From Macrostomum lignano (Eukaryota), in contig NIVC01001485.1 of the NCBI GenBank assembly GCA_002269645.1, forward strand, positions 186,001 through 250,000: 64,000 nt of DNA, given 5' to 3'. The position numbers and the translations under genes were made by a program. Below the pieces are notes generated by a model, which saw only the letters and a list, made by a program, of their open reading frames with translations, did no database searches and was not told where the DNA came from. Below are positions 1 to 64,000 of this stretch, one piece after another (the stretch's first letter is position 1; the number at the start of each line of letters is the position of its first letter).

Positions 1-1
1 C

Positions 2-721
2 CCAGCTCACTACCAGCTGCTCGACCTTGACATCGCGGCCTGTGCGCTTCGATGCGGAGCGGCTCCGAAATGCAGAGCCTTCGCCATGGAAGCTGCGTCC
101 TCCTCAGACCGGCAGCTCTGCCTGCTGTTCGCCTTCGATGCCTGCAGCTCGCAGCTGCTGCTCGATCCCGGCTCGTGGAGCAGCGGCTGCAGCAGCAGGA
201 GGCTTCGAGTCTTCGTCAAGCAGTCGGAGGGTCTCGAGCCGGGCCGGCTCTGTCCCGACGACTATCGCTGGGTGTCCGGCGTCAGCGGCAGCCGCTTCAA
301 GGGCTCGCTGTACAAGGCTGCTGGGAACGGGCTGTTGGCCAACTGGAGCGCTCAGGCCGTCAGCTGCCGGAGCTTCCTGAGCACCTCGGACGGGTCCGCC
401 ATGCCGCTGACGAAGCTCGCCGACCTGAGCAGCGTCGAGGAGCTCCAGGATGTGAGGGCGTCAACTGGCCTGACTGGCAGCCAAAGGATCTGGGTGGGCG
501 CCTCGATTCTTGGCAACGGCAGCTGGGCGTGGGCGGACTGCGGCTGGCCGCTGCCGCTGCTGGACGCTGACAGCGGCGGATTGTGGAAGTCTGGGGAGCC
601 GAATTCCAAGGATGACGTTATAATTCGTGGCAGAATTTCGGACTCTGCGTTGACCGACCGGGATTATGCAGACCCCTTTCGCGGAGCTTGTGAATGCCTT
701 GATCCATTCATCGAATTTTGA
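2..721 (+). CDS. PAN/apple-like + C-type lectin domain protein, copy 1 (5' end outside window)
   Basis: Frame open from nt 2 (PAHYQLLDLDIAACALRCGAAPKCRAFAM...CLLF, a PAN-like Cys spacing), then CTLD motifs IWVG, WAW, WKSGEPN, GACEC. Stop at 719-721. No intron seen. Confidence 0.7.
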   Translation, partial: PAHYQLLDLDIAACALRCGAAPKCRAFAMEAASSSDRQLCLLFAFDACSSQLLLDPGSWSSGCSSRRLRVFVKQSEGLEPGRLCPDDYRWVSGVSGSRFKGSLYKAAGNGLLANWSAQAVSCRSFLSTSDGSAMPLTKLADLSSVEELQDVRASTGLTGSQRIWVGASILGNGSWAWADCGWPLPLLDADSGGLWKSGEPNSKDDVIIRGRISDSALTDRDYADPFRGACECLDPFIEF

Positions 722-1230
722 AACATTTTGCGTAAACTGCGTTGCAAAAAGAATTTTTTTGTAGTGTGTGGTACGCAGGATGAATGAGAAACTTGTATCG
801 CGTGAAATCGGACCCATTATTACTTGGTATTCCTATAAACCAGTGCAGTTAAACCTGATTAAAATGGCAGAACATGAAGAGTTTCTATCTACGCCCGAAG
901 TTAATTTTGCGAGCTTTTTCTTTGTGGCTTTTGCTTTAAAAAATTTCCAATGTTCCCTGCAATTTTTATCTACTAATTAAATGCGTAATCATATTTCTAA
1001 CAGGTAATATTTTTATGTCCCGGAACTTTCCACCAACCACTTTATTAAACCGAAGTTGTTTCAACTAATCGAAAGCAATAAATACTATTTTGTTGGAGCT
1101 CTGTAAGAGCGGGTCTAAATTGCAACTTAAATACCGTTTTTGCAATAGTTTTGCTGCTTCTTTATAGTACAAAGGGGTGTTAAATGTAAAAGTTTCTGGA
1201 CTGTGTTTACTCTTAGTCAGTTTACTCTCA

Positions 1231-1367
1231 GTGGGTGTAGCCTAGTGGGTTTGAGCGTCGGACTCGCGACACTGGAAGGTCGGGGGTTCGATTCTCGACC
1301 CAGTCGAAACAATTTGTGTCCTTGAGCAAGACACTTAACTCTGCATTGCTTCAGTTCACTCACTCAG
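1231..1367 (+). mobile_element. tRNA-derived SINE, CORE-like, 3'-truncated
   Basis: Pol III A box TAGCCTAGTGG and B box GGTTCGATTC, followed by TGTGTCCTTGAGCAAGACACTTAACTC, which resembles the CORE domain. Related copies at 51.1-51.3 kb and 60.3-60.6 kb. Confidence 0.75.
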
Positions 1368-1371
1368 CTAG

Positions 1372-2030
1372 TTGGGGGTGTGGCGCAAGGCAAAGTGCCT
1401 CCAACGGAAAGCTCGCAAGAGCAAGGACCCAGCTGACCTGGTCGCCTATCAAGACGCGATTCGCGACTTTAAGCGTGAAACCAGGAAAGCCAAGTCCGAC
1501 AAGTGGCGCCAATACTGCGCGGAGTTAGAAGGCACCCGCCCTACTTCACGCGTGGTTAAGGCTCTCACCCTCGACAAAATGTCAAAGCTCTCAGTCATTA
1601 AAAGACCGGATGGCCGGCTCGCTGAGAACCCCGGGGAATCGCTGGACATCATGCTCACCAGCTCTTTCCCACGTACCGCACCGCAGCTAGGCCCACCGGA
1701 CCACTCTCCGGGTGGACAGATCCTGGCTTCGACCATCATTACTAGAGAGAGGACGGCTCGTGCCGCAAAACCCGGACCTCTCCGACGTTTTCAGGCCCGA
1801 GAATCTCTGCCAGCTCGTCCGCTACTCTAAGGGCTATACCGGGCGAGCGACAGTCCACCTCCTGGACCCTCCGGAGGGGGACCGCGCTGCGGACACCGGC
1901 ACCACCGGAACTCCCTGCGCGACACCGCAGCACTATAGCTGCCCGTGGTCGCCAGGGGTTAGCGAAATGGGCGGCAACGCCTCCTTGCTGTTTCCGGACG
2001 CACGGAGCCCCCTGCAGCTAAGTCAAGTAA
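1372..2030 (+). mobile_element. Degenerate LINE fragment (endonuclease-RT linker; R1/LOA/I-like)
   Basis: ORF ...FKRETRKAKSDKWRQYC...IKRPDGRLAENPGESLDIMLTSSFP resembles the inter-domain linker of R1/I-group ORF2. Frame broken afterwards. Confidence 0.55.
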
Positions 2031-3469
2031 GTCAAGTCATATTCCTTTAGAAGCAGTGAAGGTTTTCCACCCTGTATGACACTGCTTTTTTAAAGACCCT
2101 GACCAGGGTATTTTTTGTAGTTGTGTTGAGTTGTTGAGTTGCATTAATTGTTGGTCAAAGTTTATTAAGTGCAAAACTTAATACTTGCGTTCAACCTAAT
2201 TGAATCTAAATTAAAACAAGCGTTGACAAAACAATTAATTAACAGGAATTCAATCACACGAACGGAGCGAATGAAATACTTAACGTACATGTAGATGTAA
2301 CTAACAGCTTAAACGAGCGATAGGTAATTTTTGAGAATATAGTGAGTGATTGAAAATACATGTAAGTCGAACAAACATATTCATGTAAACTGCAGATCCA
2401 CGGGTTTAAAAATGTGTATCACTAAGAATGGTATGAAACTATAGGTATAAAGTATAAACTAGAAAAAACACAGAAAGCTGAAAATTGCATTGAGTACATG
2501 TATAGACATCATGAAACACACGCGACACGGCAAAAAACCGGAGGAGAGTTATCATATTAATCATAGTTATCATTAGTTATCGTATAGTTATCCTATACGG
2601 TAGCTGACCAATATAAAACACCCCTTTTCGAGTGGTGTAAAAGCACTATTCCGAGTATACTACGAGCGTAGCATCTGACAACGATGTGGGCTCCGACCGG
2701 TATGTATAGGACCTTAATACACCCGTATGATAGTTGCAGGTTACAATTTACTGTTAAACTTGGGGAACCTGGCTACAATCCTCAACTTTTTCCTGTTGAT
2801 TTATGTTACCTTGGTTACCGCGCCCACTTCAGGCACACGATATTGGGTGCATTCTTCCCCGCATTCCGCATCTGGCCCTTGCACCACCTCCCAATATAGC
2901 TATAACTCTCTTCTGAGCTGCAATTAACGGGCCCTAAACTGGCTGCGCAAGGTCCTTGATCAGCGGTCCTTGATTTTTTTATCCTTGAACTTGACCAACC
3001 TTCCCTGAATCAAACGGGAACAAGTGAGATATTCCTACTGTGCTGCCTTGACGCTCTCTCGTACTGCTTCAGCGAGTTCGTTTTTAGCGACATTCAGCTG
3101 CTCGTGCCTTTGCGGGTGCCTGCAGAAAGCTACACTGCATAGCTTATTCTAGCAACTATCTTTAGACTCCATTATCTCTGAGATGCAGTAGAATATCCAA
3201 GACAGCCTCCTTAAATGTCAATAAAAAGCTCAATTCGCTAAGAGCATGCAGGTGCAATGATAGCTAAACATGCATTCTCAGAGATATAGATGGTTGTCAG
3301 TCAACGCATAAAAGCTTTCTTGAAGCGAAATTTACATTTCTGTCTATTTTCTGTCTTCAACTTTTTGTTGCCAATAGTGATAGAAGTTAGAGCTAGAGGT
3401 TTTTTGGAGTTGGAGTCATCGGTCCTATGCATCTATACTTTCAGAGAATCAGTCCAATATGACTAAAAT

Positions 3470-5310
3470 TTCTAAGAATCAGTCCAATATGACAAATTTC
3501 TAAAAATCGGTTCTAAATAGAAACTTTCTAAGAATCGGTCCTTTGTAGCAATTTTCTAAGAATCGGTCCTATGTAGCAATTTTCTAAGAATCGGTCCTAT
3601 GTAGCAACTTTCTAAGAATCGGTCCTATGTAGCAATTTTCTAAGAATCGGTCCTATGTAGCAATTTTCTAAGAATCGGTCCTATGTAGCAACTTTCTAAG
3701 AATCGGTCCTATGTAGCAACTTTCTAAGAATCGGTCCTATGTAGCAACTTTCTAAGAATCGGTCCTATGTAGCAACTTTCTAAGAATCGGTCCTATGTAG
3801 CAGCTTTCTAAGAATCGGTCCTATATAGCAACTTTCTAAGAATCGGTCCTATGTAGCAACTTTCTAAGAATCGGTCCTATGTAGCAGCTTTCTAAGAATC
3901 GGTCCTATGTAGCAATTTTCTAAGAATCGGTCCTATGTAGCAACTTTCTAAGAATCGGTCCTATGTAGCAACTTTCTAAGAATCGGTCCTATGTAGCAGC
4001 TTTCTAAGAATCGGTCCTATGTAGCAACTTTCTAAGAATCGGTCCTATGTAGCAACTTTCTAAGAATCGGTCCTATGTAGCAACTTTCTAAGAATCGGTC
4101 CTATGTAGCAACTTTCTAAGAATCGGTCCTATGTAGCAACTTTCTAAGAATCGGTCCTATGTAGCAGCTTTCTAAGAATCGGTCCTATGTAGCAACTTTC
4201 TAAGAATCGGTCCTATGTAGCAACTTTCTAAGAATCGGTCCTATGTAGCAACTTTCTAAGAATCGGTCCTATGTAGCAACTTTCTAAGAATCGGTCCTAT
4301 GTAGCAACTTTCTAAGAATCGGTCCTATGTAGCAACTTTCTAAGAATCGGTCCTATGTAGCAGCTTTCTAAGAATCGGTCCTATGTAGCAACTTTCTAAG
4401 AATCGGTCCTATGTAGCAACTTTCTAAGAATCGGTCCTATGTAGCAACTTTCTAAGAATCGGTCCTATGTAGCAGCTTTCTAAGAATCGGTCCTATGTAG
4501 CAATTTTCTAAGAATCGGTCCTATGTAGCAACTTTCTAAGAATCGGTCCTATGTAGCAACTTTCTAAGAATCGGTCCTATGTAGCAACTTTCTAAGAATC
4601 GGTCCTATGTAGCAACTTTCTAAGAATCGGTCCTATGTAGCAACTTTCTAAGAATCGGTCCTATGTAGCAACTTTCTAAGAATCGGTCCTATGTAGCAGC
4701 TTTCTAAGAATCGGTCCTATGTAGCAACTTTCTAAGAATCGGTCCTATGTAGCAACTTTCTAAGAATCGGTCCTATGTAGCAAATTTCTAAGAATCGGTC
4801 CTATGTAGCAACTTTCTAAGAATCGGTCCTATGTAGCAACTTTCTAAGAATCGGTCCTATGTAGCAACTTTCTAAGAATCGGTCCTATGTAGCAACTTTC
4901 TAAGAATCGGTCCTATGTAGCAGCTTTCTAAGAATCGGTCCTATGTAGCAGCTTTCTAAGAATCGGTCCTATGTAGCAGCTTTCTAAGAATCGGTCCTAT
5001 GTAGCAACTTTCTAAGAATCGGTCCTATGTAGCAACTTTCTAAGAATCGGTCCTATGTAGCAGCTTTCTAAGAATCGGTCCTATGTAGCAGCTTTCTAAG
5101 AATCGGTCCTATGTAGCAGCTTTCTAAGAATCGGTCCTATGTAGCAGCTTTCTAAGAATCGGTCCTATGTAGCAGCTTTCTAAGAATCGGTCCTATGTAG
5201 CAGCTTTCTAAGAATCGGTCCTATGTAGCAGCTTTCTAAGAATCGGTCCTATGTAGCAGCTTTCTAAGAATCGGTCCTATGTAGCAGCTTTCTAAGAATC
5301 GGTCCTATTA
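3470..5310. repeat. Minisatellite, 28-bp unit TTTCTAAGAATCGGTCCTATGTAGCAAC, about 65 copies
   Basis: Direct tandem repetition with variants AAC/AAT/AGC; degenerate ends. Confidence 0.97.
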
Positions 5311-6031
5311 TACTAAAATTAATCTCCAAGAATCGTCCCAATGCAAAGTTTTTTATAACTACGAGCTTTAAATTGCAAAGATTCGCTTCTGACAAAGAAA
5401 AATAATGAATTTGCACCTTTTACTAACCAATTCTCAATCCTCAACTATAAACAGTATAAAGTCTGCTTTTTTGGCAATCAGAATCAAATAAATAGTACAA
5501 GAGTTTTGGTTACTAATGCGCGTACTTTCGTAAAACTTACCAAAATGACAGCTTGTACTCTCTGGATCGTATTGTCAACATGCAAGCGAATGTTTTGCGA
5601 CTAAAAAACTGACTGAACATCAAACGATTTTCTAGAGTACCGTCCTTCGACTACGAGTACCTCAAATGATACAATTAACATTTTTCAACAGCTACACAAA
5701 CCTACATTTCAATACTGTATATAACAGTAATTATCATAAAACTTCTGAATCTTACATAAGGTACATTCTTTACTAATATATGATATTTGGGTTTTACCAT
5801 TTGAACAGTCGATCTTGAAAACTCCGCTCTTATCTAATTCTGATTATCAAATGGTATTCTAAATACACAGTTAGTGATACAACAAATACTTTCTTTACCT
5901 TATGTACTTTAGCTCATTTCTAAGATGTTCCAGTGCAGTGCTCTTCTAGTGTAGCTGTCTCACGATTTACATGTAAGTTCAGCATTACAAGCTGGTCATG
6001 CGCATGAGAAAAGCATAACGTGTTCATTGCG

Positions 6032-6880
6032 TCAAAAATACGAAAATGGGTCGATGCATTCGCAGGCTCCGTAGTACTTGAATTTACCAGACCAATCAAA
6101 CAAGACGGTGCTGAAAATCCTGGCTCAGATAATGGGATGTTTTTCTTCGTTGGGATTACCGGGACCCCATACTCCGCCGCTGTCAGCGTCCAGCAGCGGC
6201 AGCGGCCAGCCGCAGTCCGCCCACGCCCAGCTGCCGTTGCCAAGAATCGAGGCGCCCACCCAGATTTGCTGGTTGCTGCCAGTCAGGCCAGTTGACGCTC
6301 GCACATCCTGGAGCTCCTCGACGCTGCTCAGGTCGGCGAGCTTCGTCAGCGGCATGGCAAACCCGTCCGAGGTGCTGAGGAAGCTCCGGCAGCTGACGGC
6401 CTGAGCGCTCCAGTTGGCCAACAGCCCGTTCCCAGCAGCCTTGTACAGCGAGCCCTTGAAGCGGCTGCCGCTGACGCCAGGCACCCAGCGATAGTCGGCG
6501 GGACAGAGCCGGTTCGGCTCGAGACCCTCCGACTGCTTGACGAAGACTCGAAGCCTCCTGCTGCTGCAGCCGCTGCTCCACGAGCCGGGATCGAGCAGTA
6601 GCTGCGAGCTGCAGGCATCGAAGGCGAACAGCAGGCAGAGCTGCCGGTCTGAGGAGGACGCAGCTGCCATGGCGAAGGCTCTGCATCTCGGAGCCGCCCC
6701 GCAGCGAAGCGCACAGGCCGCGATGTCAAGGTCGAGCAGCTGGTAGTGAGCTGGGGACACGCAGTTCGAGGTGAGGATCGGGTGGAAGGCGACTCACTGC
6801 CTGCAGCAGCTCAAGGGACGGCTCAGCAGCAGCAGTAGCAACAGTAACGTTTTTGTGTACTTGTATCTATTTGACGACAT
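6032..6880 (-). pseudogene. PAN + C-type lectin copy 2; full length with signal peptide but two in-frame TGA codons
   Basis: ATG at 6880 (MSSNRYKYTKTLLLLLLLLSRPLSCCRQ), TGA at 6794-6796, same frame through the lectin domain, TGA at 6125-6127, then ARIFSTVLFDWSGKFKYYGACECIDPFSYF to the stop at 6032-6034, which aligns with the copy 1 C-terminus. Confidence 0.75.
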
Positions 6881-7621
6881 TTTTGCTCGTTTATTTGGAT
6901 AAAAAAATTTAACAGAATTAAATTCTTGATAAATATCTCGTTTTACGGTTTTTTAAATTTAACGGTTATGAAAGGTGTTAAAACTTTTTTACTACTTTTA
7001 CCTGCTTGTTCTGTGGTAAAAGTTTTCTTTATTGGACGAGAGTCTATCTCATTCCAACCGTTTCTTCGTCCTTTAATTGGTTGAGACTTTCATACGCAGA
7101 AACATGCATGTACAATCTAGTGCATTTATTTTACCGATTAGTTCTTAGTTTAAATGCACTCCAAGTTGAAGGCTGTCTTATAAATGATGTACAGGTCGAA
7201 TGTTTTCGAGTCAAACTTGGATGTTTTCAGAAGAGAGGCATCGAAATTATGTGTAATTTTGGGCGCAAAATAATCTTAAAATCCATTTTCACAAAGTGGG
7301 ATAACGGGGAGAAATGTAAACTCCCAACTGACAGGAGGGTTACTCAGATGCGACACAACATTTGACGAGTGGGTCAGGTTTCTCGATTTTGTAATCCTTG
7401 GCCTGGCCTTAAATCTGCTAAGATGTCAATAATGCATCCGCTCATAATGACTGTTCTGTGGATTGTGCAGGTCTGCTTTTTAATTTTTTACCTTTTTTCA
7501 AATTCTCAGATGTCGCTTCTGCTTTTTCCGAAGCTTGATGATGTTAGTCTGTCATCAAAGATAGCAAATTTAATTAGAATCTATTAAAGTTGTCAGCTCT
7601 CTTAAAGTTGAGAAGCACTAG

Positions 7622-8095
7622 ATGAAGATGCAGAGCCTTCGCCATGGAAGCTGCGTCCTGGCCTCAGACCGGCAGCTCTGCCTGCTGTTCGCCTTCGATG
7701 CTTGCAGCTCGCAGCTGCTGCTCGATCCCGGCTCGTGGAGCGGCGGCTGCAGCAGCAGGAGGCTTCGAGTCTTCGTCAAGCAGTCGGAGGGTCTCGAGCC
7801 GAACCGGCTCTGTCCCGCCGACTATCGCTGGGTGCCTGGCGTCAGCGGCAGCCGCTTCAAGGGCTCGCTGTACAAGGCTGCTGGGAACGGGCAGGTGGCC
7901 AACTGGAGCGCTCAGGCCGTCAGCTGCCGGAGCTTCCTGACCAACTCGGACGGGTCCGCCATGCCGCTGACGAAGCTCGTCGACCTGAGCAGCGTCGAGG
8001 AGCTCCAGGATGTGCGAGCGTCAACTGGCCTGACTGGCAGCCAAAACTACGAAACTAGTACGGAGCCTGCGAAGGCATCGCAACCCTTTTATTGA
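7622..8095 (+). pseudogene. PAN + C-type lectin copy 3, internally deleted
   Basis: Near-identical to copies 1 and 2 over about 7630-8043. Lacks the signal peptide and PAN start, has a frameshift near 7660, and jumps from GSQ to a GACE-like 3' remnant, losing the WVG-EPN segment. Confidence 0.8.
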
Positions 8096-10462
8096 TTTTA
8101 ATCAAAGACTATAGTTAGTTCTGAGCGAGTTGCCTATGCATGTGGTACAAACTGGTTGGATGGACGATTAAAGTATAATGAGGCTTGTTTTTGCTGCAAA
8201 TAAAGTGCATTTACCTCACCCTACATCTACCTACACTGCTGTAAAGTGTCTCCAATTAAGTCGGATGTAGCAGGTTTTTTATGACAGCTGTCAGCTATAG
8301 AAAGGAATTTATTTTGACCAATTATGACAAATTTTGACTAATAAATTTACTGATTTCCGTCTGATGTACTGGTATACTGCATGATATCGCAGATATCCCG
8401 TGTTTGATACTAAGAGTAGCTTGTTCGCCCCGAATCAGTTTAAATTATTGCGAGCTCAGTAAGAGCTCGAATCTGATTGGATAATTTTTTTTCTTTTCTT
8501 TGATTTGCAATTCGAGCCCTGATGAGCAGCTGAGCTGAAGGTGAGGGGTGCAGCGGACCAAATGACCAAACAGCTAGTACTTACTCAATCAATCAGTCAA
8601 TAATTTTGAATCAGAATTCAAGCCCAATACAGTCTTGTACTCAAGGACTTCTAGACTAGACTAGACTAGTTAGTCTAGAAGTCCTTGCTTGTACTTTAGT
8701 GTTGACTCAGGCATCAAAGCATGACTGCTCTGCATCGGCGCTATAGTGGAGCTTGTAGTCATATTTATGGTCAGAAGCTTGCATATAGGAATTCTAATAA
8801 TGTAATAAGTTCCCCATGAAAAATTCTCGATCTCTGTGTCCTTGCATGGGTTGATGCAATTTACAGGCCCAGCAGGTCCCAATTTTATCGGCTATGACTT
8901 CTCCGATCAAAGGCTTGAATTATGAAACTGCTTTTACTTACTTCAAAATGATAACAAAGGAAAAATGAGAGTTTATTTAATTGTTTTTAACAATGACCCA
9001 GTCACCGCTTAAATATATATGGGTATTCTCTTTATTGTATTATAATGAAGTAATAAAAAATTATTGAATAAATTTCGCTAAATGTTCAGTAAAGTAAACG
9101 TATAGAGGCATTAAAGTTGAAATATTGATCAAGTAGCGTAATTCATGAATATATTAAAAATAAAAAAACGCAGAGAAAAGGCAGCTTCGTACATTAATAC
9201 GCGTCATAATCGCGTCATAAATAATTATTAGGCTTTGAATCAATTAGCTATGGTACGAAAATTCTATGTGAGTATACACATGCATGAAGCGAAGTTTTGC
9301 TCTTCAAGGACTCACTTTTTCCCGACCCGGAATAAGGCCGTCGGATAAAATTTATTGCAAGCGGATTATAACCAATGGAGTTTTATTTACAAGTCGTTAA
9401 TGCAGCCTTAAAAGTTTTAAGTTTTCTAAAATTCTTAATTATGCTACTTTTAGCACGAAATTAAATCGACTATTTTGGAGCCAGCTGTAAAGAAAAGCTT
9501 CATTTGTTATAATACGCTGTAGTGTAAAATTATCCGCCATAATATTTGAATTTTCCGCCCAGTCGCCGACCGAACTTTGGGCGGTTCGGTAAGAAGAACG
9601 TCCTCCTCAAGAGCAAATTGCATGGGTGGTTCATATTCGCGGAGCAAATTGAAGAAAGAAATTCATAACTTTAGTAATAATTATTAAGCATATTATAGCA
9701 CGCCATGGTTCTGTTATTTCGGCAATTTAATTAACTTGCGTTATACATAATGTATCTATCAGCAAATGAGCATACTAAACGAACGGTACACGCGTACCTT
9801 GACCTAGTAAAACAATAATATGAAAAGTAAATTAAGTAACCATGCAATGTTTTGCTAATATTTTCTAATGCAATTCATGAATAGAAATGAACAATATTGA
9901 AATATGAACTTTATGAATATTTCGCCAAGGTACTCCTTGCCGCCAACGACGTAAAGCATGGTTTCGTTAAAACAAAAGTTTTATTGTCTAAATCTTTGAA
10001 AACGCTTGTCTAGAGAGGTCAATTTTTTCACCGCATAAAATTTTCCAGTTTTATAAAGTAATTTTAAAGTAAAAAACGAAGCCCATCTACATTTTTATCT
10101 CGATTTTCCGGTCTTTAGACTACACCATCGGAACAGACACTCGATCAGTGGTCATGCGTCTGACTCTCGCACCAAAGTCCCTGTCTGAGTCCCTAAAGAG
10201 TTTTAATTCTGTGCACAACCTCTCGTTAATTTAGGTCTCGTGCACAAAAACTTTGTGGCTAATTGTCGTACCATCCATGGCTGACAAACCTCAAAACACT
10301 GACGAGAAAAGAGCTCATGCACGTTTGCGTTAACGTATTCGCACGGTCTGCGATGCTCATCTTTTAGGGCTGTCGAGCCTTACAGTGTTTATAGGGTATA
10401 GAGGGTAAATGAAAATGAAATGAGTTATCAGAAGTCAAAGTTATTATTGTGCACAAAGCATA

Positions 10463-13400
10463 TCAAGGTCGCTTATCAATGGACTGCATGAGTTGCCGAG
10501 TTTGGTCTGCAAGTTGCAAAAGGAGTTGCGATTTTGACCGCAGAGGTGACTACGGATAAAGCTTAAGAAATCAATAAAGGTAAATATCAACATGAAGTTA
10601 GTTATTTATTTATTTGAGTTGCCGATGCATTTCGTCCATTTGCATTAGGACATCGTCAGGGTCTTTTTATTTAAGAAACAATTTTTAACAATTTTTTTAA
10701 ACAATTTTTAACAATTTTTAATAAAAAGACCCTGACGATGTCCTAATGCAAATGGACGAAATGCATCGGCAACTCAAATAAATAAATAACTAACTTCATG
10801 TTGATATTTACCTTTATTTATCTACTCTTCATCAACAAGCGAACCACTTTACCTGATTTCTTAAGAAATCACTCTGTACATTATTTTTGTACATTAGCAA
10901 GCAAGCATGTAGAATTAAAAACACAAATGACTCACCTTCAGGCAGACGTAGGTACTCAGATTGCTTCCTAATAAACTCGGCGATCATCTCTTTGCGCAGT
11001 TCGAATGCTCGCATGTTTGCAATAAATGTGCTGAAATATGGAGTTTGTGAGTATAAACATGATGTTTTTATCCTATTAATGTGGCGCTGTGTAGTGTTAA
11101 AACCCTAATCTAACTCTATTATCTGCTAACGCTGGGCACAACCGATCAGGTCCTCTACTATACGACACTCTGGGCCACCTGCTAGCGGCAATTACATCCT
11201 GCAATCTTGTCTTTGTTGTCGGTGACTTCAATGCGCCTCTGCCTGTTGATGATGGCCGCCTGGTGAAGACTTTCTGTGGCGCACAGAACGCCACTTCTGC
11301 CTACGTCCGGCTTCACCCCAGGCGAGGGATCTGATTGCCGCTTAGACCAGTCTGCCCCGCGGCTCTGTACGAGTCTACTGACTCTTTCACTAGGGCCGTC
11401 CTGCCACGGCGGAAAGCAAATCAACCAAAGACGCTGCGGTACAAAGACCTGGAAATTATCCGGGCAAGGCAACAGGTGCAGCGCGCCACTGCGACCCAGA
11501 CCAGCTGCAGAGCATCTACGCCTATAGCGGACCGAGATTTTCATCGAAGAAGTAGAAAACGAAATTCAATTCGCAACCGACAACTTTCGCCACACCGCTG
11601 CTTGGCAGGCCATCAACCAGCTGACAGGCAGAAGGCCCAGGCCCAGCGCGCGCAGTTCTCGGCGTGGACTTCATCCAGCACCGCAAAGCCCAGCTGGTCT
11701 CGCACTACAGCGACGTGCTCAACGCCCCTGATCCAGCCGCTTCACTGTTATCGATACCCAATTTCACCCCTGCCAACCATGACTCCTTCAACACTGGCTC
11801 CATCTCTTCACAGGAAGTTGATCGGGCCTTAAAGATATGCGCGCTGATGCCGCCTCTGAGGTACATTTCCCTTTCGATTCCCCTTTCAAACGATTCCCCC
11901 CACCCCCCAAGGTCCTGAAGCTTCCCGAGTTAACAGGCCCCTGCCGGGTAACCAGCCTGTTGAAGCCTTGGAGAACACTGCAGTCCTGGAGGCGACGCGG
12001 CTGCATGTGCCCCACCACAATGACGCATCTCCAAGATCGTATAGATCCCAAAGAAGGGGCCTCTACGTACCAGCCTGGACAACCAACGTGGCATCGCACT
12101 GGAGTGCACCATGGCGAAGCTGTCGCGACCCAGCTGCTGCCCAACGCGTTCTTTCCCGGCTCTGTGAGGAGGGCACCCGGGTGGGGCTGGTGGTCAACGC
12201 GCGCAAGACGGAGGTGATAATCGTGGGCACTGACACCGCCCCTGCACTTGCGCTGCCCAACGGACTTCCTCCTCTCCCCCTCTCTCACCCTCTCCGCTCT
12301 CACTGTCTACCCTCTTTATCCCGCCAAGTTTTACTTACTTCAAGTGCCCCAATGCAATGTGACTATTTTGATTTTGACGCTGTACATCCCTGGAATTTAC
12401 ATAAAAATTGATTTTTAGGCCAATCTGTTAATTGAAATGTCTCGTAAAAATCGGAATTAAGATTTGTATTGAAAAAATCAAACTTACCGTATTTGTCGAT
12501 CACCCTGAACTGTGATAATAAAAGCAGCATTCCAAAATCTGAGCGACTGCCAAATTGGTTGGTCCTTGACAAAATTGCGCAAGTAGAGCTTGTGCACCTG
12601 GCCGGACTCGGTTGTGGCTGCAATTAGCCATTTTCGCTAATTTAGCTACTAACAGTAGATTAGCGAAAATCGGCATTGTAATTCATTCACATATGCTAGA
12701 ATAACTATCGGTAGATAAGTGACTCGCAAAATTGCGCTTATCTAATCTTTTTCAGTAGCAAACCTAGCGTTCTTGTTTAATAATTGGTAAAAAATTAAAT
12801 TTTTGCAAAAGCATTTCAATTTTTTAGCTGCAACCAGCGTCTTTGGCCTTTTACAAGCAGAACAATTAAATTAGCAGACCAAAGTAGCTTTGCAGCGAGG
12901 GAGAAAAAGGGTAGCGCCCAGCCGCCACTAGCTAGGCCGATAAACAAGTTTGGCTTTTCTCTTGCCCGATTGTGTCTGACTTTAACCTCTCTCCTTACTG
13001 CTTTCTCATTGGCTTAGCTAGATTGGGCCTGCGGCCTGCCCCTAGGCTGAGTTTGTCCGTTTGACTTTAACCTCTCTCCTTACTGCTCTCTCATTGGCTG
13101 AGCTAAATTGGACCTGCCCCCTAGGCAGAGTTTCGTCCGTCTGACTTTAACCTCTCTCCTTACTGCTCTCTCATTGGCTGAGCTAAATTGGACCTGCCCT
13201 CTAGGCAGAGTTTCGTCCGTCTGACTTTAACCTCTCTCCTTACTGCTCTCTCATTGGCTGAGCTAAATTGGACCTTCCCCCTAGGCAGAGTTTCGTCCGT
13301 CTGACTTTAACCTCTCTCCTTACTGCTCTCTCATTGGCTGAGCTAGATTGGACCTGGGCCCTACGCTGAGTGTCGTGCGTCTTGCGTTCACTTGTGTACA

Positions 13401-16400
13401 TTAAGTTAAATTCTTGTTGTTCCTTCTTAGCCCCATTTGCTCCTGGGGCCGCAAGCCCCGAGGAAGAAAATGAAATTTTAGCTGCCCCAATAAATTTTAG
13501 GGACACTGTAGTTATCTACTGAATTAAGTGAATTACGCATCTTCAGTCTATCATCTTCAACACTCACCGGAATAATAGTAGGTGAAGCAGGCGGTCATCA
13601 GTGCGCACGCAGTCTGCCAGTCATCCGCTTCATTGCATTCGTAGAGAGCCACAGCAACTGCCTGTACAGCGGCGAAGAAGCTCTGCTCCTCTAGGCGCTC
13701 GGATCTGCCTCTCTGGCTGGCGAGATTCTTGGCCAGCCAGGCTCGGCCAGTTGATTTCTGGGCCGAAAAGTTGCGGCGGATTGGTTTGTTAATGGCCGTT
13801 TTGTAGCGCTTTCTTGATGATGCAGTGTGTGTCCAAAGGGGTATCTTGTGAAGGATGCTGTGTGTGTCCAAAGGGGTATCTTGTGAAGGATGCTGTGTGT
13901 GTCCAAAGGGGTATCTTGTGAAGGATGCTGTGTGTGTCTAGGGGGGGGGGTTGTGAAGGATGCTGTGTGTGTCTCTAAAGGGGTATCTTGTGAAGGATGC
14001 TGTGTGTGTCCAAAGGGGTAGCTTGTGAAGGATGCTGTGTGTGTCCAAAGGGGTATCTTGTGAAGGATGCTGTGTGTGTCTAGGGGGGGGGGGTTGTGAA
14101 GGATGCTGTGTGTGTCTCTAAAGGGGTATCTTGTGAAGGATGCTGTGTGTGTCCAAAGGGGTAGCTTGTGAAGGATGCTGTGTGTGTCTAGGGGGGGGGG
14201 TTGTGAAGGATGCTGTGTGTGTCTCTAAAGGGGTATCTTGTGAAGGATGCTGTGTGTGTCCAAAGGGGTAGCTTGTGAAGGATGCTGTGTGTGTCCAAAG
14301 GGGTAGCTTGTGAAGGATGCTGTGTGTGTCTGGGGGGGGGGTAGCTTGTGAAGGATGCTGTGTGTGTCTAAATGGGTAGCTTGTGAAGGATGCTGTGTGT
14401 GTCTGGGGGGGGGGGTAGCTTGTGAAGGATGCTGTGTGTGTCTGGGGGGGGGGTAGCTTGTGAAGGATGCTGTGTGTCTCTGGGGGGGAGCTTGTGGAGG
14501 ATGTTGTGTGTGTCTGAGGTTAGCTTGAGGAAGATGCAGTGTGTCTAAAGGGGTAGCTTGTAAAGGATGCACAAAGGACTACTCAATTAACATATTATTA
14601 GGACGCTAGGCTCGAAATATATGGTAAATGTTTTGACTGCAACTTTTCGCCGAAAAATACTGTACAGAGATAGGAGATTTTAATTTTTTTCAGCACAAAA
14701 ATTGTTATTGCTTTTGATAGGAGGCAGATCCAGTGTTCATCTTTTGATATGTTGTGCCTTTCTTATTGCTCTATTGATATTCATAAAGCTTTTCATTCAG
14801 AAATAGTTTTAAAGGCATCGGTTTCACCGGAAAAATACACTATGGAGATAGGAAATTTCACGATTTTCAACACTCTAAACCTTTTATCTCTGTAGTGTAT
14901 TTTTCGGCGAAAAGTGGCCTTCAAAACATTTGCCATAGATTTCGAGTGTAGCATCCTTCTACTTAAGTTGTCCTTGAGGATGCAGTGTGTCTTAATCGTT
15001 AGCTTGTGGAGGATGCAGCAGTGTGTCTTAATCGTTAGCTTGTGGAGGATGCAGCAGTGTGTCAAGGAGGTAGCTTGTGGAGGATGCAGCAGTGTGTCAA
15101 GGAGGTAGCTTGTGGAGGATGCAGCAGTGTGTCAAGGAGGTAGCTTGTGGAGGATGCAGCAGTGTGTCAAGGAGGTAGCTTGTGGAGGATGCAGCAGTGT
15201 GTCTTAATCGTTAGCTTGTGGAGGATGCAGCAGTGTGTCAAGGAGGTAGCTTGTGGAGGATGCAGCAGTGTGTCAAGGAGGTAGCTTGTGGAGGATGCAG
15301 CAGTGTGTCTTAATCGTTAGCTTGTGGAGGATGCAGCAGTGTGTCAAGGAGGTAGCTTGTGGAGGATGCAGCAGTGTGTCAAGGAGGTAGCTTGTGGAGG
15401 ATGCAGCAGTGTGTCAAGGAGGTAGCTTGTGGAGGATGCAGCAGTGTGTCAAGGAGGTAGCTTGTGGAGGATGCAGCAGTGTGTCAAGGAGGTAGCTTGT
15501 GGAGGATGCAGCAGTGTGTCAAGGAGGTAGCTTGTGGAGGATGCTGCAGTGTGTCGGGGGTAGCTTGTGAAGGATGCAGCAGTGTGTCAGAGAGGTAGCT
15601 TGTGGATTACAGCGGTGTTTGTCAGAGTACATGCCTTTGCTATGTGTTCCAATTCCGCTGGAAACTAAGTATAGGAATGAGAGATGTAGATAGGGGGGTG
15701 AGAAGAGTGGTGTAGTGATTGGTAGGGTAAGAGACACAGGGGTCGAGAGATGGACGGAGGGTTAGGAGCAACAAGTGGTGGTTTTCCTTTCCTGTGTCTA
15801 ATTGACGTAGAAATAAAACTCCAAAACAGCCACAAATATGACAGTCTAAAACGAACTCATAGAGAATGTAATTTTCTGCTAAATATCGTTCAGAATTAGG
15901 CAGCCAGTCTGTATCTTTTGTGAAGTACTTTTGCTCAATCTAATCCAGACAGACAGGCTGGTGTGGGTGGGGGGAGAGTGGCCAGTTGCTGAATAAATCG
16001 CCGAAGTAATTTCACCGAATTCGTGGCTCTCAATCACGATTCTCTCGAGTCTATCACAGACCGAGTGTACCGACTGTTGGGAAGTCGCTGCGCTCAATCT
16101 CGACAATTGAGATCCCAACCGTTCCCTTGGGAGGGAGAAGAGAAGGAGGGAATCGAGGGAGAAGCAAAATAAGAAGCTGAAAATAGAAGACGAGCGAGCC
16201 AAGAAGGATCAGAAGTCGTCGTCAGGCTGAAACGTATCAGAGAAGGATTCTCTCCGCAAGTTACTTTCTTTATATGCAGATTCCAGCTTGAAAAGAGGAG
16301 GCCTGGAAAATCCAATGAGGAAGGAAAATGAGGGGCGATGACTGGTCAGTGTTGACGAAGGATCTTCTTTCAACAAGTTTGGTTTTTTAAGAAAATAAAA

Positions 16401-19400
16401 CCTCATGTCGACTTCAATGCGTTATTTCACATCTCTAAGAGACCTCACATAAGAGACCTGATGTATGAGACCTGAGATATGACCTGAGATATGAGACCTG
16501 AGATATGAGTACTGATGCATGAGACCCGAGATATTAGACCTGAGATATGAGACCCGAGATATTAGACCTGAGATATGAGACCCGAGATATTAGACCTGAG
16601 ATATGAGACCCGAGATATTAGACCTGAGATATGAGACCCGAGATATTAGACCTGAGATATGAGACCCGAGATATTAGACCTGAGATATGAGACCCGAGAT
16701 ATTAGACCTGAGATATGAGACCCGAGATATTAGACCTGAGATATGAGACCCGAGATATTAGACCTGAGATATGAGATAGGTAGTTTGGCATTCGACAGCT
16801 TTCTGGATGTTAATTCTCAAGGCAGACTTACCTGACAATAGTCTCCGAATACCTCCGTGTCTTCGGGCGTTATGCTTTGCCTAAAATTTATATCGGAATC
16901 ATTAGGCTAATGCGGTATAGATGCTGCAAATTCCATCACCTGGCACCTGACACCTGACTGCTTCCATCCCCTGACACCTGGCTGTTTCCATCCCCTGACA
17001 CCTGGCTGTTTCCATCCCCTGACACCTGGCTGTTTCCATCCCCTGACACCTGGCTGTTTCCATCCCCTGACACCTGACTGCTTCCATCCCCTGACACCTG
17101 GCTGTTTCCATCCCCTGACAACTGGCTGTTTCCATCCCCTGACACCTGGCTGTTTCCATGCCCTGACACCTGGCTGTTTCCATCCCCTGACACCTGGCTG
17201 TTTCCATCCCCTGACACCTGACTGCTTCCATCCCCTGACACCTGGCTGTTTCCATCCCCTGACAACTGGCTGTTTCCATCCCCTGACACCTGGCTGTTTC
17301 CATGCCCTGACACCTGGCTGTTTCCATCCCCTGACACCTGGCTGTTTCCATCCCCTGACAACTGGCTGTTTCCATCCCCTGACACCTGGCTGTTTCCATC
17401 CCCTGACACCTGGCTGTTTCCATGCCCTGACACCTGGCTGTTTCCATCCCCTGACACCTGACTGCTTCCATCACCTGACACCTGACTGTTTCCATCCCCT
17501 GACAACTGGCTGTTTCCATCACCTGACACCTGGCTGTTTCCATCCCCTGACACCTGGCTGTTTCCATACCCTGACACCTGGCTGTTTCCATGCCTTGACA
17601 CCTGACTGTTTCCATACCCTGACACCTGGCTGTTTCCATGCCTTGACACCTAACTGTTTCCATCACCTGACACCTGGCTGTTTCCATGCCCTGACACCTG
17701 ACTGTTTCCATCACCTGACACCTGGCTGTTTCCATCCCCTGACACCTGGCTGTTTCCATACCTTGACACCTGGCTGTTTCCATCATTTGACACCTGGCTG
17801 TTTCCATCCCCTGACACCTGGCTGTTTCCATCCCCTGACAATGCATTCTAGCAGATTTTACTTCAACATTCCATTAGGCTATGATTAACTATACTCACCC
17901 TTGGTTGAACATCATACTAACGTAGCGAGTCATAAATTCACGGCATTGTTTGGCTTCTGCATCGTTCATATCTGTCGGTTGCTGCTGCTGCTGTTGCTGT
18001 TGTTGTTGCTGCTGCTGCAGACTGTTTACTGTCATTTCGTTATGCCTTCTTCCAGATTGTTGAAACTGCTGCTGCTGCGACTGCTGCTGTTGTTGCTGCT
18101 GCTGCGGCTTCTGCTGTTGTTGCTGTCTCTGCCTTGCAGCTCGCCTGCTTCTACTCGAGCCATCGCCTACACCAATCAGGACGTCGTCTTCGGGCAAAGG
18201 TTGAGTGCCGCCGCCGCCTGAGCTTCTGTGCTGCTGCTGCTGCTGCTGCTGATAATGCCGTTGGCTCCTCCGATGTTGCTGCAGCTGCTGCTGCTGGTTG
18301 ATAGCAAAGCCCGCAGGATCGTTTTTCAGGAATTCGTCTTGTTCCACGTCGAAGTAGTCGAAGTTTGGATCGTCGGCTTCGTAGTTGCTAGCATAGTTAG
18401 GGTACTGATGGTTATAACGCACCTGGGACGATGGCCTCGGGTTGTCATAGTCCCATCTGTTTGGTTGGGCGATAGGTTTACCAGACTCAAGAGGTTTAGC
18501 ACTACATGCTAAATTAAACTAAATTAAACAGGACTGAAAGGAATGAAAGGAGAGCTTAACTTTTGCCACCGCATTGATGCGGCATCCACCGAGAGACGGG
18601 ACAGGGCCGCCCACTGAGAGACAGAGCAGCCCACTGAGAGACAGGGCAGCCCACCAAGAGACAGAGCAGCCCACTGAGAGACAGGGCAGCCCACCAAGAG
18701 ACAGAGCAGCCCACTGAGAGACAGGGCAGCCCACTGAGAGACAGGGCAGCCCACCAAGAGACAGAGCAGCCCACTAAGAGACAGGGCAGCCCACTGAGAG
18801 ACAGGGCAGCCCACCAAGAGACAGGGCAGCCCACCAAGTGACCTTTGAACATCTAGGGACGATTTAAACATTGCAGCTAGTTTACCTTCCACCGTATTGC
18901 CTTCTGTCGTCGCTGTAAACAGGTGGCGGCAGCGGACTGTGCGAACCGTATCGTTCAAAGTTGAGCATCCGACCCCGATCGTGATGATACATTATCCCCG
19001 GTTGGTGCTGCTGCTGCTGATGCAATGCCGGACGTTGGCTAGACCAGCGCCTGCCGCCTCCGCCAACGAAATAAGCAGGCTCTCCGCCCCCGCTGTAGCC
19101 CTGGTAGCCACTGGCGAATCGGCGCCGGCCCCCGCCTCCGCCGCCGCCGCCGCCAAACTCGGAGGCCGTGTCCAAGTCTAGGCCTTCGCCGCCGCCATAG
19201 AAACCACCGCCGCCACCGACACCACCGCCGCGTAGTCCTCCTAGGAGGTGAGCCGTCGGATCTGGCAGCGGCTCGCCTCGCATTGCGGCCCTGATGTAAG
19301 GATCAGCCTCCCAGTATGAAAAGTTGCCGTCATACTGCTGCTGCGGCACCAAGCCAATGCCTGGCTGTTGGTGAAACGGCTGGCCCTGGGCCATGACAAC

Positions 19401-20339
19401 CTGATTCGGGTAGCCTTGATAGAACTGATCCTGCTGCACTGGATTGTTCGGATTGGGATAAACCTGAGACTGGTAGCCTTGACTGTTGAAACCAGTCTGA
19501 GCCGCCTGGTAGCCAGGTGCGAAACCGGGCTGCATGGGGATTGGTGGATACATTCGACCTGCTCCCAGTTGATTTGCTGGACCGAACATCGAACCACCCG
19601 GCTGCAATGGCAGCTGCTGCTGTTGCTGTTGCTGTTGCTGCCCCTTCTGTTGCTGCTGCTGTTCTTGCTGGCCGCTTCCAAAGCCGCGAGTCAGCTCGCT
19701 GAACTTTGATGTCAGCCCGCTGAATAAGCCGTCGCTTTGATTCTGTTGTTCTTGTTGTTGCTGCTGCTGTGGCTGCTGTGGCTGCTGTTGCTGCTGTTGC
19801 TGCGGCTGCTGCGGTGGCTGCTGCATGGCAAATTGCTGCGTGAAGGGAATCGGGTGCTGTTGCTGCTGCTGCTGCTGCTGACTGTTTGGATGGTTATTGC
19901 TGTAAGGCTGTTGCTGAAACTGCGGTTGCTGCTCATAGTACATTGGTTGCTGCCTCTGCTGCTGCCAGTTTTGTTGCCTCGCCCTGCCAATGCCGGGGCC
20001 CGATGGTTGGGGCTGTTGGATTGGCGGCTGCTGCACCGGCGGAGGCTGCGGAGGCTGCGGTCCCTGAATCCTATTAGAATTGCCTCTGAATAGCAGCGGC
20101 TGAGGTTGCTGCTGTGGCTGTTGCTGATGCTGCCGAGGTGGAGGCTGAGGCGGTGGTGGACCGCTACTAAAAAGTTGACTTCTGTCGGATGGGCCCTGCA
20201 TCCTCTGGCGTTGTGACTGCTGCATCTGCTGCTGCGGTTGCATCGGCGACTGCTCCGTCGTCTGTTGACTGTCGCTGGTCACAGATGCCGCCACAGAGCC
20301 AAAGAACTTGGAAGCCTCGCCTAGGATGCCACCGAACAT
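10463..20339 (-). CDS. KIAA0513: KIAA0513-like protein (SBF1/SBF2-type domain) with long Q/P/G-rich N-terminus, about 856 aa, 8 exons
   Basis: Hand-spliced exons 20339-18886, 18456-17899, 16880-16832, 13757-13568, 12617-12488, 12389-12339, 11030-10936, 10506-10463. All GT-AG, phases consistent. Motifs EFMTRYVSMMF, FGDYC, GRAWLAKNLASQR, ALYECNEADDWQTACALMTACFTYY, QPIWQSLRFWNAAF, TFIANMRAF match my recollection of KIAA0513. The start Met is the least certain element. Confidence 0.8.
10573..10818. repeat. Perfect 99-bp inverted repeat (10573-10671 / 10720-10818) with 48-bp spacer, in last intron of KIAA0513-like gene
   Basis: Arms compared base by base and identical. Spacer has four AACAATTTTT-type units. 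Confidence 0.95.
10725..10772 (+). ncRNA. Minimal type I hammerhead ribozyme motif (mirror copy on minus strand, about 10619-10666)
   Basis: CUGACGA-u-GUCC(uaaugcaaau)GGAC-GAAA-ugca-UC. Full catalytic core, stem II, palindromic stem III (AUGCAU). Stem I is only about 2 bp. Confidence 0.7.
11100..12260 (+). mobile_element. Degenerate, internally deleted RTE-like LINE in intron 6 of KIAA0513-like gene
   Basis: Endonuclease motif VVGDFNAPL near 11215 and RT-end motif GLVVNARKTEVI near 12190. Multiple frame breaks. Confidence 0.6.
12975..13365. repeat. Tandem repeat, 80-bp unit, about 5 copies
   Basis: TACTGCTCTC recurs at 13081, 13161, 13241 and 13321. Confidence 0.9.
13820..14570. repeat. Minisatellite, about 35-bp unit (GCTTGTGAAGGATGCTGTGTGTGTC... 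family)
   Basis: Tandem repetition with variable G-runs. Confidence 0.93.
14975..15605. repeat. Minisatellite, 35-bp unit GGTAGCTTGTGGAGGATGCAGCAGTGTGTCAAGGA
   Basis: Tandem repetition; sister family of the 13820-14570 array. Confidence 0.93.
16455..16775. repeat. Minisatellite, 28-bp dimer of 14-mers GAGACCCGAGATAT/TAGACCTGAGATAT
   Basis: Tandem repetition. Confidence 0.93.
16935..17840. repeat. Minisatellite, 24-bp unit TGACACCTGGCTGTTTCCATCCCC, filling intron 2
   Basis: Tandem repetition; produces spurious 8-aa periodic ORFs. Confidence 0.95.
18590..18840. repeat. Minisatellite, 20-bp unit GAGACAGGGCAGCCCACTGA, in intron 1
   Basis: Tandem repetition. Confidence 0.93.
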
Positions 20340-22965
20340 GGCTAAACCAGCTGACGGAAGAACTCGCGGGCCCAACGTCCCAAATACTCTGGGAAGGAGT
20401 TGGAACTGTTGCGCAGTTAGTGATTCGACGGACAATTTGCATCCGAGAGCTGCGAGTTAAACGGGAGAGGGGGGGACGGAGGGCTCGCCCCTCGGGGGAA
20501 AACGCATGCCAAGAGACCAACCCCCATGCTCTCCAATCCTGCAACCAGCGATTTTGGTGGAGCAACATTTAAAAAACTTTTTTTCTTTCTCTCTCTCTCT
20601 CTTTCTCCTCTATCTCTCCATGGCTGCTACACCATCCTGCACTGAAGCCAGCATGAGCCGACTAGTGCAGAGTATTTAATTTGAACGAGAGGAGGAAACT
20701 TCTCATATCCGTATCCGATCGGCCTTCCCAGCATCTATGCTATAGCTATATAGTTCTGCTTCAAGCCATAAAGCTCGAGTCCGCGCCACCAGTTGCACTC
20801 TGCGTGCTGAATTATGGATGAAAATTCTCGGTTTCCTGCACTGCCACCCCTCTCTCGCTTGACCTAAATTTCACAGAGAAGCATTACTCCTGGTTGATGC
20901 AGTACGCTTTGAAGTAGTTTTTTATGTGAGGAAAAAATCTGATGCATCCGGGCAAAAAAGTATGGTTGAATCATTATCTTACCAAATAAGCTATTCGATG
21001 ACTGAGCAGCTAGTCATGAAAACTGATCCCTGGATTAGCAAGCGCACTAGATATATCCAGGGGCCGCCTCTGTCGATGTGGTATGTCGCTGTACGCTGAT
21101 TCGAAGACTAATGTGAAGATTTTTTTAATACTGTTAGCTGAGCCCTGCAGACGCATACGATAAGGCCGAAAAGTAATTACGGTTAATTATAGATATGCTA
21201 GCCTCAGTAAACTATATGATTAGAGTCAAACTGGTGTAAACTGACTGACCAACCGACAGTGCTAGCTAATTTTTGTTACAATACGCGTTGTTTGATGCGT
21301 CCTAAAGAAACGCAATTGCGGTCAATGGTTGGACGATGTGTTTTGTAAGCTGCATAGTCTCAAGAGACGTCGGGCCGGGGCGAGACTGGAAAGGGGATGT
21401 CGGATAGCTTGAGGGTAGAAAGAAGCGAGGAACTGTTAGGATTGGGCGCGACGCAATATTGGAGTTTATGGGAAGAGAAAGAGACAGAGTAGAGAGAGGG
21501 AGAAACGGAGAAGCTGTATAGATGATGCAGGAGAGTTTGCCTGAGTTGTTGGCAGGCTACGGACGGGCCGGTGTTGGTGGAGTTTGAGAGGAATTGGACA
21601 CTTTGGGGAACTGCTAGATGCGCAAGAGGGATGGATCAGAGGGAGAGACAGAGAGAGCCGTCCATCCACTGGTCCACTTTGTGTCGTTGGTGAACCATTT
21701 TACTAACCCTCAACCCGCTCCTCTCGTCTCGTTGGTTGAGCTCAGCACACCGGGAGGGGTGTTTTGGCAGTACCAGGCTCTGCAGTCATTGCTAATAAAA
21801 CGATGCATGGAAAAATTGGACTCTAGAGAGTCGGCGACCTCCATGTGCTGCAACGGGTGCTTGCGTCTATAGGGTATGAGGGTATGGTACGACATTGTAG
21901 TCCTGCATGATAGCTGCTTACACAGGAACCATTGGCCAGGGATGTACACACATGTGAGGTTTGTGCAGTACGAGCACTGTTTTAGGCATTTCTAGCTCAC
22001 ACCAATGTTCTTCTGTCCCACACTGGCCCAACTGCACTGTATGCAATGCCCTCCCTCAACCCTCGCCCTTCCCGAAGACTGCAGTCATTGGACTTGAAAC
22101 CATCAGGACCCACCAAAGCCTTTCTTGCTTCTCAAATATGCGACTCACCATAATTTCCTAGCAGCGTCCTTCAGGCTTAGCTCTCCCGATTCTCTCTCTC
22201 TCTCTCTCTCTCCCTTCTCTTCCCTTTACTAAGCTCTCTAATTTCTCGTTTTGGGTCGATACATGTATATATGGTAACCCAGAGCCATGGGGGACAGTGT
22301 GTGTATTATAGCTGCATGCTTCATGGAGGCAGTCAGTCTCAATGATGCATGCACAAAGCTACAATGTATACAGACCATGAGACGGCTAATTTATAAGTCT
22401 AGTCCATACCGCCTGAATTTTCTAGTCTCCTGTACCGGTACAATGTTAAGTCGGCCAAGATATAAACCTGTAAATACGCGTGCATGTGTGAGTAGGGTCG
22501 TTGTTGTTCCATTACACCTGATTAGGAACTGCAAGCATCTATATGCTAAGCACATGCTCACCTGCTCTTTTTATTTGAAGACTTTCTAATTTCTGCTTGA
22601 TTGACTTGGTCTGAATTGTCATAATTTTTTAGGGCATATGCCTGCATTTTCAGGGCATCAATGTGGCAATTCCAGCCTCGAATTGTACCATACCATGTCC
22701 CCCATCTGCCGAACAGAAGAATCGGGTATACCATCGCGTTCTAGCTCATTTAGCTCTTTCAATCACGCGTCGTCTGGAATGTCGAGAATCTCTTCTGACT
22801 CGATCTTGGTCCGCGAATTCCTTGCTCAATTCCTCCAAATACGTCCGGCTGTTTGACTCGGCTGAAATCCAGGCCAGCTCTTCGGTCGACATACCAGATA
22901 CAACTTCTCCAGGCAAATTTGAATAATTGATTAAGTGATTGATCATGTATGAAGCGTGGTAAGAG

Positions 22966-23219
22966 CACAGAATATACACAGAATGCCAAATCGAGCGATT
23001 TCCATGAAGCCGAATTAAAATTCGTGTGCACTACTCTTTTTGTGAAGTCTATGGCCAGTAGTATAAATTAGCGAAGAATAATTTAGCAAAGTCTCACAGG
23101 CAGTCAGAGATCCTACCTGGAGGACCAAATGTAAAATTTTATCATTTTTCGTATTTCAATTCTTACACCGATTTTTTAAACAAAAAGTGCTCGATTTGGC
23201 ATTCTGTGTATATTGTGTG
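22966..23219. mobile_element. MITE-like element with 31-bp terminal inverted repeats
   Basis: CACAGAATATACACAGAATGCCAAATCGAGC at 22966-22996 and its reverse complement (1 mismatch) at 23189-23219. Imperfect flanking GTAAGAG/GTAAGGG may be a target-site duplication. Confidence 0.5.
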
Positions 23220-23589
23220 GTAAGGGTAAGAGCATGCTAACAAATTAAAATTTATCCTGACGTTGTTTTTTCCTTTTACAGTGAGTCTAAGCCCATAAGT
23301 ACCTATGCCAATATGTCAATGGTCCTAAATTGACAAATGAGGAGAAAGAATGGCCATAGACACTTCTTGTATGTTACAACACAGAGCCCGGAATTTTCGA
23401 CAATTTAGAATTTTGAGGGCGCGTAAGCCCGGAAAAAAGAAATGTTAATGTTATATTGTGTGACTGTCAGTGCTTAGATGCCAGCTGTTTAATAATACAA
23501 TGTAGAAAAATGAGAAAAACACATACTATTTTTAATACATACATAATACATAAAAATACATACACACGACAGCAGTGTCTAAAAACTTT

Positions 23590-23830
<241 letters not shown>

Positions 23831-23864
23831 TATTTCATTCTTAGCTTCCGTCTTAGTGTCTTTT

Positions 23865-24835
23865 AGTGTCCCGCAGGCACTCATTTTAGCGCCGCAGGCA
23901 CTCATTTTAGCGCCGCAGGCACTCATTTTAGCGCCGCAGACACTCATTTTAGCGTCACAGGCACTCATTTTAGCGCCGCAGGCACTCATTTTAGCGCCGC
24001 AGGCACTCATTTTAGCGTCACAGGCACTCATTTTAGCTCCGCAGACACTCATTTTAGCGCCGAAGGCACTCATTTTAGCTCCACAGGCACTCATTTTACC
24101 GTCACAGGCACTCATTTTAGCTCCGCAGGCACTCATTTTAGCGCCGCAGGCACTCATTTTAGCTCCACAGGCACTCATTTTACCGTCACAGGCACTCATT
24201 TTAGCTCCACAGGCACTCATTTTACCGTCACAGGCACTCATTTTAGCTCCGCAGGCACTCATTTTAGCGCCGCAGGCACTCATTTTAGCGCCGAAGGCAC
24301 TCATTTTAGCGCCGCAGGCACTCATTTTAGCGCCGCAGGCACTCATTTTAGCTCCGCAGGCACTCATTTTAGCGCCGCAGGCACTCATTTTAGCGTCACA
24401 GGCACTCATTTTAGCGCCGCAGGCACTCATTTTAGCGCCGCAGGCACTCATTTTAGCTCCACAGGCACTCATTTTACCGTCACAGGCACTCATTTTAGCT
24501 CCGCAGGCACTCATTTTAGCGCCGCAGGCACTCATTTTAGCGCCGCAGACACTCATTTTAGCGCCGCAGGCACTCATTTTAGCGCCGCAGGCACTCATTT
24601 TAGCTCCGCAGGCACTCATTATAGCGCCGCAGGCACTCATTTTAGCGCCGCAGACACTCATTTTAGCCTCGCAGGCACTCATTATAGCGCCGCAGGCACT
24701 CATTTTAGCGCGGCAGGCACTCATTTTAGCTCCGCAGGCACTCGTTTTAGCGCCGCAGGCACTCATTTTAGCGCCGCAGGCACTCATTTTAGCTCCGCAG
24801 GCACTCATTTTAGCGCCGCAGGCACTCATTTTAGT
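23865..24835. repeat. Minisatellite, 21-bp unit GCAGGCACTCATTTTAGCGCC
   Basis: Tandem repetition; produces spurious MSACGAK/QALILAP ORFs. Confidence 0.95.
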
Positions 24836-27200
24836 CTGCTCTAAGGCTAACACCCGACCTCCCAGCGATTCAAGCCTGCGGCAGGATCTGCTGCATGAGT
24901 CTGAAATCGCAAATCTGCCTGCATGAAGTACACGCTGTGTTTGCTCGTCTTTGATTTCGTTCCGACGGGATCCCCTCCTCACCGAAGGCTGACCCCGAAG
25001 GGACTGGTGGCAGCACTACCTACGCAATCATGAATTGGCTTAATTCCGCTTAAAGCAGACGGATCGGGCAAAGAGCCCCCAGAACACTGTGCTAGCGCAG
25101 CTTGAGAAGCACATCCATAGGCACATCACTAGAAAAAAACTATAATTAGCAAGCTGGTAGAAAGTTTTAGCAGAAGTTTCAGAAAATTTGACTTCAGAAA
25201 GTTGTGATATTTTCGGCTTAGGTAGTAGGGCCTTTTTTATATAAGAAATTGAGAAGAATTATTTATATCCTCTCATTAGCTACACAGCTGCTCTAGCGCA
25301 TATATGCAAAAAATTTTTGAAGGTTGTTTATACATCAATGAAATAGATGAAAACATAGATGAAATATTTTTCATCAAATAAATCGAGAGTATTTCTGAAA
25401 AAAAATCGAGCTTGCCGATGTTTTTACATTTAACCGATATGTAACTACTATTTACGAAAAATAAACGATTAGCGAAAATTTCAAATGAATAGTTTCATTT
25501 AACAAATGATACGAGCTACAAATGAAAAGAGTCAGAAAAGAGCTCGCTAGTGTAGCTAAAATGTATGAAGTCATGAAAGCTAAAACATAGTTATGCAAAC
25601 TGAAACAGGTACATCAGCATGGTGTAAAAATCCGCTTTTCAGTTGTATCTTCATTTTATGTCATTTCTATTTTCTATTTAAATCGTCGTTAGTCGTTAGA
25701 CGTTAAAAGTTCATTTGAAGTTTAGGCCTTTTCATATTGCTTGTTCTACTGGTTCTAGAACCCGATCCAATATGTAAAGTATTACTTTATGTCTCCTAAA
25801 CTAGAGATATAAGTACTTTAAAGTTGTGATTATATTGAATGGTAATATCCAAGAAGAAAGTGAAAAATTGTGCAAAGTGAAGCTGTAATGCAGTCAAACA
25901 TTCAGCAAAGTTAAATAGTTATATACTGCTTTTTTTCCTTGGAAGATCGAATCGATTCTGGTTCTGGAATTGGTAATGTGAAAAGCCCCAGCTTGTATAT
26001 TCTGCTTTTTACGCTTTCAAATATCACGCGCTTTCAAATATTTTATCTTCACAAAAATCACCTATTATTGAGAGCAATCCTTATACTCGATATTGTTATT
26101 TTGACAGAATATCTTTAACTACCCTTTTTGAATCGCATTTTAGAAGAATTGTTTTGCATCAAGGTCATATATGGTATCGGTTTTTTATAATTACCTACTT
26201 AAAATCTTGTCGTTCTGTTGTTAGTCGTTAGTCGTTCAAAAAATACCGTAAAAATTCCAGGCGCTCTTTCAAATACCTTACTTATACAAATATCGTCTTC
26301 CAAGAGTCAGAAAAGAGCTTACTGGAGTAGCCAAAATTTACGATGCCATGTACAGCTAAAATTACTTGGAACATATAACATGTATATATATACATGTATA
26401 ACAGAGTATAACTGAGTCCGCTTCTTGTTCCCACCATCAAGTCCTTGAATGGTCCCATATATACTCGCAGAAAAGTATTGCCAACCGCATTGCTTTTAAT
26501 AAATGACTCATTTTGTCCATTTATTTTGCATGAATTTCTGTCCATCCATCACCTTTTTTATTATCTATTTGAATCGCCATTAAGTCGTTAGACGTTTAAA
26601 GCTGCCTGTTTTGCAGGCTTACAAATAATATACTTTTACAATAATCGCCAAATATTATGAGCAACCCCTATATACTCAATATTTTTCATTGACAGAATAA
26701 TGCTTAATTACCTATTTTAAATCGCATTTTGGATGAACCGTTTTTGCATCAAAGCCATACTGTAGCTACTTGTTTTTTATAACTCCCTACTTAAATACTT
26801 GTCGTTCTTTCGTTAGCTAGTCGTTATAGGTCGTCCGTAAATACCGCAAAAAACCCAGACGCTCTTTCAAATACCATATTTAATACAAATTTGTCAATAT
26901 ATGTGGTTAATACCAATATACTCATTTTTATCACTTACGGGATCAATTGAATTGCTAATTTGCTATACATCAAGTTCATACAAAGGCTCTTGTTTTTTTA
27001 ATTTCTTACTTAAATAATTTTTTGCCTCGTTTGTCGTTAAAGCTCGTTAGAAGTTTCGTAGAAAACTTTAGGCGCTCTTTCAAATACTATATTATTAAAA
27101 AACTCTTTTTCAGCGACCGTGAAAAATTTAACCTTTTGAATAAACACTAAATAAATCGGATCATACTGGCATAACAGGCTCCTTAAGCCTGAGCCAAATT

Positions 27201-27244
<44 letters not shown>

Positions 27245-27520
27245 GAAGTATTCATTGCTCAGGTTACTTCTTCTACTTTTGAATTTTTATTAAATACGCT
27301 GACGTATACTGGCCAAACGGGTTTCCTGCCTGAGCCAACTTACTTACTACTACTTATATCGTAACTCGTGTTCGTCATCATCGTATAAAAAATCAACCTT
27401 TTGAATAAATATCAAATACATCGAATCATATTGGCAAAATCGGCTCTTTGCCTGAGCCAAACTTACTACTAGGCTACGACACATTAAAATAAAATTTTAA
27501 TTTTAGTACTACATTGAGCA

Positions 27521-28537
27521 TTGAGCATTGCTACAAAAATATACTACGACAACCAAGAAATAGAGGAAGTAAATGAATTTAAATACCTGGGAATTATTTT
27601 TGAACCAAAAAACAGCTTTAAAAAATGTATTGAACACCAAACTAAGCAGGGATATACAGCCATGTTTTCCCTACTCCATAGGGTAAAGAATACGTCCCTA
27701 GACATCACACTCATTCGCAGACTATTTGACGCGCTTGTTACCCCCGTTATCACTTACGGTTGTGAGCTCTGGGGCCCTCTGGCTACCATGTCTGATACAA
27801 AAGCTATTGATAATATTCAGCTGAAATTCTACAAATATCTCCTCAATCTACCAAAATTTGCTAGCAACAGTGTGGTATCATCAGAACTTGAGCTTACTCC
27901 AATCTCTCAACGAATCGCTAAAACCTACCTCATCTACTGGCTGAAGATTAGACACAAAAAACTCTGCCAAACGACTCTAGAAATTTTCTACTCAAACACC
28001 GGCCAAAAAAATCCATGGAAAATGAATGTACTAAAGAAACTAGAAAGTATAGACCTAAAAGCACTAACTGAAGATAAACTTTCCCAAAGCTTTAATAACG
28101 AGAAATACCTAGTGAAAAAGCACCTCAAGATACACAGAGAAAGAGAACTTAGCCAAAAGCTAGAGAATCAGCAACATATTAAACTCTACAAAAACGCCTA
28201 TCTCTACAAAAAAATCTGCAGGCCCGACCTTTCAGATTTCTTTCCATGTACATTTAGAAACAAAAAATTCTTAACAACCCTCCTAAAACTGAAATGCGAG
28301 ATTACACCCAACTTTTTTTCTCAAGAACCATGTAAAATGTGTGGAGCGCGAAATGGTTCTGACATTCTACACTACTTGACCGAATGTCCACAAACTGAAG
28401 AGATCAGGAAAAAATACTTCTGTCAATACCTCTTAAATAGCAATCAAATACACAAGATAGGATATGCTACAAATGAAAAAAGAGTCAGAAAAGAGCTCAC
28501 TGGTGTAGCTAAAATATATGAAGTCATGAATAGCTAA
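27521..28537 (+). mobile_element. 5'-truncated LINE, 3' part of ORF2 (RT end, thumb, CCHC knuckle); RTEX/CR1-group-like
   Basis: EEVNEFKYLGIIF, LFDALVTPVITYGCELWG and CKMC...HYLTEC in a 338-aa open frame. Clade assignment is tentative. Confidence 0.75.
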
Positions 28538-31124
28538 AACAGTTAAACAAACTGAATCAGATACATCAGCAGTGTAACAAATCCGCTTTTCAGTTGTTTA
28601 TTCATTTACTGTCTTTTTTAATTTCCTATATTTAAATCGTCGTTATTCGTTAAACGTAAAATTCTTTCGAAGTATTGTTTATGTTCGTTTTTCACGCTTT
28701 GAAATATCAGGCGCTTTCAAAAATACTACATCTTTTTTTTTTTACAAACTCGCTTACCAAAGTAATCTCGCAATTAAAGCTATACCTCGTAATTTGTACT
28801 CATTTTTGTATTAATATTTATACTCGTTGTTAGTTGTTAGTCGTCACTTTTCGTCTAAAAATACCGTAAAAATTCTGGCGCGCTTTCAAATACTTTATCT
28901 TTTACAATAACTCAGCAAATCGTCGTCAAATCGTCTTTATAAACTTCTATATTCGAAAATTCCAAATACATAGCTCTATAATATATTGGCCAAACAGGCT
29001 AATTGCCTGAGCCAAATTCTCTTACTCATTGACGACAATAATGATGAAGACATGTAGTTATAATATCTGAATAGGCCTACTGATTGTTTTGACCAGACCA
29101 GACCCAACACAATACTACAAGACACGTGACTTAGTTCCAAAAAGCCCTAGCATCGAGCAAGTTAGAATGAAAATTCCAACTAATAATTGTATGATTATCA
29201 AAATTTACAAGAAAACTGTTGCTTCTAATTCTATGCCCATTGCCCAGTCTAGTTTGTAATGTAAGCATGGTTGAATACAGTGCAGTGGCGTACCAGGATT
29301 TCCTTCTGGGGGGGGGGGGTCACAGTCAGTCATAGGCTCATGCTCACTGCGGCAACCGGGGGCAGGGGGTGCTAGGCCTCTGTGACAGGGGAGGGGGCCT
29401 GAAAATTTGGCCTAGATCAGCCAGCTGGGGGGTGGGGTGGGTCATGATCCCCATGATCCCCCTTTTGCTTTTGGTCACACCCCTAGTTGAATAAAGCATT
29501 AGCATTAGGCTATAATTTAATATAGGCCTAGGGGCCTAGCAATAGGTCTATAGCTGGGGTATATAATATACTAGGTCTATGTGGGTGGCTACTAGGCCTA
29601 GCTAAAGTGTCAAGACTTAAGTTAAACTGCAAGGATATATCTGTATGTCATATTGTCACATTATTTTAAATTTTGTCATGGCCTCACCTAATGATATCAA
29701 GGCCTATACTATATGGCTAGGCCAGGGCCTAGCTGCCTAGGACTATTTGTTATATTTAGGCCTATACAAATGCTGTCCAATGGTATCTTAGTAGTCTAGG
29801 CAAATAGCATAAGCATAGGCATAGCTGTATTGCCTGTATATAGATAGGCCTATATGCCAATGTTAGCTATGCCTGACTTACTATTAATAATAGGCCATAT
29901 ATGGCTTATGCTCATAGCAAACAGCCTAGGCCTAGCCTAGGCTACCTATCTACATGTCATGTAGGCTGTAACATTTAATATAATAATAATATAGCCTTGA
30001 CTTTATACCATCTATATGATAGGCCTAATTTAATATTTTGGCCTATCCAACAAAATTTATAAAACAATTGAACATTTGACTATAGGCCCTTTATTTTTTA
30101 TGTGCAATTCCAGAATGTGCATATGCATCCTAAAATTTGAAATTGCACCTTAAAATTACCAAGTAGATAGATACAGTCTGTGATCTCATGATCTCATAAA
30201 CTATTTCTTAAGCAATATTTGCATTGCCTTAAAATAGGGCCTAGGTCTAAAAACAAGAAAAATTACATTTTGGGCCTTAAAATTGTGCCTTAAAAATTGG
30301 GCATAGGGTGTGATTTTGCACTTTGTCTTAGGAAAAGAATAAAACCTAAATGTCTCAGGGACATAATAGTCTCAGGGATTAGAATTCAGTGGGTTCTAAA
30401 TCAGCAGGTTTCAATAGCTTGTGCCTTTCTATAGCTTGCAAGAGTGGCTTGTTAAATCTGATAACTTTTCAAAACAAAAATGAAGAAAATTGGATGCTTA
30501 ACCCTTGAATATTGGGGAAAACAATTGTTTATTTATTATATCTGGGGTCCAATGAACCCCTCTGAGTTGATATATGTTAACAATGCTTTATTTATGTATA
30601 TTAAAAAGATAAAAATTTTAAATGGCAAACTTTTACATTATCTGATTTGATCTTCAGTTGTGCAGTTGCCTTCTATATCATAGTCTTGTAATGACATGTC
30701 AGAATGTTTGTTAATTCACACCCAATCCTAAGTCACAGAGAGGTATAGCTCCAGTATAGCTCCAGTAATCACTGATAGTCCTCTAAGATCTGTCAGGGTA
30801 GTCTTCTGGAGACTACAACCAATGGAGTCTTAAGAGACTCAATAGTATCAACCTGGCACAAATGAGTAAGGCTTACCACAAGAACTCAGTTGAGTCTCAA
30901 TTGACTTGGTCTGTAGGAAGTCCTTCTAAGGCTTCCTCTTTGGAGCTTCTCCTTCTGGAGGTTCGGTTGTTAGCTCCGGGTCTGCTTCGGACCACTTGTA
31001 TTTATAGGCAAATGGGCCCCTCGTGAGGTTGCTGGGTTCATTTTTTAAGTGTCAAAGGTTCACGCTTTAGTTGCTGTCAAGCATGACAGGGTAGAAAGTT
31101 AAGCCACTAGTCTAGTGTAAGCGC

Positions 31125-31295
31125 GCATGATTGGCTACCATAGCTGGGTTATTTTGGGTTATCTTTGATTGGTTCATCTGGTGCAGGCCAAATGATGAAT
31201 TGCAAATGGGGTCTTAAATTGGCAATTGTAGGTCACCTATGATTGGTCGGTTGATAAAAATAGCATGTTCGACTTTACTCTCTTGTGATTGGTTC
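31125..31295 (+). promoter_or_regulatory. Cluster of inverted CCAAT (NF-Y-type) boxes, candidate promoter of GID8 or the whole cluster
   Basis: ATTGG at 31130, 31168, 31218, 31242 and 31288, four in TGATTGGY context, about 550 bp upstream of the GID8 ATG. Confidence 0.4.
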
Positions 31296-31845
31296 ATTAA
31301 AATATTCTGTGATTCAGTACTTATTTTTATTGCTGATACTTAGTATGCTACTTAATAAAATGTATAAGTAGTATGTTAACAATTTTTATGACTACCGGAG
31401 GTAGAACACTCTACAGAAGGTAATAAAAATGGGTGGCGGGTCAAGGGTAGAGGTTCTGTGTGGAGTTTGAGGGTTTAAGCTTGGGGGGGGGGTAAGAGCC
31501 AATAAATGAGCCTTGTCTTTAAAAATACATTAAAATGCTTCAGTTTAACTTACTAAGCTTATGCACCACTGAAAGTAGCTTACACGCAAATGTGTTGAGT
31601 GACCCATCTAGTTATTCTAGTTTCTGTGGTCTGTGTTCAATTATAGCATTTTTGTTTTATTGCGTCAACTATATATATTCATAAGTCTGAAAAAATCCAG
31701 CTCAAACTAAAAAATCACATGCAATCTCTTACTTCATGATTAGTTGAGTGCCGATTTTTTACTGTTTGATCTTCATTCTCTTAAAGTCTATCCCAGTTGC
31801 CCAGCCAACCTACATTATCTGACACGTGTACATAGTCGTAACGCT

Positions 31846-34800
31846 ATGAGCTTCTCCAATATCATGGAGAACATCCTGCCAGCCATGGTATTCAGCGCTA
31901 GCGCTTTTCGTAGCGGCGCAGTTGGCGTCGTCTCTAGCGGCGCCTCGGCCGCCACCAGCGGTCGTAGCTACGATCGTCGGCATCCTGGTAGCGCCGGCAC
32001 TACCGGAGCTTCGGCGCCAGAAGAAGATTCAAAGCTTTGGTCGGAGTCGGTAGCTACGGCTCAACTCCTGCCGACTCAAGATTTGAATCGGCTAGTATTG
32101 GAGTACTTGGTGCACGAGGGGCACCTGGAGGCTGCCGAGACATTTTGCCGCGAGGCTGGTCTTGAACCGAACATTCTGCAGGTTGGTGCGGGGTCATTGG
32201 GTCACTGACTGAATGATCTGGGGTAGTGCAGGGTCATTGGGTCACTGACTGAATGATCTGGGGTAGTGCAGGGTCATTGGGTCACTGACTGAATGATCTG
32301 GGAAAGTGCAGAGTTAGTGGGTCACTGACTGAAGGATTTGGGAAAGAGCAGGGTCATTGGGTCACTGACTGAATGATCTGGGAAAGTGCAGGGTCATTGG
32401 GTCACTGACTGAATGATCTGGGGAAGTGCAGGGTCATTGGGTCACTGACTGAATGATCTGGGAAAGTGCAGAGTTAGTGGGTCACTGACTGAAGGATTTG
32501 GGAAAGTGCAGGGTCATTGGGTCACTGACTGAATGATCTGGGAAAGTGCAGGGTCATTGGGTCACTGACTGAATGATCTGGGGAAGTGCAGAGTTAGTGG
32601 GTCACTGACTGAATGATCTGGGGAAGTGCAGAGTTAGTGGGTCACTAACTGAATGATCTGGGAAAGTGCAGGGTCATTGGGTCACTGACTGAATGATCTG
32701 GGAAAGTGCAGGGTCATTGGGTCACTGACTGAATGATCTGGGAAAGTGCAGGGTCATTGGGTCACTGACTGAAGGATCTGGGGGAGTGCAGGGTCATTGG
32801 GTCACTGACTGAATGATCTGGGGTAGTGCAGGGTCATTGGGTCACTGATTGTTCACATCAATCAATCACTCAGGAGTCGGAGTCTGGCGAGGACAGCCAA
32901 CGCCGCGTGGCGATTCGATCAGCTGTGCAAGACGGTCGCATAGACGAAGCAATTGAGCTGATCAACGAGGCTAATCCGGAGCTGCTAGATCTTAATCAGA
33001 AGCTGCATTTTCATCTGCGCCGACAGCAGCTTGTTGAGCTGGTTCGCGAGGTGACAGAAGAGTTAAATCGGCTTAAATTGTTAAACCGAGTTTAATAGCT
33101 CAGTGTCTCCCAGGGATAGAAGAATTTCAGCACCGCATGCGTCCCTCTGAAGAATCGTAAATGCTTAAGCTGCTAAAGAAGAATCGATCGTAAAATCATG
33201 AACCGCCCCTTAAGAGCACCTTAAGAGCCTATTAGGAATCATAGAGTATCATTAAGAATTGTATTGTATTGAGCCGTGAAGAGCTTAGAAAGCTCTATTA
33301 CGCCTCGAAAAATCTTAGGGAGCCCCATTACACCCCGAAGAATCGTAGGGAGCCCCGTTTCACCCCGAAGAATCTTAGAGAGCCCCATTTCACCCCGAAA
33401 AATAGTAGAAAGCCATATTTAAAGCTTAAGATCAACATTTATGGCGAAAACCAACGCGTTTCAACCCACTAGGGCCGTCCTCAGGGTATATTTTATCACT
33501 GAACGAAACACTCAATATAAATAAGCAAACGATTGTACTATCTCAAGTGTCAAATTGAAAACGGGAGGGTAACCAATGTACGAAAAACATAAAAAAACTG
33601 GGGGTTGGAGTTAAGCGAGAATAATGGGAGAGAGAGAGAGAGAGAAGGCAAACAGATGTAAAAAAACAAAATGTACACGCAACAAAAAATAATCAAACTC
33701 AAAACACCCTAAAAAGGTGGCCCGCACCACTATGTAGCAACTGCACATTGAGACTGGGATTTTGAGCTTTGATGTGCAGCGCTTCAAGAATGCTAAGCTT
33801 GAATTCAGAGTTAGCACGGTCGATAATTTTAAACAATTCAATCTGTTCTCTGTCACAGCAGCCCTTGCATTCCAGAAGGTGGTCCTGGATAGCAGATTTT
33901 TTCAGCCAATGCTCCCTAACTCTGGTGTGCAGGTGTCTTTTGGTTTTTCCCACGTAAGAGATATTCTGATCTTCAGAACAACAAAATTTTTATAGACGAC
34001 ACCTGCAACTAGAGCACGAGGAACACGGGACTTGAGATTGCTGACAAATTGACACACCTTGGCAGTGCGAAAAACAATCCTAATCGGAGTGATGTACCAT
34101 TTCCGAAAAGATCTCTCAAGCTTCTTTTTCAACAAGATAGACGGGATACCATAGAACGGCAAGATCATCACGGGGTCATCCGGCTTTTTACTATGATTCT
34201 GTTGCAGTCTGCCAGTAACCTTATCAGTGACAAACTTGAAAATCAACCGACTAATGAGATTTTTTGGGTATCCGTTCATACTGAAAATCCTAGTCAAATT
34301 TGTCACCTCCTCATCAAACGCAGCCCAGGAACTACTCAGAGAGTAAGCTCTGTGCAGCATACAATGGATCAGGCCAATATTCCACTGTTTCGGACAGAGG
34401 GCATTGAAATTCAACAGTAAACCAGTAAACGTGGGCTTGCGATAAACCCGAGTAGAGACTTGGCCACTGCTCAGATCAACCTCAACATCGAGAAACGGAA
34501 GTTTTTTACCTCCCATCTCAACGGTGAATTGGATGTTGCTGTGGGTTGAATTCAGAGCCCGAAAAAACTCTTGGTACTTAGCCCGGTCATCAAAAATGAC
34601 AAAAGTGTCATCAACATAGCGCTTGTAGAAAGTTGGCGCACACTCAAGCGACATCCACTCCGTTTCCCAGTGCGGCATGCAAACATTGGCCAGAGTAGGA
34701 GCAAGCGGGCTTCCCATGGCACAACCATCAATCTGGCGATAATATTTGTCATCAAACATGAAGATGCCAGAGGTAGCGAAGCCTAACAACTTTTTGAACA

Positions 34801-36635
34801 CAGTCTTTGGTAACCCAGGCGGATTCATATTGTACACATGATCAGTGGCGAGATCAATAGCCAGCTTCAAAGGGACATTGGTAAAAAGCGAAGTCACGTC
34901 AAAACTGCAGAGAAAATCCTCACTTTTCGGACTGATTTGACTCAAGGCTTGAATGAACTGGCAATTAGAGTTGACGGAGAATTCCTTTGGTATGCATGGT
35001 TTGATCAGAGAATCCAAGTATCTGGCCAGTTCATACTCAGCAGTGTTAATCATAGACACAATCGGTCTCAGCGGTTTGTCAGGTTTGTGAACTTTGCAAA
35101 GGCCGTACAGCTGGCCAGGTTGGCTGCCATTCGGCATAATGCGCTTAAGAATCTCATTGCTAAGATGCTGCTTGGCATGGGTCCTCAAAAAAGTCTGAAG
35201 AGATCTCTCAGCCTTGAGAACAGGATGAGCCATAGTGAGTCAGTGACCTCACTCACAGTTCCAAGACACTGAAATTTAGCCTGATCCTGCACAATGCAAT
35301 TAAGCTTATTCTTGTAGTCATCACTATCCATGATAGCAACGCCGTAGCCTTTGTCATAGCCAACAACCTTGATATTGTCATTCCCTTTAAGCTGCTTCAG
35401 CGTCTGATGAAAAAGCCTGTTCTGCTTACTAGAAATGCTGTTCTGAGCCCTAGACACAAACTGGTCAAAGTCAACAATCAAACGATTCCTAAAATTGTCA
35501 TACAAAGCGGTGCGGGCCCCCATCCTGAGTACAAGAACGAGGAGTGCACTTACTAACCAAGGTCTCAAACTCAGCAGCAATGTGAAGTTTGTTCTCCCAT
35601 TATTCTCGCTTGACTCCAACCCCCAGTTTTTTATGTTTTTCGTACATTGGTTGCCCTCCCGTTTTCAATTTGACACTTGAGATAGTACAATCGTTTGCTT
35701 ATTTATATTGAGTGTTTCGTTCAGTGATAAAATATACCCTGAGGACGGCCCTGGTGGGTTGAGGCGCGTTGGTTTTCGCCATAAATGTTGATCTTAAGCT
35801 TTATTTATTTGCTATTAATTAAGCGGGCAACTCTACCAAAGCCATATTTAGCCCCAAATGATCGTAGAGAGCCCCATTTAGCCCTTACACAAGCGTAGAG
35901 AGCCCTATTTAGCCCTTACACAAGCGTAGAGAGCCCCATTTAGCCCCCACAGAATCGTAGGGAGCCACATTTAGCCCAAAGAATCGTAGAGAGCCCCATT
36001 TAGCCCTTACACAAGCGTAGAGAGCCCCATTTAGCCCCCACAGAATCGTAGGGAGCCCCATTTAGCCCCCACAGAATCGTAGGGAGCCACATTTAGCCCA
36101 AAGAATCGTAGGGAGCCCCATTTCACCCCATAGAATCGTAGGGAGCCTACTTTTGCCTTAAAGAATTGTAGAGGGCCTCAGTTGGGGCACTTAATAAACT
36201 AATCGTCGTCCGCCACGAACGAAACCTCAGGGCCGCCTATGCCAGGCGCTCCAATTTGCCCAGTCCAGTTTGGCCAGCCTGGCCGAGACCCAGCCTGATA
36301 GTTGCCTGTCCGACTTAGAAGAATGCATGGCCTTGCTGGCGTTCGAGCGTCCGGCTGAATCGGCCAGTTTCGGTCGCTGGCTATCGTTAAGCCATCGGGC
36401 TAAGCTGGCTAGCGAAGTCAACGCTGCTCTGTTAGAAGCTACAGCGGACGACGAAGGCGGCGAATCATCGACAGTCGATCGGGACAGCTGCGGCGACGGA
36501 CTGGACTATCAGCTCAGACTGCTGCTCTGGAGTCAGGATCGGCTCACGGCCGCTGGCGTTTCTTATCCGCGAATAGTTGACGTAGAAACTGCCAGGTACT
36601 CGGAGCAGCCGCAGCAGCGCGATTCGGCCACCTAA
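31846..36635 (+). CDS. GID8: GID8/TWA1-like CTLH E3 ligase subunit (LisH-CTLH-CRA), about 305 aa, 3 exons
   Basis: Exons 31846-32181, 32874-33050, 36231-36635, all phase 0 and GT-AG. LisH LNRLVLEYLVHEGHLEAAETF, CTLH IRSAVQDGRIDEAIELIN..PELL, CRA LEECMALLAF..P...KLASEVNAALL. Confidence 0.85.
32185..32850. repeat. Minisatellite, 40-bp unit GGGTCATTGGGTCACTGACTGAATGATCTGGGAAAGTGCA, filling GID8 intron 1
   Basis: Starts within about 10 nt of the donor and ends about 25 nt before the acceptor. Confidence 0.95.
33270..33420. repeat. About 30-bp AAGAATCGTAGGGAGCCCCATTTCACCCC family, left of the Penelope element
   Basis: Same family resumes at 35840-36170 and 37780-38365. Confidence 0.85.
33447..33490 (-). 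ncRNA. Minimal hammerhead ribozyme motif in Penelope 3' pLTR (intact core)
   Basis: CUGAGGA-c-GGCCC(uagu)GGGUU-GAAA-cgcg-UU with palindromic AACGCGUU stem III. Minimal hammerheads in PLE pLTRs are established. Confidence 0.7.
35731..35775 (+). ncRNA. Mutated hammerhead motif in inverted pLTR copy (GAAA changed to GAGG)
   Basis: CTGAGGACGGCCCTGGTGGGTTGAGGCGCGTT; core adenines changed at 35763-35764. Confidence 0.6.
35840..36170. repeat. About 29-30-bp AGAATCGTAGGGAGCCCCATTTAGCCCC array, right of the Penelope element
   Basis: Tandem repetition. Confidence 0.9.
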
Positions 36636-36649
36636 AACTGGGTATTTTA

Positions 36650-37420
36650 AGTAATGTCTGTGTAGATTTTGGTAATGTCACTGTGTAGATTTGGCCATTT
36701 GGGTAATGTCACTGTGTAGATTTGGGTAATGTCACTGTGTAAATTTGTGTAATGTCACTGTGTAGATTTGGGTAATGTCACTGGGTAGGTATCGGTAATG
36801 TCACTGTGTATATATGGGTAATGTCACTGTGTAGATTTGGGTAATGTCACTGGGTAGGTATGGGTAATGTCACTGTGTAAATATGGATAATGTCACTGTG
36901 TAGATTTGTGTAATGTCACTGTGTAGATTTGGGTAATGTCACTGTGTAAATTTCGGTAATGTCACTGTGTAGATATGGGTAATGTCACTGTAGATTTGGG
37001 TAATGTCACTATGTAGATTTGGGTAATGTCACTGTGTAGATATGGGTAATGTCACTGGGTAGGTATGGGTAATGTCACTGTGTAAATATGGGTAATGTCA
37101 CTGTGTAGATTTGGGTAATGTCACTGTGTAAATATGGGTAATGTCACTGTGTAGATTTGGTAATGTCACTGTGTAGGTATGGGTAATGTCACTGTGTAAA
37201 TATGGGTAATGTCACTGTGTAGATTTGGGTAATGTCACTGGGTAGGTATGGGTAATGTCACTGTGTAAATATGGATAATGTCACTGTGTAGATTTGTGTA
37301 ATGTCACTGTGTAGATTTGGGTAATGTCACTGTGTAAATTTCGGTAATGTCACTGTGTAGATTTGGGTAATGTCACTGTGTAGATTTGGGTAATGTCACT
37401 GTAGAATTTGGTAATGCATC
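36650..37420. repeat. Minisatellite, about 23-bp unit GGGTAATGTCACTGTGTAGATTT, just after the GID8 stop
   Basis: Tandem repetition. Confidence 0.93.
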
Positions 37421-37779
37421 TGTAGATTTCTGAATTGCAGATTGCGTGTGTAAATATGAATTTATAAATACTGACAGATTCTTCAGCCCTGACGTTGACT
37501 TAAACCGTATAGACGGTCTTTACATAAAAGAATACAAATCATGAAATCTGTAAAAATTATGACCTTCATTGAGGAAGAGCTGAATCGGCCATTTTATTTT
37601 TACCTCGAAAGTTTATCCCTAAATGGGAATTGTGTGCGATAAACTAATCACAGATGAAACTTTTCTTGTATTTTCACTGAGCAGCGCATAACTGCTTATT
37701 AATTTGGAGTTTGGGCTTTGTGTTAATCTTTTTCGTATTATTGTATAATCTCGGCCTGTCTCTATAAAGAATCGTAGAA

Positions 37780-38365
37780 ACCTCCAGCTCACCATGAAGA
37801 ATAGTAGAGTTCTTGGAGAAACATAGACCGCCCCAAAGAATATAGAAAAGCACTAAGTCACCCCAAATAATCGTAAAAGGCCCCATAAAGAATCGTAGGG
37901 AGCCCCATTTCATCTTGAAGAATCGTAGGAAGCCTCATTTCATCCTAAAGAATCGTAGAGAGCCCCATTTCACCCAGAATAATCGTAGAGAGCCCCATTT
38001 CATCCTGAAGAATCGTAGGAAGCCTCATTTCATCCTAAAGAATCGTAGAGAGCCCCATTTCACCCAGAATAATCGAAGGGAGCCCCATTTCATCCTGAAG
38101 AATCGTAGGAAGCCTCATTTCATCCTGAAGAATTTTAGGGAGCCCCATTTCACCCAGAAGAATATTAGGGAGCCCCATTTCACCCCGAAAAATCGTAGGG
38201 AGCCCCATTTCACCCCTAAAAATCATAGGGAGCCCCATTTCATCCTGAAGAATCGTAGAAAGCCCCATTTCACCCCGAAGAATCATAGGGGCCTCATTTC
38301 ATCCTGAAAAATCGTAGGGAGCCCCATTTCACCCCGAAAATCGTAGGGAGCCCTGTTTCACCCCG
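37780..38365. repeat. 30-bp AAGAATCGTAGGGAGCCCCATTTCA(T/C)CC array
   Basis: Tandem repetition; same family as in GID8 intron 2. Confidence 0.9.
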
Positions 38366-39184
38366 GAGAAGAGTTTGGGACTTGTATTTATTATTTATTG
38401 TATTTTTGTATAGTCTCGGCAAAATTTAGTAATAATAATGGACTTAATTGTGTTTTAAGGTTTCTGCTTGTTGTTTGCAATTGTACCGTCAATTATGCTA
38501 GGCCATATCAGTTGCAACAGTTTAATCACAATATACTAAATATTAACCTAAAAATTATTTTTGTTTTCAACCTACTTGAAATCGCTTTGTATTATTATGC
38601 AAGATAAGACTTCACTAAACCACTGTTTTTGTTTTGTCAAATACAGTTCTACCAGCTAACCAACCTTTCTTATGTTTCTTGACACCTCACTCTTGTGCAA
38701 CCCCCTCACTTCCCTGTGCCCCCATTGAGAGTTCTATAACAAGTATTTTGAAAGATTTTGTCTCCAAAATATTGATTATTTGCAATTGAACCATTTTACT
38801 TTGTGAGTGCTACTATATAATATTTCTCTGTGGGTACTCACACTATGTTCTGTTATCGCTTTGAGATTTCTAACGCGCCAATATAGTCGTCAGCCTCCAA
38901 AGTTTACAGTCTAATAATTGATGTCATAAAATGTTCTTCTAAGAATAAGAGATTAGACCTGTTTTAACGTATTCAGATCTATCGCCCACTTATTTCAAAT
39001 TTTGACTACTCTTCTTATAATATTTTTTTGCGTTACTACTCACACCGATTTTGTTAAGTAGTGAATTTATATATTATCTGTACAGTTTTTCTGTGGAGTA
39101 TTTCCGATTTAAAAAAAGAGCTATGCTAAGAAGTTATTGCGTTCGTTATTTTAATACTGTTATTTTATTAGCTTTTTATGAGCC

Positions 39185-40060
39185 TGTTTCTGGGGTAATT
39201 AGCATCACGGTGGGCTATCTGGGGTAATTAGCATCACAGGTGGAGTATCTGGGGTAATTAGCATCACAGGTGGGCTATCTGGGGTAATTAGCATCACAGG
39301 TGGGCTATCTGGGGTAATTAGCATCACAGGTGGGCTATCTGGGGTAATTAGCATCACAGGTGGGCTATCTGGGGTAATTAGCATCACAGGTGGGCTATCT
39401 GGGGTAATTAGCATCACAGGTGGGCTATCTGGGGTAATTAGCATCACAGGTGGGCTATCTGGGGTAATTAGCATCACAGGTGGGCTATCTGGGGTAATTA
39501 GCATCACAGGTGGGCTATCTGGGGTAATTAGCATCACAGTTGGGCTATCTGGGGTAATTAGCATCACAGGTGGGCTATCTGGGGTAATTAGCATCACAGG
39601 TGGGCTATCTGGGGTAATTAGCATCACAGGTGGGCTATCTGGGGTAATTACCATCACAGGTGGGCTATCTGGGGTAATTAGCATCACAGGTGGGCTATCT
39701 GGGGTAATTAGCATCACAGGTGGGCTATCTGGGGTAATTAGCATCACAGGTGGGCTATCTGGGGTAATTAGCATCACAGGTGGGCTATCTGGGGTGATTA
39801 GCATTACAGGTGGACTATCTGGGGTAATTAGCATCACAGGTGGGATATCTGGGGTAATTAGCATCACAGGTGGGCTATCTGGGGTAATTAGCATCACAGG
39901 TGGGCTATCTGGGGTAATTAGCATCACAGGTGGGCTATCTGGGGTAATTAGCATCACAGGTGGGCTATCTGGGGTAATTAGCATCACAGGTGGGCTATCT
40001 GGGGTAATTAGCATCACAGGTGGGCTATCTGGGGTAATTAGCATCACAGCTGGGGATATC
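39185..40060. repeat. Minisatellite, 30-bp unit GGTGGGCTATCTGGGGTAATTAGCATCACA
   Basis: Highly homogeneous tandem repetition. Confidence 0.97.
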
Positions 40061-40291
40061 TAGGGTTATAAACATTCCAGATAAGGATCTCTGTTGCTAT
40101 TTGGTTGCCAAGGTAGGAATTTTTTAGGGCTTAAAACCAATTATCACAGCCTATTAAATGTGAAAAAATTTCAGAGCCCAACACCTGCCCCTGTCCTAAC
40201 TGTACCAATGCCTAAGGGGCTAGCCTTAGGCTAGCACTAGTCGCATCCCAGAGGATTAAGAGAACAATTGTTAATAAAGAAAAGAATCAGA

Positions 40292-43200
40292 ATGTCAGCT
40301 GTAATAGCTGACGAGCTGGCCGAATCCGCAGCTTCATCAGCTTGGGAGCTGAGCCACTGCGATGGTTTCAGTCTTGTCCGATTGCTGCATCAACGTCAGC
40401 TGGGATTTAACAATCGGATTAACTGTGACAGAATTCTCAAACGCTTATCCGAGTCCAGATCTATTAGTAGTCGGCATTGCCAGCAGGTTCAACTGGCCGA
40501 GCCAGCTTCTAAGCGGGTTGTCAGTTTAGCTCTGTCAGCCAATCAGCAATGGCTAGCAGCTGCTCACACTGATCATTGTATTCGAGTCTATTCGCTGAGC
40601 TCAACGAATTCGCCAACTGATAATGACAGAAATATTGTCCAGCTACTATTCGGTCATCAGAGATTAGTGTGGACACTGCAGTGGCATCCGCGTCTGCCGC
40701 ACATCCTGGCTAGCGGCTGTCTTGGCGGCGACATTCGCGTCTGGCCGGTGCAGCAGCAGCAGCCGGCGTCGGGGAGGCCGCGTCTTGAATGCGACAACTC
40801 TGTTGACAGCGGTGCCGCTATTTTAAAGGTGCGTCTCGCTTTTAGGGGGCCGGTGCTCTTTGTGTACTTCAGATGGGTTTGAACTGCTGTGTCTCTCACT
40901 CGCCTCCCTACACCCTCCCCTCTGTCTACCCTACCACTGTCTACCTTCCCCTCTACCCTCTTATGTGTCTACCCCTCTGTTACCCTCCACTCTATATCTA
41001 CCCTCCTCTCTATCAACCCTCCCCTCTCTATCTACCCTCCTCTATCAACCCTCCACTCTATATCTACCCTCCTCTCTATCAACCCTCCCCTCTCTATCTA
41101 CCCTCCTCTATCAACCCTCCACTCTTTATCTACCCTCCTCTCTATCAACCCTCCCCTCTCTATCTACCCTCCTCTCTATCAACCCTCCCCTCTCTATCTA
41201 CCCTCCTCTCTATCAACCCTCCACTCTTTATCTACTCTCCCTTTGTCTATCCTCCCCTCTCTATCTACCACCCCTCTGTCTACCCTCCACTCTCTATCTA
41301 CCCTCCTCTCTATCAACCCTCCCCTCTCTATCTACCCTCCTCTCTATCAACCCTCCACTCTTTATCTACCCTCCCTCTGTCTACCCTCCCCTCTCTATTT
41401 ACCCTCCCTCTGTCTACCCTCCCCTCTCTATCTACCACCCCTCTGTCTACCCTCCCCTCTCTATCTACCCTCCTCTCTATCAACACTCCCCTCTCTATCT
41501 ACTCTCCCTTTGTCTATCCTCCCCTCTCTATCTACCACCCCTCTGTCTACCCTCCACTCTCTATCTACCCTCCTCTCTATCTACCCTCCCCTCTATCTAC
41601 CCTCCTCTCTATCTACCCTCCACTCTTTATCTACCCTCCCTCTGTCTACCCTCCCCTCTCTATTTACCCTCCCCCTGTCTACCCTCCCCTCTCTATCTAC
41701 CACCCCTCTGTCTGCCCTCCCCTCCCTACCCTCCTCTCTATCAACCCTCCTCTCTCTATCTACCCTCCCCTCTCTATCTACCCTCCCTCTGTCTACTCTC
41801 CACTCTCTATCTACCACCCCTCTGTCTACCCTCCCCTCTCTATCTACCCTCCTCTCTATCAACCCTCCCCTCTCTATCTACCCTCCTCTCTATCAAACAT
41901 CCACTCTCTATCTACCCTCCCTCTGTCTACCCTCCCCTCTCTATCTACCACCCCTCTATCTACCCTCCCCTCTCTATCTACCCTCCCTCTGCCTACCCTC
42001 CCCTTTTCTGTCTACCTTACCTTCGACTTACTCTCACCTTACCATCCCTCTCTACCCTCCCCAATGTACAGTGTATGTACACTGCTATACCCCTGTTGTA
42101 CCTGCATGTACCTGCCAACGTGCCCGTATGCGTTTCCTCTCTTCTTTTTATCTATTTTTAGCACAAAACTGACTAATAAATTCCAGCTCAGCGAGGTCAC
42201 CATGATCTCCAGTCTGGCCTTCCATCCTGGCCCCGGCGCCGAGGACCGCAGCCTCATGGCCTACGCAACCAGTACTAAGGTGGCATTCGTCAACTGGCTC
42301 ACCGGTGCGCCCCTGTTCACCTGGCGATTCCTGGCCTCCTATAGTCGAGTTCGTTGGCTAAAATTTGACGCATCAGACGGCGGCGGACGCCTATTTGTAG
42401 CGTCAACTAATTCGCCAGACGATGTGCCAATACCGCTGGTTTCCATGCCAACCGAGTCCACTGCTGCAACAGCCGCCGCTGCAGCAGCCGCCGAAAGTCG
42501 CTCCCGTCTTGTCTACGAAGCCGTCATCGCCGAAGTGTCCAGACTTTATCCGCCAGCCTCGTCCGGTGTCTCGTCTTCGACGTCGTGTCATCAGCGACAG
42601 ATTGAACCGGACATTGTTGACCTTGAATGTCACGGACAGATTCAACAACAAAGCGGCGCTACAAGTCGACGGATTCATAATTTCGCCTCACCCGACTTGA
42701 TAACTAACGTTAATAGTAATAATAATGATGTTGCCGAGGAAAATTCTTATCGTGCTACTACTGCTATTAGTAGCAGCAGCGGCGCTATTGACACTAATCG
42801 AGTCCGGTCAAGCATAGCCGAGGTCACCTGTCACGTGTTGGAACGGGCGCACCGGTTGCGTTACTATGGCGAAGCCGATTTAGCGTCTAGCGGCGGCGAA
42901 TATGACGCTTCACTGATGCGTCTGGCTAATGCACTGGCTCCGCAGCCTCGGGTTGACCCGGCCTCCATGCGGGCCACCCTCACCGACACCGGCCTGCTGG
43001 CTATTAGACGATTTGCTAGAGCTGCCGCTATGTCCGCTACTAATAGTAGTAGTAACAGTACTAGCACCGCATCTACCTCTGCCGCCGCCGCCGCCGCCGC
43101 TGCTGGCACTTCGTCGACAACATCAACTAGTAGGCGTCTTCTAACTCAGCTGTCTTCGGCTGGCTCTTTGTCTTCTGCTTCCGCAATAGGAGCGGCTACT

Positions 43201-45570
43201 TCAGATTCTTCTAGTCAAAGAAATTTTGCTAATCCGGCTCTCGTAGTTCCGGCCGGATCGGCGGCTGGCTCAGGCGCCGCCGGGGTCGGAGTTAATGCCG
43301 GATTTCGCGAGGACACGCCGTTTATGCGAGTCCGTCAGCGGCCGGTGGATCACGCGGATTATGGAGTTGGGCCCTTCGAGTTTGCCGAGGCAGCCGCCTC
43401 TGCTGGGGTTGATCCGATATTGAGGGCCGCCATTGACAGGTGAGCTAAACAGTAGTCTGTGTTGCTACCTGATGTCTGTCAGTAGTCTGTGTTGCTACCT
43501 GATGTCTGTCAGTAGTGTGTGGCTACCTGATGTCTGTCAGTAGTGTGTGTGGCTACCTGATGTCTGTCAGTAGTCTGTGTTGCTACCTGATGTCTGTCAG
43601 TAGTGTGTGTTGCTACCTGATGTCTGTCAGTAGTCTGTGTTGCTACCTGATGTCTGTCAGTAGTCTGTGTTGCTACCTGATGTCTGTCAGTAGTGTGTGT
43701 TGCTACCTGATGTCTGTCAGTAGTGTGTGTTGCTACCTGATGTCTGTCAGTAGTGTGTGTGGCTACCTGATGTCTGTCAGTAGTCTGTGTTGCTACCTGA
43801 TGTCTGTCAGTAGTGTGTGTTGCTACCTTATGTCTGTCAGTAGTCTGTGTTGCTACCTGATGTCTGTCAGTAGTGTGTGTTGCTACCTGATGTCTGTCAG
43901 TGTGTGGCTACCTGATGTCTGTCAGTGTGTTGCTACCTGATGTCTGTCAGTGTGTGGCTACCTGATGTCTGTCAGTAGTCTGTGTTGCTACCTGATGTCT
44001 GTCAGTAGTGTGTGTTGCTACCTGATGTCTGTCAGTAGTCTGTGTTGCTACCTGATGTCTGTCAGTAGTGTGTGTTGCTACCTGATGTCTGTCAGTAGTG
44101 TGTGTTGCTACCTGATGTCTGTCAGTAGTCTGTGTTACTACCTGATGTCTGTCAGTAGTCTGTGTTGCTACCTGATGTCTGTCAGTAGTGTGTGTTGCTA
44201 CCTGATGTCTGTCAGTAGTGTGTGTTGCTACCTGATGTCTGTCAGTAGTGTGTGTTGCTACCTGATGTCTGTCAGTAGTGTGTGTTGCTACCTGATGTCT
44301 GTCAGTAGTGTGTGTTGCTACCTGATGTCTGTCAGTAGTGTGTGTTGCTACCTGATGTCTGTCAGTAGTCTGTGTTGCTACCTGATGTCTGTCAGTAGTG
44401 TGTGTTGCTACCTGATGTCTGTCAGTAGTGTGTGTTGCTACCTGATGTCTGTCAGTAGTCTGTGTTACTACCTGATGTCTGTCAGTAGTGTGTGTTGCTA
44501 CCTGATGTCTGTCAGTAGTCTGTGTTACTACCTGATGTCTGTCAGTAGTCTGTGTTGCTACCTGATGTCTGTCAGTAGTGTGTGTTGCTACCTGATGTCT
44601 GTCAGTAGTGTGTGTTGCTACCTGATGTCTGTCAGTAGTGTGTGTTGCTACCTGATGTCTGTCAGTAGTGTGTGTTGCTACCTGATGTCTGTCAGTAGTG
44701 TGTGTTGCTACCTGATGTCTGTCAGTAGTGTGTGTTGCTACCTGATGTCTGTCAGTAGTCTGTGTTGCTACCTGATGTCTGTCAGTAGTGTGTGTTGCTA
44801 CCTGATGTCTGTCAGTAGTGTGTGTTGCTACCTGATGTCTGTCAGTAGTCTGTGTTACTACCTGATGTCTGTCAGTAGTCTGTGTTGCTACCTGATGTCT
44901 GTCAGTAGTGTGTGTTGCTACCTGATGTCTGTCAGTAGTGTGTGTTGCTACCTGATGTCTGTCAGTAGTGTGTGTTGCTACCTGATGTCTGTCAGTAGTG
45001 TGTGTTGCTACCTGATGTCTGTCAGTAGTGTGTGTTGCTACCTGATGTCTGTCAGTAGTGTGTGTTGCTACCTGATGTCTGTCAGTAGTCTGTGTTGCCA
45101 CCTGATGTCTGTCAGTAGTGTGTGTCTTGCTACCTGATGTCTGTCAGTAGTGTGTGTTGCCACCTGATGTCTGTCAGTAGTGTGTGTCTTGCTACCTGAT
45201 GTCTGTCAGTAGTGTGTGTTGCATCAGTAGTCTATGTTACAATCTGATACAATTTTGAAGTCAGGACTCTTGTTTTGGTACCTGTGTGCACAGCAATATT
45301 CTATTAATTAATCACTGCAGATCCCTGTGCCAGCTGATCCGCAACCAGGGCCCAGCCAGCTGGGACAGGGCCAACACCAGCAAGATTCGCGTCTGGCCGC
45401 TGCGGCGCCATGGCCCAGTCCAAACTCTGGTCCGGCACTGCTACGTGCTGAACGACGCATCCATTGACTTGTCTAGCGATGGCCGCCTGCTTGCTACCTT
45501 CATCTCCTCTGCCAGCTTCCCTGAGAAGTGAGATCTCCACTGACTGTGTCTGTATGTGTCTGTGTGTGTG

Positions 45571-45641
<71 letters not shown>

Positions 45642-46233
45642 GTGTCTTTCTGTCTGCCTGCCTGCCTGTCTGTCTGTCTGTCTGTCTGTCTTGTATGTCT
45701 GTCTGTCTCTCTGTCTCTCTGTCTCTCTGTCTGTCTGTCTGTCTGTCAGAGTGTGTCTGTCTGTCAGTCTGTCTACATTAATACACATTTTAGCTTTCAC
45801 CCAGTCTCCCAAATCCACCACCCACTTCATCAGATTCATAATCAGCGTATTCTCGGCCGCACCCGGACACTCATTCGGCCAGCTGTTGTACACCCGACTG
45901 CATGGCCAGTCGGCCAACACGCTATGCTTCAGTCCGCACTCGGCCAAGCTGCTCATGGTTGGCTACGGCCAGCGTCCTGTCTTCGCCGTGTCGCGTCGGC
46001 AAGCCGTTGGCTGCATCCTGAGTCTGTGCCGGCCTGGCCAAGGCGAGCGCAGCACCGAGGTGGTCTGTCCCGTCCGCGTGTCCACCCGGCCGCCGGCTGG
46101 CAACGATGCCGCCGCCGACGATCCAGCGATGCAGTCGGCCGTGACAGCCGCCGTGTGGCTGCCCGGCCAGCTGGTTGGCCTCGTGCTGGCCACGATAGGC
46201 GGGAAAATTTATTACTTGGGCCCGTGCAGCTGA
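40292..46233 (+). CDS. AMBRA1: AMBRA1-like WD40 protein (DCAF / autophagy regulator), about 798 aa, 4 exons
   Basis: Exons 40292-40828, 42187-43439, 45321-45527, 45834-46233, GT-AG with consistent phases. Motifs [13 protein letters not shown]...[47 protein letters not shown]...FSP...MVG, AVWLPG. Confidence 0.82.
40900..42060. repeat. Pyrimidine-rich (CTACCCTCCCCTCTCTAT-type) array filling AMBRA1 intron 1
   Basis: About 1.1 kb, nearly G-free on the plus strand. Confidence 0.93.
43450..45230. repeat. Minisatellite, 30-bp unit TGCTACCTGATGTCTGTCAGTAGT(G/C)TGTGT, filling AMBRA1 intron 2
   Basis: Starts about 10 nt after the donor. Confidence 0.97.
45545..45775. repeat. (TGTC)n microsatellite in AMBRA1 intron 3
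   Basis: Direct inspection. Confidence 0.95.
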
Positions 46234-46379
46234 GCTGACCCGTCTTTTAATGGGAGTGGGGGAATTAAGGAAAAGAGTACCGCTACTATTTTGTTTATTT
46301 TTTGACAGTATTTTTTAGTTGATCCAGCAATTGTTTTAGATCCTAAAAATATGCATTAATTTTCATCCTTAATCCCCAT

Positions 46380-47160
46380 TTGGAAGAATCGGTCTCAAAT
46401 CCTCAATTTGGAGGAATCGGTCTCAAATCCCCTATTTGGAAGAATCGGTCTCAAATCCCCTATTTGGAGGAATCGGTCTCAAATCTTTTTTTTGGAAGAA
46501 TCGGTCTCAAATGCCCAATTTGGGAAAATCGGTCTCAAATCCCCAATTTGGGAAAATCGGTCTCAAATCCCCTATTTGGAAGAATCGGTCTCAAATCCCT
46601 TATTTGGAAGAATCGATCTCAAATCCCCTATTTGGAAGAATCGGTCTCAAGTCCCCTATTTGGAAGAATCGGTCTCAAGTCCCCTATTTGGAAGAATCGG
46701 TCTCAAATCCCCTATTCGGAAGAATCTTTCTCAAATCCCCTATTTGGAAGAATCGGTCTCAAATCCCTTATTTGGAAGAATCGATCTCAAATCCCCTATT
46801 TGGAAGAATCGGTCTCAAATCCCCTATTTGGAAGAATCGGTCTCAAGTCCCCTATTTGGAAGAATCGGTCTCAAATCCCCTATTCGGAAGAATCTTTCTC
46901 AAATCCCCTATTTGGAAGAATCGGTCTCAAATCCCTTATTTGGAAGAATCGATCTCAAATCCCCTATTTGGAAGAATCGGTCTCAAATCCCCTATTTGGA
47001 AGAATCGGTCTCAAGTCCCCTATTTGGAAGAATCGGTCTCAAATCCCCTATTCGGAAGAATCGATCTCAAATCCCCTATTTGGAAGAATCTTTCTCAAAT
47101 CCCCTATTTGGAAGAATCGGTCTCAAATCCCCGTTTGGGAGAATCGGTCTCAAATCCTCA
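46380..47160. repeat. Minisatellite, 28-bp unit TGGAAGAATCGGTCTCAAATCCCCTATT, with a 168-bp (6-mer) higher-order repeat
   Basis: Variant TCGATC recurs at 46613, 46781 and 46949. Confidence 0.93.
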
Positions 47161-47649
47161 AATCTTCTTGCCCTTAAAAGTTCCCAGAATCTCCCTCATC
47201 CTCTCAAGAATTCGTGAGGAAATCTCATTTAGAAAAGTTATAATGTTAGAATCGTTACACCCGTGCTTAATTATTAGTTTTAAAGCTCATAAAATGCGCG
47301 ATCCGCTGCTCCCGGTTTTACTGTTTACAAAATCAAATCTGCACTTTAATATTTCGTATAGTTAAGTGCTTATGCCAAACCTTAAGTTTTCTTACCTTCT
47401 CTTACCAGTTATTTACTGGCCTGTTTGTACATATGTACATATGTAAATATTGCAGTATTTAAAAAACTAATACTAAACAAATGTGCAAATAAAAATTCCT
47501 GCTTAATTTGTTATTTTTTAAGTTGCAATATAAGTTACAATGGCATAGTAATCATATTTTATTTAAGTACTTTATCAGATCATCGTAATAAGGTATGCTA
47601 GTAATACTAAATAAAAAATCATAGCTTCGACCTCGAGACTAGAGATCCA

Positions 47650-49230
47650 TCATAGAGTCCTACATTAGAATCCGTCATAAAGTCAGAATCCGTCACAGAG
47701 TCATGTAATCCTTCATTAAGTCATAAAGTCTGTCTTAGAGTCATAGAATCAGTCATAGAGTCATAAAAACCGTCGTATAGCTATAGAATCCGTCATAGAA
47801 TCATAGAGACCGTCACAAAATCCGACAGAGTCACAAAATCCGACAGAGTCACAAAATCCGTCAGAGTCACAAAATCCGTCAGAGTCACAGAATCCGTCAG
47901 AGTCACAGAATCCGTCAGAGTCACAGAATCCGTCAGAGTCACAGAATCCGACAGAGTCACAAAATCCGTCAGAGTCACAGAATCCGTCAGAGTCACAAAA
48001 TCCGTCAGAGTCACAGAATCCGTCAGAGTCACAAAATCCGACAGAGTCACAAAATCCGTCAGAGTCACAAAATCCGTCAGAGTCACAGAATCCGTCAGAG
48101 TCACAAAATCCGTCAGAGTCACAAAATCCGACAGAGTCACAAAATCCGTCAGAGTCACAAAATCCGACAGAGTCACAGAATCCGTCAGAGTCACAAAATC
48201 CGACAGTCACAGAATCTGACAGAGTCACAGAATCCGTCAGAGTCGTAGAATCCGTCATAGTCATAGAATCCGTCATAGAGTCAGAATCCGTCATAGACTC
48301 AGAATCCGTCATAGAGTCAGAATCCGTCAGAGTCAAACCGTCATAGAGTCATAGTAACCGCCATAGAGCCATAGAAACCATCATAGAGTCATAGAAACCA
48401 TCATAGAGTCATAGAAACCATCATAGAGTCATAGAAACCATCATAGAGTCATAGAAACCATCATAGAGTCATATAACCCGTCATAGTCATAGAATCCGTC
48501 ATAGAGTCAGAATCCGTCATAGATTCAGAATCCGTCATAGAGTCAGAATCCGTCAGAGTCAAACCGTCATAGAGTCATAGTAACCGCCATAGAGCCATAG
48601 AAACCATCATAGAGCCATAGAAACCATCATAGAGTCATAGAAACCATCATAGAGTCACAGAAACCATCATAGAGTCATATAACCCGTCATAGTCATAGAA
48701 TCCGTCATAGAGTCAGAATCCGTCATAGAGTCAGAATCCGTCATAGAGTCAGAATCCGTCATAGAGTCATAGTAACCGCCATAGAGCCATAGAAACCATC
48801 ATAGAGTCATAGAAACCATCATAGAGTCATAGAAACCATCATAGAGTCATATAACCCGTCATAGTCATAGAATCCGTCATAGAGTCAGAATCCGTCATAG
48901 AGTCAGAATCCGTCATAGAGTCAGAATCCGTCAGAGTCAAACCGTCATAGAGTCATAGTAACCGTCATAGAGCCATAGAAACCATCATAGAGCCATAGAA
49001 ACCATCATAGAGCCATAGAAACCATCATAGAGCCATAGAAACCATCATAGAGTCATAGAAACCATCATAGAGTCATATAACCCGTCATAGTCATAGAATC
49101 CGTCATAGAGTCAGAATCCGTCATAGAGTCAGAATCCGTCAGAGTCAAACCGTCATAGAGTCATATAACCCGTCATAGTCATAGAATCCGTCATAGAGCC
49201 CGTCATAGTCAGAACCCATCATAAAGTCCT
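47650..49230. repeat. Compound 18-20-bp array (CACAGAATCCGTCAGAGT; CATAGAATCCGTCATAGAGT; CATAGAAACCATCATAGAGT)
   Basis: Tandem repetition, ending about 110 bp before the DDX10 ATG. Confidence 0.93.
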
Positions 49231-49343
49231 GCTCCCTTGTAGCAGTCAGTCTGTCAGAAAATAACTGAATATTTTATTTAAAAATTCTAGCCAAAGCAAT
49301 CTCTGTCCTATGCTGTAATTCCCTTCAAATCCCTAGCGTCGTC

Positions 49344-52300
49344 ATGGCAACAACAATATCAGAAGCGGCTGCATCTTCATCAGTCGATTCCCAGCAACAG
49401 TCAAATAAACCCGACAAGCCGATTCGAAAGTTCGCCGATTTCCGCTTAAGCGCTCGGACATTAAAAGGCCTGTCTGGCGCCAATTTTGTCAAGCCAACCG
49501 ACATTCAACGGTTAGCGATTCCGCCCGCGCTGTCCGGCTCCGACATTGTCGCCTCGGCCAAGACAGGCAGCGGCAAGACGCTGGCCTTTGTTGTGCCCGC
49601 CTTGGAGCTGCTTCATCGGGAGCGCTGGAGCCGCGATCTCGGACTGGGCGCTCTGATTGTGTCTCCAACCAGAGAGCTGGCCTATCAGATATTCAGAGAG
49701 CTGCGTCGTGTCGGCGCGAAGCACCAGTTCTCGCTGGGCCTGGTCACCGGCGGCTATCACGATGTTAAAGAGCAGGGCTCTCGGGTTGGCAAGATGAATA
49801 TCCTGGTTGCTACGCCTGGCCGGCTGGTCCAGCATCTGTCTGAGAGGCCCGACTTGAGCACCGATAATCTGCGATTGCTAGTGCTGGATGAGGCTGATAG
49901 GTGAGGCAGTTTGTGCGCTGATAATTCATTTTTGTTTGCCTACTAAAGAGGCTTGTGCCATTCACTGCTGTGAGTGCCAAACAACCCCCCCCCCAAGGCA
50001 CAGAAAAGTGTACATGCCTGACGATTAGAAAGTCAGGGACGCTGCACACCCTGTGCCCTGTGTGATCGTGTCATAGCTCATAGAATCCGTCATAGGGTCA
50101 ATAGAAACCACCATAGAGTCATAGAAACCGTCATAGCTCATAGAATCCGTCATAGGGTCAATAGAAACCACCATAGAGTCATGGAAACCGTCATCGCTCA
50201 TAGAATCCGTCATAGGGTCAATAGAAACCACCATAGAGTCATAGAATCCGTCAGAGGGTCAATAGAAACCACCATAGAGTCATAGAATCCGTCATAGGGT
50301 CAATAGAAACCACCATAGAGTCATAGAATCCGTCATAGGGTCAATAGAAACCACCATAGAGTCATAGAATCCGTCATAGGGTCAATAGAAACCACCATAG
50401 AGTCATAGAAACCATCATAGAGTCATAGAATCCGTCATAGGGTCAATAGAAACCACCAAAGAGTCATAGAATCCGTCATAGGGTCAATAGAAACCACCAT
50501 AGAGTCATAGAAACCACCATAGCTCATAGAATCCGTCAGAGGGTCAATAGAAACCACCATAGAGTCATAGAAACCGTCATATAGTCATAGTAACCGTCAT
50601 AGGGTCAATAGAAACCACCATAGAGTCATAGAAACCACCATAGAGTCATAGAATCCGTCATAGGGTCAATAGAAACCACCATAGAGTCATAGAAACCGTC
50701 ATAGAGTCATAGAATCCGTCATAGGGTCAATAGAAACCACCATAGAGTCATAAAAACCATCATAGAGTCATAGAAACCGTCATAAAGTCATAGAAACCGT
50801 CATAGAGTCATAGAAACCGTCATAGAGTCATAGAAACCGTCATCTACTCATAGAAACCGTCATAGAGTCATAGAATCCGTCATAGAGTCATAGAAACCGT
50901 CATAGAGTCATAGAAACCGTCACCGACTCTTAGAACCCGTCATAGGGTTCATAGGGTTCTAGAATTCGTCAACGAGTCATAGCGTCATATAATCCGAATC
51001 CGTCAAGACTCATAATTGGTCATAAAGTCATAAAAACTGTCATAAAGTTCTAGAATCCGTTATAGTGTCCTAAAATCTATGAGCGCTTTGAGCGCTTTGA
51101 ACACAAATCTCTGAACGCGGGCTTTTATGTACTCAAGAGTGAGCAGGATAGGCGGAATTGCCTATTGAGAGTTAAGCGTCTTGCTCAAGGACACAAATTG
51201 TACCAGCGGGTTCGGGAATCGAACCCCCAACCTCCAAGTCGCGAGTCCGACGCTCTAACCACAAGGCTACAACCCCACTCACTACTGCATGCACCAATCC
51301 AGAATCCTACATCTGGGCTTTAAGGCCGAGCTAGACGCTCTATTGGACTACCTGCCTGCCGAACGCCAGACTCTACTGTTCTCGGCTACTCAGACGCGCA
51401 GCGTTCAAGATCTTGTCCGATTGAAAATGCGCCAGCCAGTCTGTCAAGTTGACGCCAGTAAGCTGGCTGCCACAGCAACGCCTGACGGACTCCGACAGGG
51501 TTTCGTTCGCTGCCAGTCTGTGTGCGACAAACCGCGCTACCTTTGGCAGTTCATCACTGGCAATAGGCAGAGAAAGAGTATTGCGTTCTTTGCCACCTGC
51601 AAACAGGTGAGATTTGCCTTGCATCTCAACTGGATTCAATAATCTCCTTGCTACATTTTTCACAACCTTTAGATCTACCACGATAAAAAAACGCACATCT
51701 AAAACCATTGCTAGACCCACAACCCCCATACATCTACCACCCCCCTGGATCTCCAACCTATAGATTTATAATAATCTATAGATCTTAAACATCTGCATCT
51801 AGATGTCGCAGCCTCTAGATCTCTAAAACCTCTAGATCTCTAAAACCTCTAGATCTCTAAAACCTCTAGATCTCTAAAACCTCTAGATCTCTCAAATGGA
51901 ATGATCTCTAAAACCTCTAGATCTCTCAAATGGAATGATCTCTAAAACCTCTAGATCTCTAAAACCTCTAGATCTCTGAAACCTCTAGATCTCTCAAATC
52001 TCTAGATCTCTAGAACCTCTTAGATCTCTCAAACCTCTAGATCTCTCAAACCTCTAAATCTCTCAAATCTCTAGATCTCTCAAACCTCTAAATCTCTAAA
52101 ACCTCTAGATCTCTAAAACCTCTAGATCTCTAAAACCTCTAGATCTCTAAAACCTCTAGATCTCTAAAACCTCTAGATCTCTCAAATGGAATGATCTCTA
52201 AAACCTCTAGATCTCTCAAATGGAATGATCTCTAAAACCTCTAGATCTCTAAAACCTCTAGATCTCTGAAACCTCTAGATCTCTCAAATCTCTAGATCTC

Positions 52301-55300
52301 TAGAACCTCTTAGATCTCTCAAACCTCTAGATCTCTCAAACCTCTAAATCTCTCAAATCTCTAGATCTCTCAAACCTCTAAATCTCTCAAACCTCTAGAT
52401 CTCTCAAGCCTCTAGATCTCTCAAGCCTCTAGATCTCTCAGACTTCTAGATCTCTCAAGCCTCTAGATCTCTCAAGCCTCTAGATCTCTCAAATGGAATA
52501 ATCTCTAAAACCTCTAGATCTCTCAAGCCTCTAGATCTCTCAAATGAAATGATCTCCAAATCCTCTAGATCTCTCAAATCTCTAGATTTCTCAAGCCTCT
52601 AGATCTCTTAAACCTCTAGATCTCTCAAGCCTCTAGATCTCTCAAGCCTCTAGATCTCTCAAATGGAATGATCTCTAAAACCTCTAGATCTCTCAAATCT
52701 CTAAATCTCTAGAACCTCTAGATCTCTCAAACCTATAGATCTCTCAAACCTCTAGATCTCTCAAGCCTCTAGATCTCTCAAGCCTCTAGATCCCTCAAAT
52801 GGAATGATCTCCAAATCCTCTAGATCTCTCAAATCTCTAGATCTCTCAAGCCTCTAGATCTCGCAAACCTCTAGATCTCTCAAGCCTCTAGATCTCTCAA
52901 GCCTCTAGATCTCTCAAGCCTCTAGATCTCTAAAACCTCTAGATCTCTCAAGCCTCTAGATCTCTCAAATGGAATGATATCTAAAACCTCTAGATCTCTC
53001 AAATCTCTAGATCTCTAGAAACTCTTAGATCTCTCAAACCTCTAGATCTCTCAAACCTCTAGATCTCTGAAACCTCTACATCTCTCAAACCTTGAGATCT
53101 TCGTGCCTCTAGATCTCTTTTCTACAGATCTCCAACTTCTACATGTAGATCTCCCAACTCTATGTATCCCAACCCCAAGCACTTATAGATCTCACAAAGC
53201 TATAGATCTCCAACCTTCACAACGAAATCTCCCCGATCTCTTATACCCGCCATCCCAGGTTCGATTCTACAACGAGCTGTTCCTAAAACTTCGACCCGGC
53301 GTCAGAATTCTCCAACTCCACGGCGGCATGACGCAACGCCGTCGAACGGCCGTCTACGACGAATTCGTCCGGGTGAAGCACGCCGTCCTGCTCTGCACAG
53401 ATTTGGCCTCGCGCGGACTCGACTTTCCCGACGTTGATTGCGTCCTACAGGTGGACTGTCCGCCCGATCTGCGCACCTACGTGCATCGGGTCGGCCGGAC
53501 AGCCAGGCTGAGTCGAACTGGCCGAGCCGTTGTCCTGCTGCTAGACTGGGAGGCCGACACTTTGCCCAGCCTCCTGGCCGGCCTGAGGCCTCCTGTACAC
53601 CTGGAGCCGGTTAAATTGCGCCTGCCAGTCAAATGGGACATTGTTGCTAAGCTGGCCGGATTAGTGGCCGCCGATTGCGAGCTGCGCGGCGTGGCCGAAC
53701 GAGCGATTCGAACCTATTTGAAAACTTACGCTTGCTTTGCCGAACTCAAGCAGGTATGAGCTCTGCGTGATTGCTCTCCATCTATTGAGTTGTTTTTCCT
53801 GTCTCCATTTTATTGCTTTTCCATCCTACTCTATTCCCCACCCCTCCCCATCTCCCATCTCCCCTCTTCCCATCTCCCCTCTCCCCATCTCCCCATATCC
53901 CCATCTCCCCTCTCCCCATCTCCCCCTCACCCCATCTCCCCCTCTCCCCATCTCCCCTCTCCCCATCTCCCCTCTATCCATCTCCCCTCAATCCATCTCC
54001 CCTCTCCCTATCTCTCCCTATCTGCCCTCAATCCATCTCCCCTCTCCCCATCTCCCCTCAATCCATCTCCCCTCTCCCCATCTTCCCTCTCCCCATTTCT
54101 CTTTGAACCATGCCACCTCTTGCCATCTCGCATCGCCACATCTCCCATCTCACCCTCTCCCCATTTCCCCTTCACCCCGTCTCCCCTCACTCCATATTCT
54201 CCCCTCTCCCTGTCTCCCATCTCTTTATCACAAATCTCTCCCTTTCTAGTCTCTGATCTATCTCCCCTCTTCCCATCTCCTATCTCCCCTTCACCCCTCT
54301 CCTAATCTCCCCTCTCCCCTTCCAATCTCTCATCTCCCCTCTCCCCTTCCAATCTCTCATCTCCCCTCTCCCCTTCCAATCTCTCATCTCCCCTCTCCCC
54401 TTCCAATCTCTCATCTCCCCTCTCCCCATCTCCCCATCTCCCGATTTCCCTTTTCCCATATCCCCTTTTCCCAACTCTCTCTCTTGTCCCCCACCCCCTT
54501 TCGCCCTCTCTCATGTTCCCCAAAATCTGAACTCGAATTTCTCTTTAATATCTTTACTCCACAGTCCGCTATAGGATGGTTACTAACCCGCTTAGCAACT
54601 TTTTGGCTCAGGTATTCCAAGCCAACCGGTTAGACCTATTAGACCTGGCTCGCTCTCACGGCCTGGTCCGGGTGCCCCGCCTGCCCCGCTCCGTGCTGTC
54701 TCGCGTTCGGTTGCCCGACTATCAAGACGATCTTGTCGGCGACATTGCAGCCGCTTCCTCCGACGGCGACGGCGACGACAACGATGAAGGCGAGAAGATA
54801 AGCGTCGATGCCGACAATGGCAATGATTTCTTAGTTGCTAAGCAGGCCGACAACGCCGAAGAAGCAGACAAAGCAGCTGTCAAACAGAATCAGATGCAGA
54901 AGCAAAAGAAGCAGACTAAACAGAACCAGCAGCCAATTGATGATCATCAACTGTTGAACGAATCCGACTCCGACGACAAGAGTACGTCGAAGCAGAAAAA
55001 GAAGAAGACTCTGACTAAAGCCAGGCTAGCCAAGCGCATTCTGAGCAAGGGTATCCGGCCGTTCACTCGAGTACTATTCGACGATGAAGGCGACGCCGTC
55101 GCCGATCCGCGTCGATTGCAAGTAGCCGTCGGGGCCGAGAAACAAGTCGACGGCGAGGGCGAGGGCGAAGGCGAGGCAGGTCTGGCCATAGACAAAGCCA
55201 AGCGTCAACTAGAAGCGGAAGACATTGTGGACAAGCAGTTGTACAGGCAGATGGTTAAACAGCGACACCGAGAGGCTAAGGCTAAGGCTAAGGCTAGGCA

Positions 55301-55457
55301 GGCTAAGGCTAAAGCATCCAGTTCCTCTGGTCCGTTCGCTAAGAAGCGACGAATAGTCTACGATGAAGAGGATAGTGACGCTGATGAAGATGAAGAATCT
55401 GAGGCCTCGGATGATGATGCTGATGAGAATGATGCTGAGAATGAAAGTGACGATTAG
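49344..55457 (+). CDS. DDX10: DEAD-box RNA helicase DDX10/Dbp4-like, about 733 aa, 4 exons
   Basis: Exons 49344-49900, 51303-51606, 53259-53753, 54612-55457. Motifs AKTGSGKT, PTRELA, MNILVATPGRL, DEAD, SAT, RGLDFP, HRVGRTAR; K/D/E-rich tail. Confidence 0.88.
49975..50070 (+). mobile_element. Solo arm of a dispersed repeat homologous to the 63.4-63.75 kb inverted repeats
   Basis: CCCCCAAGGCAC...GTGTACATGCCTGACGATTAGAAAGTCAGGGACGCTGCACACCCTG matches 63676-63750. Confidence 0.65.
50070..51000. repeat. TCATAGAATCCGTCATAG / CATAGAAACC family array in DDX10 intron 1
   Basis: Same family as the 47650-49230 array upstream of exon 1. Confidence 0.93.
51075..51278 (-). mobile_element. tRNA-derived CORE-like SINE, antisense, close to the DDX10 exon 2 acceptor
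   Basis: Minus strand TAGCCTTGTGG (A box), GGTTCGATTCC (B box), AATTTGTGTCCTTGAGCAAGACGCTTAAC. Confidence 0.75.
51780..53110. repeat. 17-bp TCTAGATCTCTCAAACC array in DDX10 intron 2
   Basis: Tandem repetition with block duplications. Confidence 0.93.
53830..54530. repeat. Pyrimidine-rich CCCCATCTCCCCTCT array in DDX10 intron 3
   Basis: Direct inspection. Confidence 0.9.
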
Positions 55458-55714
55458 TTTAACAAATCACTTCCAGCACGTTTGTTTACTATTAAATTGA
55501 TTATGTGCATTTTCTGCAGGTCATTTTTGCCTCTTTGGCCTTTTAAAAGTATAATGCATATAATGCAGTATAATGCAGTAATGAAGAATAGAATGAGGGC
55601 TAAAGTTTAAATGCTTGCTCTCTATTTGGTACATACTTTTTGTAGCATTTTCTTTTGTCTTTCATTTAATGCATAGACCTGTGTATGTAGGGTTTAACAG
55701 ATTTGTATAGCATT

Positions 55715-56270
55715 CGATTGATCTTGTAGAGTTGGATAGATCTGTGTAGGTGTAGCATTAGATAGATCTGTGTAGGTATAGCATTGGATAGATCTGTGTA
55801 GCATTAGATAGATCTGTAGCATTGAATAGATCTTTGTAGATGTAGCATTGGATAGATCTGTGTAGCATTGTATAGATCTGTGTAGCATTGTATAGATCTG
55901 TGTAGCATTAGATAGATCTGTGTAGCATTGGATAGATCTGTGTAGCATTAGATAGATCTGTAGCATTGGATAGATCTGTGTAGCATTGGATAGATCTGTG
56001 TAGCATTGGATAGATCTGTGTAGATGTAGCATTGGATAGATCTGTGTAGCATTAGATAGATCTGTGTAGCATTAGATATATCTGTGTAGCATTGGATAGA
56101 TCTGTGTAGCATTGGATAGATCTTTGTAGCATTGGATAGATCTGTGTAGCATTAGATAGATCTGTGTAGCATTAGATAGATCTGTGTAGCATTAGATAGA
56201 TCTGTGTAGCATTGGATAGATCTGTGTAGGTGTAGCATTGGATATATCTGTGTAGTATTGGATAGATCTG
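55715..56270. repeat. 20-bp ATTGGATAGATCTGTGTAGC array
   Basis: Tandem repetition between DDX10 and the small ORF. Confidence 0.93.
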
Positions 56271-56355
56271 GGCAGGATAAAGTCTAAATCATCATATTTC
56301 TCTACTTCATGCAATAGTTCTAGAAGCAGAAGCAGGAACAACAAACTCAGCGACA

Positions 56356-56649
56356 ATGTCAGACCCTGAGCAGCTGCTGGACTCCATAGAAGCGGCCTGC
56401 CGGTCTCGTCGTGTCGGTTTAGCGACCTCTTTAAATTCGTTTCGTCAGCAGCTGGAGCAACGCCAGGCGGCTCAGCTCAACGCCGCCTGTGGCTGCTTCC
56501 CTGACAACAATGCCAGCAATAGCGGAGACGGCAATGTCGAGAAATTCGATGACGGCACCGAAAATGCTGAAGCTGTTCGTCAACAGATTGACGAGTTGCA
56601 ACGGCTGAAATCCGCTTTGGAAGCTCAGATGGCTGTTGTTAAGCTTTGA
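56356..56649 (+). CDS. Unknown 97-aa protein, single exon, probable C-terminal coiled coil
   Basis: ATG-started, non-repetitive ORF with the same GC-rich composition as neighbouring exons. Family not recognised. Confidence 0.55.
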   Translation: MSDPEQLLDSIEAACRSRRVGLATSLNSFRQQLEQRQAAQLNAACGCFPDNNASNSGDGNVEKFDDGTENAEAVRQQIDELQRLKSALEAQMAVVKL

Positions 56650-56809
56650 CTAGTCAGAGAAAGTGGTCTGGGAATGTATGCAGTTTTTTGGCCTACAAGT
56701 GCACCTTTTCTCTGTGTGGGGTCAAGTTTCCCTAATCCTTTCCCAGAAACCCTTGGATTTAGTTGAATCCCATCCTAAGACTTCAGAATTGCCTAATCCC
56801 TCCTATGAT

Positions 56810-57120
56810 ATCCCTAATCGCCTCCCAAGACACTGATATCCCTAATCCCCTCCCAAGACACTCAGATATCCCTAATCCCCTCCCAAGACACTCAGATATC
56901 CCTAATCCCATCCCAAGACACTCAGATATCCCAAGCCCCTCCCAAGAGACACTCTGATATCCCTAATCCCCTCCCAAGACACTCAGATATCCCTAATCCC
57001 CCCTCCCAAGACACTCGGATATCCCTAATCCCTCCCAAGACACTCGGATACCCCTAATCCCCTCCCAAGACACTCGGATATCCCTAATCCCCTCCCAAGA
57101 CACCCAAATATCCCTAATCC
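56810..57120. repeat. About 30-bp ATATCCCTAATCCCCTCCCAAGACACTCAG array
   Basis: Tandem repetition. Confidence 0.9.
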
Positions 57121-57279
57121 CTTTTGTTGTTGTCCTGCATTTTATCATGAATATAAGCGGCGTGACAGTCTGCAGTTTCATTACAAATAAACAGTTTTTT
57201 GTATATAGCAAATACAAATAAATGAAAATGTGAATTTACTTCAAGTATTCATTTCTAATCAACTTTTTTGTTTTTCCCT

Positions 57280-57555
57280 CTAGGTGAGTCACACTTTCCA
57301 GCTATGTGAGTCACTGTTACTCTCTAAGTCTAAGTCACATTTTCCCTCCAAGTGAGTCATTTTTTCCTATAGATGAGTCACCTTTTCCCGCTAGGTGAGT
57401 CATTTTTTCCTATAGATGAGTCACCTTTTCCCGCTAGGTGAGTCATTTTTTCCTATAGATGAGTCACCTTTTCCCGCTAGGTGAGTCATTTTTTCCTATA
57501 GATGAGTCACCTTTTCCCGCTAGGTGAGTCATTTTTCCGATAGGTGAGTCACCTC
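57280..57555. repeat. About 43-bp array containing 12 TGAGTCA motifs and repeated TAG/GTGAGT splice-like junctions
   Basis: Unit GGTGAGTCATTTTTTCCTATAGATGAGTCACCTTTTCCCGCTA. Confidence 0.9.
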
Positions 57556-57611
57556 ATTCTAATGGTTTTGCCGCTTAATTCCTGCCAACGGAACCAGACA
57601 GACATCAAATT

Positions 57612-60600
57612 ATGAAAGGCGGATCAAGAGGAATTAAAAGGCAGAAAGCGAAGACAGTCAAGGACGGGTCGTCCTCGGCAGCGGCGGCGCCAGTCACAAC
57701 TGATGTCGTTATCGACACAGATGCCCTGTTTAGCGCCAAAGAGAAATTCGACGCTTCGAATGCTCTGGCTTTGCCCGGCATGCGTCGGCGAAAACGTCGA
57801 CCTACCGACGATCAAAGCGACGACGACGACGACAATGGCGAAGATGACGAGGAGTCGAAAAAGCGACGCAAACGGTTGAAATTGAAACGCCTGAAGCGGG
57901 AGCTGCAGTCGGACTTGTTGACAAAAAAGAAGCGCAAGGAATTGGAGAGAGTTGTGAGGAAGAAGGAGAGCGCCAAGACTCGATCGCAGCTGTGGGAAGA
58001 GCTGCGGCAGTATCAGTTCCCTAGGGAGGAGGGCGAAGCCAACGCTACGGCGCACCTGTTGCCCTCGGCTGCAATCCACGGCGTAGCCAGGTGAGAAGGT
58101 ACTCAAAGTCTAGAATCCCACATGGAAATAATCTTGAGTTTGATCCCCTAGAATCCCACATGGGAAGAATCTTGAGTTTGATCCCCTAGAATCCCACATG
58201 GGAATAATCTTGAGCTTGATCCCCTAGAATCCCACATGGGAATAATCTTGAGTTTGATCCTCTAGAATCCCACATGGGAATAATCTTGAGTTTGATCCCC
58301 TAGAATCCCACATGGGAAGAATCTTGAGTTTGATCCCCTAGAATCCCACATGGGAATAATCTTGAGTTTGATCCTCTAGAATCCCACATGGGAATAATCT
58401 TGAGTTTGATCCCCTAGAATCCCACATGGGAATAATCTTGAGCTTGATCCCCTAGAATCCCACATGGGAATAATCTTGAGTTTGATCCTCTAGAATCCCA
58501 CATGGGAATAATCTTGAGTTTGATCCCCTAGAATCCCACATGGGAAGAATCTTGAGTTTGATCCCCTAGAATCCCACATGGGAATAATCTTGAGTTTGAT
58601 CCTCTAGAATCCCACATGGGAATAATCTTGAGTTTGATCCCCTAGAATCCCACATGGGAAGAATCTTGAGCTTGGTTCTCTAGAATCCCACATGGGAAGA
58701 ATCTTGAGCTTGATCCCCTAGGATCCCACATGGGAAGAATCTTGAGTTTGATTCCCTAGAATCCCACATCGGAAGAATTTTGAGTTTGATCCTCTAGAAT
58801 CCCACATGGGAATAATCTTAGTTTGATCGTCTAGAATCCCACATGGGAATAATCTTAGTTTGATCGTCTAGAATCCCACATGGGAATAATCTTGAGTTTG
58901 ATCCTCTAGAATCCCACATGGGAATAATCTTGAGTTTGATTCCCTAGAATCCCACATCGGAAGAATTTTGAGTTTGATTCCCTAGAATCCCACATGGGAA
59001 AAGTCCCACATAAGAAGAATCTTGAGTTTGATCCCCTAGAATACATGGGAAGAATCTTGACTTGATCCCCCCTATAATCTCCCATGGGAAGAATCTTGGG
59101 CTTGGTCCTCTAGAATCCCACATGGGAAGAATCTTGAGCTTGATCCCCTAGAATCCCCAATGGGAAGAATCTTGGCTTTGATCCCCTAGAATCCCACATA
59201 GAAACAATCTAGAGTTTGTCCTCTAGAATCCCACATGGGAAGAATCTATTACTTGAGTTTGATCCCATAGAATCTCACATGGGAAAAATCTAGAACTTGA
59301 GTTTGATCCCATAGAATCTCACGTGGGAAGAATCTAGAACTTGAGCTTGGTCCCATAGAATCTCACATGGGAAAAATCTAGAACTTGAGTTTGATCCCAT
59401 AGAATCTCACATGGGAAAAATCTAGAACTTGAGTTTGATCCCATAGAATCTCACATGGGAAAAATCTAGAACTTGAGTTTGATCCCATAGAATCTCACGT
59501 GGGAAGAATCTAGAACTTGAGCTTGGTCCCCTAGAATCCCACATGGGAAGAATCTTGAGATTGATTTAAAATCCACATTGATCCTTCTTACATTCGCTAA
59601 TCCATATATTTTTAAACAGCAAACGAGCCAAGCAATCAGATAAGAAGAAATCCCCAGGAGACAACTCTGAACCAGACGCCAACACTGACGCTTCAATAAA
59701 GCCTCTATTAAAAGGTTGGCAACAGCAAAAGCAGCAACTAGTTAAAGACAGTGACAGTAGCACCGACACGTCTGACATTACCGTGAGCAGTAGCGAGTCA
59801 GAATCTGAGCTTGAGCACGATGACGCTCCAGCCTCAGCATCTATTACTGTTGATGCGCAAACTAATGATGAATCCAAAGCAACAGCGGAAGCAGAAGCAG
59901 AAACAGCAATTAAAGAACACCGACCGGCAACATTTGTTCAGGTGCGCAGATCGAAGGCTGTACAGCAGCGTAGACTGGAGCTGCCCATATTGTCCGAGGA
60001 GCACAGCATCATGGAGGCGGTGTCTGGCAATGATGTTGTACTAATTTGCGGTCAGACAGGTAGCGGCAAGACTACTCAAGTGCCGCAGTTTCTCTACGAG
60101 GCTGGTTACGCCTTAGACGGTAGACGGGTTGTTGTAACCGAGCCTCGGCGTGTTGCCGCCATAGCAATGTCCGAGCGAGTTGGACAGGAGCTCGGTCTTG
60201 GCCGAAATCGGGTGGCCTATCAGATTCGCTATCAGGGCAATGTGACCGAGAATACTGTTATTAAATTTGTGACGGATGGAGTGCTGCTTAAGGAGGTTAG
60301 TTGTGTGTTAAAGTGTGTTGTTTTAAATCTTAGTTTACATTGGCCTTATAAACAGTGGACTCAAAACTTGAAGGGTGGGGGGTTCGTTTCCCGATCTCAC
60401 TGAAACAATTTGTGTCTTTAATTGCAAGATTTTAAGACACTTAACTCTGAATTGCTTCAGTTCACCCAGCTGAAAAATGGGTGCCGCATTAGCTGGGGTA
60501 ATTGAAGCTGTGTGTGGCGACCCCCAGCAGTCATTGGACTGAACAGCCGTACGCAGCTTTCAGATGCGCCGCGCAATAGCTGTGGTTGCGCTGTCGGTTG

Positions 60601-63374
60601 CACACCTGGTCCAGTTGGGGCTGGTGTAATCAATTATTTTTATTAACAGGTACTCATTTATGGTTTATGTGGAGGGGGAGCTCGTCAGAATCTTGGGTCG
60701 CGATCCCTGGTTCAATTTCGTGGCCGGTCACATTCATCTTGAGGCTTGTGTGCACGAGAATTGGCGATGCACACTCAGGAAGCTGTTCTGGAACGGTTTT
60801 TGAGAATCTTTCGTAAGGATTTCAAAAAACTGCTGCGAAACGGTTGCTAAGAATCGCTCGGAAGCGGTTTCTAAGAATCTCTCGGAAGCGGGTTCGAAGA
60901 ATCGCTCGGAAACGGTTTCTAAGAATCGCTAGAAAAAGGTTTCTAAGAATCGCTCGGAAACGGTTTCTAAGAATAGTTTCAAAACGGTTGCTAAGAATCG
61001 CTCGGAAGCGGTTACTAAAAATCGCTTGGAAGCGGTTTCTAAGAATCGCTTGGAAGCGGTTTCTAAGAATCGCTTGGAAGCGGTTTCTAAGAATCGCTAG
61101 AAAATGGTTTCTAAGAATCGCTCGGAAACGGTTTCTAAGAATAGTTTCAAAACGGTTGCTAAGAATCGCTCGGAAGCGGTTACTAAAAATCGCTTGGAAG
61201 CGGTTTCTAAGAATCGCTTGGAAGCGGTTTCTAAGAATCGCTTGGAAGCGGTTTCTAAGAATCGCTTGGAAGCGGTTTCTAAGAATCTTTCTGAATTGGT
61301 TTCTATTCTAAGAATCTTTCTGAAATAGTTTCCAAGAATCTTTCTGAATTGGTTTCTAAGAATCTTTCTGAAACAGTTTCTAAGAATAGTTTCAAAACGG
61401 TTTCTAAGAATCGCTCGGAAGCGGTTTCTAAGAAACGCTCGGAAGCGGTTTCTAAGAAACGCTCGGAAGCGGTTTCTAAGAATCGCTCGGAAGCGGTTTC
61501 TAAGAAACGCTCGGAAGCGGTTTCTAAGAATCGCTCGGAAGTGGTTTCTAAGAAACGCTCGGAAGCGGTTTCTAAGAATCGCTCGGAAGCGGTTTCTAAG
61601 AAACGCTCGGAAGCGGTTTCTAAGAATCGCTCGGAAGCGGTTTCTAAGAAACGCTCGGAAGCGGTTTCTAAGAATCGCTTGGAAGCAGTTTCTAAAAATC
61701 GTTCTGAAATGTTTTCTAAGAATCGTTTTGAAACGGTTTCTAAGAATCGTTTAAGAATTGCTGTACCTAATGTTGGTCGTATCCCTATAAAAATTGCCAT
61801 AACAATAACGCATTACTCCCCAGCTCGAATCCGACGTATTGTTGCGCAACTATTCTGCCGTGGTAATCGACGAAGCGCACGAGCGGACCATCTACACCGA
61901 CATTCTCATCGGCCTGCTCAGCCGTGTCGTCTGTCGGCGGCGCCGTCTTGGCCACCCGTTGAAACTAATTGTTATGTCGGCCACTCTTCGCGTGCAAGAC
62001 TTCTTAGCCAATGAGCGGCTGTTTCCCAGCGCTGCGAAGCCACCGCTGGTTCGCATTGATGCCAGACAGTACCCAGTGACTGTGCACTTTAACAGGCGAA
62101 CTGAGGACGATTATTTGAGGGCCGCGTACGCTAAAGTGTGTCGATTGCACACCTCACTACCGCCAGGTGGAGTTCTTGTCTTTGTCACTGGCGCTCAGGA
62201 GGTAATTAAAAGATTTGAATTTACACGTAGAATAGTGTACTAATCTACAGGTACTTGAAATGATAACGAAGTTTTTTAAGAAAAGAACTCAAAATCCAGT
62301 CGAAAAATGAATCGAAATCGGTCTTCGAATCCAGATTTTTGAAATAATTCAAAATCGGCATTCAAATTCAGATTTTAAATGAATCTAAATTCGGTCTTTA
62401 AATCCAGATCTGAAAATAATTCAAAATCGGCCTTCAAATCCGGATGTTTAAAAGAATCCAAAATCGGCCTTCAAATCCGGATTTTAAAAGAATCCAAAAT
62501 CGGCCTTCAAATCCGGATTTTAAAAGAATCCAAAATCGGCCTTCAAATCCGGATTTTAAAAGAATCCAAAATCAGCCTTCAAATCCGAATTTCAAAAGAA
62601 TCCAAAATCGGCCTTCAAATCCGGATTTTAAAAGAATCCAAAATCGGCCTTCAAATCCGGATTTTAAAAGAATCCAAAATCAGCCTTCGAAAATACTTTT
62701 TAAATTAATCTGGCACCTGCAATTCCACCAAGGTGGTGACTCTGTGCTCTTGGCTGCGCCGCGCTTTCCGCAAGTCGAAGTCAACAACAACAGCAACGGC
62801 ATCTTCTTCAATCAACGAAGCCGAAGCCGAAGACCGCCGTCTGGAGATCTGCCTGGACAACTACTCGGCCGTGCCAGCTGACGAGGACGCCGAGCTACAC
62901 GAAGCTCCAATCGATGCAGAACTTCGTCGGGACGGTCGCCTTCAGGCTGACGACGATAATGATGACGACGACGATGATGGCAACGTCGAAGTCGATGCCG
63001 ACGTCGAAGGCTTCCGTCTGACTGACGAAATCGGCGACGAGCCAACGAAGCGACAGCTCGGCAGCTCCGGCCCGGTGCACGTAGTCGGCCTGTACTCGCT
63101 GATGCCGCCGGAGCGTCAGGCAGCGGCGTTTCGCGAACCGCCCGACGGTCACCGAATGATTTTCGTAGCGACTAACGTGGCCGAGACGTCCATCACGATT
63201 CCCTGCGTCCGGTACGTTGTGGACACCGGCCGGGTGAAGACTAAAGTCTACGACAAGGTCACCGGCGTGTCGACCTTTGTTGTCACCTGGACTAGCAAGG
63301 CTTCGGCCGAGCAGCGGGCTGGCCGAGCCGGCCGGCTGGGACCCGGACACTGCTACCGGCTGTACTCTTCGCAG
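57612..63374 (+). CDS. DHX37: DEAH-box RNA helicase DHX37/Dhr1-like; first 4 coding exons, gene continues past the window
   Basis: Exons 57612-58090, 59620-60295, 61824-62201, 62733-63374, phases consistent. Motifs [72 protein letters not shown]. Confidence 0.88.
58110..59560. repeat. 38-bp CTAGAATCCCACATGGGAATAATCTTGAGTTTGATCCC array filling DHX37 intron 1
   Basis: Tandem repetition. Confidence 0.95.
60335..60640 (+). mobile_element. Degenerate CORE-like SINE
   Basis: GGGTTCGTTTCCCGA...ACAATTTGTGTC...AAGACACTTAACTCTGAATTGCTTCAGTTCACCCAGCTGAAAAATGGG, homologous to the 1231 copy. Confidence 0.65.
60835..61760. repeat. 24-bp GGTTTCTAAGAATCGCTCGGAAGC array in DHX37 intron 2
   Basis: Tandem repetition. 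Confidence 0.93.
62300..62695. repeat. 36-bp AAAAGAATCCAAAATCGGCCTTCAAATCCGGATTTT array in DHX37 intron 3
   Basis: Tandem repetition. Confidence 0.92.
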
Positions 63375-63399
63375 GTACCTTTTTTAAAGACATGGGTTG

Positions 63400-63750
63400 G
63401 GCTGTGCGCACCCTGGTGCACTTTAAGCGACATTGTCACACAGGAGTGTACAGCGGCCCTAACTTTATTTATCATCAGGCATGTACACTTCACTGTGCTT
63501 TGGGGGTTGGGCCTCAAGCTGGGCGTTAATTGCACGAGCAGAGCCAAGCCGAGATTCCAATTTAGCCACAAAATTAACTTAAAATCGAGCCTGGGCCGCT
63601 AGCACATAAGAGCGCCGCTCTGGGCCACTAGGCTACGGCCCCAGGTACGTAATGTGCTTCAAAGCTTTAGTAAGAGCCAACCCCCAAGGCAGGAGTTTAC
63701 ATGGCTGATGATTAGAAAGTCAGTCAGGGACGCTGTACACCCTGTGTGAT
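63400..63750. mobile_element. MITE-like element with long imperfect inverted arms (about 63430-63512 / 63676-63750)
   Basis: Reverse complement of the left arm reads GCCCAACCCCCAAAGCACAGTGAAGTGTACATGCCTGATGATAAATAAAGTTAGGGCCGCTGTACACTCCTGTGTGA, matching the right arm. Confidence 0.55.
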
Positions 63751-64000
63751 CAGAGTCAGTCGGGGCCGCTGTACACCCTGTGTGAGCAGAGTTAGTCAGA
63801 TCCGCTGTACACCCTGTGTGAGCAGAGTCAGTCAGGGACGCTGTACACCCTGTGTGATCAGAGTCAGTCAGGGACGCTGTACACCCTGTGTGATCAGAGT
63901 CAGTCAGATCCGCTGTACACCCTGTGTGATCAGAGTCAGTCAGATCCGCTGTACACCCTGTGTGAGCAGAGTCAGTCAGATCCGCTGTACACCCTGTGTG
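63720..64000. repeat. 36-bp CAGAGTCAGTCAGGGACGCTGTACACCCTGTGTGAT array, running off the window
   Basis: Tandem repetition. Confidence 0.92.

Follow-up and report, generated by a model that had tools for sequence, protein, structure and literature searches.

Minisatellites of vertebrates at loci with different unit lengths have the Jeffreys 'core' in common. The human core is G-rich and has been linked to recombination hotspots. The AGAATC arrays that we describe here from Macrostomum lignano resemble these minisatellites. A short core, constant in orientation, recurs among arrays that lie at different loci and have units of 18 to 44 bp, and the arrays are locally homogenized, with degenerate edges. 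Unlike the human core, that of Macrostomum is A/T-rich, and four of its families are related past the core; the likeness is one of sequence. Unlike Jeffreys-core loci, the Macrostomum arrays are found mainly in introns of housekeeping genes. The 'library' model of satellite evolution is usually applied to long heterochromatic satellites compared between species. As in that model, related variants (F01/F22, F14/F23, F15a/F15b, and F09a to F09c; Table 1) were each amplified to local dominance, with unit length altered by indels and internal duplications. Here, however, the variants are short arrays among exons, within 60 kb of one genome.

Two further systems offer a comparison. In Caenorhabditis elegans, one ancestral minisatellite unit of 35 bp was dispersed into many introns inside recognizable Helitron copies, with a link to transcription (bioRxiv 10.64898/2026.08.08.743475). 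The Macrostomum arrays resemble this case in that one unit would have been dispersed to introns and then remodeled in period and sequence, but they differ from it in having no detected carrier sequence, termini, or shared flanks. The 3' tail repeats of CR1-type LINEs and SINEs consist of an octamer (TTCTGTGA or ATTCTRTG; PMC2612034). Blocks TCACAGAA and TCATAGAA of F15 match the reverse complement of the octamer exactly, AGAATC spans each unit junction of tandem octamers, and an antisense insertion into plus-strand genes would place AGAATC on the sense strand. This likeness applies only to F15 and to some units of F09b and F21b; unlike CR1-type tails, the units are 18 to 44 bp rather than 8 bp, and no LINE body adjoins them.

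Arrays that carry AGAATC

All counts refer to one window, a 64-kb stretch of a Macrostomum lignano contig, in which arrays were called with TRF. Minisatellite arrays made up a third of the DNA of this gene-rich stretch. AGAATC was found on the plus strand in 10 TRF arrays covering 8.7 kb (13.6% of the window), which fell into seven unit types of 18 to 44 bp out of 24 repeat families. These arrays were head to tail, with TRF periods of 18 to 44 bp, 4 to 83 copies, and 83 to 97% matches. Over the whole window, AGAATC occurred 260 times on the plus strand, with 228 of these sites within AGAATC arrays, and GATTCT occurred 12 times. When all arrays in the window were checked, none carried GATTCT, which is AGAATC on the minus strand.

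Table 1. AGAATC arrays, identified host genes, and an inserted retroelement in the window
Feature	Position	Strand	Unit or domain	Location	Basis
F01	3469-5308	+	28 bp, TTTCTAAGAATCGGTCCTATGTAGCAAC; 65.7 copies, 97% matches		TRF
F09a	33150-33420	+	left portion of 30-bp array (..CCCCGAAGAATCGTAGGGAGCCCCATTTCA..), interrupted by retroelement insertion		TRF (33284-33414)
F09b	35838-36177	+	right portion of F09a array; 30/31 bp, some units CACAGAATCGTAG	last intron of LisH-CTLH gene	TRF
F09c	37750-38360	+	30 bp, AAGAATCGTAGGGAGCCCCATTTCATCCTG; 15.8 copies		TRF
F14	46371-47157	+	28 bp, AATCCCCTATTTGGAAGAATCGGTCTCA; 28 copies; fringe to ~47253	between WD40 gene and DDX10	TRF
F15a	47666-49198	+	18/20 bp, CGTCATAGAGTCAGAATC, CGTCAGAGTCACAGAATC, CATCATAGAGTCATAGAAAC	ends ~145 bp upstream of DDX10 ATG	TRF, unit census
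F15b	50070-51090	+	F15a family; periods of 20/41/61 bp	DDX10 intron 1 (exon limits from tblastn)	TRF, unit census
F21	58110-59565	+	38 bp, CTAGAATCCCACATGGGAATAATCTTGAGTTTGATCCC, grading to 44-bp units with two AGAATC each	DHX37-like intron 1	TRF
F22	60837-61749	+	24 bp, GAAGCGGTTTCTAAGAATCGCTCG; 38 copies; decayed fringe from ~60775	DHX37-like intron 2	TRF
F23	62315-62688	+	36 bp, AAATCGGCCTTCAAATCCGGATTTTAAAAGAATCCA; 10 copies	DHX37-like intron 3	TRF
Reverse-transcriptase element	33421-35837	-	212-bp inverted terminal repeats	in F09 array
LisH-CTLH gene	31744-32208; 36270-36635	+	LisH; CTLH		Pfam
WD40 gene	40268-40882 onward	+			Pfam
DDX10	49344-55457	+	homology to M. lignano DDX10		tblastn
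DHX37-like helicase	57612-63602	+			Pfam/tblastn

The first-pass annotation had described seven different families, all with AGAATC on the plus strand. The seven unit types were recovered by TRF, in the raw sequence, and in a flank table, each at the place and in the context described, and the strand claim was borne out by the absence of GATTCT from all arrays. The unit types are real, but their independence was overstated, as at least four of them are demonstrably homologous. The strings said to be common to the units at 3.5 and 61 kb (TTTCTAAGAATCG) and to those at 3.5 and 46.4 kb (AAGAATCGGTC) do exist, and so do the degenerate units at the fringes (e.g., at 3445, 3475, 5329, 33151, 33180, 37768, 47186, 47248, 60687, and 60803).

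The arrays differed in how far the core was kept. F01 had 65 AGAATC and no GATTCT, with degenerate units at 3440 to 3530 and 5309 to 5345. In F09a, AGAATC was located at 33151, 33180, 33339, and 33369; only eight F09c units kept it, and the variants were AATAATC, AAAAATC, and AAGAATT. The core of F15b was mostly AGAAACC, with 13 AGAATC. F21 filled its intron from 20 bp past the 5' splice site to about 55 bp short of the 3' site. The F22 unit was a partial palindrome (CGGTTTCT-A-AGAATCG), and its single-stranded DNA fold had a z of -3.4.

Nonrandom sharing of the core and homology between families

Because raw copy counts are inflated by amplification, each family was counted once. AGAATC, present in 7 of the 24 families, ranked first among all 6-mers, and AAGAATC, present in 6, ranked first among all 7-mers. 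When the consensus units were shuffled 2,000 times, the best 6-mer was never found in more than five families (usually three), nor the best 7-mer in more than four. Outside the arrays and their fringes, there were 14 AGAATC and 12 GATTCT, with 13 and 17 expected from composition. The hexamer is therefore at background level and strand-symmetric there. With the four homologous families collapsed, the remaining three (F09, F15, and F21) still carried the core at a P value of about 0.02 in a directed test.

These results bear on the idea that A/T-rich units of 20 to 40 bp share a hexamer by coincidence of composition. Collapsing the homologous families leaves only four lineages with the motif, a number that the all-6-mer null reaches in about 19% of the shuffles, and same-strand occurrence alone, taking four independent lineages, gives a P of 0.125. 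The full comparison (7 of 24 families versus a maximum of 5) and the directed test both speak against coincidence, and the extended matches of 11 to 13 bp and the whole-unit alignments exceed chance as well. Coincidence was already disfavored on these grounds, and we regard it as highly improbable.

Sequence similarity extended past the core in four families. F14 and F23 matched at 25 of 33 positions over the whole unit, and a single internal duplication of 7 to 8 bp explains the difference between 28 and 36 bp. F01 and F22 had a 13-mer in common, plus more colinear matches. Outside the hexamer, the similarity was significant for both pairs (P = 0.004 for F01-F22 and P = 0.02 for F14-F23) and borderline for F01 and F14 (P = 0.07), which had an 11-mer in common. 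Summed over the 21 family pairs, similarity outside the hexamer gave a z of 2.2, and cross-family BLAST matches above shuffled controls were found only among F01, F14, F22, and F23. Because pairwise comparison outside the hexamer revealed no significant sharing of F09, F15, and F21 past the core and one to three flanking bases, and exact 8-mer matches did not rise above the noise of all-against-all comparisons (in which the best score on the opposite strand was 19), we only infer that these three share an origin with the other AGAATC families. The earlier suggestion that a single ancestral seed radiated into many unit lengths is thus supported for F01, F14, F22, and F23, which show colinear similarity past the hexamer and small indels (28 versus 36 bp and 28 versus 24 bp), but it could not be demonstrated in the case of F09, F15, and F21.

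Orientation to local genes and routes of spread

According to Pfam matches and tblastn, all identified host genes between 31744 and 63602 are on the plus strand, so in six of the seven families AGAATC reads in the sense direction. Since every identified gene from 31 to 64 kb has this orientation, the strand bias could just as well come from how the arrays lie with respect to transcription as from the motif itself. It could stem from orientation-preserving insertion or from retention relative to transcription, the latter being usual for intronic mobile DNA.

Arrays of the same family flanked an exon twice, F15a and F15b around DDX10 exon 1 and F09b and F09c around the last LisH-CTLH exon, which shows that short-range copying took place in direct orientation. 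The AGAATC arrays also lie in different introns of unrelated conserved genes, a placement not explicable by duplication of whole segments; they probably spread by insertion. Remodeling of units was visible within arrays, with a transition from 38 to 44 bp in F21, periods of 18, 20, 41, and 61 bp in F15, and changes of AATAATC to or from AAGAATC in F21 and F09c. One array was itself a target of insertion. The reverse-transcriptase element has inverted terminal repeats (33420 to 33631 versus 35803 to 35593, 97% by self-BLAST) and an open reading frame (33902 to 35233) matching RVT_1, and it is flanked by a 13-bp duplication, AAAGCCATATTTA, at 33408 to 33420 and 35838 to 35850. Its position inside the F09 array shows that F09a and F09b originally formed one array.

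One route of spread would be through retroelements or other transposons that inserted in transcribed regions with a fixed orientation relative to transcription, the arrays being expansions of their 3' tail repeats or internal repeats and AGAATC part of the tail motif. According to the unit census, F15 is composed of TCATAGAG, TCATAGAA, and TCACAGAA blocks. Reverse-complemented, its block TCAYAGAA gives the CR1-type LINE tail octamer TTCTGTGA/TTCTATGA (TTCTRTGA), and at many places CATAGAGTCATAGAAT agrees with a (CAYAGAAT)2 dimer in 15 of the 16 positions. CACAGAATC and CATAGAATC are present in F09b and F21b too. The octamer is absent, however, from F01, F14, F22, and F23; the tail motif of CR1 is documented in amniotes, not flatworms; and no such tail is present at the single LINE 3' end visible in this window (after 28537). 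Some elements lie close to arrays. F15b is followed on its right, after about 80 bp, by a tRNA-derived SINE (51168 to 51279, minus strand), so that the array is on the SINE's own 3' side; a tRNA-like head, read by eye, lies upstream of F22 (about 60675 to 60735, plus strand); and another short dispersed element adjoins arrays at two of its three copies, its own end being amplified into array F24. The SINE adjacency is nevertheless a single case, and a search of the window gave no further SINE or element copies adjoining arrays. Intronic retroelements typically show a bias in orientation relative to transcription. C. elegans introns are populated by Helitron-borne minisatellites (bioRxiv 10.64898/2026.08.08.743475). 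Against such a carrier, no pair of AGAATC arrays, the closest pairs included, was linked by nonrepeat flanks in self-BLAST, and local alignments of the 300-bp flanks with one another were at noise level. Upstream flanks compared with reverse-complemented downstream flanks revealed no terminal inverted repeats around any of 22 arrays (z no higher than 3). At the AGAATC arrays, shared flanks, terminal inverted repeats, and target duplications were all looked for and not found. We consider a mobile-element origin unlikely for the arrays as a whole; a retroelement tail origin is possible for F15.

Birth of the arrays in situ would explain both the core and its orientation, if local duplication of an intron 3' end or exon start reading ..YAG|AATC.. 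on the sense strand had seeded them. DDX10 exon 1 ends with GCTGATAG| and exon 2 begins with |AATCCTACAT, and the spliced junction GATAGAATCCTACAT resembles the F15 unit CATAGAATCCGTCAT filling intron 1. The DHX37-like exon 3 begins CAG|CTCGAATCCGACG directly after F22, and the final degenerate units of F21 and F23 share bases with the likely branch-point sequences (GCTAATCC and TTAATCTGG). These resemblances were noticed post hoc, however, with P roughly estimated at 0.01 to 0.05 allowing for the choices made. The exon starts at 59621 and 62730, which follow AGAATC arrays, show no such resemblance; AAG, a poor acceptor, precedes the motif in five of the seven families; and F01, F14, and F15a are outside identified introns. 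Such an origin is very hard to credit.

Ancestry or recognition of the core

We somewhat favor, as the likelier history, one diverged minisatellite superfamily whose members were inserted at several sites in an unchanged orientation and were afterward re-amplified with altered unit lengths. A common ancestral repeat, rather than a function of the hexamer, most likely explains the shared AGAATC. An ancestral unit with ..AAGAATC(G/C).. would have been copied to several sites in the region, mostly introns and spacers of plus-strand genes, with the same orientation in every copy. At each site, slippage or unequal exchange may then have re-amplified and homogenized it, while small insertions, deletions, and internal duplications would have altered unit length to between 18 and 44 bp. 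AGAATC would be the best-preserved remnant of the ancestral unit, and the tests in this window gave no sign that it is functional. If all seven families come from one unit, the survival of the hexamer amid divergence of the rest needs explaining; ascertainment, in that only families that kept it were selected, is part of the answer, and some constraint on the core may exist.

The first-pass annotation had also proposed a role for AGAATC as a site of nicking or protein binding, one that triggers amplification or is preserved through it; no test run in this one window supports the proposal. In such a reading, unrelated units would converge on AGAATC as a site seeding amplification or retained by it, and three families have it as an arm of the imperfect palindrome GGWTTCT-N-AGAATCS. 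F09, F15, and F21 have nothing but the core in common with the rest, yet they carry it above chance (P of about 0.02), and the core persists across families that are otherwise unalignable. The palindromes TTTCT-A-AGAAT or GGATTTT-AAA-AGAATCC hold it in F01, F22, and F23, and strand consistency is strict. However, the 6-nucleotide core stretch was no better conserved within arrays than other stretches of that length in the unit (mean percentile rank of 0.39 and z = -1.2 for nine arrays), and in F09, F15a, and F15b, from less than half to about half of the units retained AGAATC. Amplification also took place without it in 17 of the 24 families, some of them larger than the AGAATC arrays (e.g., 43450 to 45222). 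Array edges were degenerate, with no fixed motif phase at the ends; no single-stranded DNA hairpin was common to the AGAATC families; background AGAATC was neither enriched nor strand-biased; and most of the apparent convergence disappears once four of the seven families are recognized as related by descent. We therefore hold a binding or nicking role to be quite unlikely.

A more specific form of this idea, to which we give slightly less credence still, is that AGAATC, in several families as an arm of GGWTTCT-N-AGAATCS, is the recognition element of a putative Macrostomum factor that seeds or propagates minisatellites in a fixed orientation to transcription. Candidates would be a host DNA-binding protein or, from a retroelement, a reverse transcriptase or endonuclease. 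If this were true, a large part of the genome's unusually high tandem-repeat content would come from one sequence-specific process, and the same process would also account for introns that are almost wholly one array.

AGAATC across the minisatellite arrays

The minisatellite arrays detected by TRF number about 29 and span 21 kb, or 33% of the window; they were sorted by unit into 24 families (F01 to F24; a letter suffix marks separate arrays of one family). All seven unit types described in the first-pass annotation as sharing an AGAATC core (F01, F09, F14, F15, F21, F22 and F23) were recovered, and the longer shared strings and the degenerate units fringing the arrays that it had reported proved real. 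AGAATC was found on the plus strand of ten TRF arrays, with F21 counted as one array although its 38-bp and 44-bp parts were tabulated separately. These ten arrays represent 8,724 bp, corresponding to 13.6% of the window and ~41% of the array DNA. GATTCT was absent from all arrays of the window.

The raw window count (260 AGAATC versus 12 GATTCT) mirrors amplification only, and each family was therefore counted once. By this measure, AGAATC ranked first among 6-mers, with 7 of 24 families sharing it, and AAGAATC first among 7-mers (6 of 24). When the consensus units were shuffled 2000 times, the best 6-mer was usually present in three families and never in more than five, and the best 7-mer in four at most. 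Outside the arrays and their fringes, 14 AGAATC and 12 GATTCT were present versus 13 and 17 expected, a strand-symmetric distribution at expectation. The AGAATC signal is real and confined to the arrays, and the observation is confirmed as non-random.

Elsewhere among the repeats, the spacer between two related 35-bp arrays contains an 81-bp inverted repeat (14600-14680 and 14877-14957), and both long (CTGT)n/(TGTC)n microsatellites adjoin minisatellite arrays.

Relatedness of the families and the role of the hexamer

The unit sequences indicate that the seven AGAATC families are not independent of each other. The F14 unit (28 bp, 46 kb) can be aligned from end to end with that of F23 (36 bp, 62.5 kb), with 25 of 33 positions matching, and a short internal duplication accounts for the difference in length. 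The F01 unit (28 bp, 3.5 kb) has TTTCTAAGAATCG and further colinear matches in common with that of F22 (24 bp, 61 kb), and AAGAATCGGTC is common to F01 and F14. After the hexamer had been removed and the remainders shuffled, similarity was significant for F01-F22 (P = 0.004) and F14-F23 (P = 0.02) and borderline for F01-F14 (P = 0.07); summed over all 21 pairs, z was 2.2. For F09, F15 and F21, exact 8-mer matches did not rise above the noise level of 253 pairwise, two-strand comparisons. When the four related families were collapsed into a single lineage, a core 6-mer was still more frequent in the remaining three than in shuffles (three observed, P ~0.02; either of two 6-mers from the core common to the cluster was accepted, on either strand).

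Since the families are not independent, the argument from strand is weaker also. For four independent lineages, the probability that all lie on one strand is 0.125; under a descent model, in which orientation is kept in each of six to eight copying events, P is ~0.004-0.016. A general same-orientation relatedness of all arrays was rejected, the same strand prevailing over the opposite one in AGAATC-less family pairs by only 58 versus 45.

We lean, with modest confidence, towards a diverged minisatellite superfamily as the best explanation. Such a superfamily would have been copied into several introns and spacers in constant orientation, the copies would then have been re-amplified with new unit lengths, and AGAATC would be the remaining piece of the ancestral unit. 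This corresponds to the first alternative of the first-pass annotation, one ancestral seed giving rise to many unit lengths; it agrees with the likeness of F01, F14, F22 and F23 beyond the core. For F09, F15 and F21, the hexamer-removed shuffle test revealed nothing that stands out past the core and its nearest one to three bases.

The other alternative, that AGAATC is a nicking or protein-binding site for amplification, appears improbable, as the tests possible in the window gave it no support. Conservation was measured per position with each array folded onto its consensus. The core was slightly above mean conservation in seven of nine arrays, and as a 6-nt stretch it ranked no better than the unit's other such stretches (percentile 0.39 on average, z = -1.2). 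Many units have lost it: AGAATC is kept in 8 of 16 units of F09c, 36 of ~80 of F15a and 13 of 44 of F15b, and AATAATC, AAAAATC and AGAAACC are among its frequent point variants. Seventeen of the 24 families were amplified without it, including the second-largest array of the window (43450-45222), and at the array edges, which decay gradually, the motif has no fixed phase. In favor of a binding role, the core of F01, F22 and F23 forms one arm of an imperfect palindrome (TTTCT-A-AGAAT; GGATTTT-AAA-AGAATCC) compatible with a putative dimeric site; this was not seen in the other four families. A common hairpin was rejected, since single-strand folding was better than that of shuffles only for F22 (z = -3.4) and weakly for F23 (z = -1.9).

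Two further likenesses were observed. A second group with a common core, all on one strand, may consist of F08, F10, F11 and F18 (TTGGGT..CACTG, GGGTAAT and CTGTGTAG.ATT.GG), with pair scores of 17-19, at the edge of noise. In the F04 array (16454-16776), downstream of the minus-strand poly-Q gene, the reverse complement AATATCTCGGGTCTCA is weakly similar to the F14 unit AAGAATCGGTCTCA; this would fit an orientation relative to transcription, at a noise-level score of 17.

Placement in introns and the search for a vehicle

Nearly every intron of the DDX10 and DHX37-like genes holds one distinct minisatellite array (49902-63700). Some arrays reach within 20-55 bp of splice sites, and F21 spans its intron from 20 bp past the 5' splice site to ~55 bp short of the 3' site. 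In two cases an exon lies between arrays of one family: F15a and F15b bracket DDX10 exon 1, and F09b and F09c the final LisH-CTLH exon. The presence of arrays in different introns of unrelated conserved genes argues for arrival by insertion or local copying rather than by duplication of whole segments. All identified host genes between 31 and 64 kb are on the plus strand; therefore, AGAATC is sense-strand in six of seven families, and a bias by transcription and one by absolute strand cannot be told apart in the window. Near the lone minus-strand gene, arrays F04-F06 have neither AGAATC nor GATTCT.

Genes, repeats and mobile elements in the window
Feature	Position	Strand	Remarks
LisH-CTLH gene	31744-32208, 36270-36635	+	Pfam scans and ORFs
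WD40 gene	40268 onward	+	Pfam scans and ORFs
DDX10	49344-55457	+	Pfam scans and ORFs; intron arrays F15b, F16, F17
DDX10-type DEAD-box helicase, exon encoding N-terminal half	49344-49904	+	Homology to M. lignano protein
DHX37-like helicase	57612-63602	+	Pfam scans and ORFs; intron arrays F21, F22, F23, F24
Poly-Q gene	17.9-20.4 kb	-	
Arrays F08, F10, F11, F18	32186-32848, 36697-37429, 39189-40066, 55750-56270		Possible second core-sharing group, same strand
Two related 35-bp arrays	13819-14570, 15000-15606		Strong G over C skew
(CTGT)n/(TGTC)n microsatellites	23591-23831, 45547-45774		Long, ~60 copies each
Reverse-transcriptase element in F09 array	33421-35837		ORF 33902-35233 on -; 212-bp inverted terminal repeats, 97% identical
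tRNA-derived SINE, three copies	1226-1363, 51162-51276, 60347-60469	+, -, +	
~75-bp short dispersed element	49981-50071, 63671-63751, 63430-63519	+, +, -	
Segment, three copies	1-586, 6167-6755, 7628-8045	+, -, +	96% identical; 211-aa ORF without Pfam match
Near-perfect 250-bp palindrome	10570-10821		92% self-complementary

The DDX10 exon at 49344-49904 is 94% identical to Macrostomum lignano A0A1I8IH58, the next best matches being at ~57-60%; this assigns the window to M. lignano, as a paralogue or homeologue, or to a close relative. No match came from protein searches that used the final DDX10 exon or the ORF through array F14, and an exact look-up of the M. lignano DDX10 protein led to no contig. 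Exon 1 of DDX10 ends with GCTGATAG (49901) and exon 2 starts with AATCCTACAT (51301); the spliced junction GATAGAATCCTACAT resembles the unit CATAGAATCCGTCAT of F15, the family that occupies that intron as well as the stretch ahead of exon 1. Exon 3 of DHX37 starts with CTCGAATCCGACG, preceded by CAG, just after array F22 (61824). These likenesses were seen post hoc and may be coincidence.

A mobile-element vehicle is a plausible, though less likely, refinement of the superfamily explanation. No carrier common to the AGAATC arrays came to light in self-BLAST outside the arrays, in a test for terminal inverted repeats around 22 arrays or in flank-by-flank alignments, and BLAST found no solitary units of AGAATC families elsewhere in the window. 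The LINE upstream of F01 was rejected as a source, being a truncated fragment only (1372-2050) with no reverse-transcriptase frame continuing towards the array. A fair candidate for an expanded retroelement tail is F15. A minus-strand SINE copy lies ~80 bp right of F15b, so that on the SINE's own strand the array is at its 3' side. When reverse-complemented, the F15 building blocks TCATAGAG, TCATAGAA and TCACAGAA give the tail octamer of CR1-type LINEs (TTCTGTGA/ATTCTRTG; PMC2612034), tandem copies of which have AGAATC at every junction, and antisense insertion of the retroelement would explain the sense-strand orientation of AGAATC. However, only this one case is seen, F01, F14, F22 and F23 lack the octamer, and the sole LINE 3' end visible in the window is without such a tail.

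Several mobile elements are associated with arrays. A 2.4-kb reverse-transcriptase element has inserted into what was a single array and now separates F09a from F09b; it is flanked by the 13-bp direct target duplication AAAGCCATATTTA, and its motifs look Penelope-like by eye. The tRNA-derived SINE has a head with A- and B-box-like sequences and a conserved body, TGTGTCCTTGAGCAAGACACTTAACTCT; its copies were called by neither ARAGORN nor Rfam. Two copies of the ~75-bp element, which looks MITE-like, form an inverted pair (63430-63751), and the last 36 bp of the pair's right end were amplified into the 36-bp array F24 (listed at 63718-64000). A solo copy of the element's end (49981-50071) directly adjoins the start of F15b. 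HMM searches found no further copies of these two short dispersed elements. The first two copies of the repeated segment are an inverted pair whose 5.6-kb spacer holds array F01. The palindrome at 10570-10821 gave sub-threshold matches to plant microRNA hairpin models and is therefore probably a MITE-type hairpin. Over the window, ARAGORN found no tRNAs and Rfam no families at gathering score, relaxed thresholds giving generic hairpin matches at 10.6 kb only. Exact-pattern scans of metagenome and viral contigs gave no match.

Significance for the M. lignano genome

Simple and tandem repeats are reported to make up 15% of the M. lignano genome (PMC5730564). Our literature search found no paper characterising them, and searches with the unit strings returned unrelated primer matches only. 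Core-sharing minisatellite families as a kind have long been known, the closest parallels being vertebrate minisatellites with a common core, satellite "libraries" and, in C. elegans, intronic minisatellites derived from Helitrons. What is new is this instance, a flatworm with housekeeping-gene introns that are almost wholly minisatellite and in which one core-sharing group dominates. If the pattern is local only, these are related repeats of an ordinary kind. Should it hold across the genome, this would suggest that much of the repeat load stems from one propagating source, and would offer a tractable case of minisatellites spreading between introns and changing unit length.
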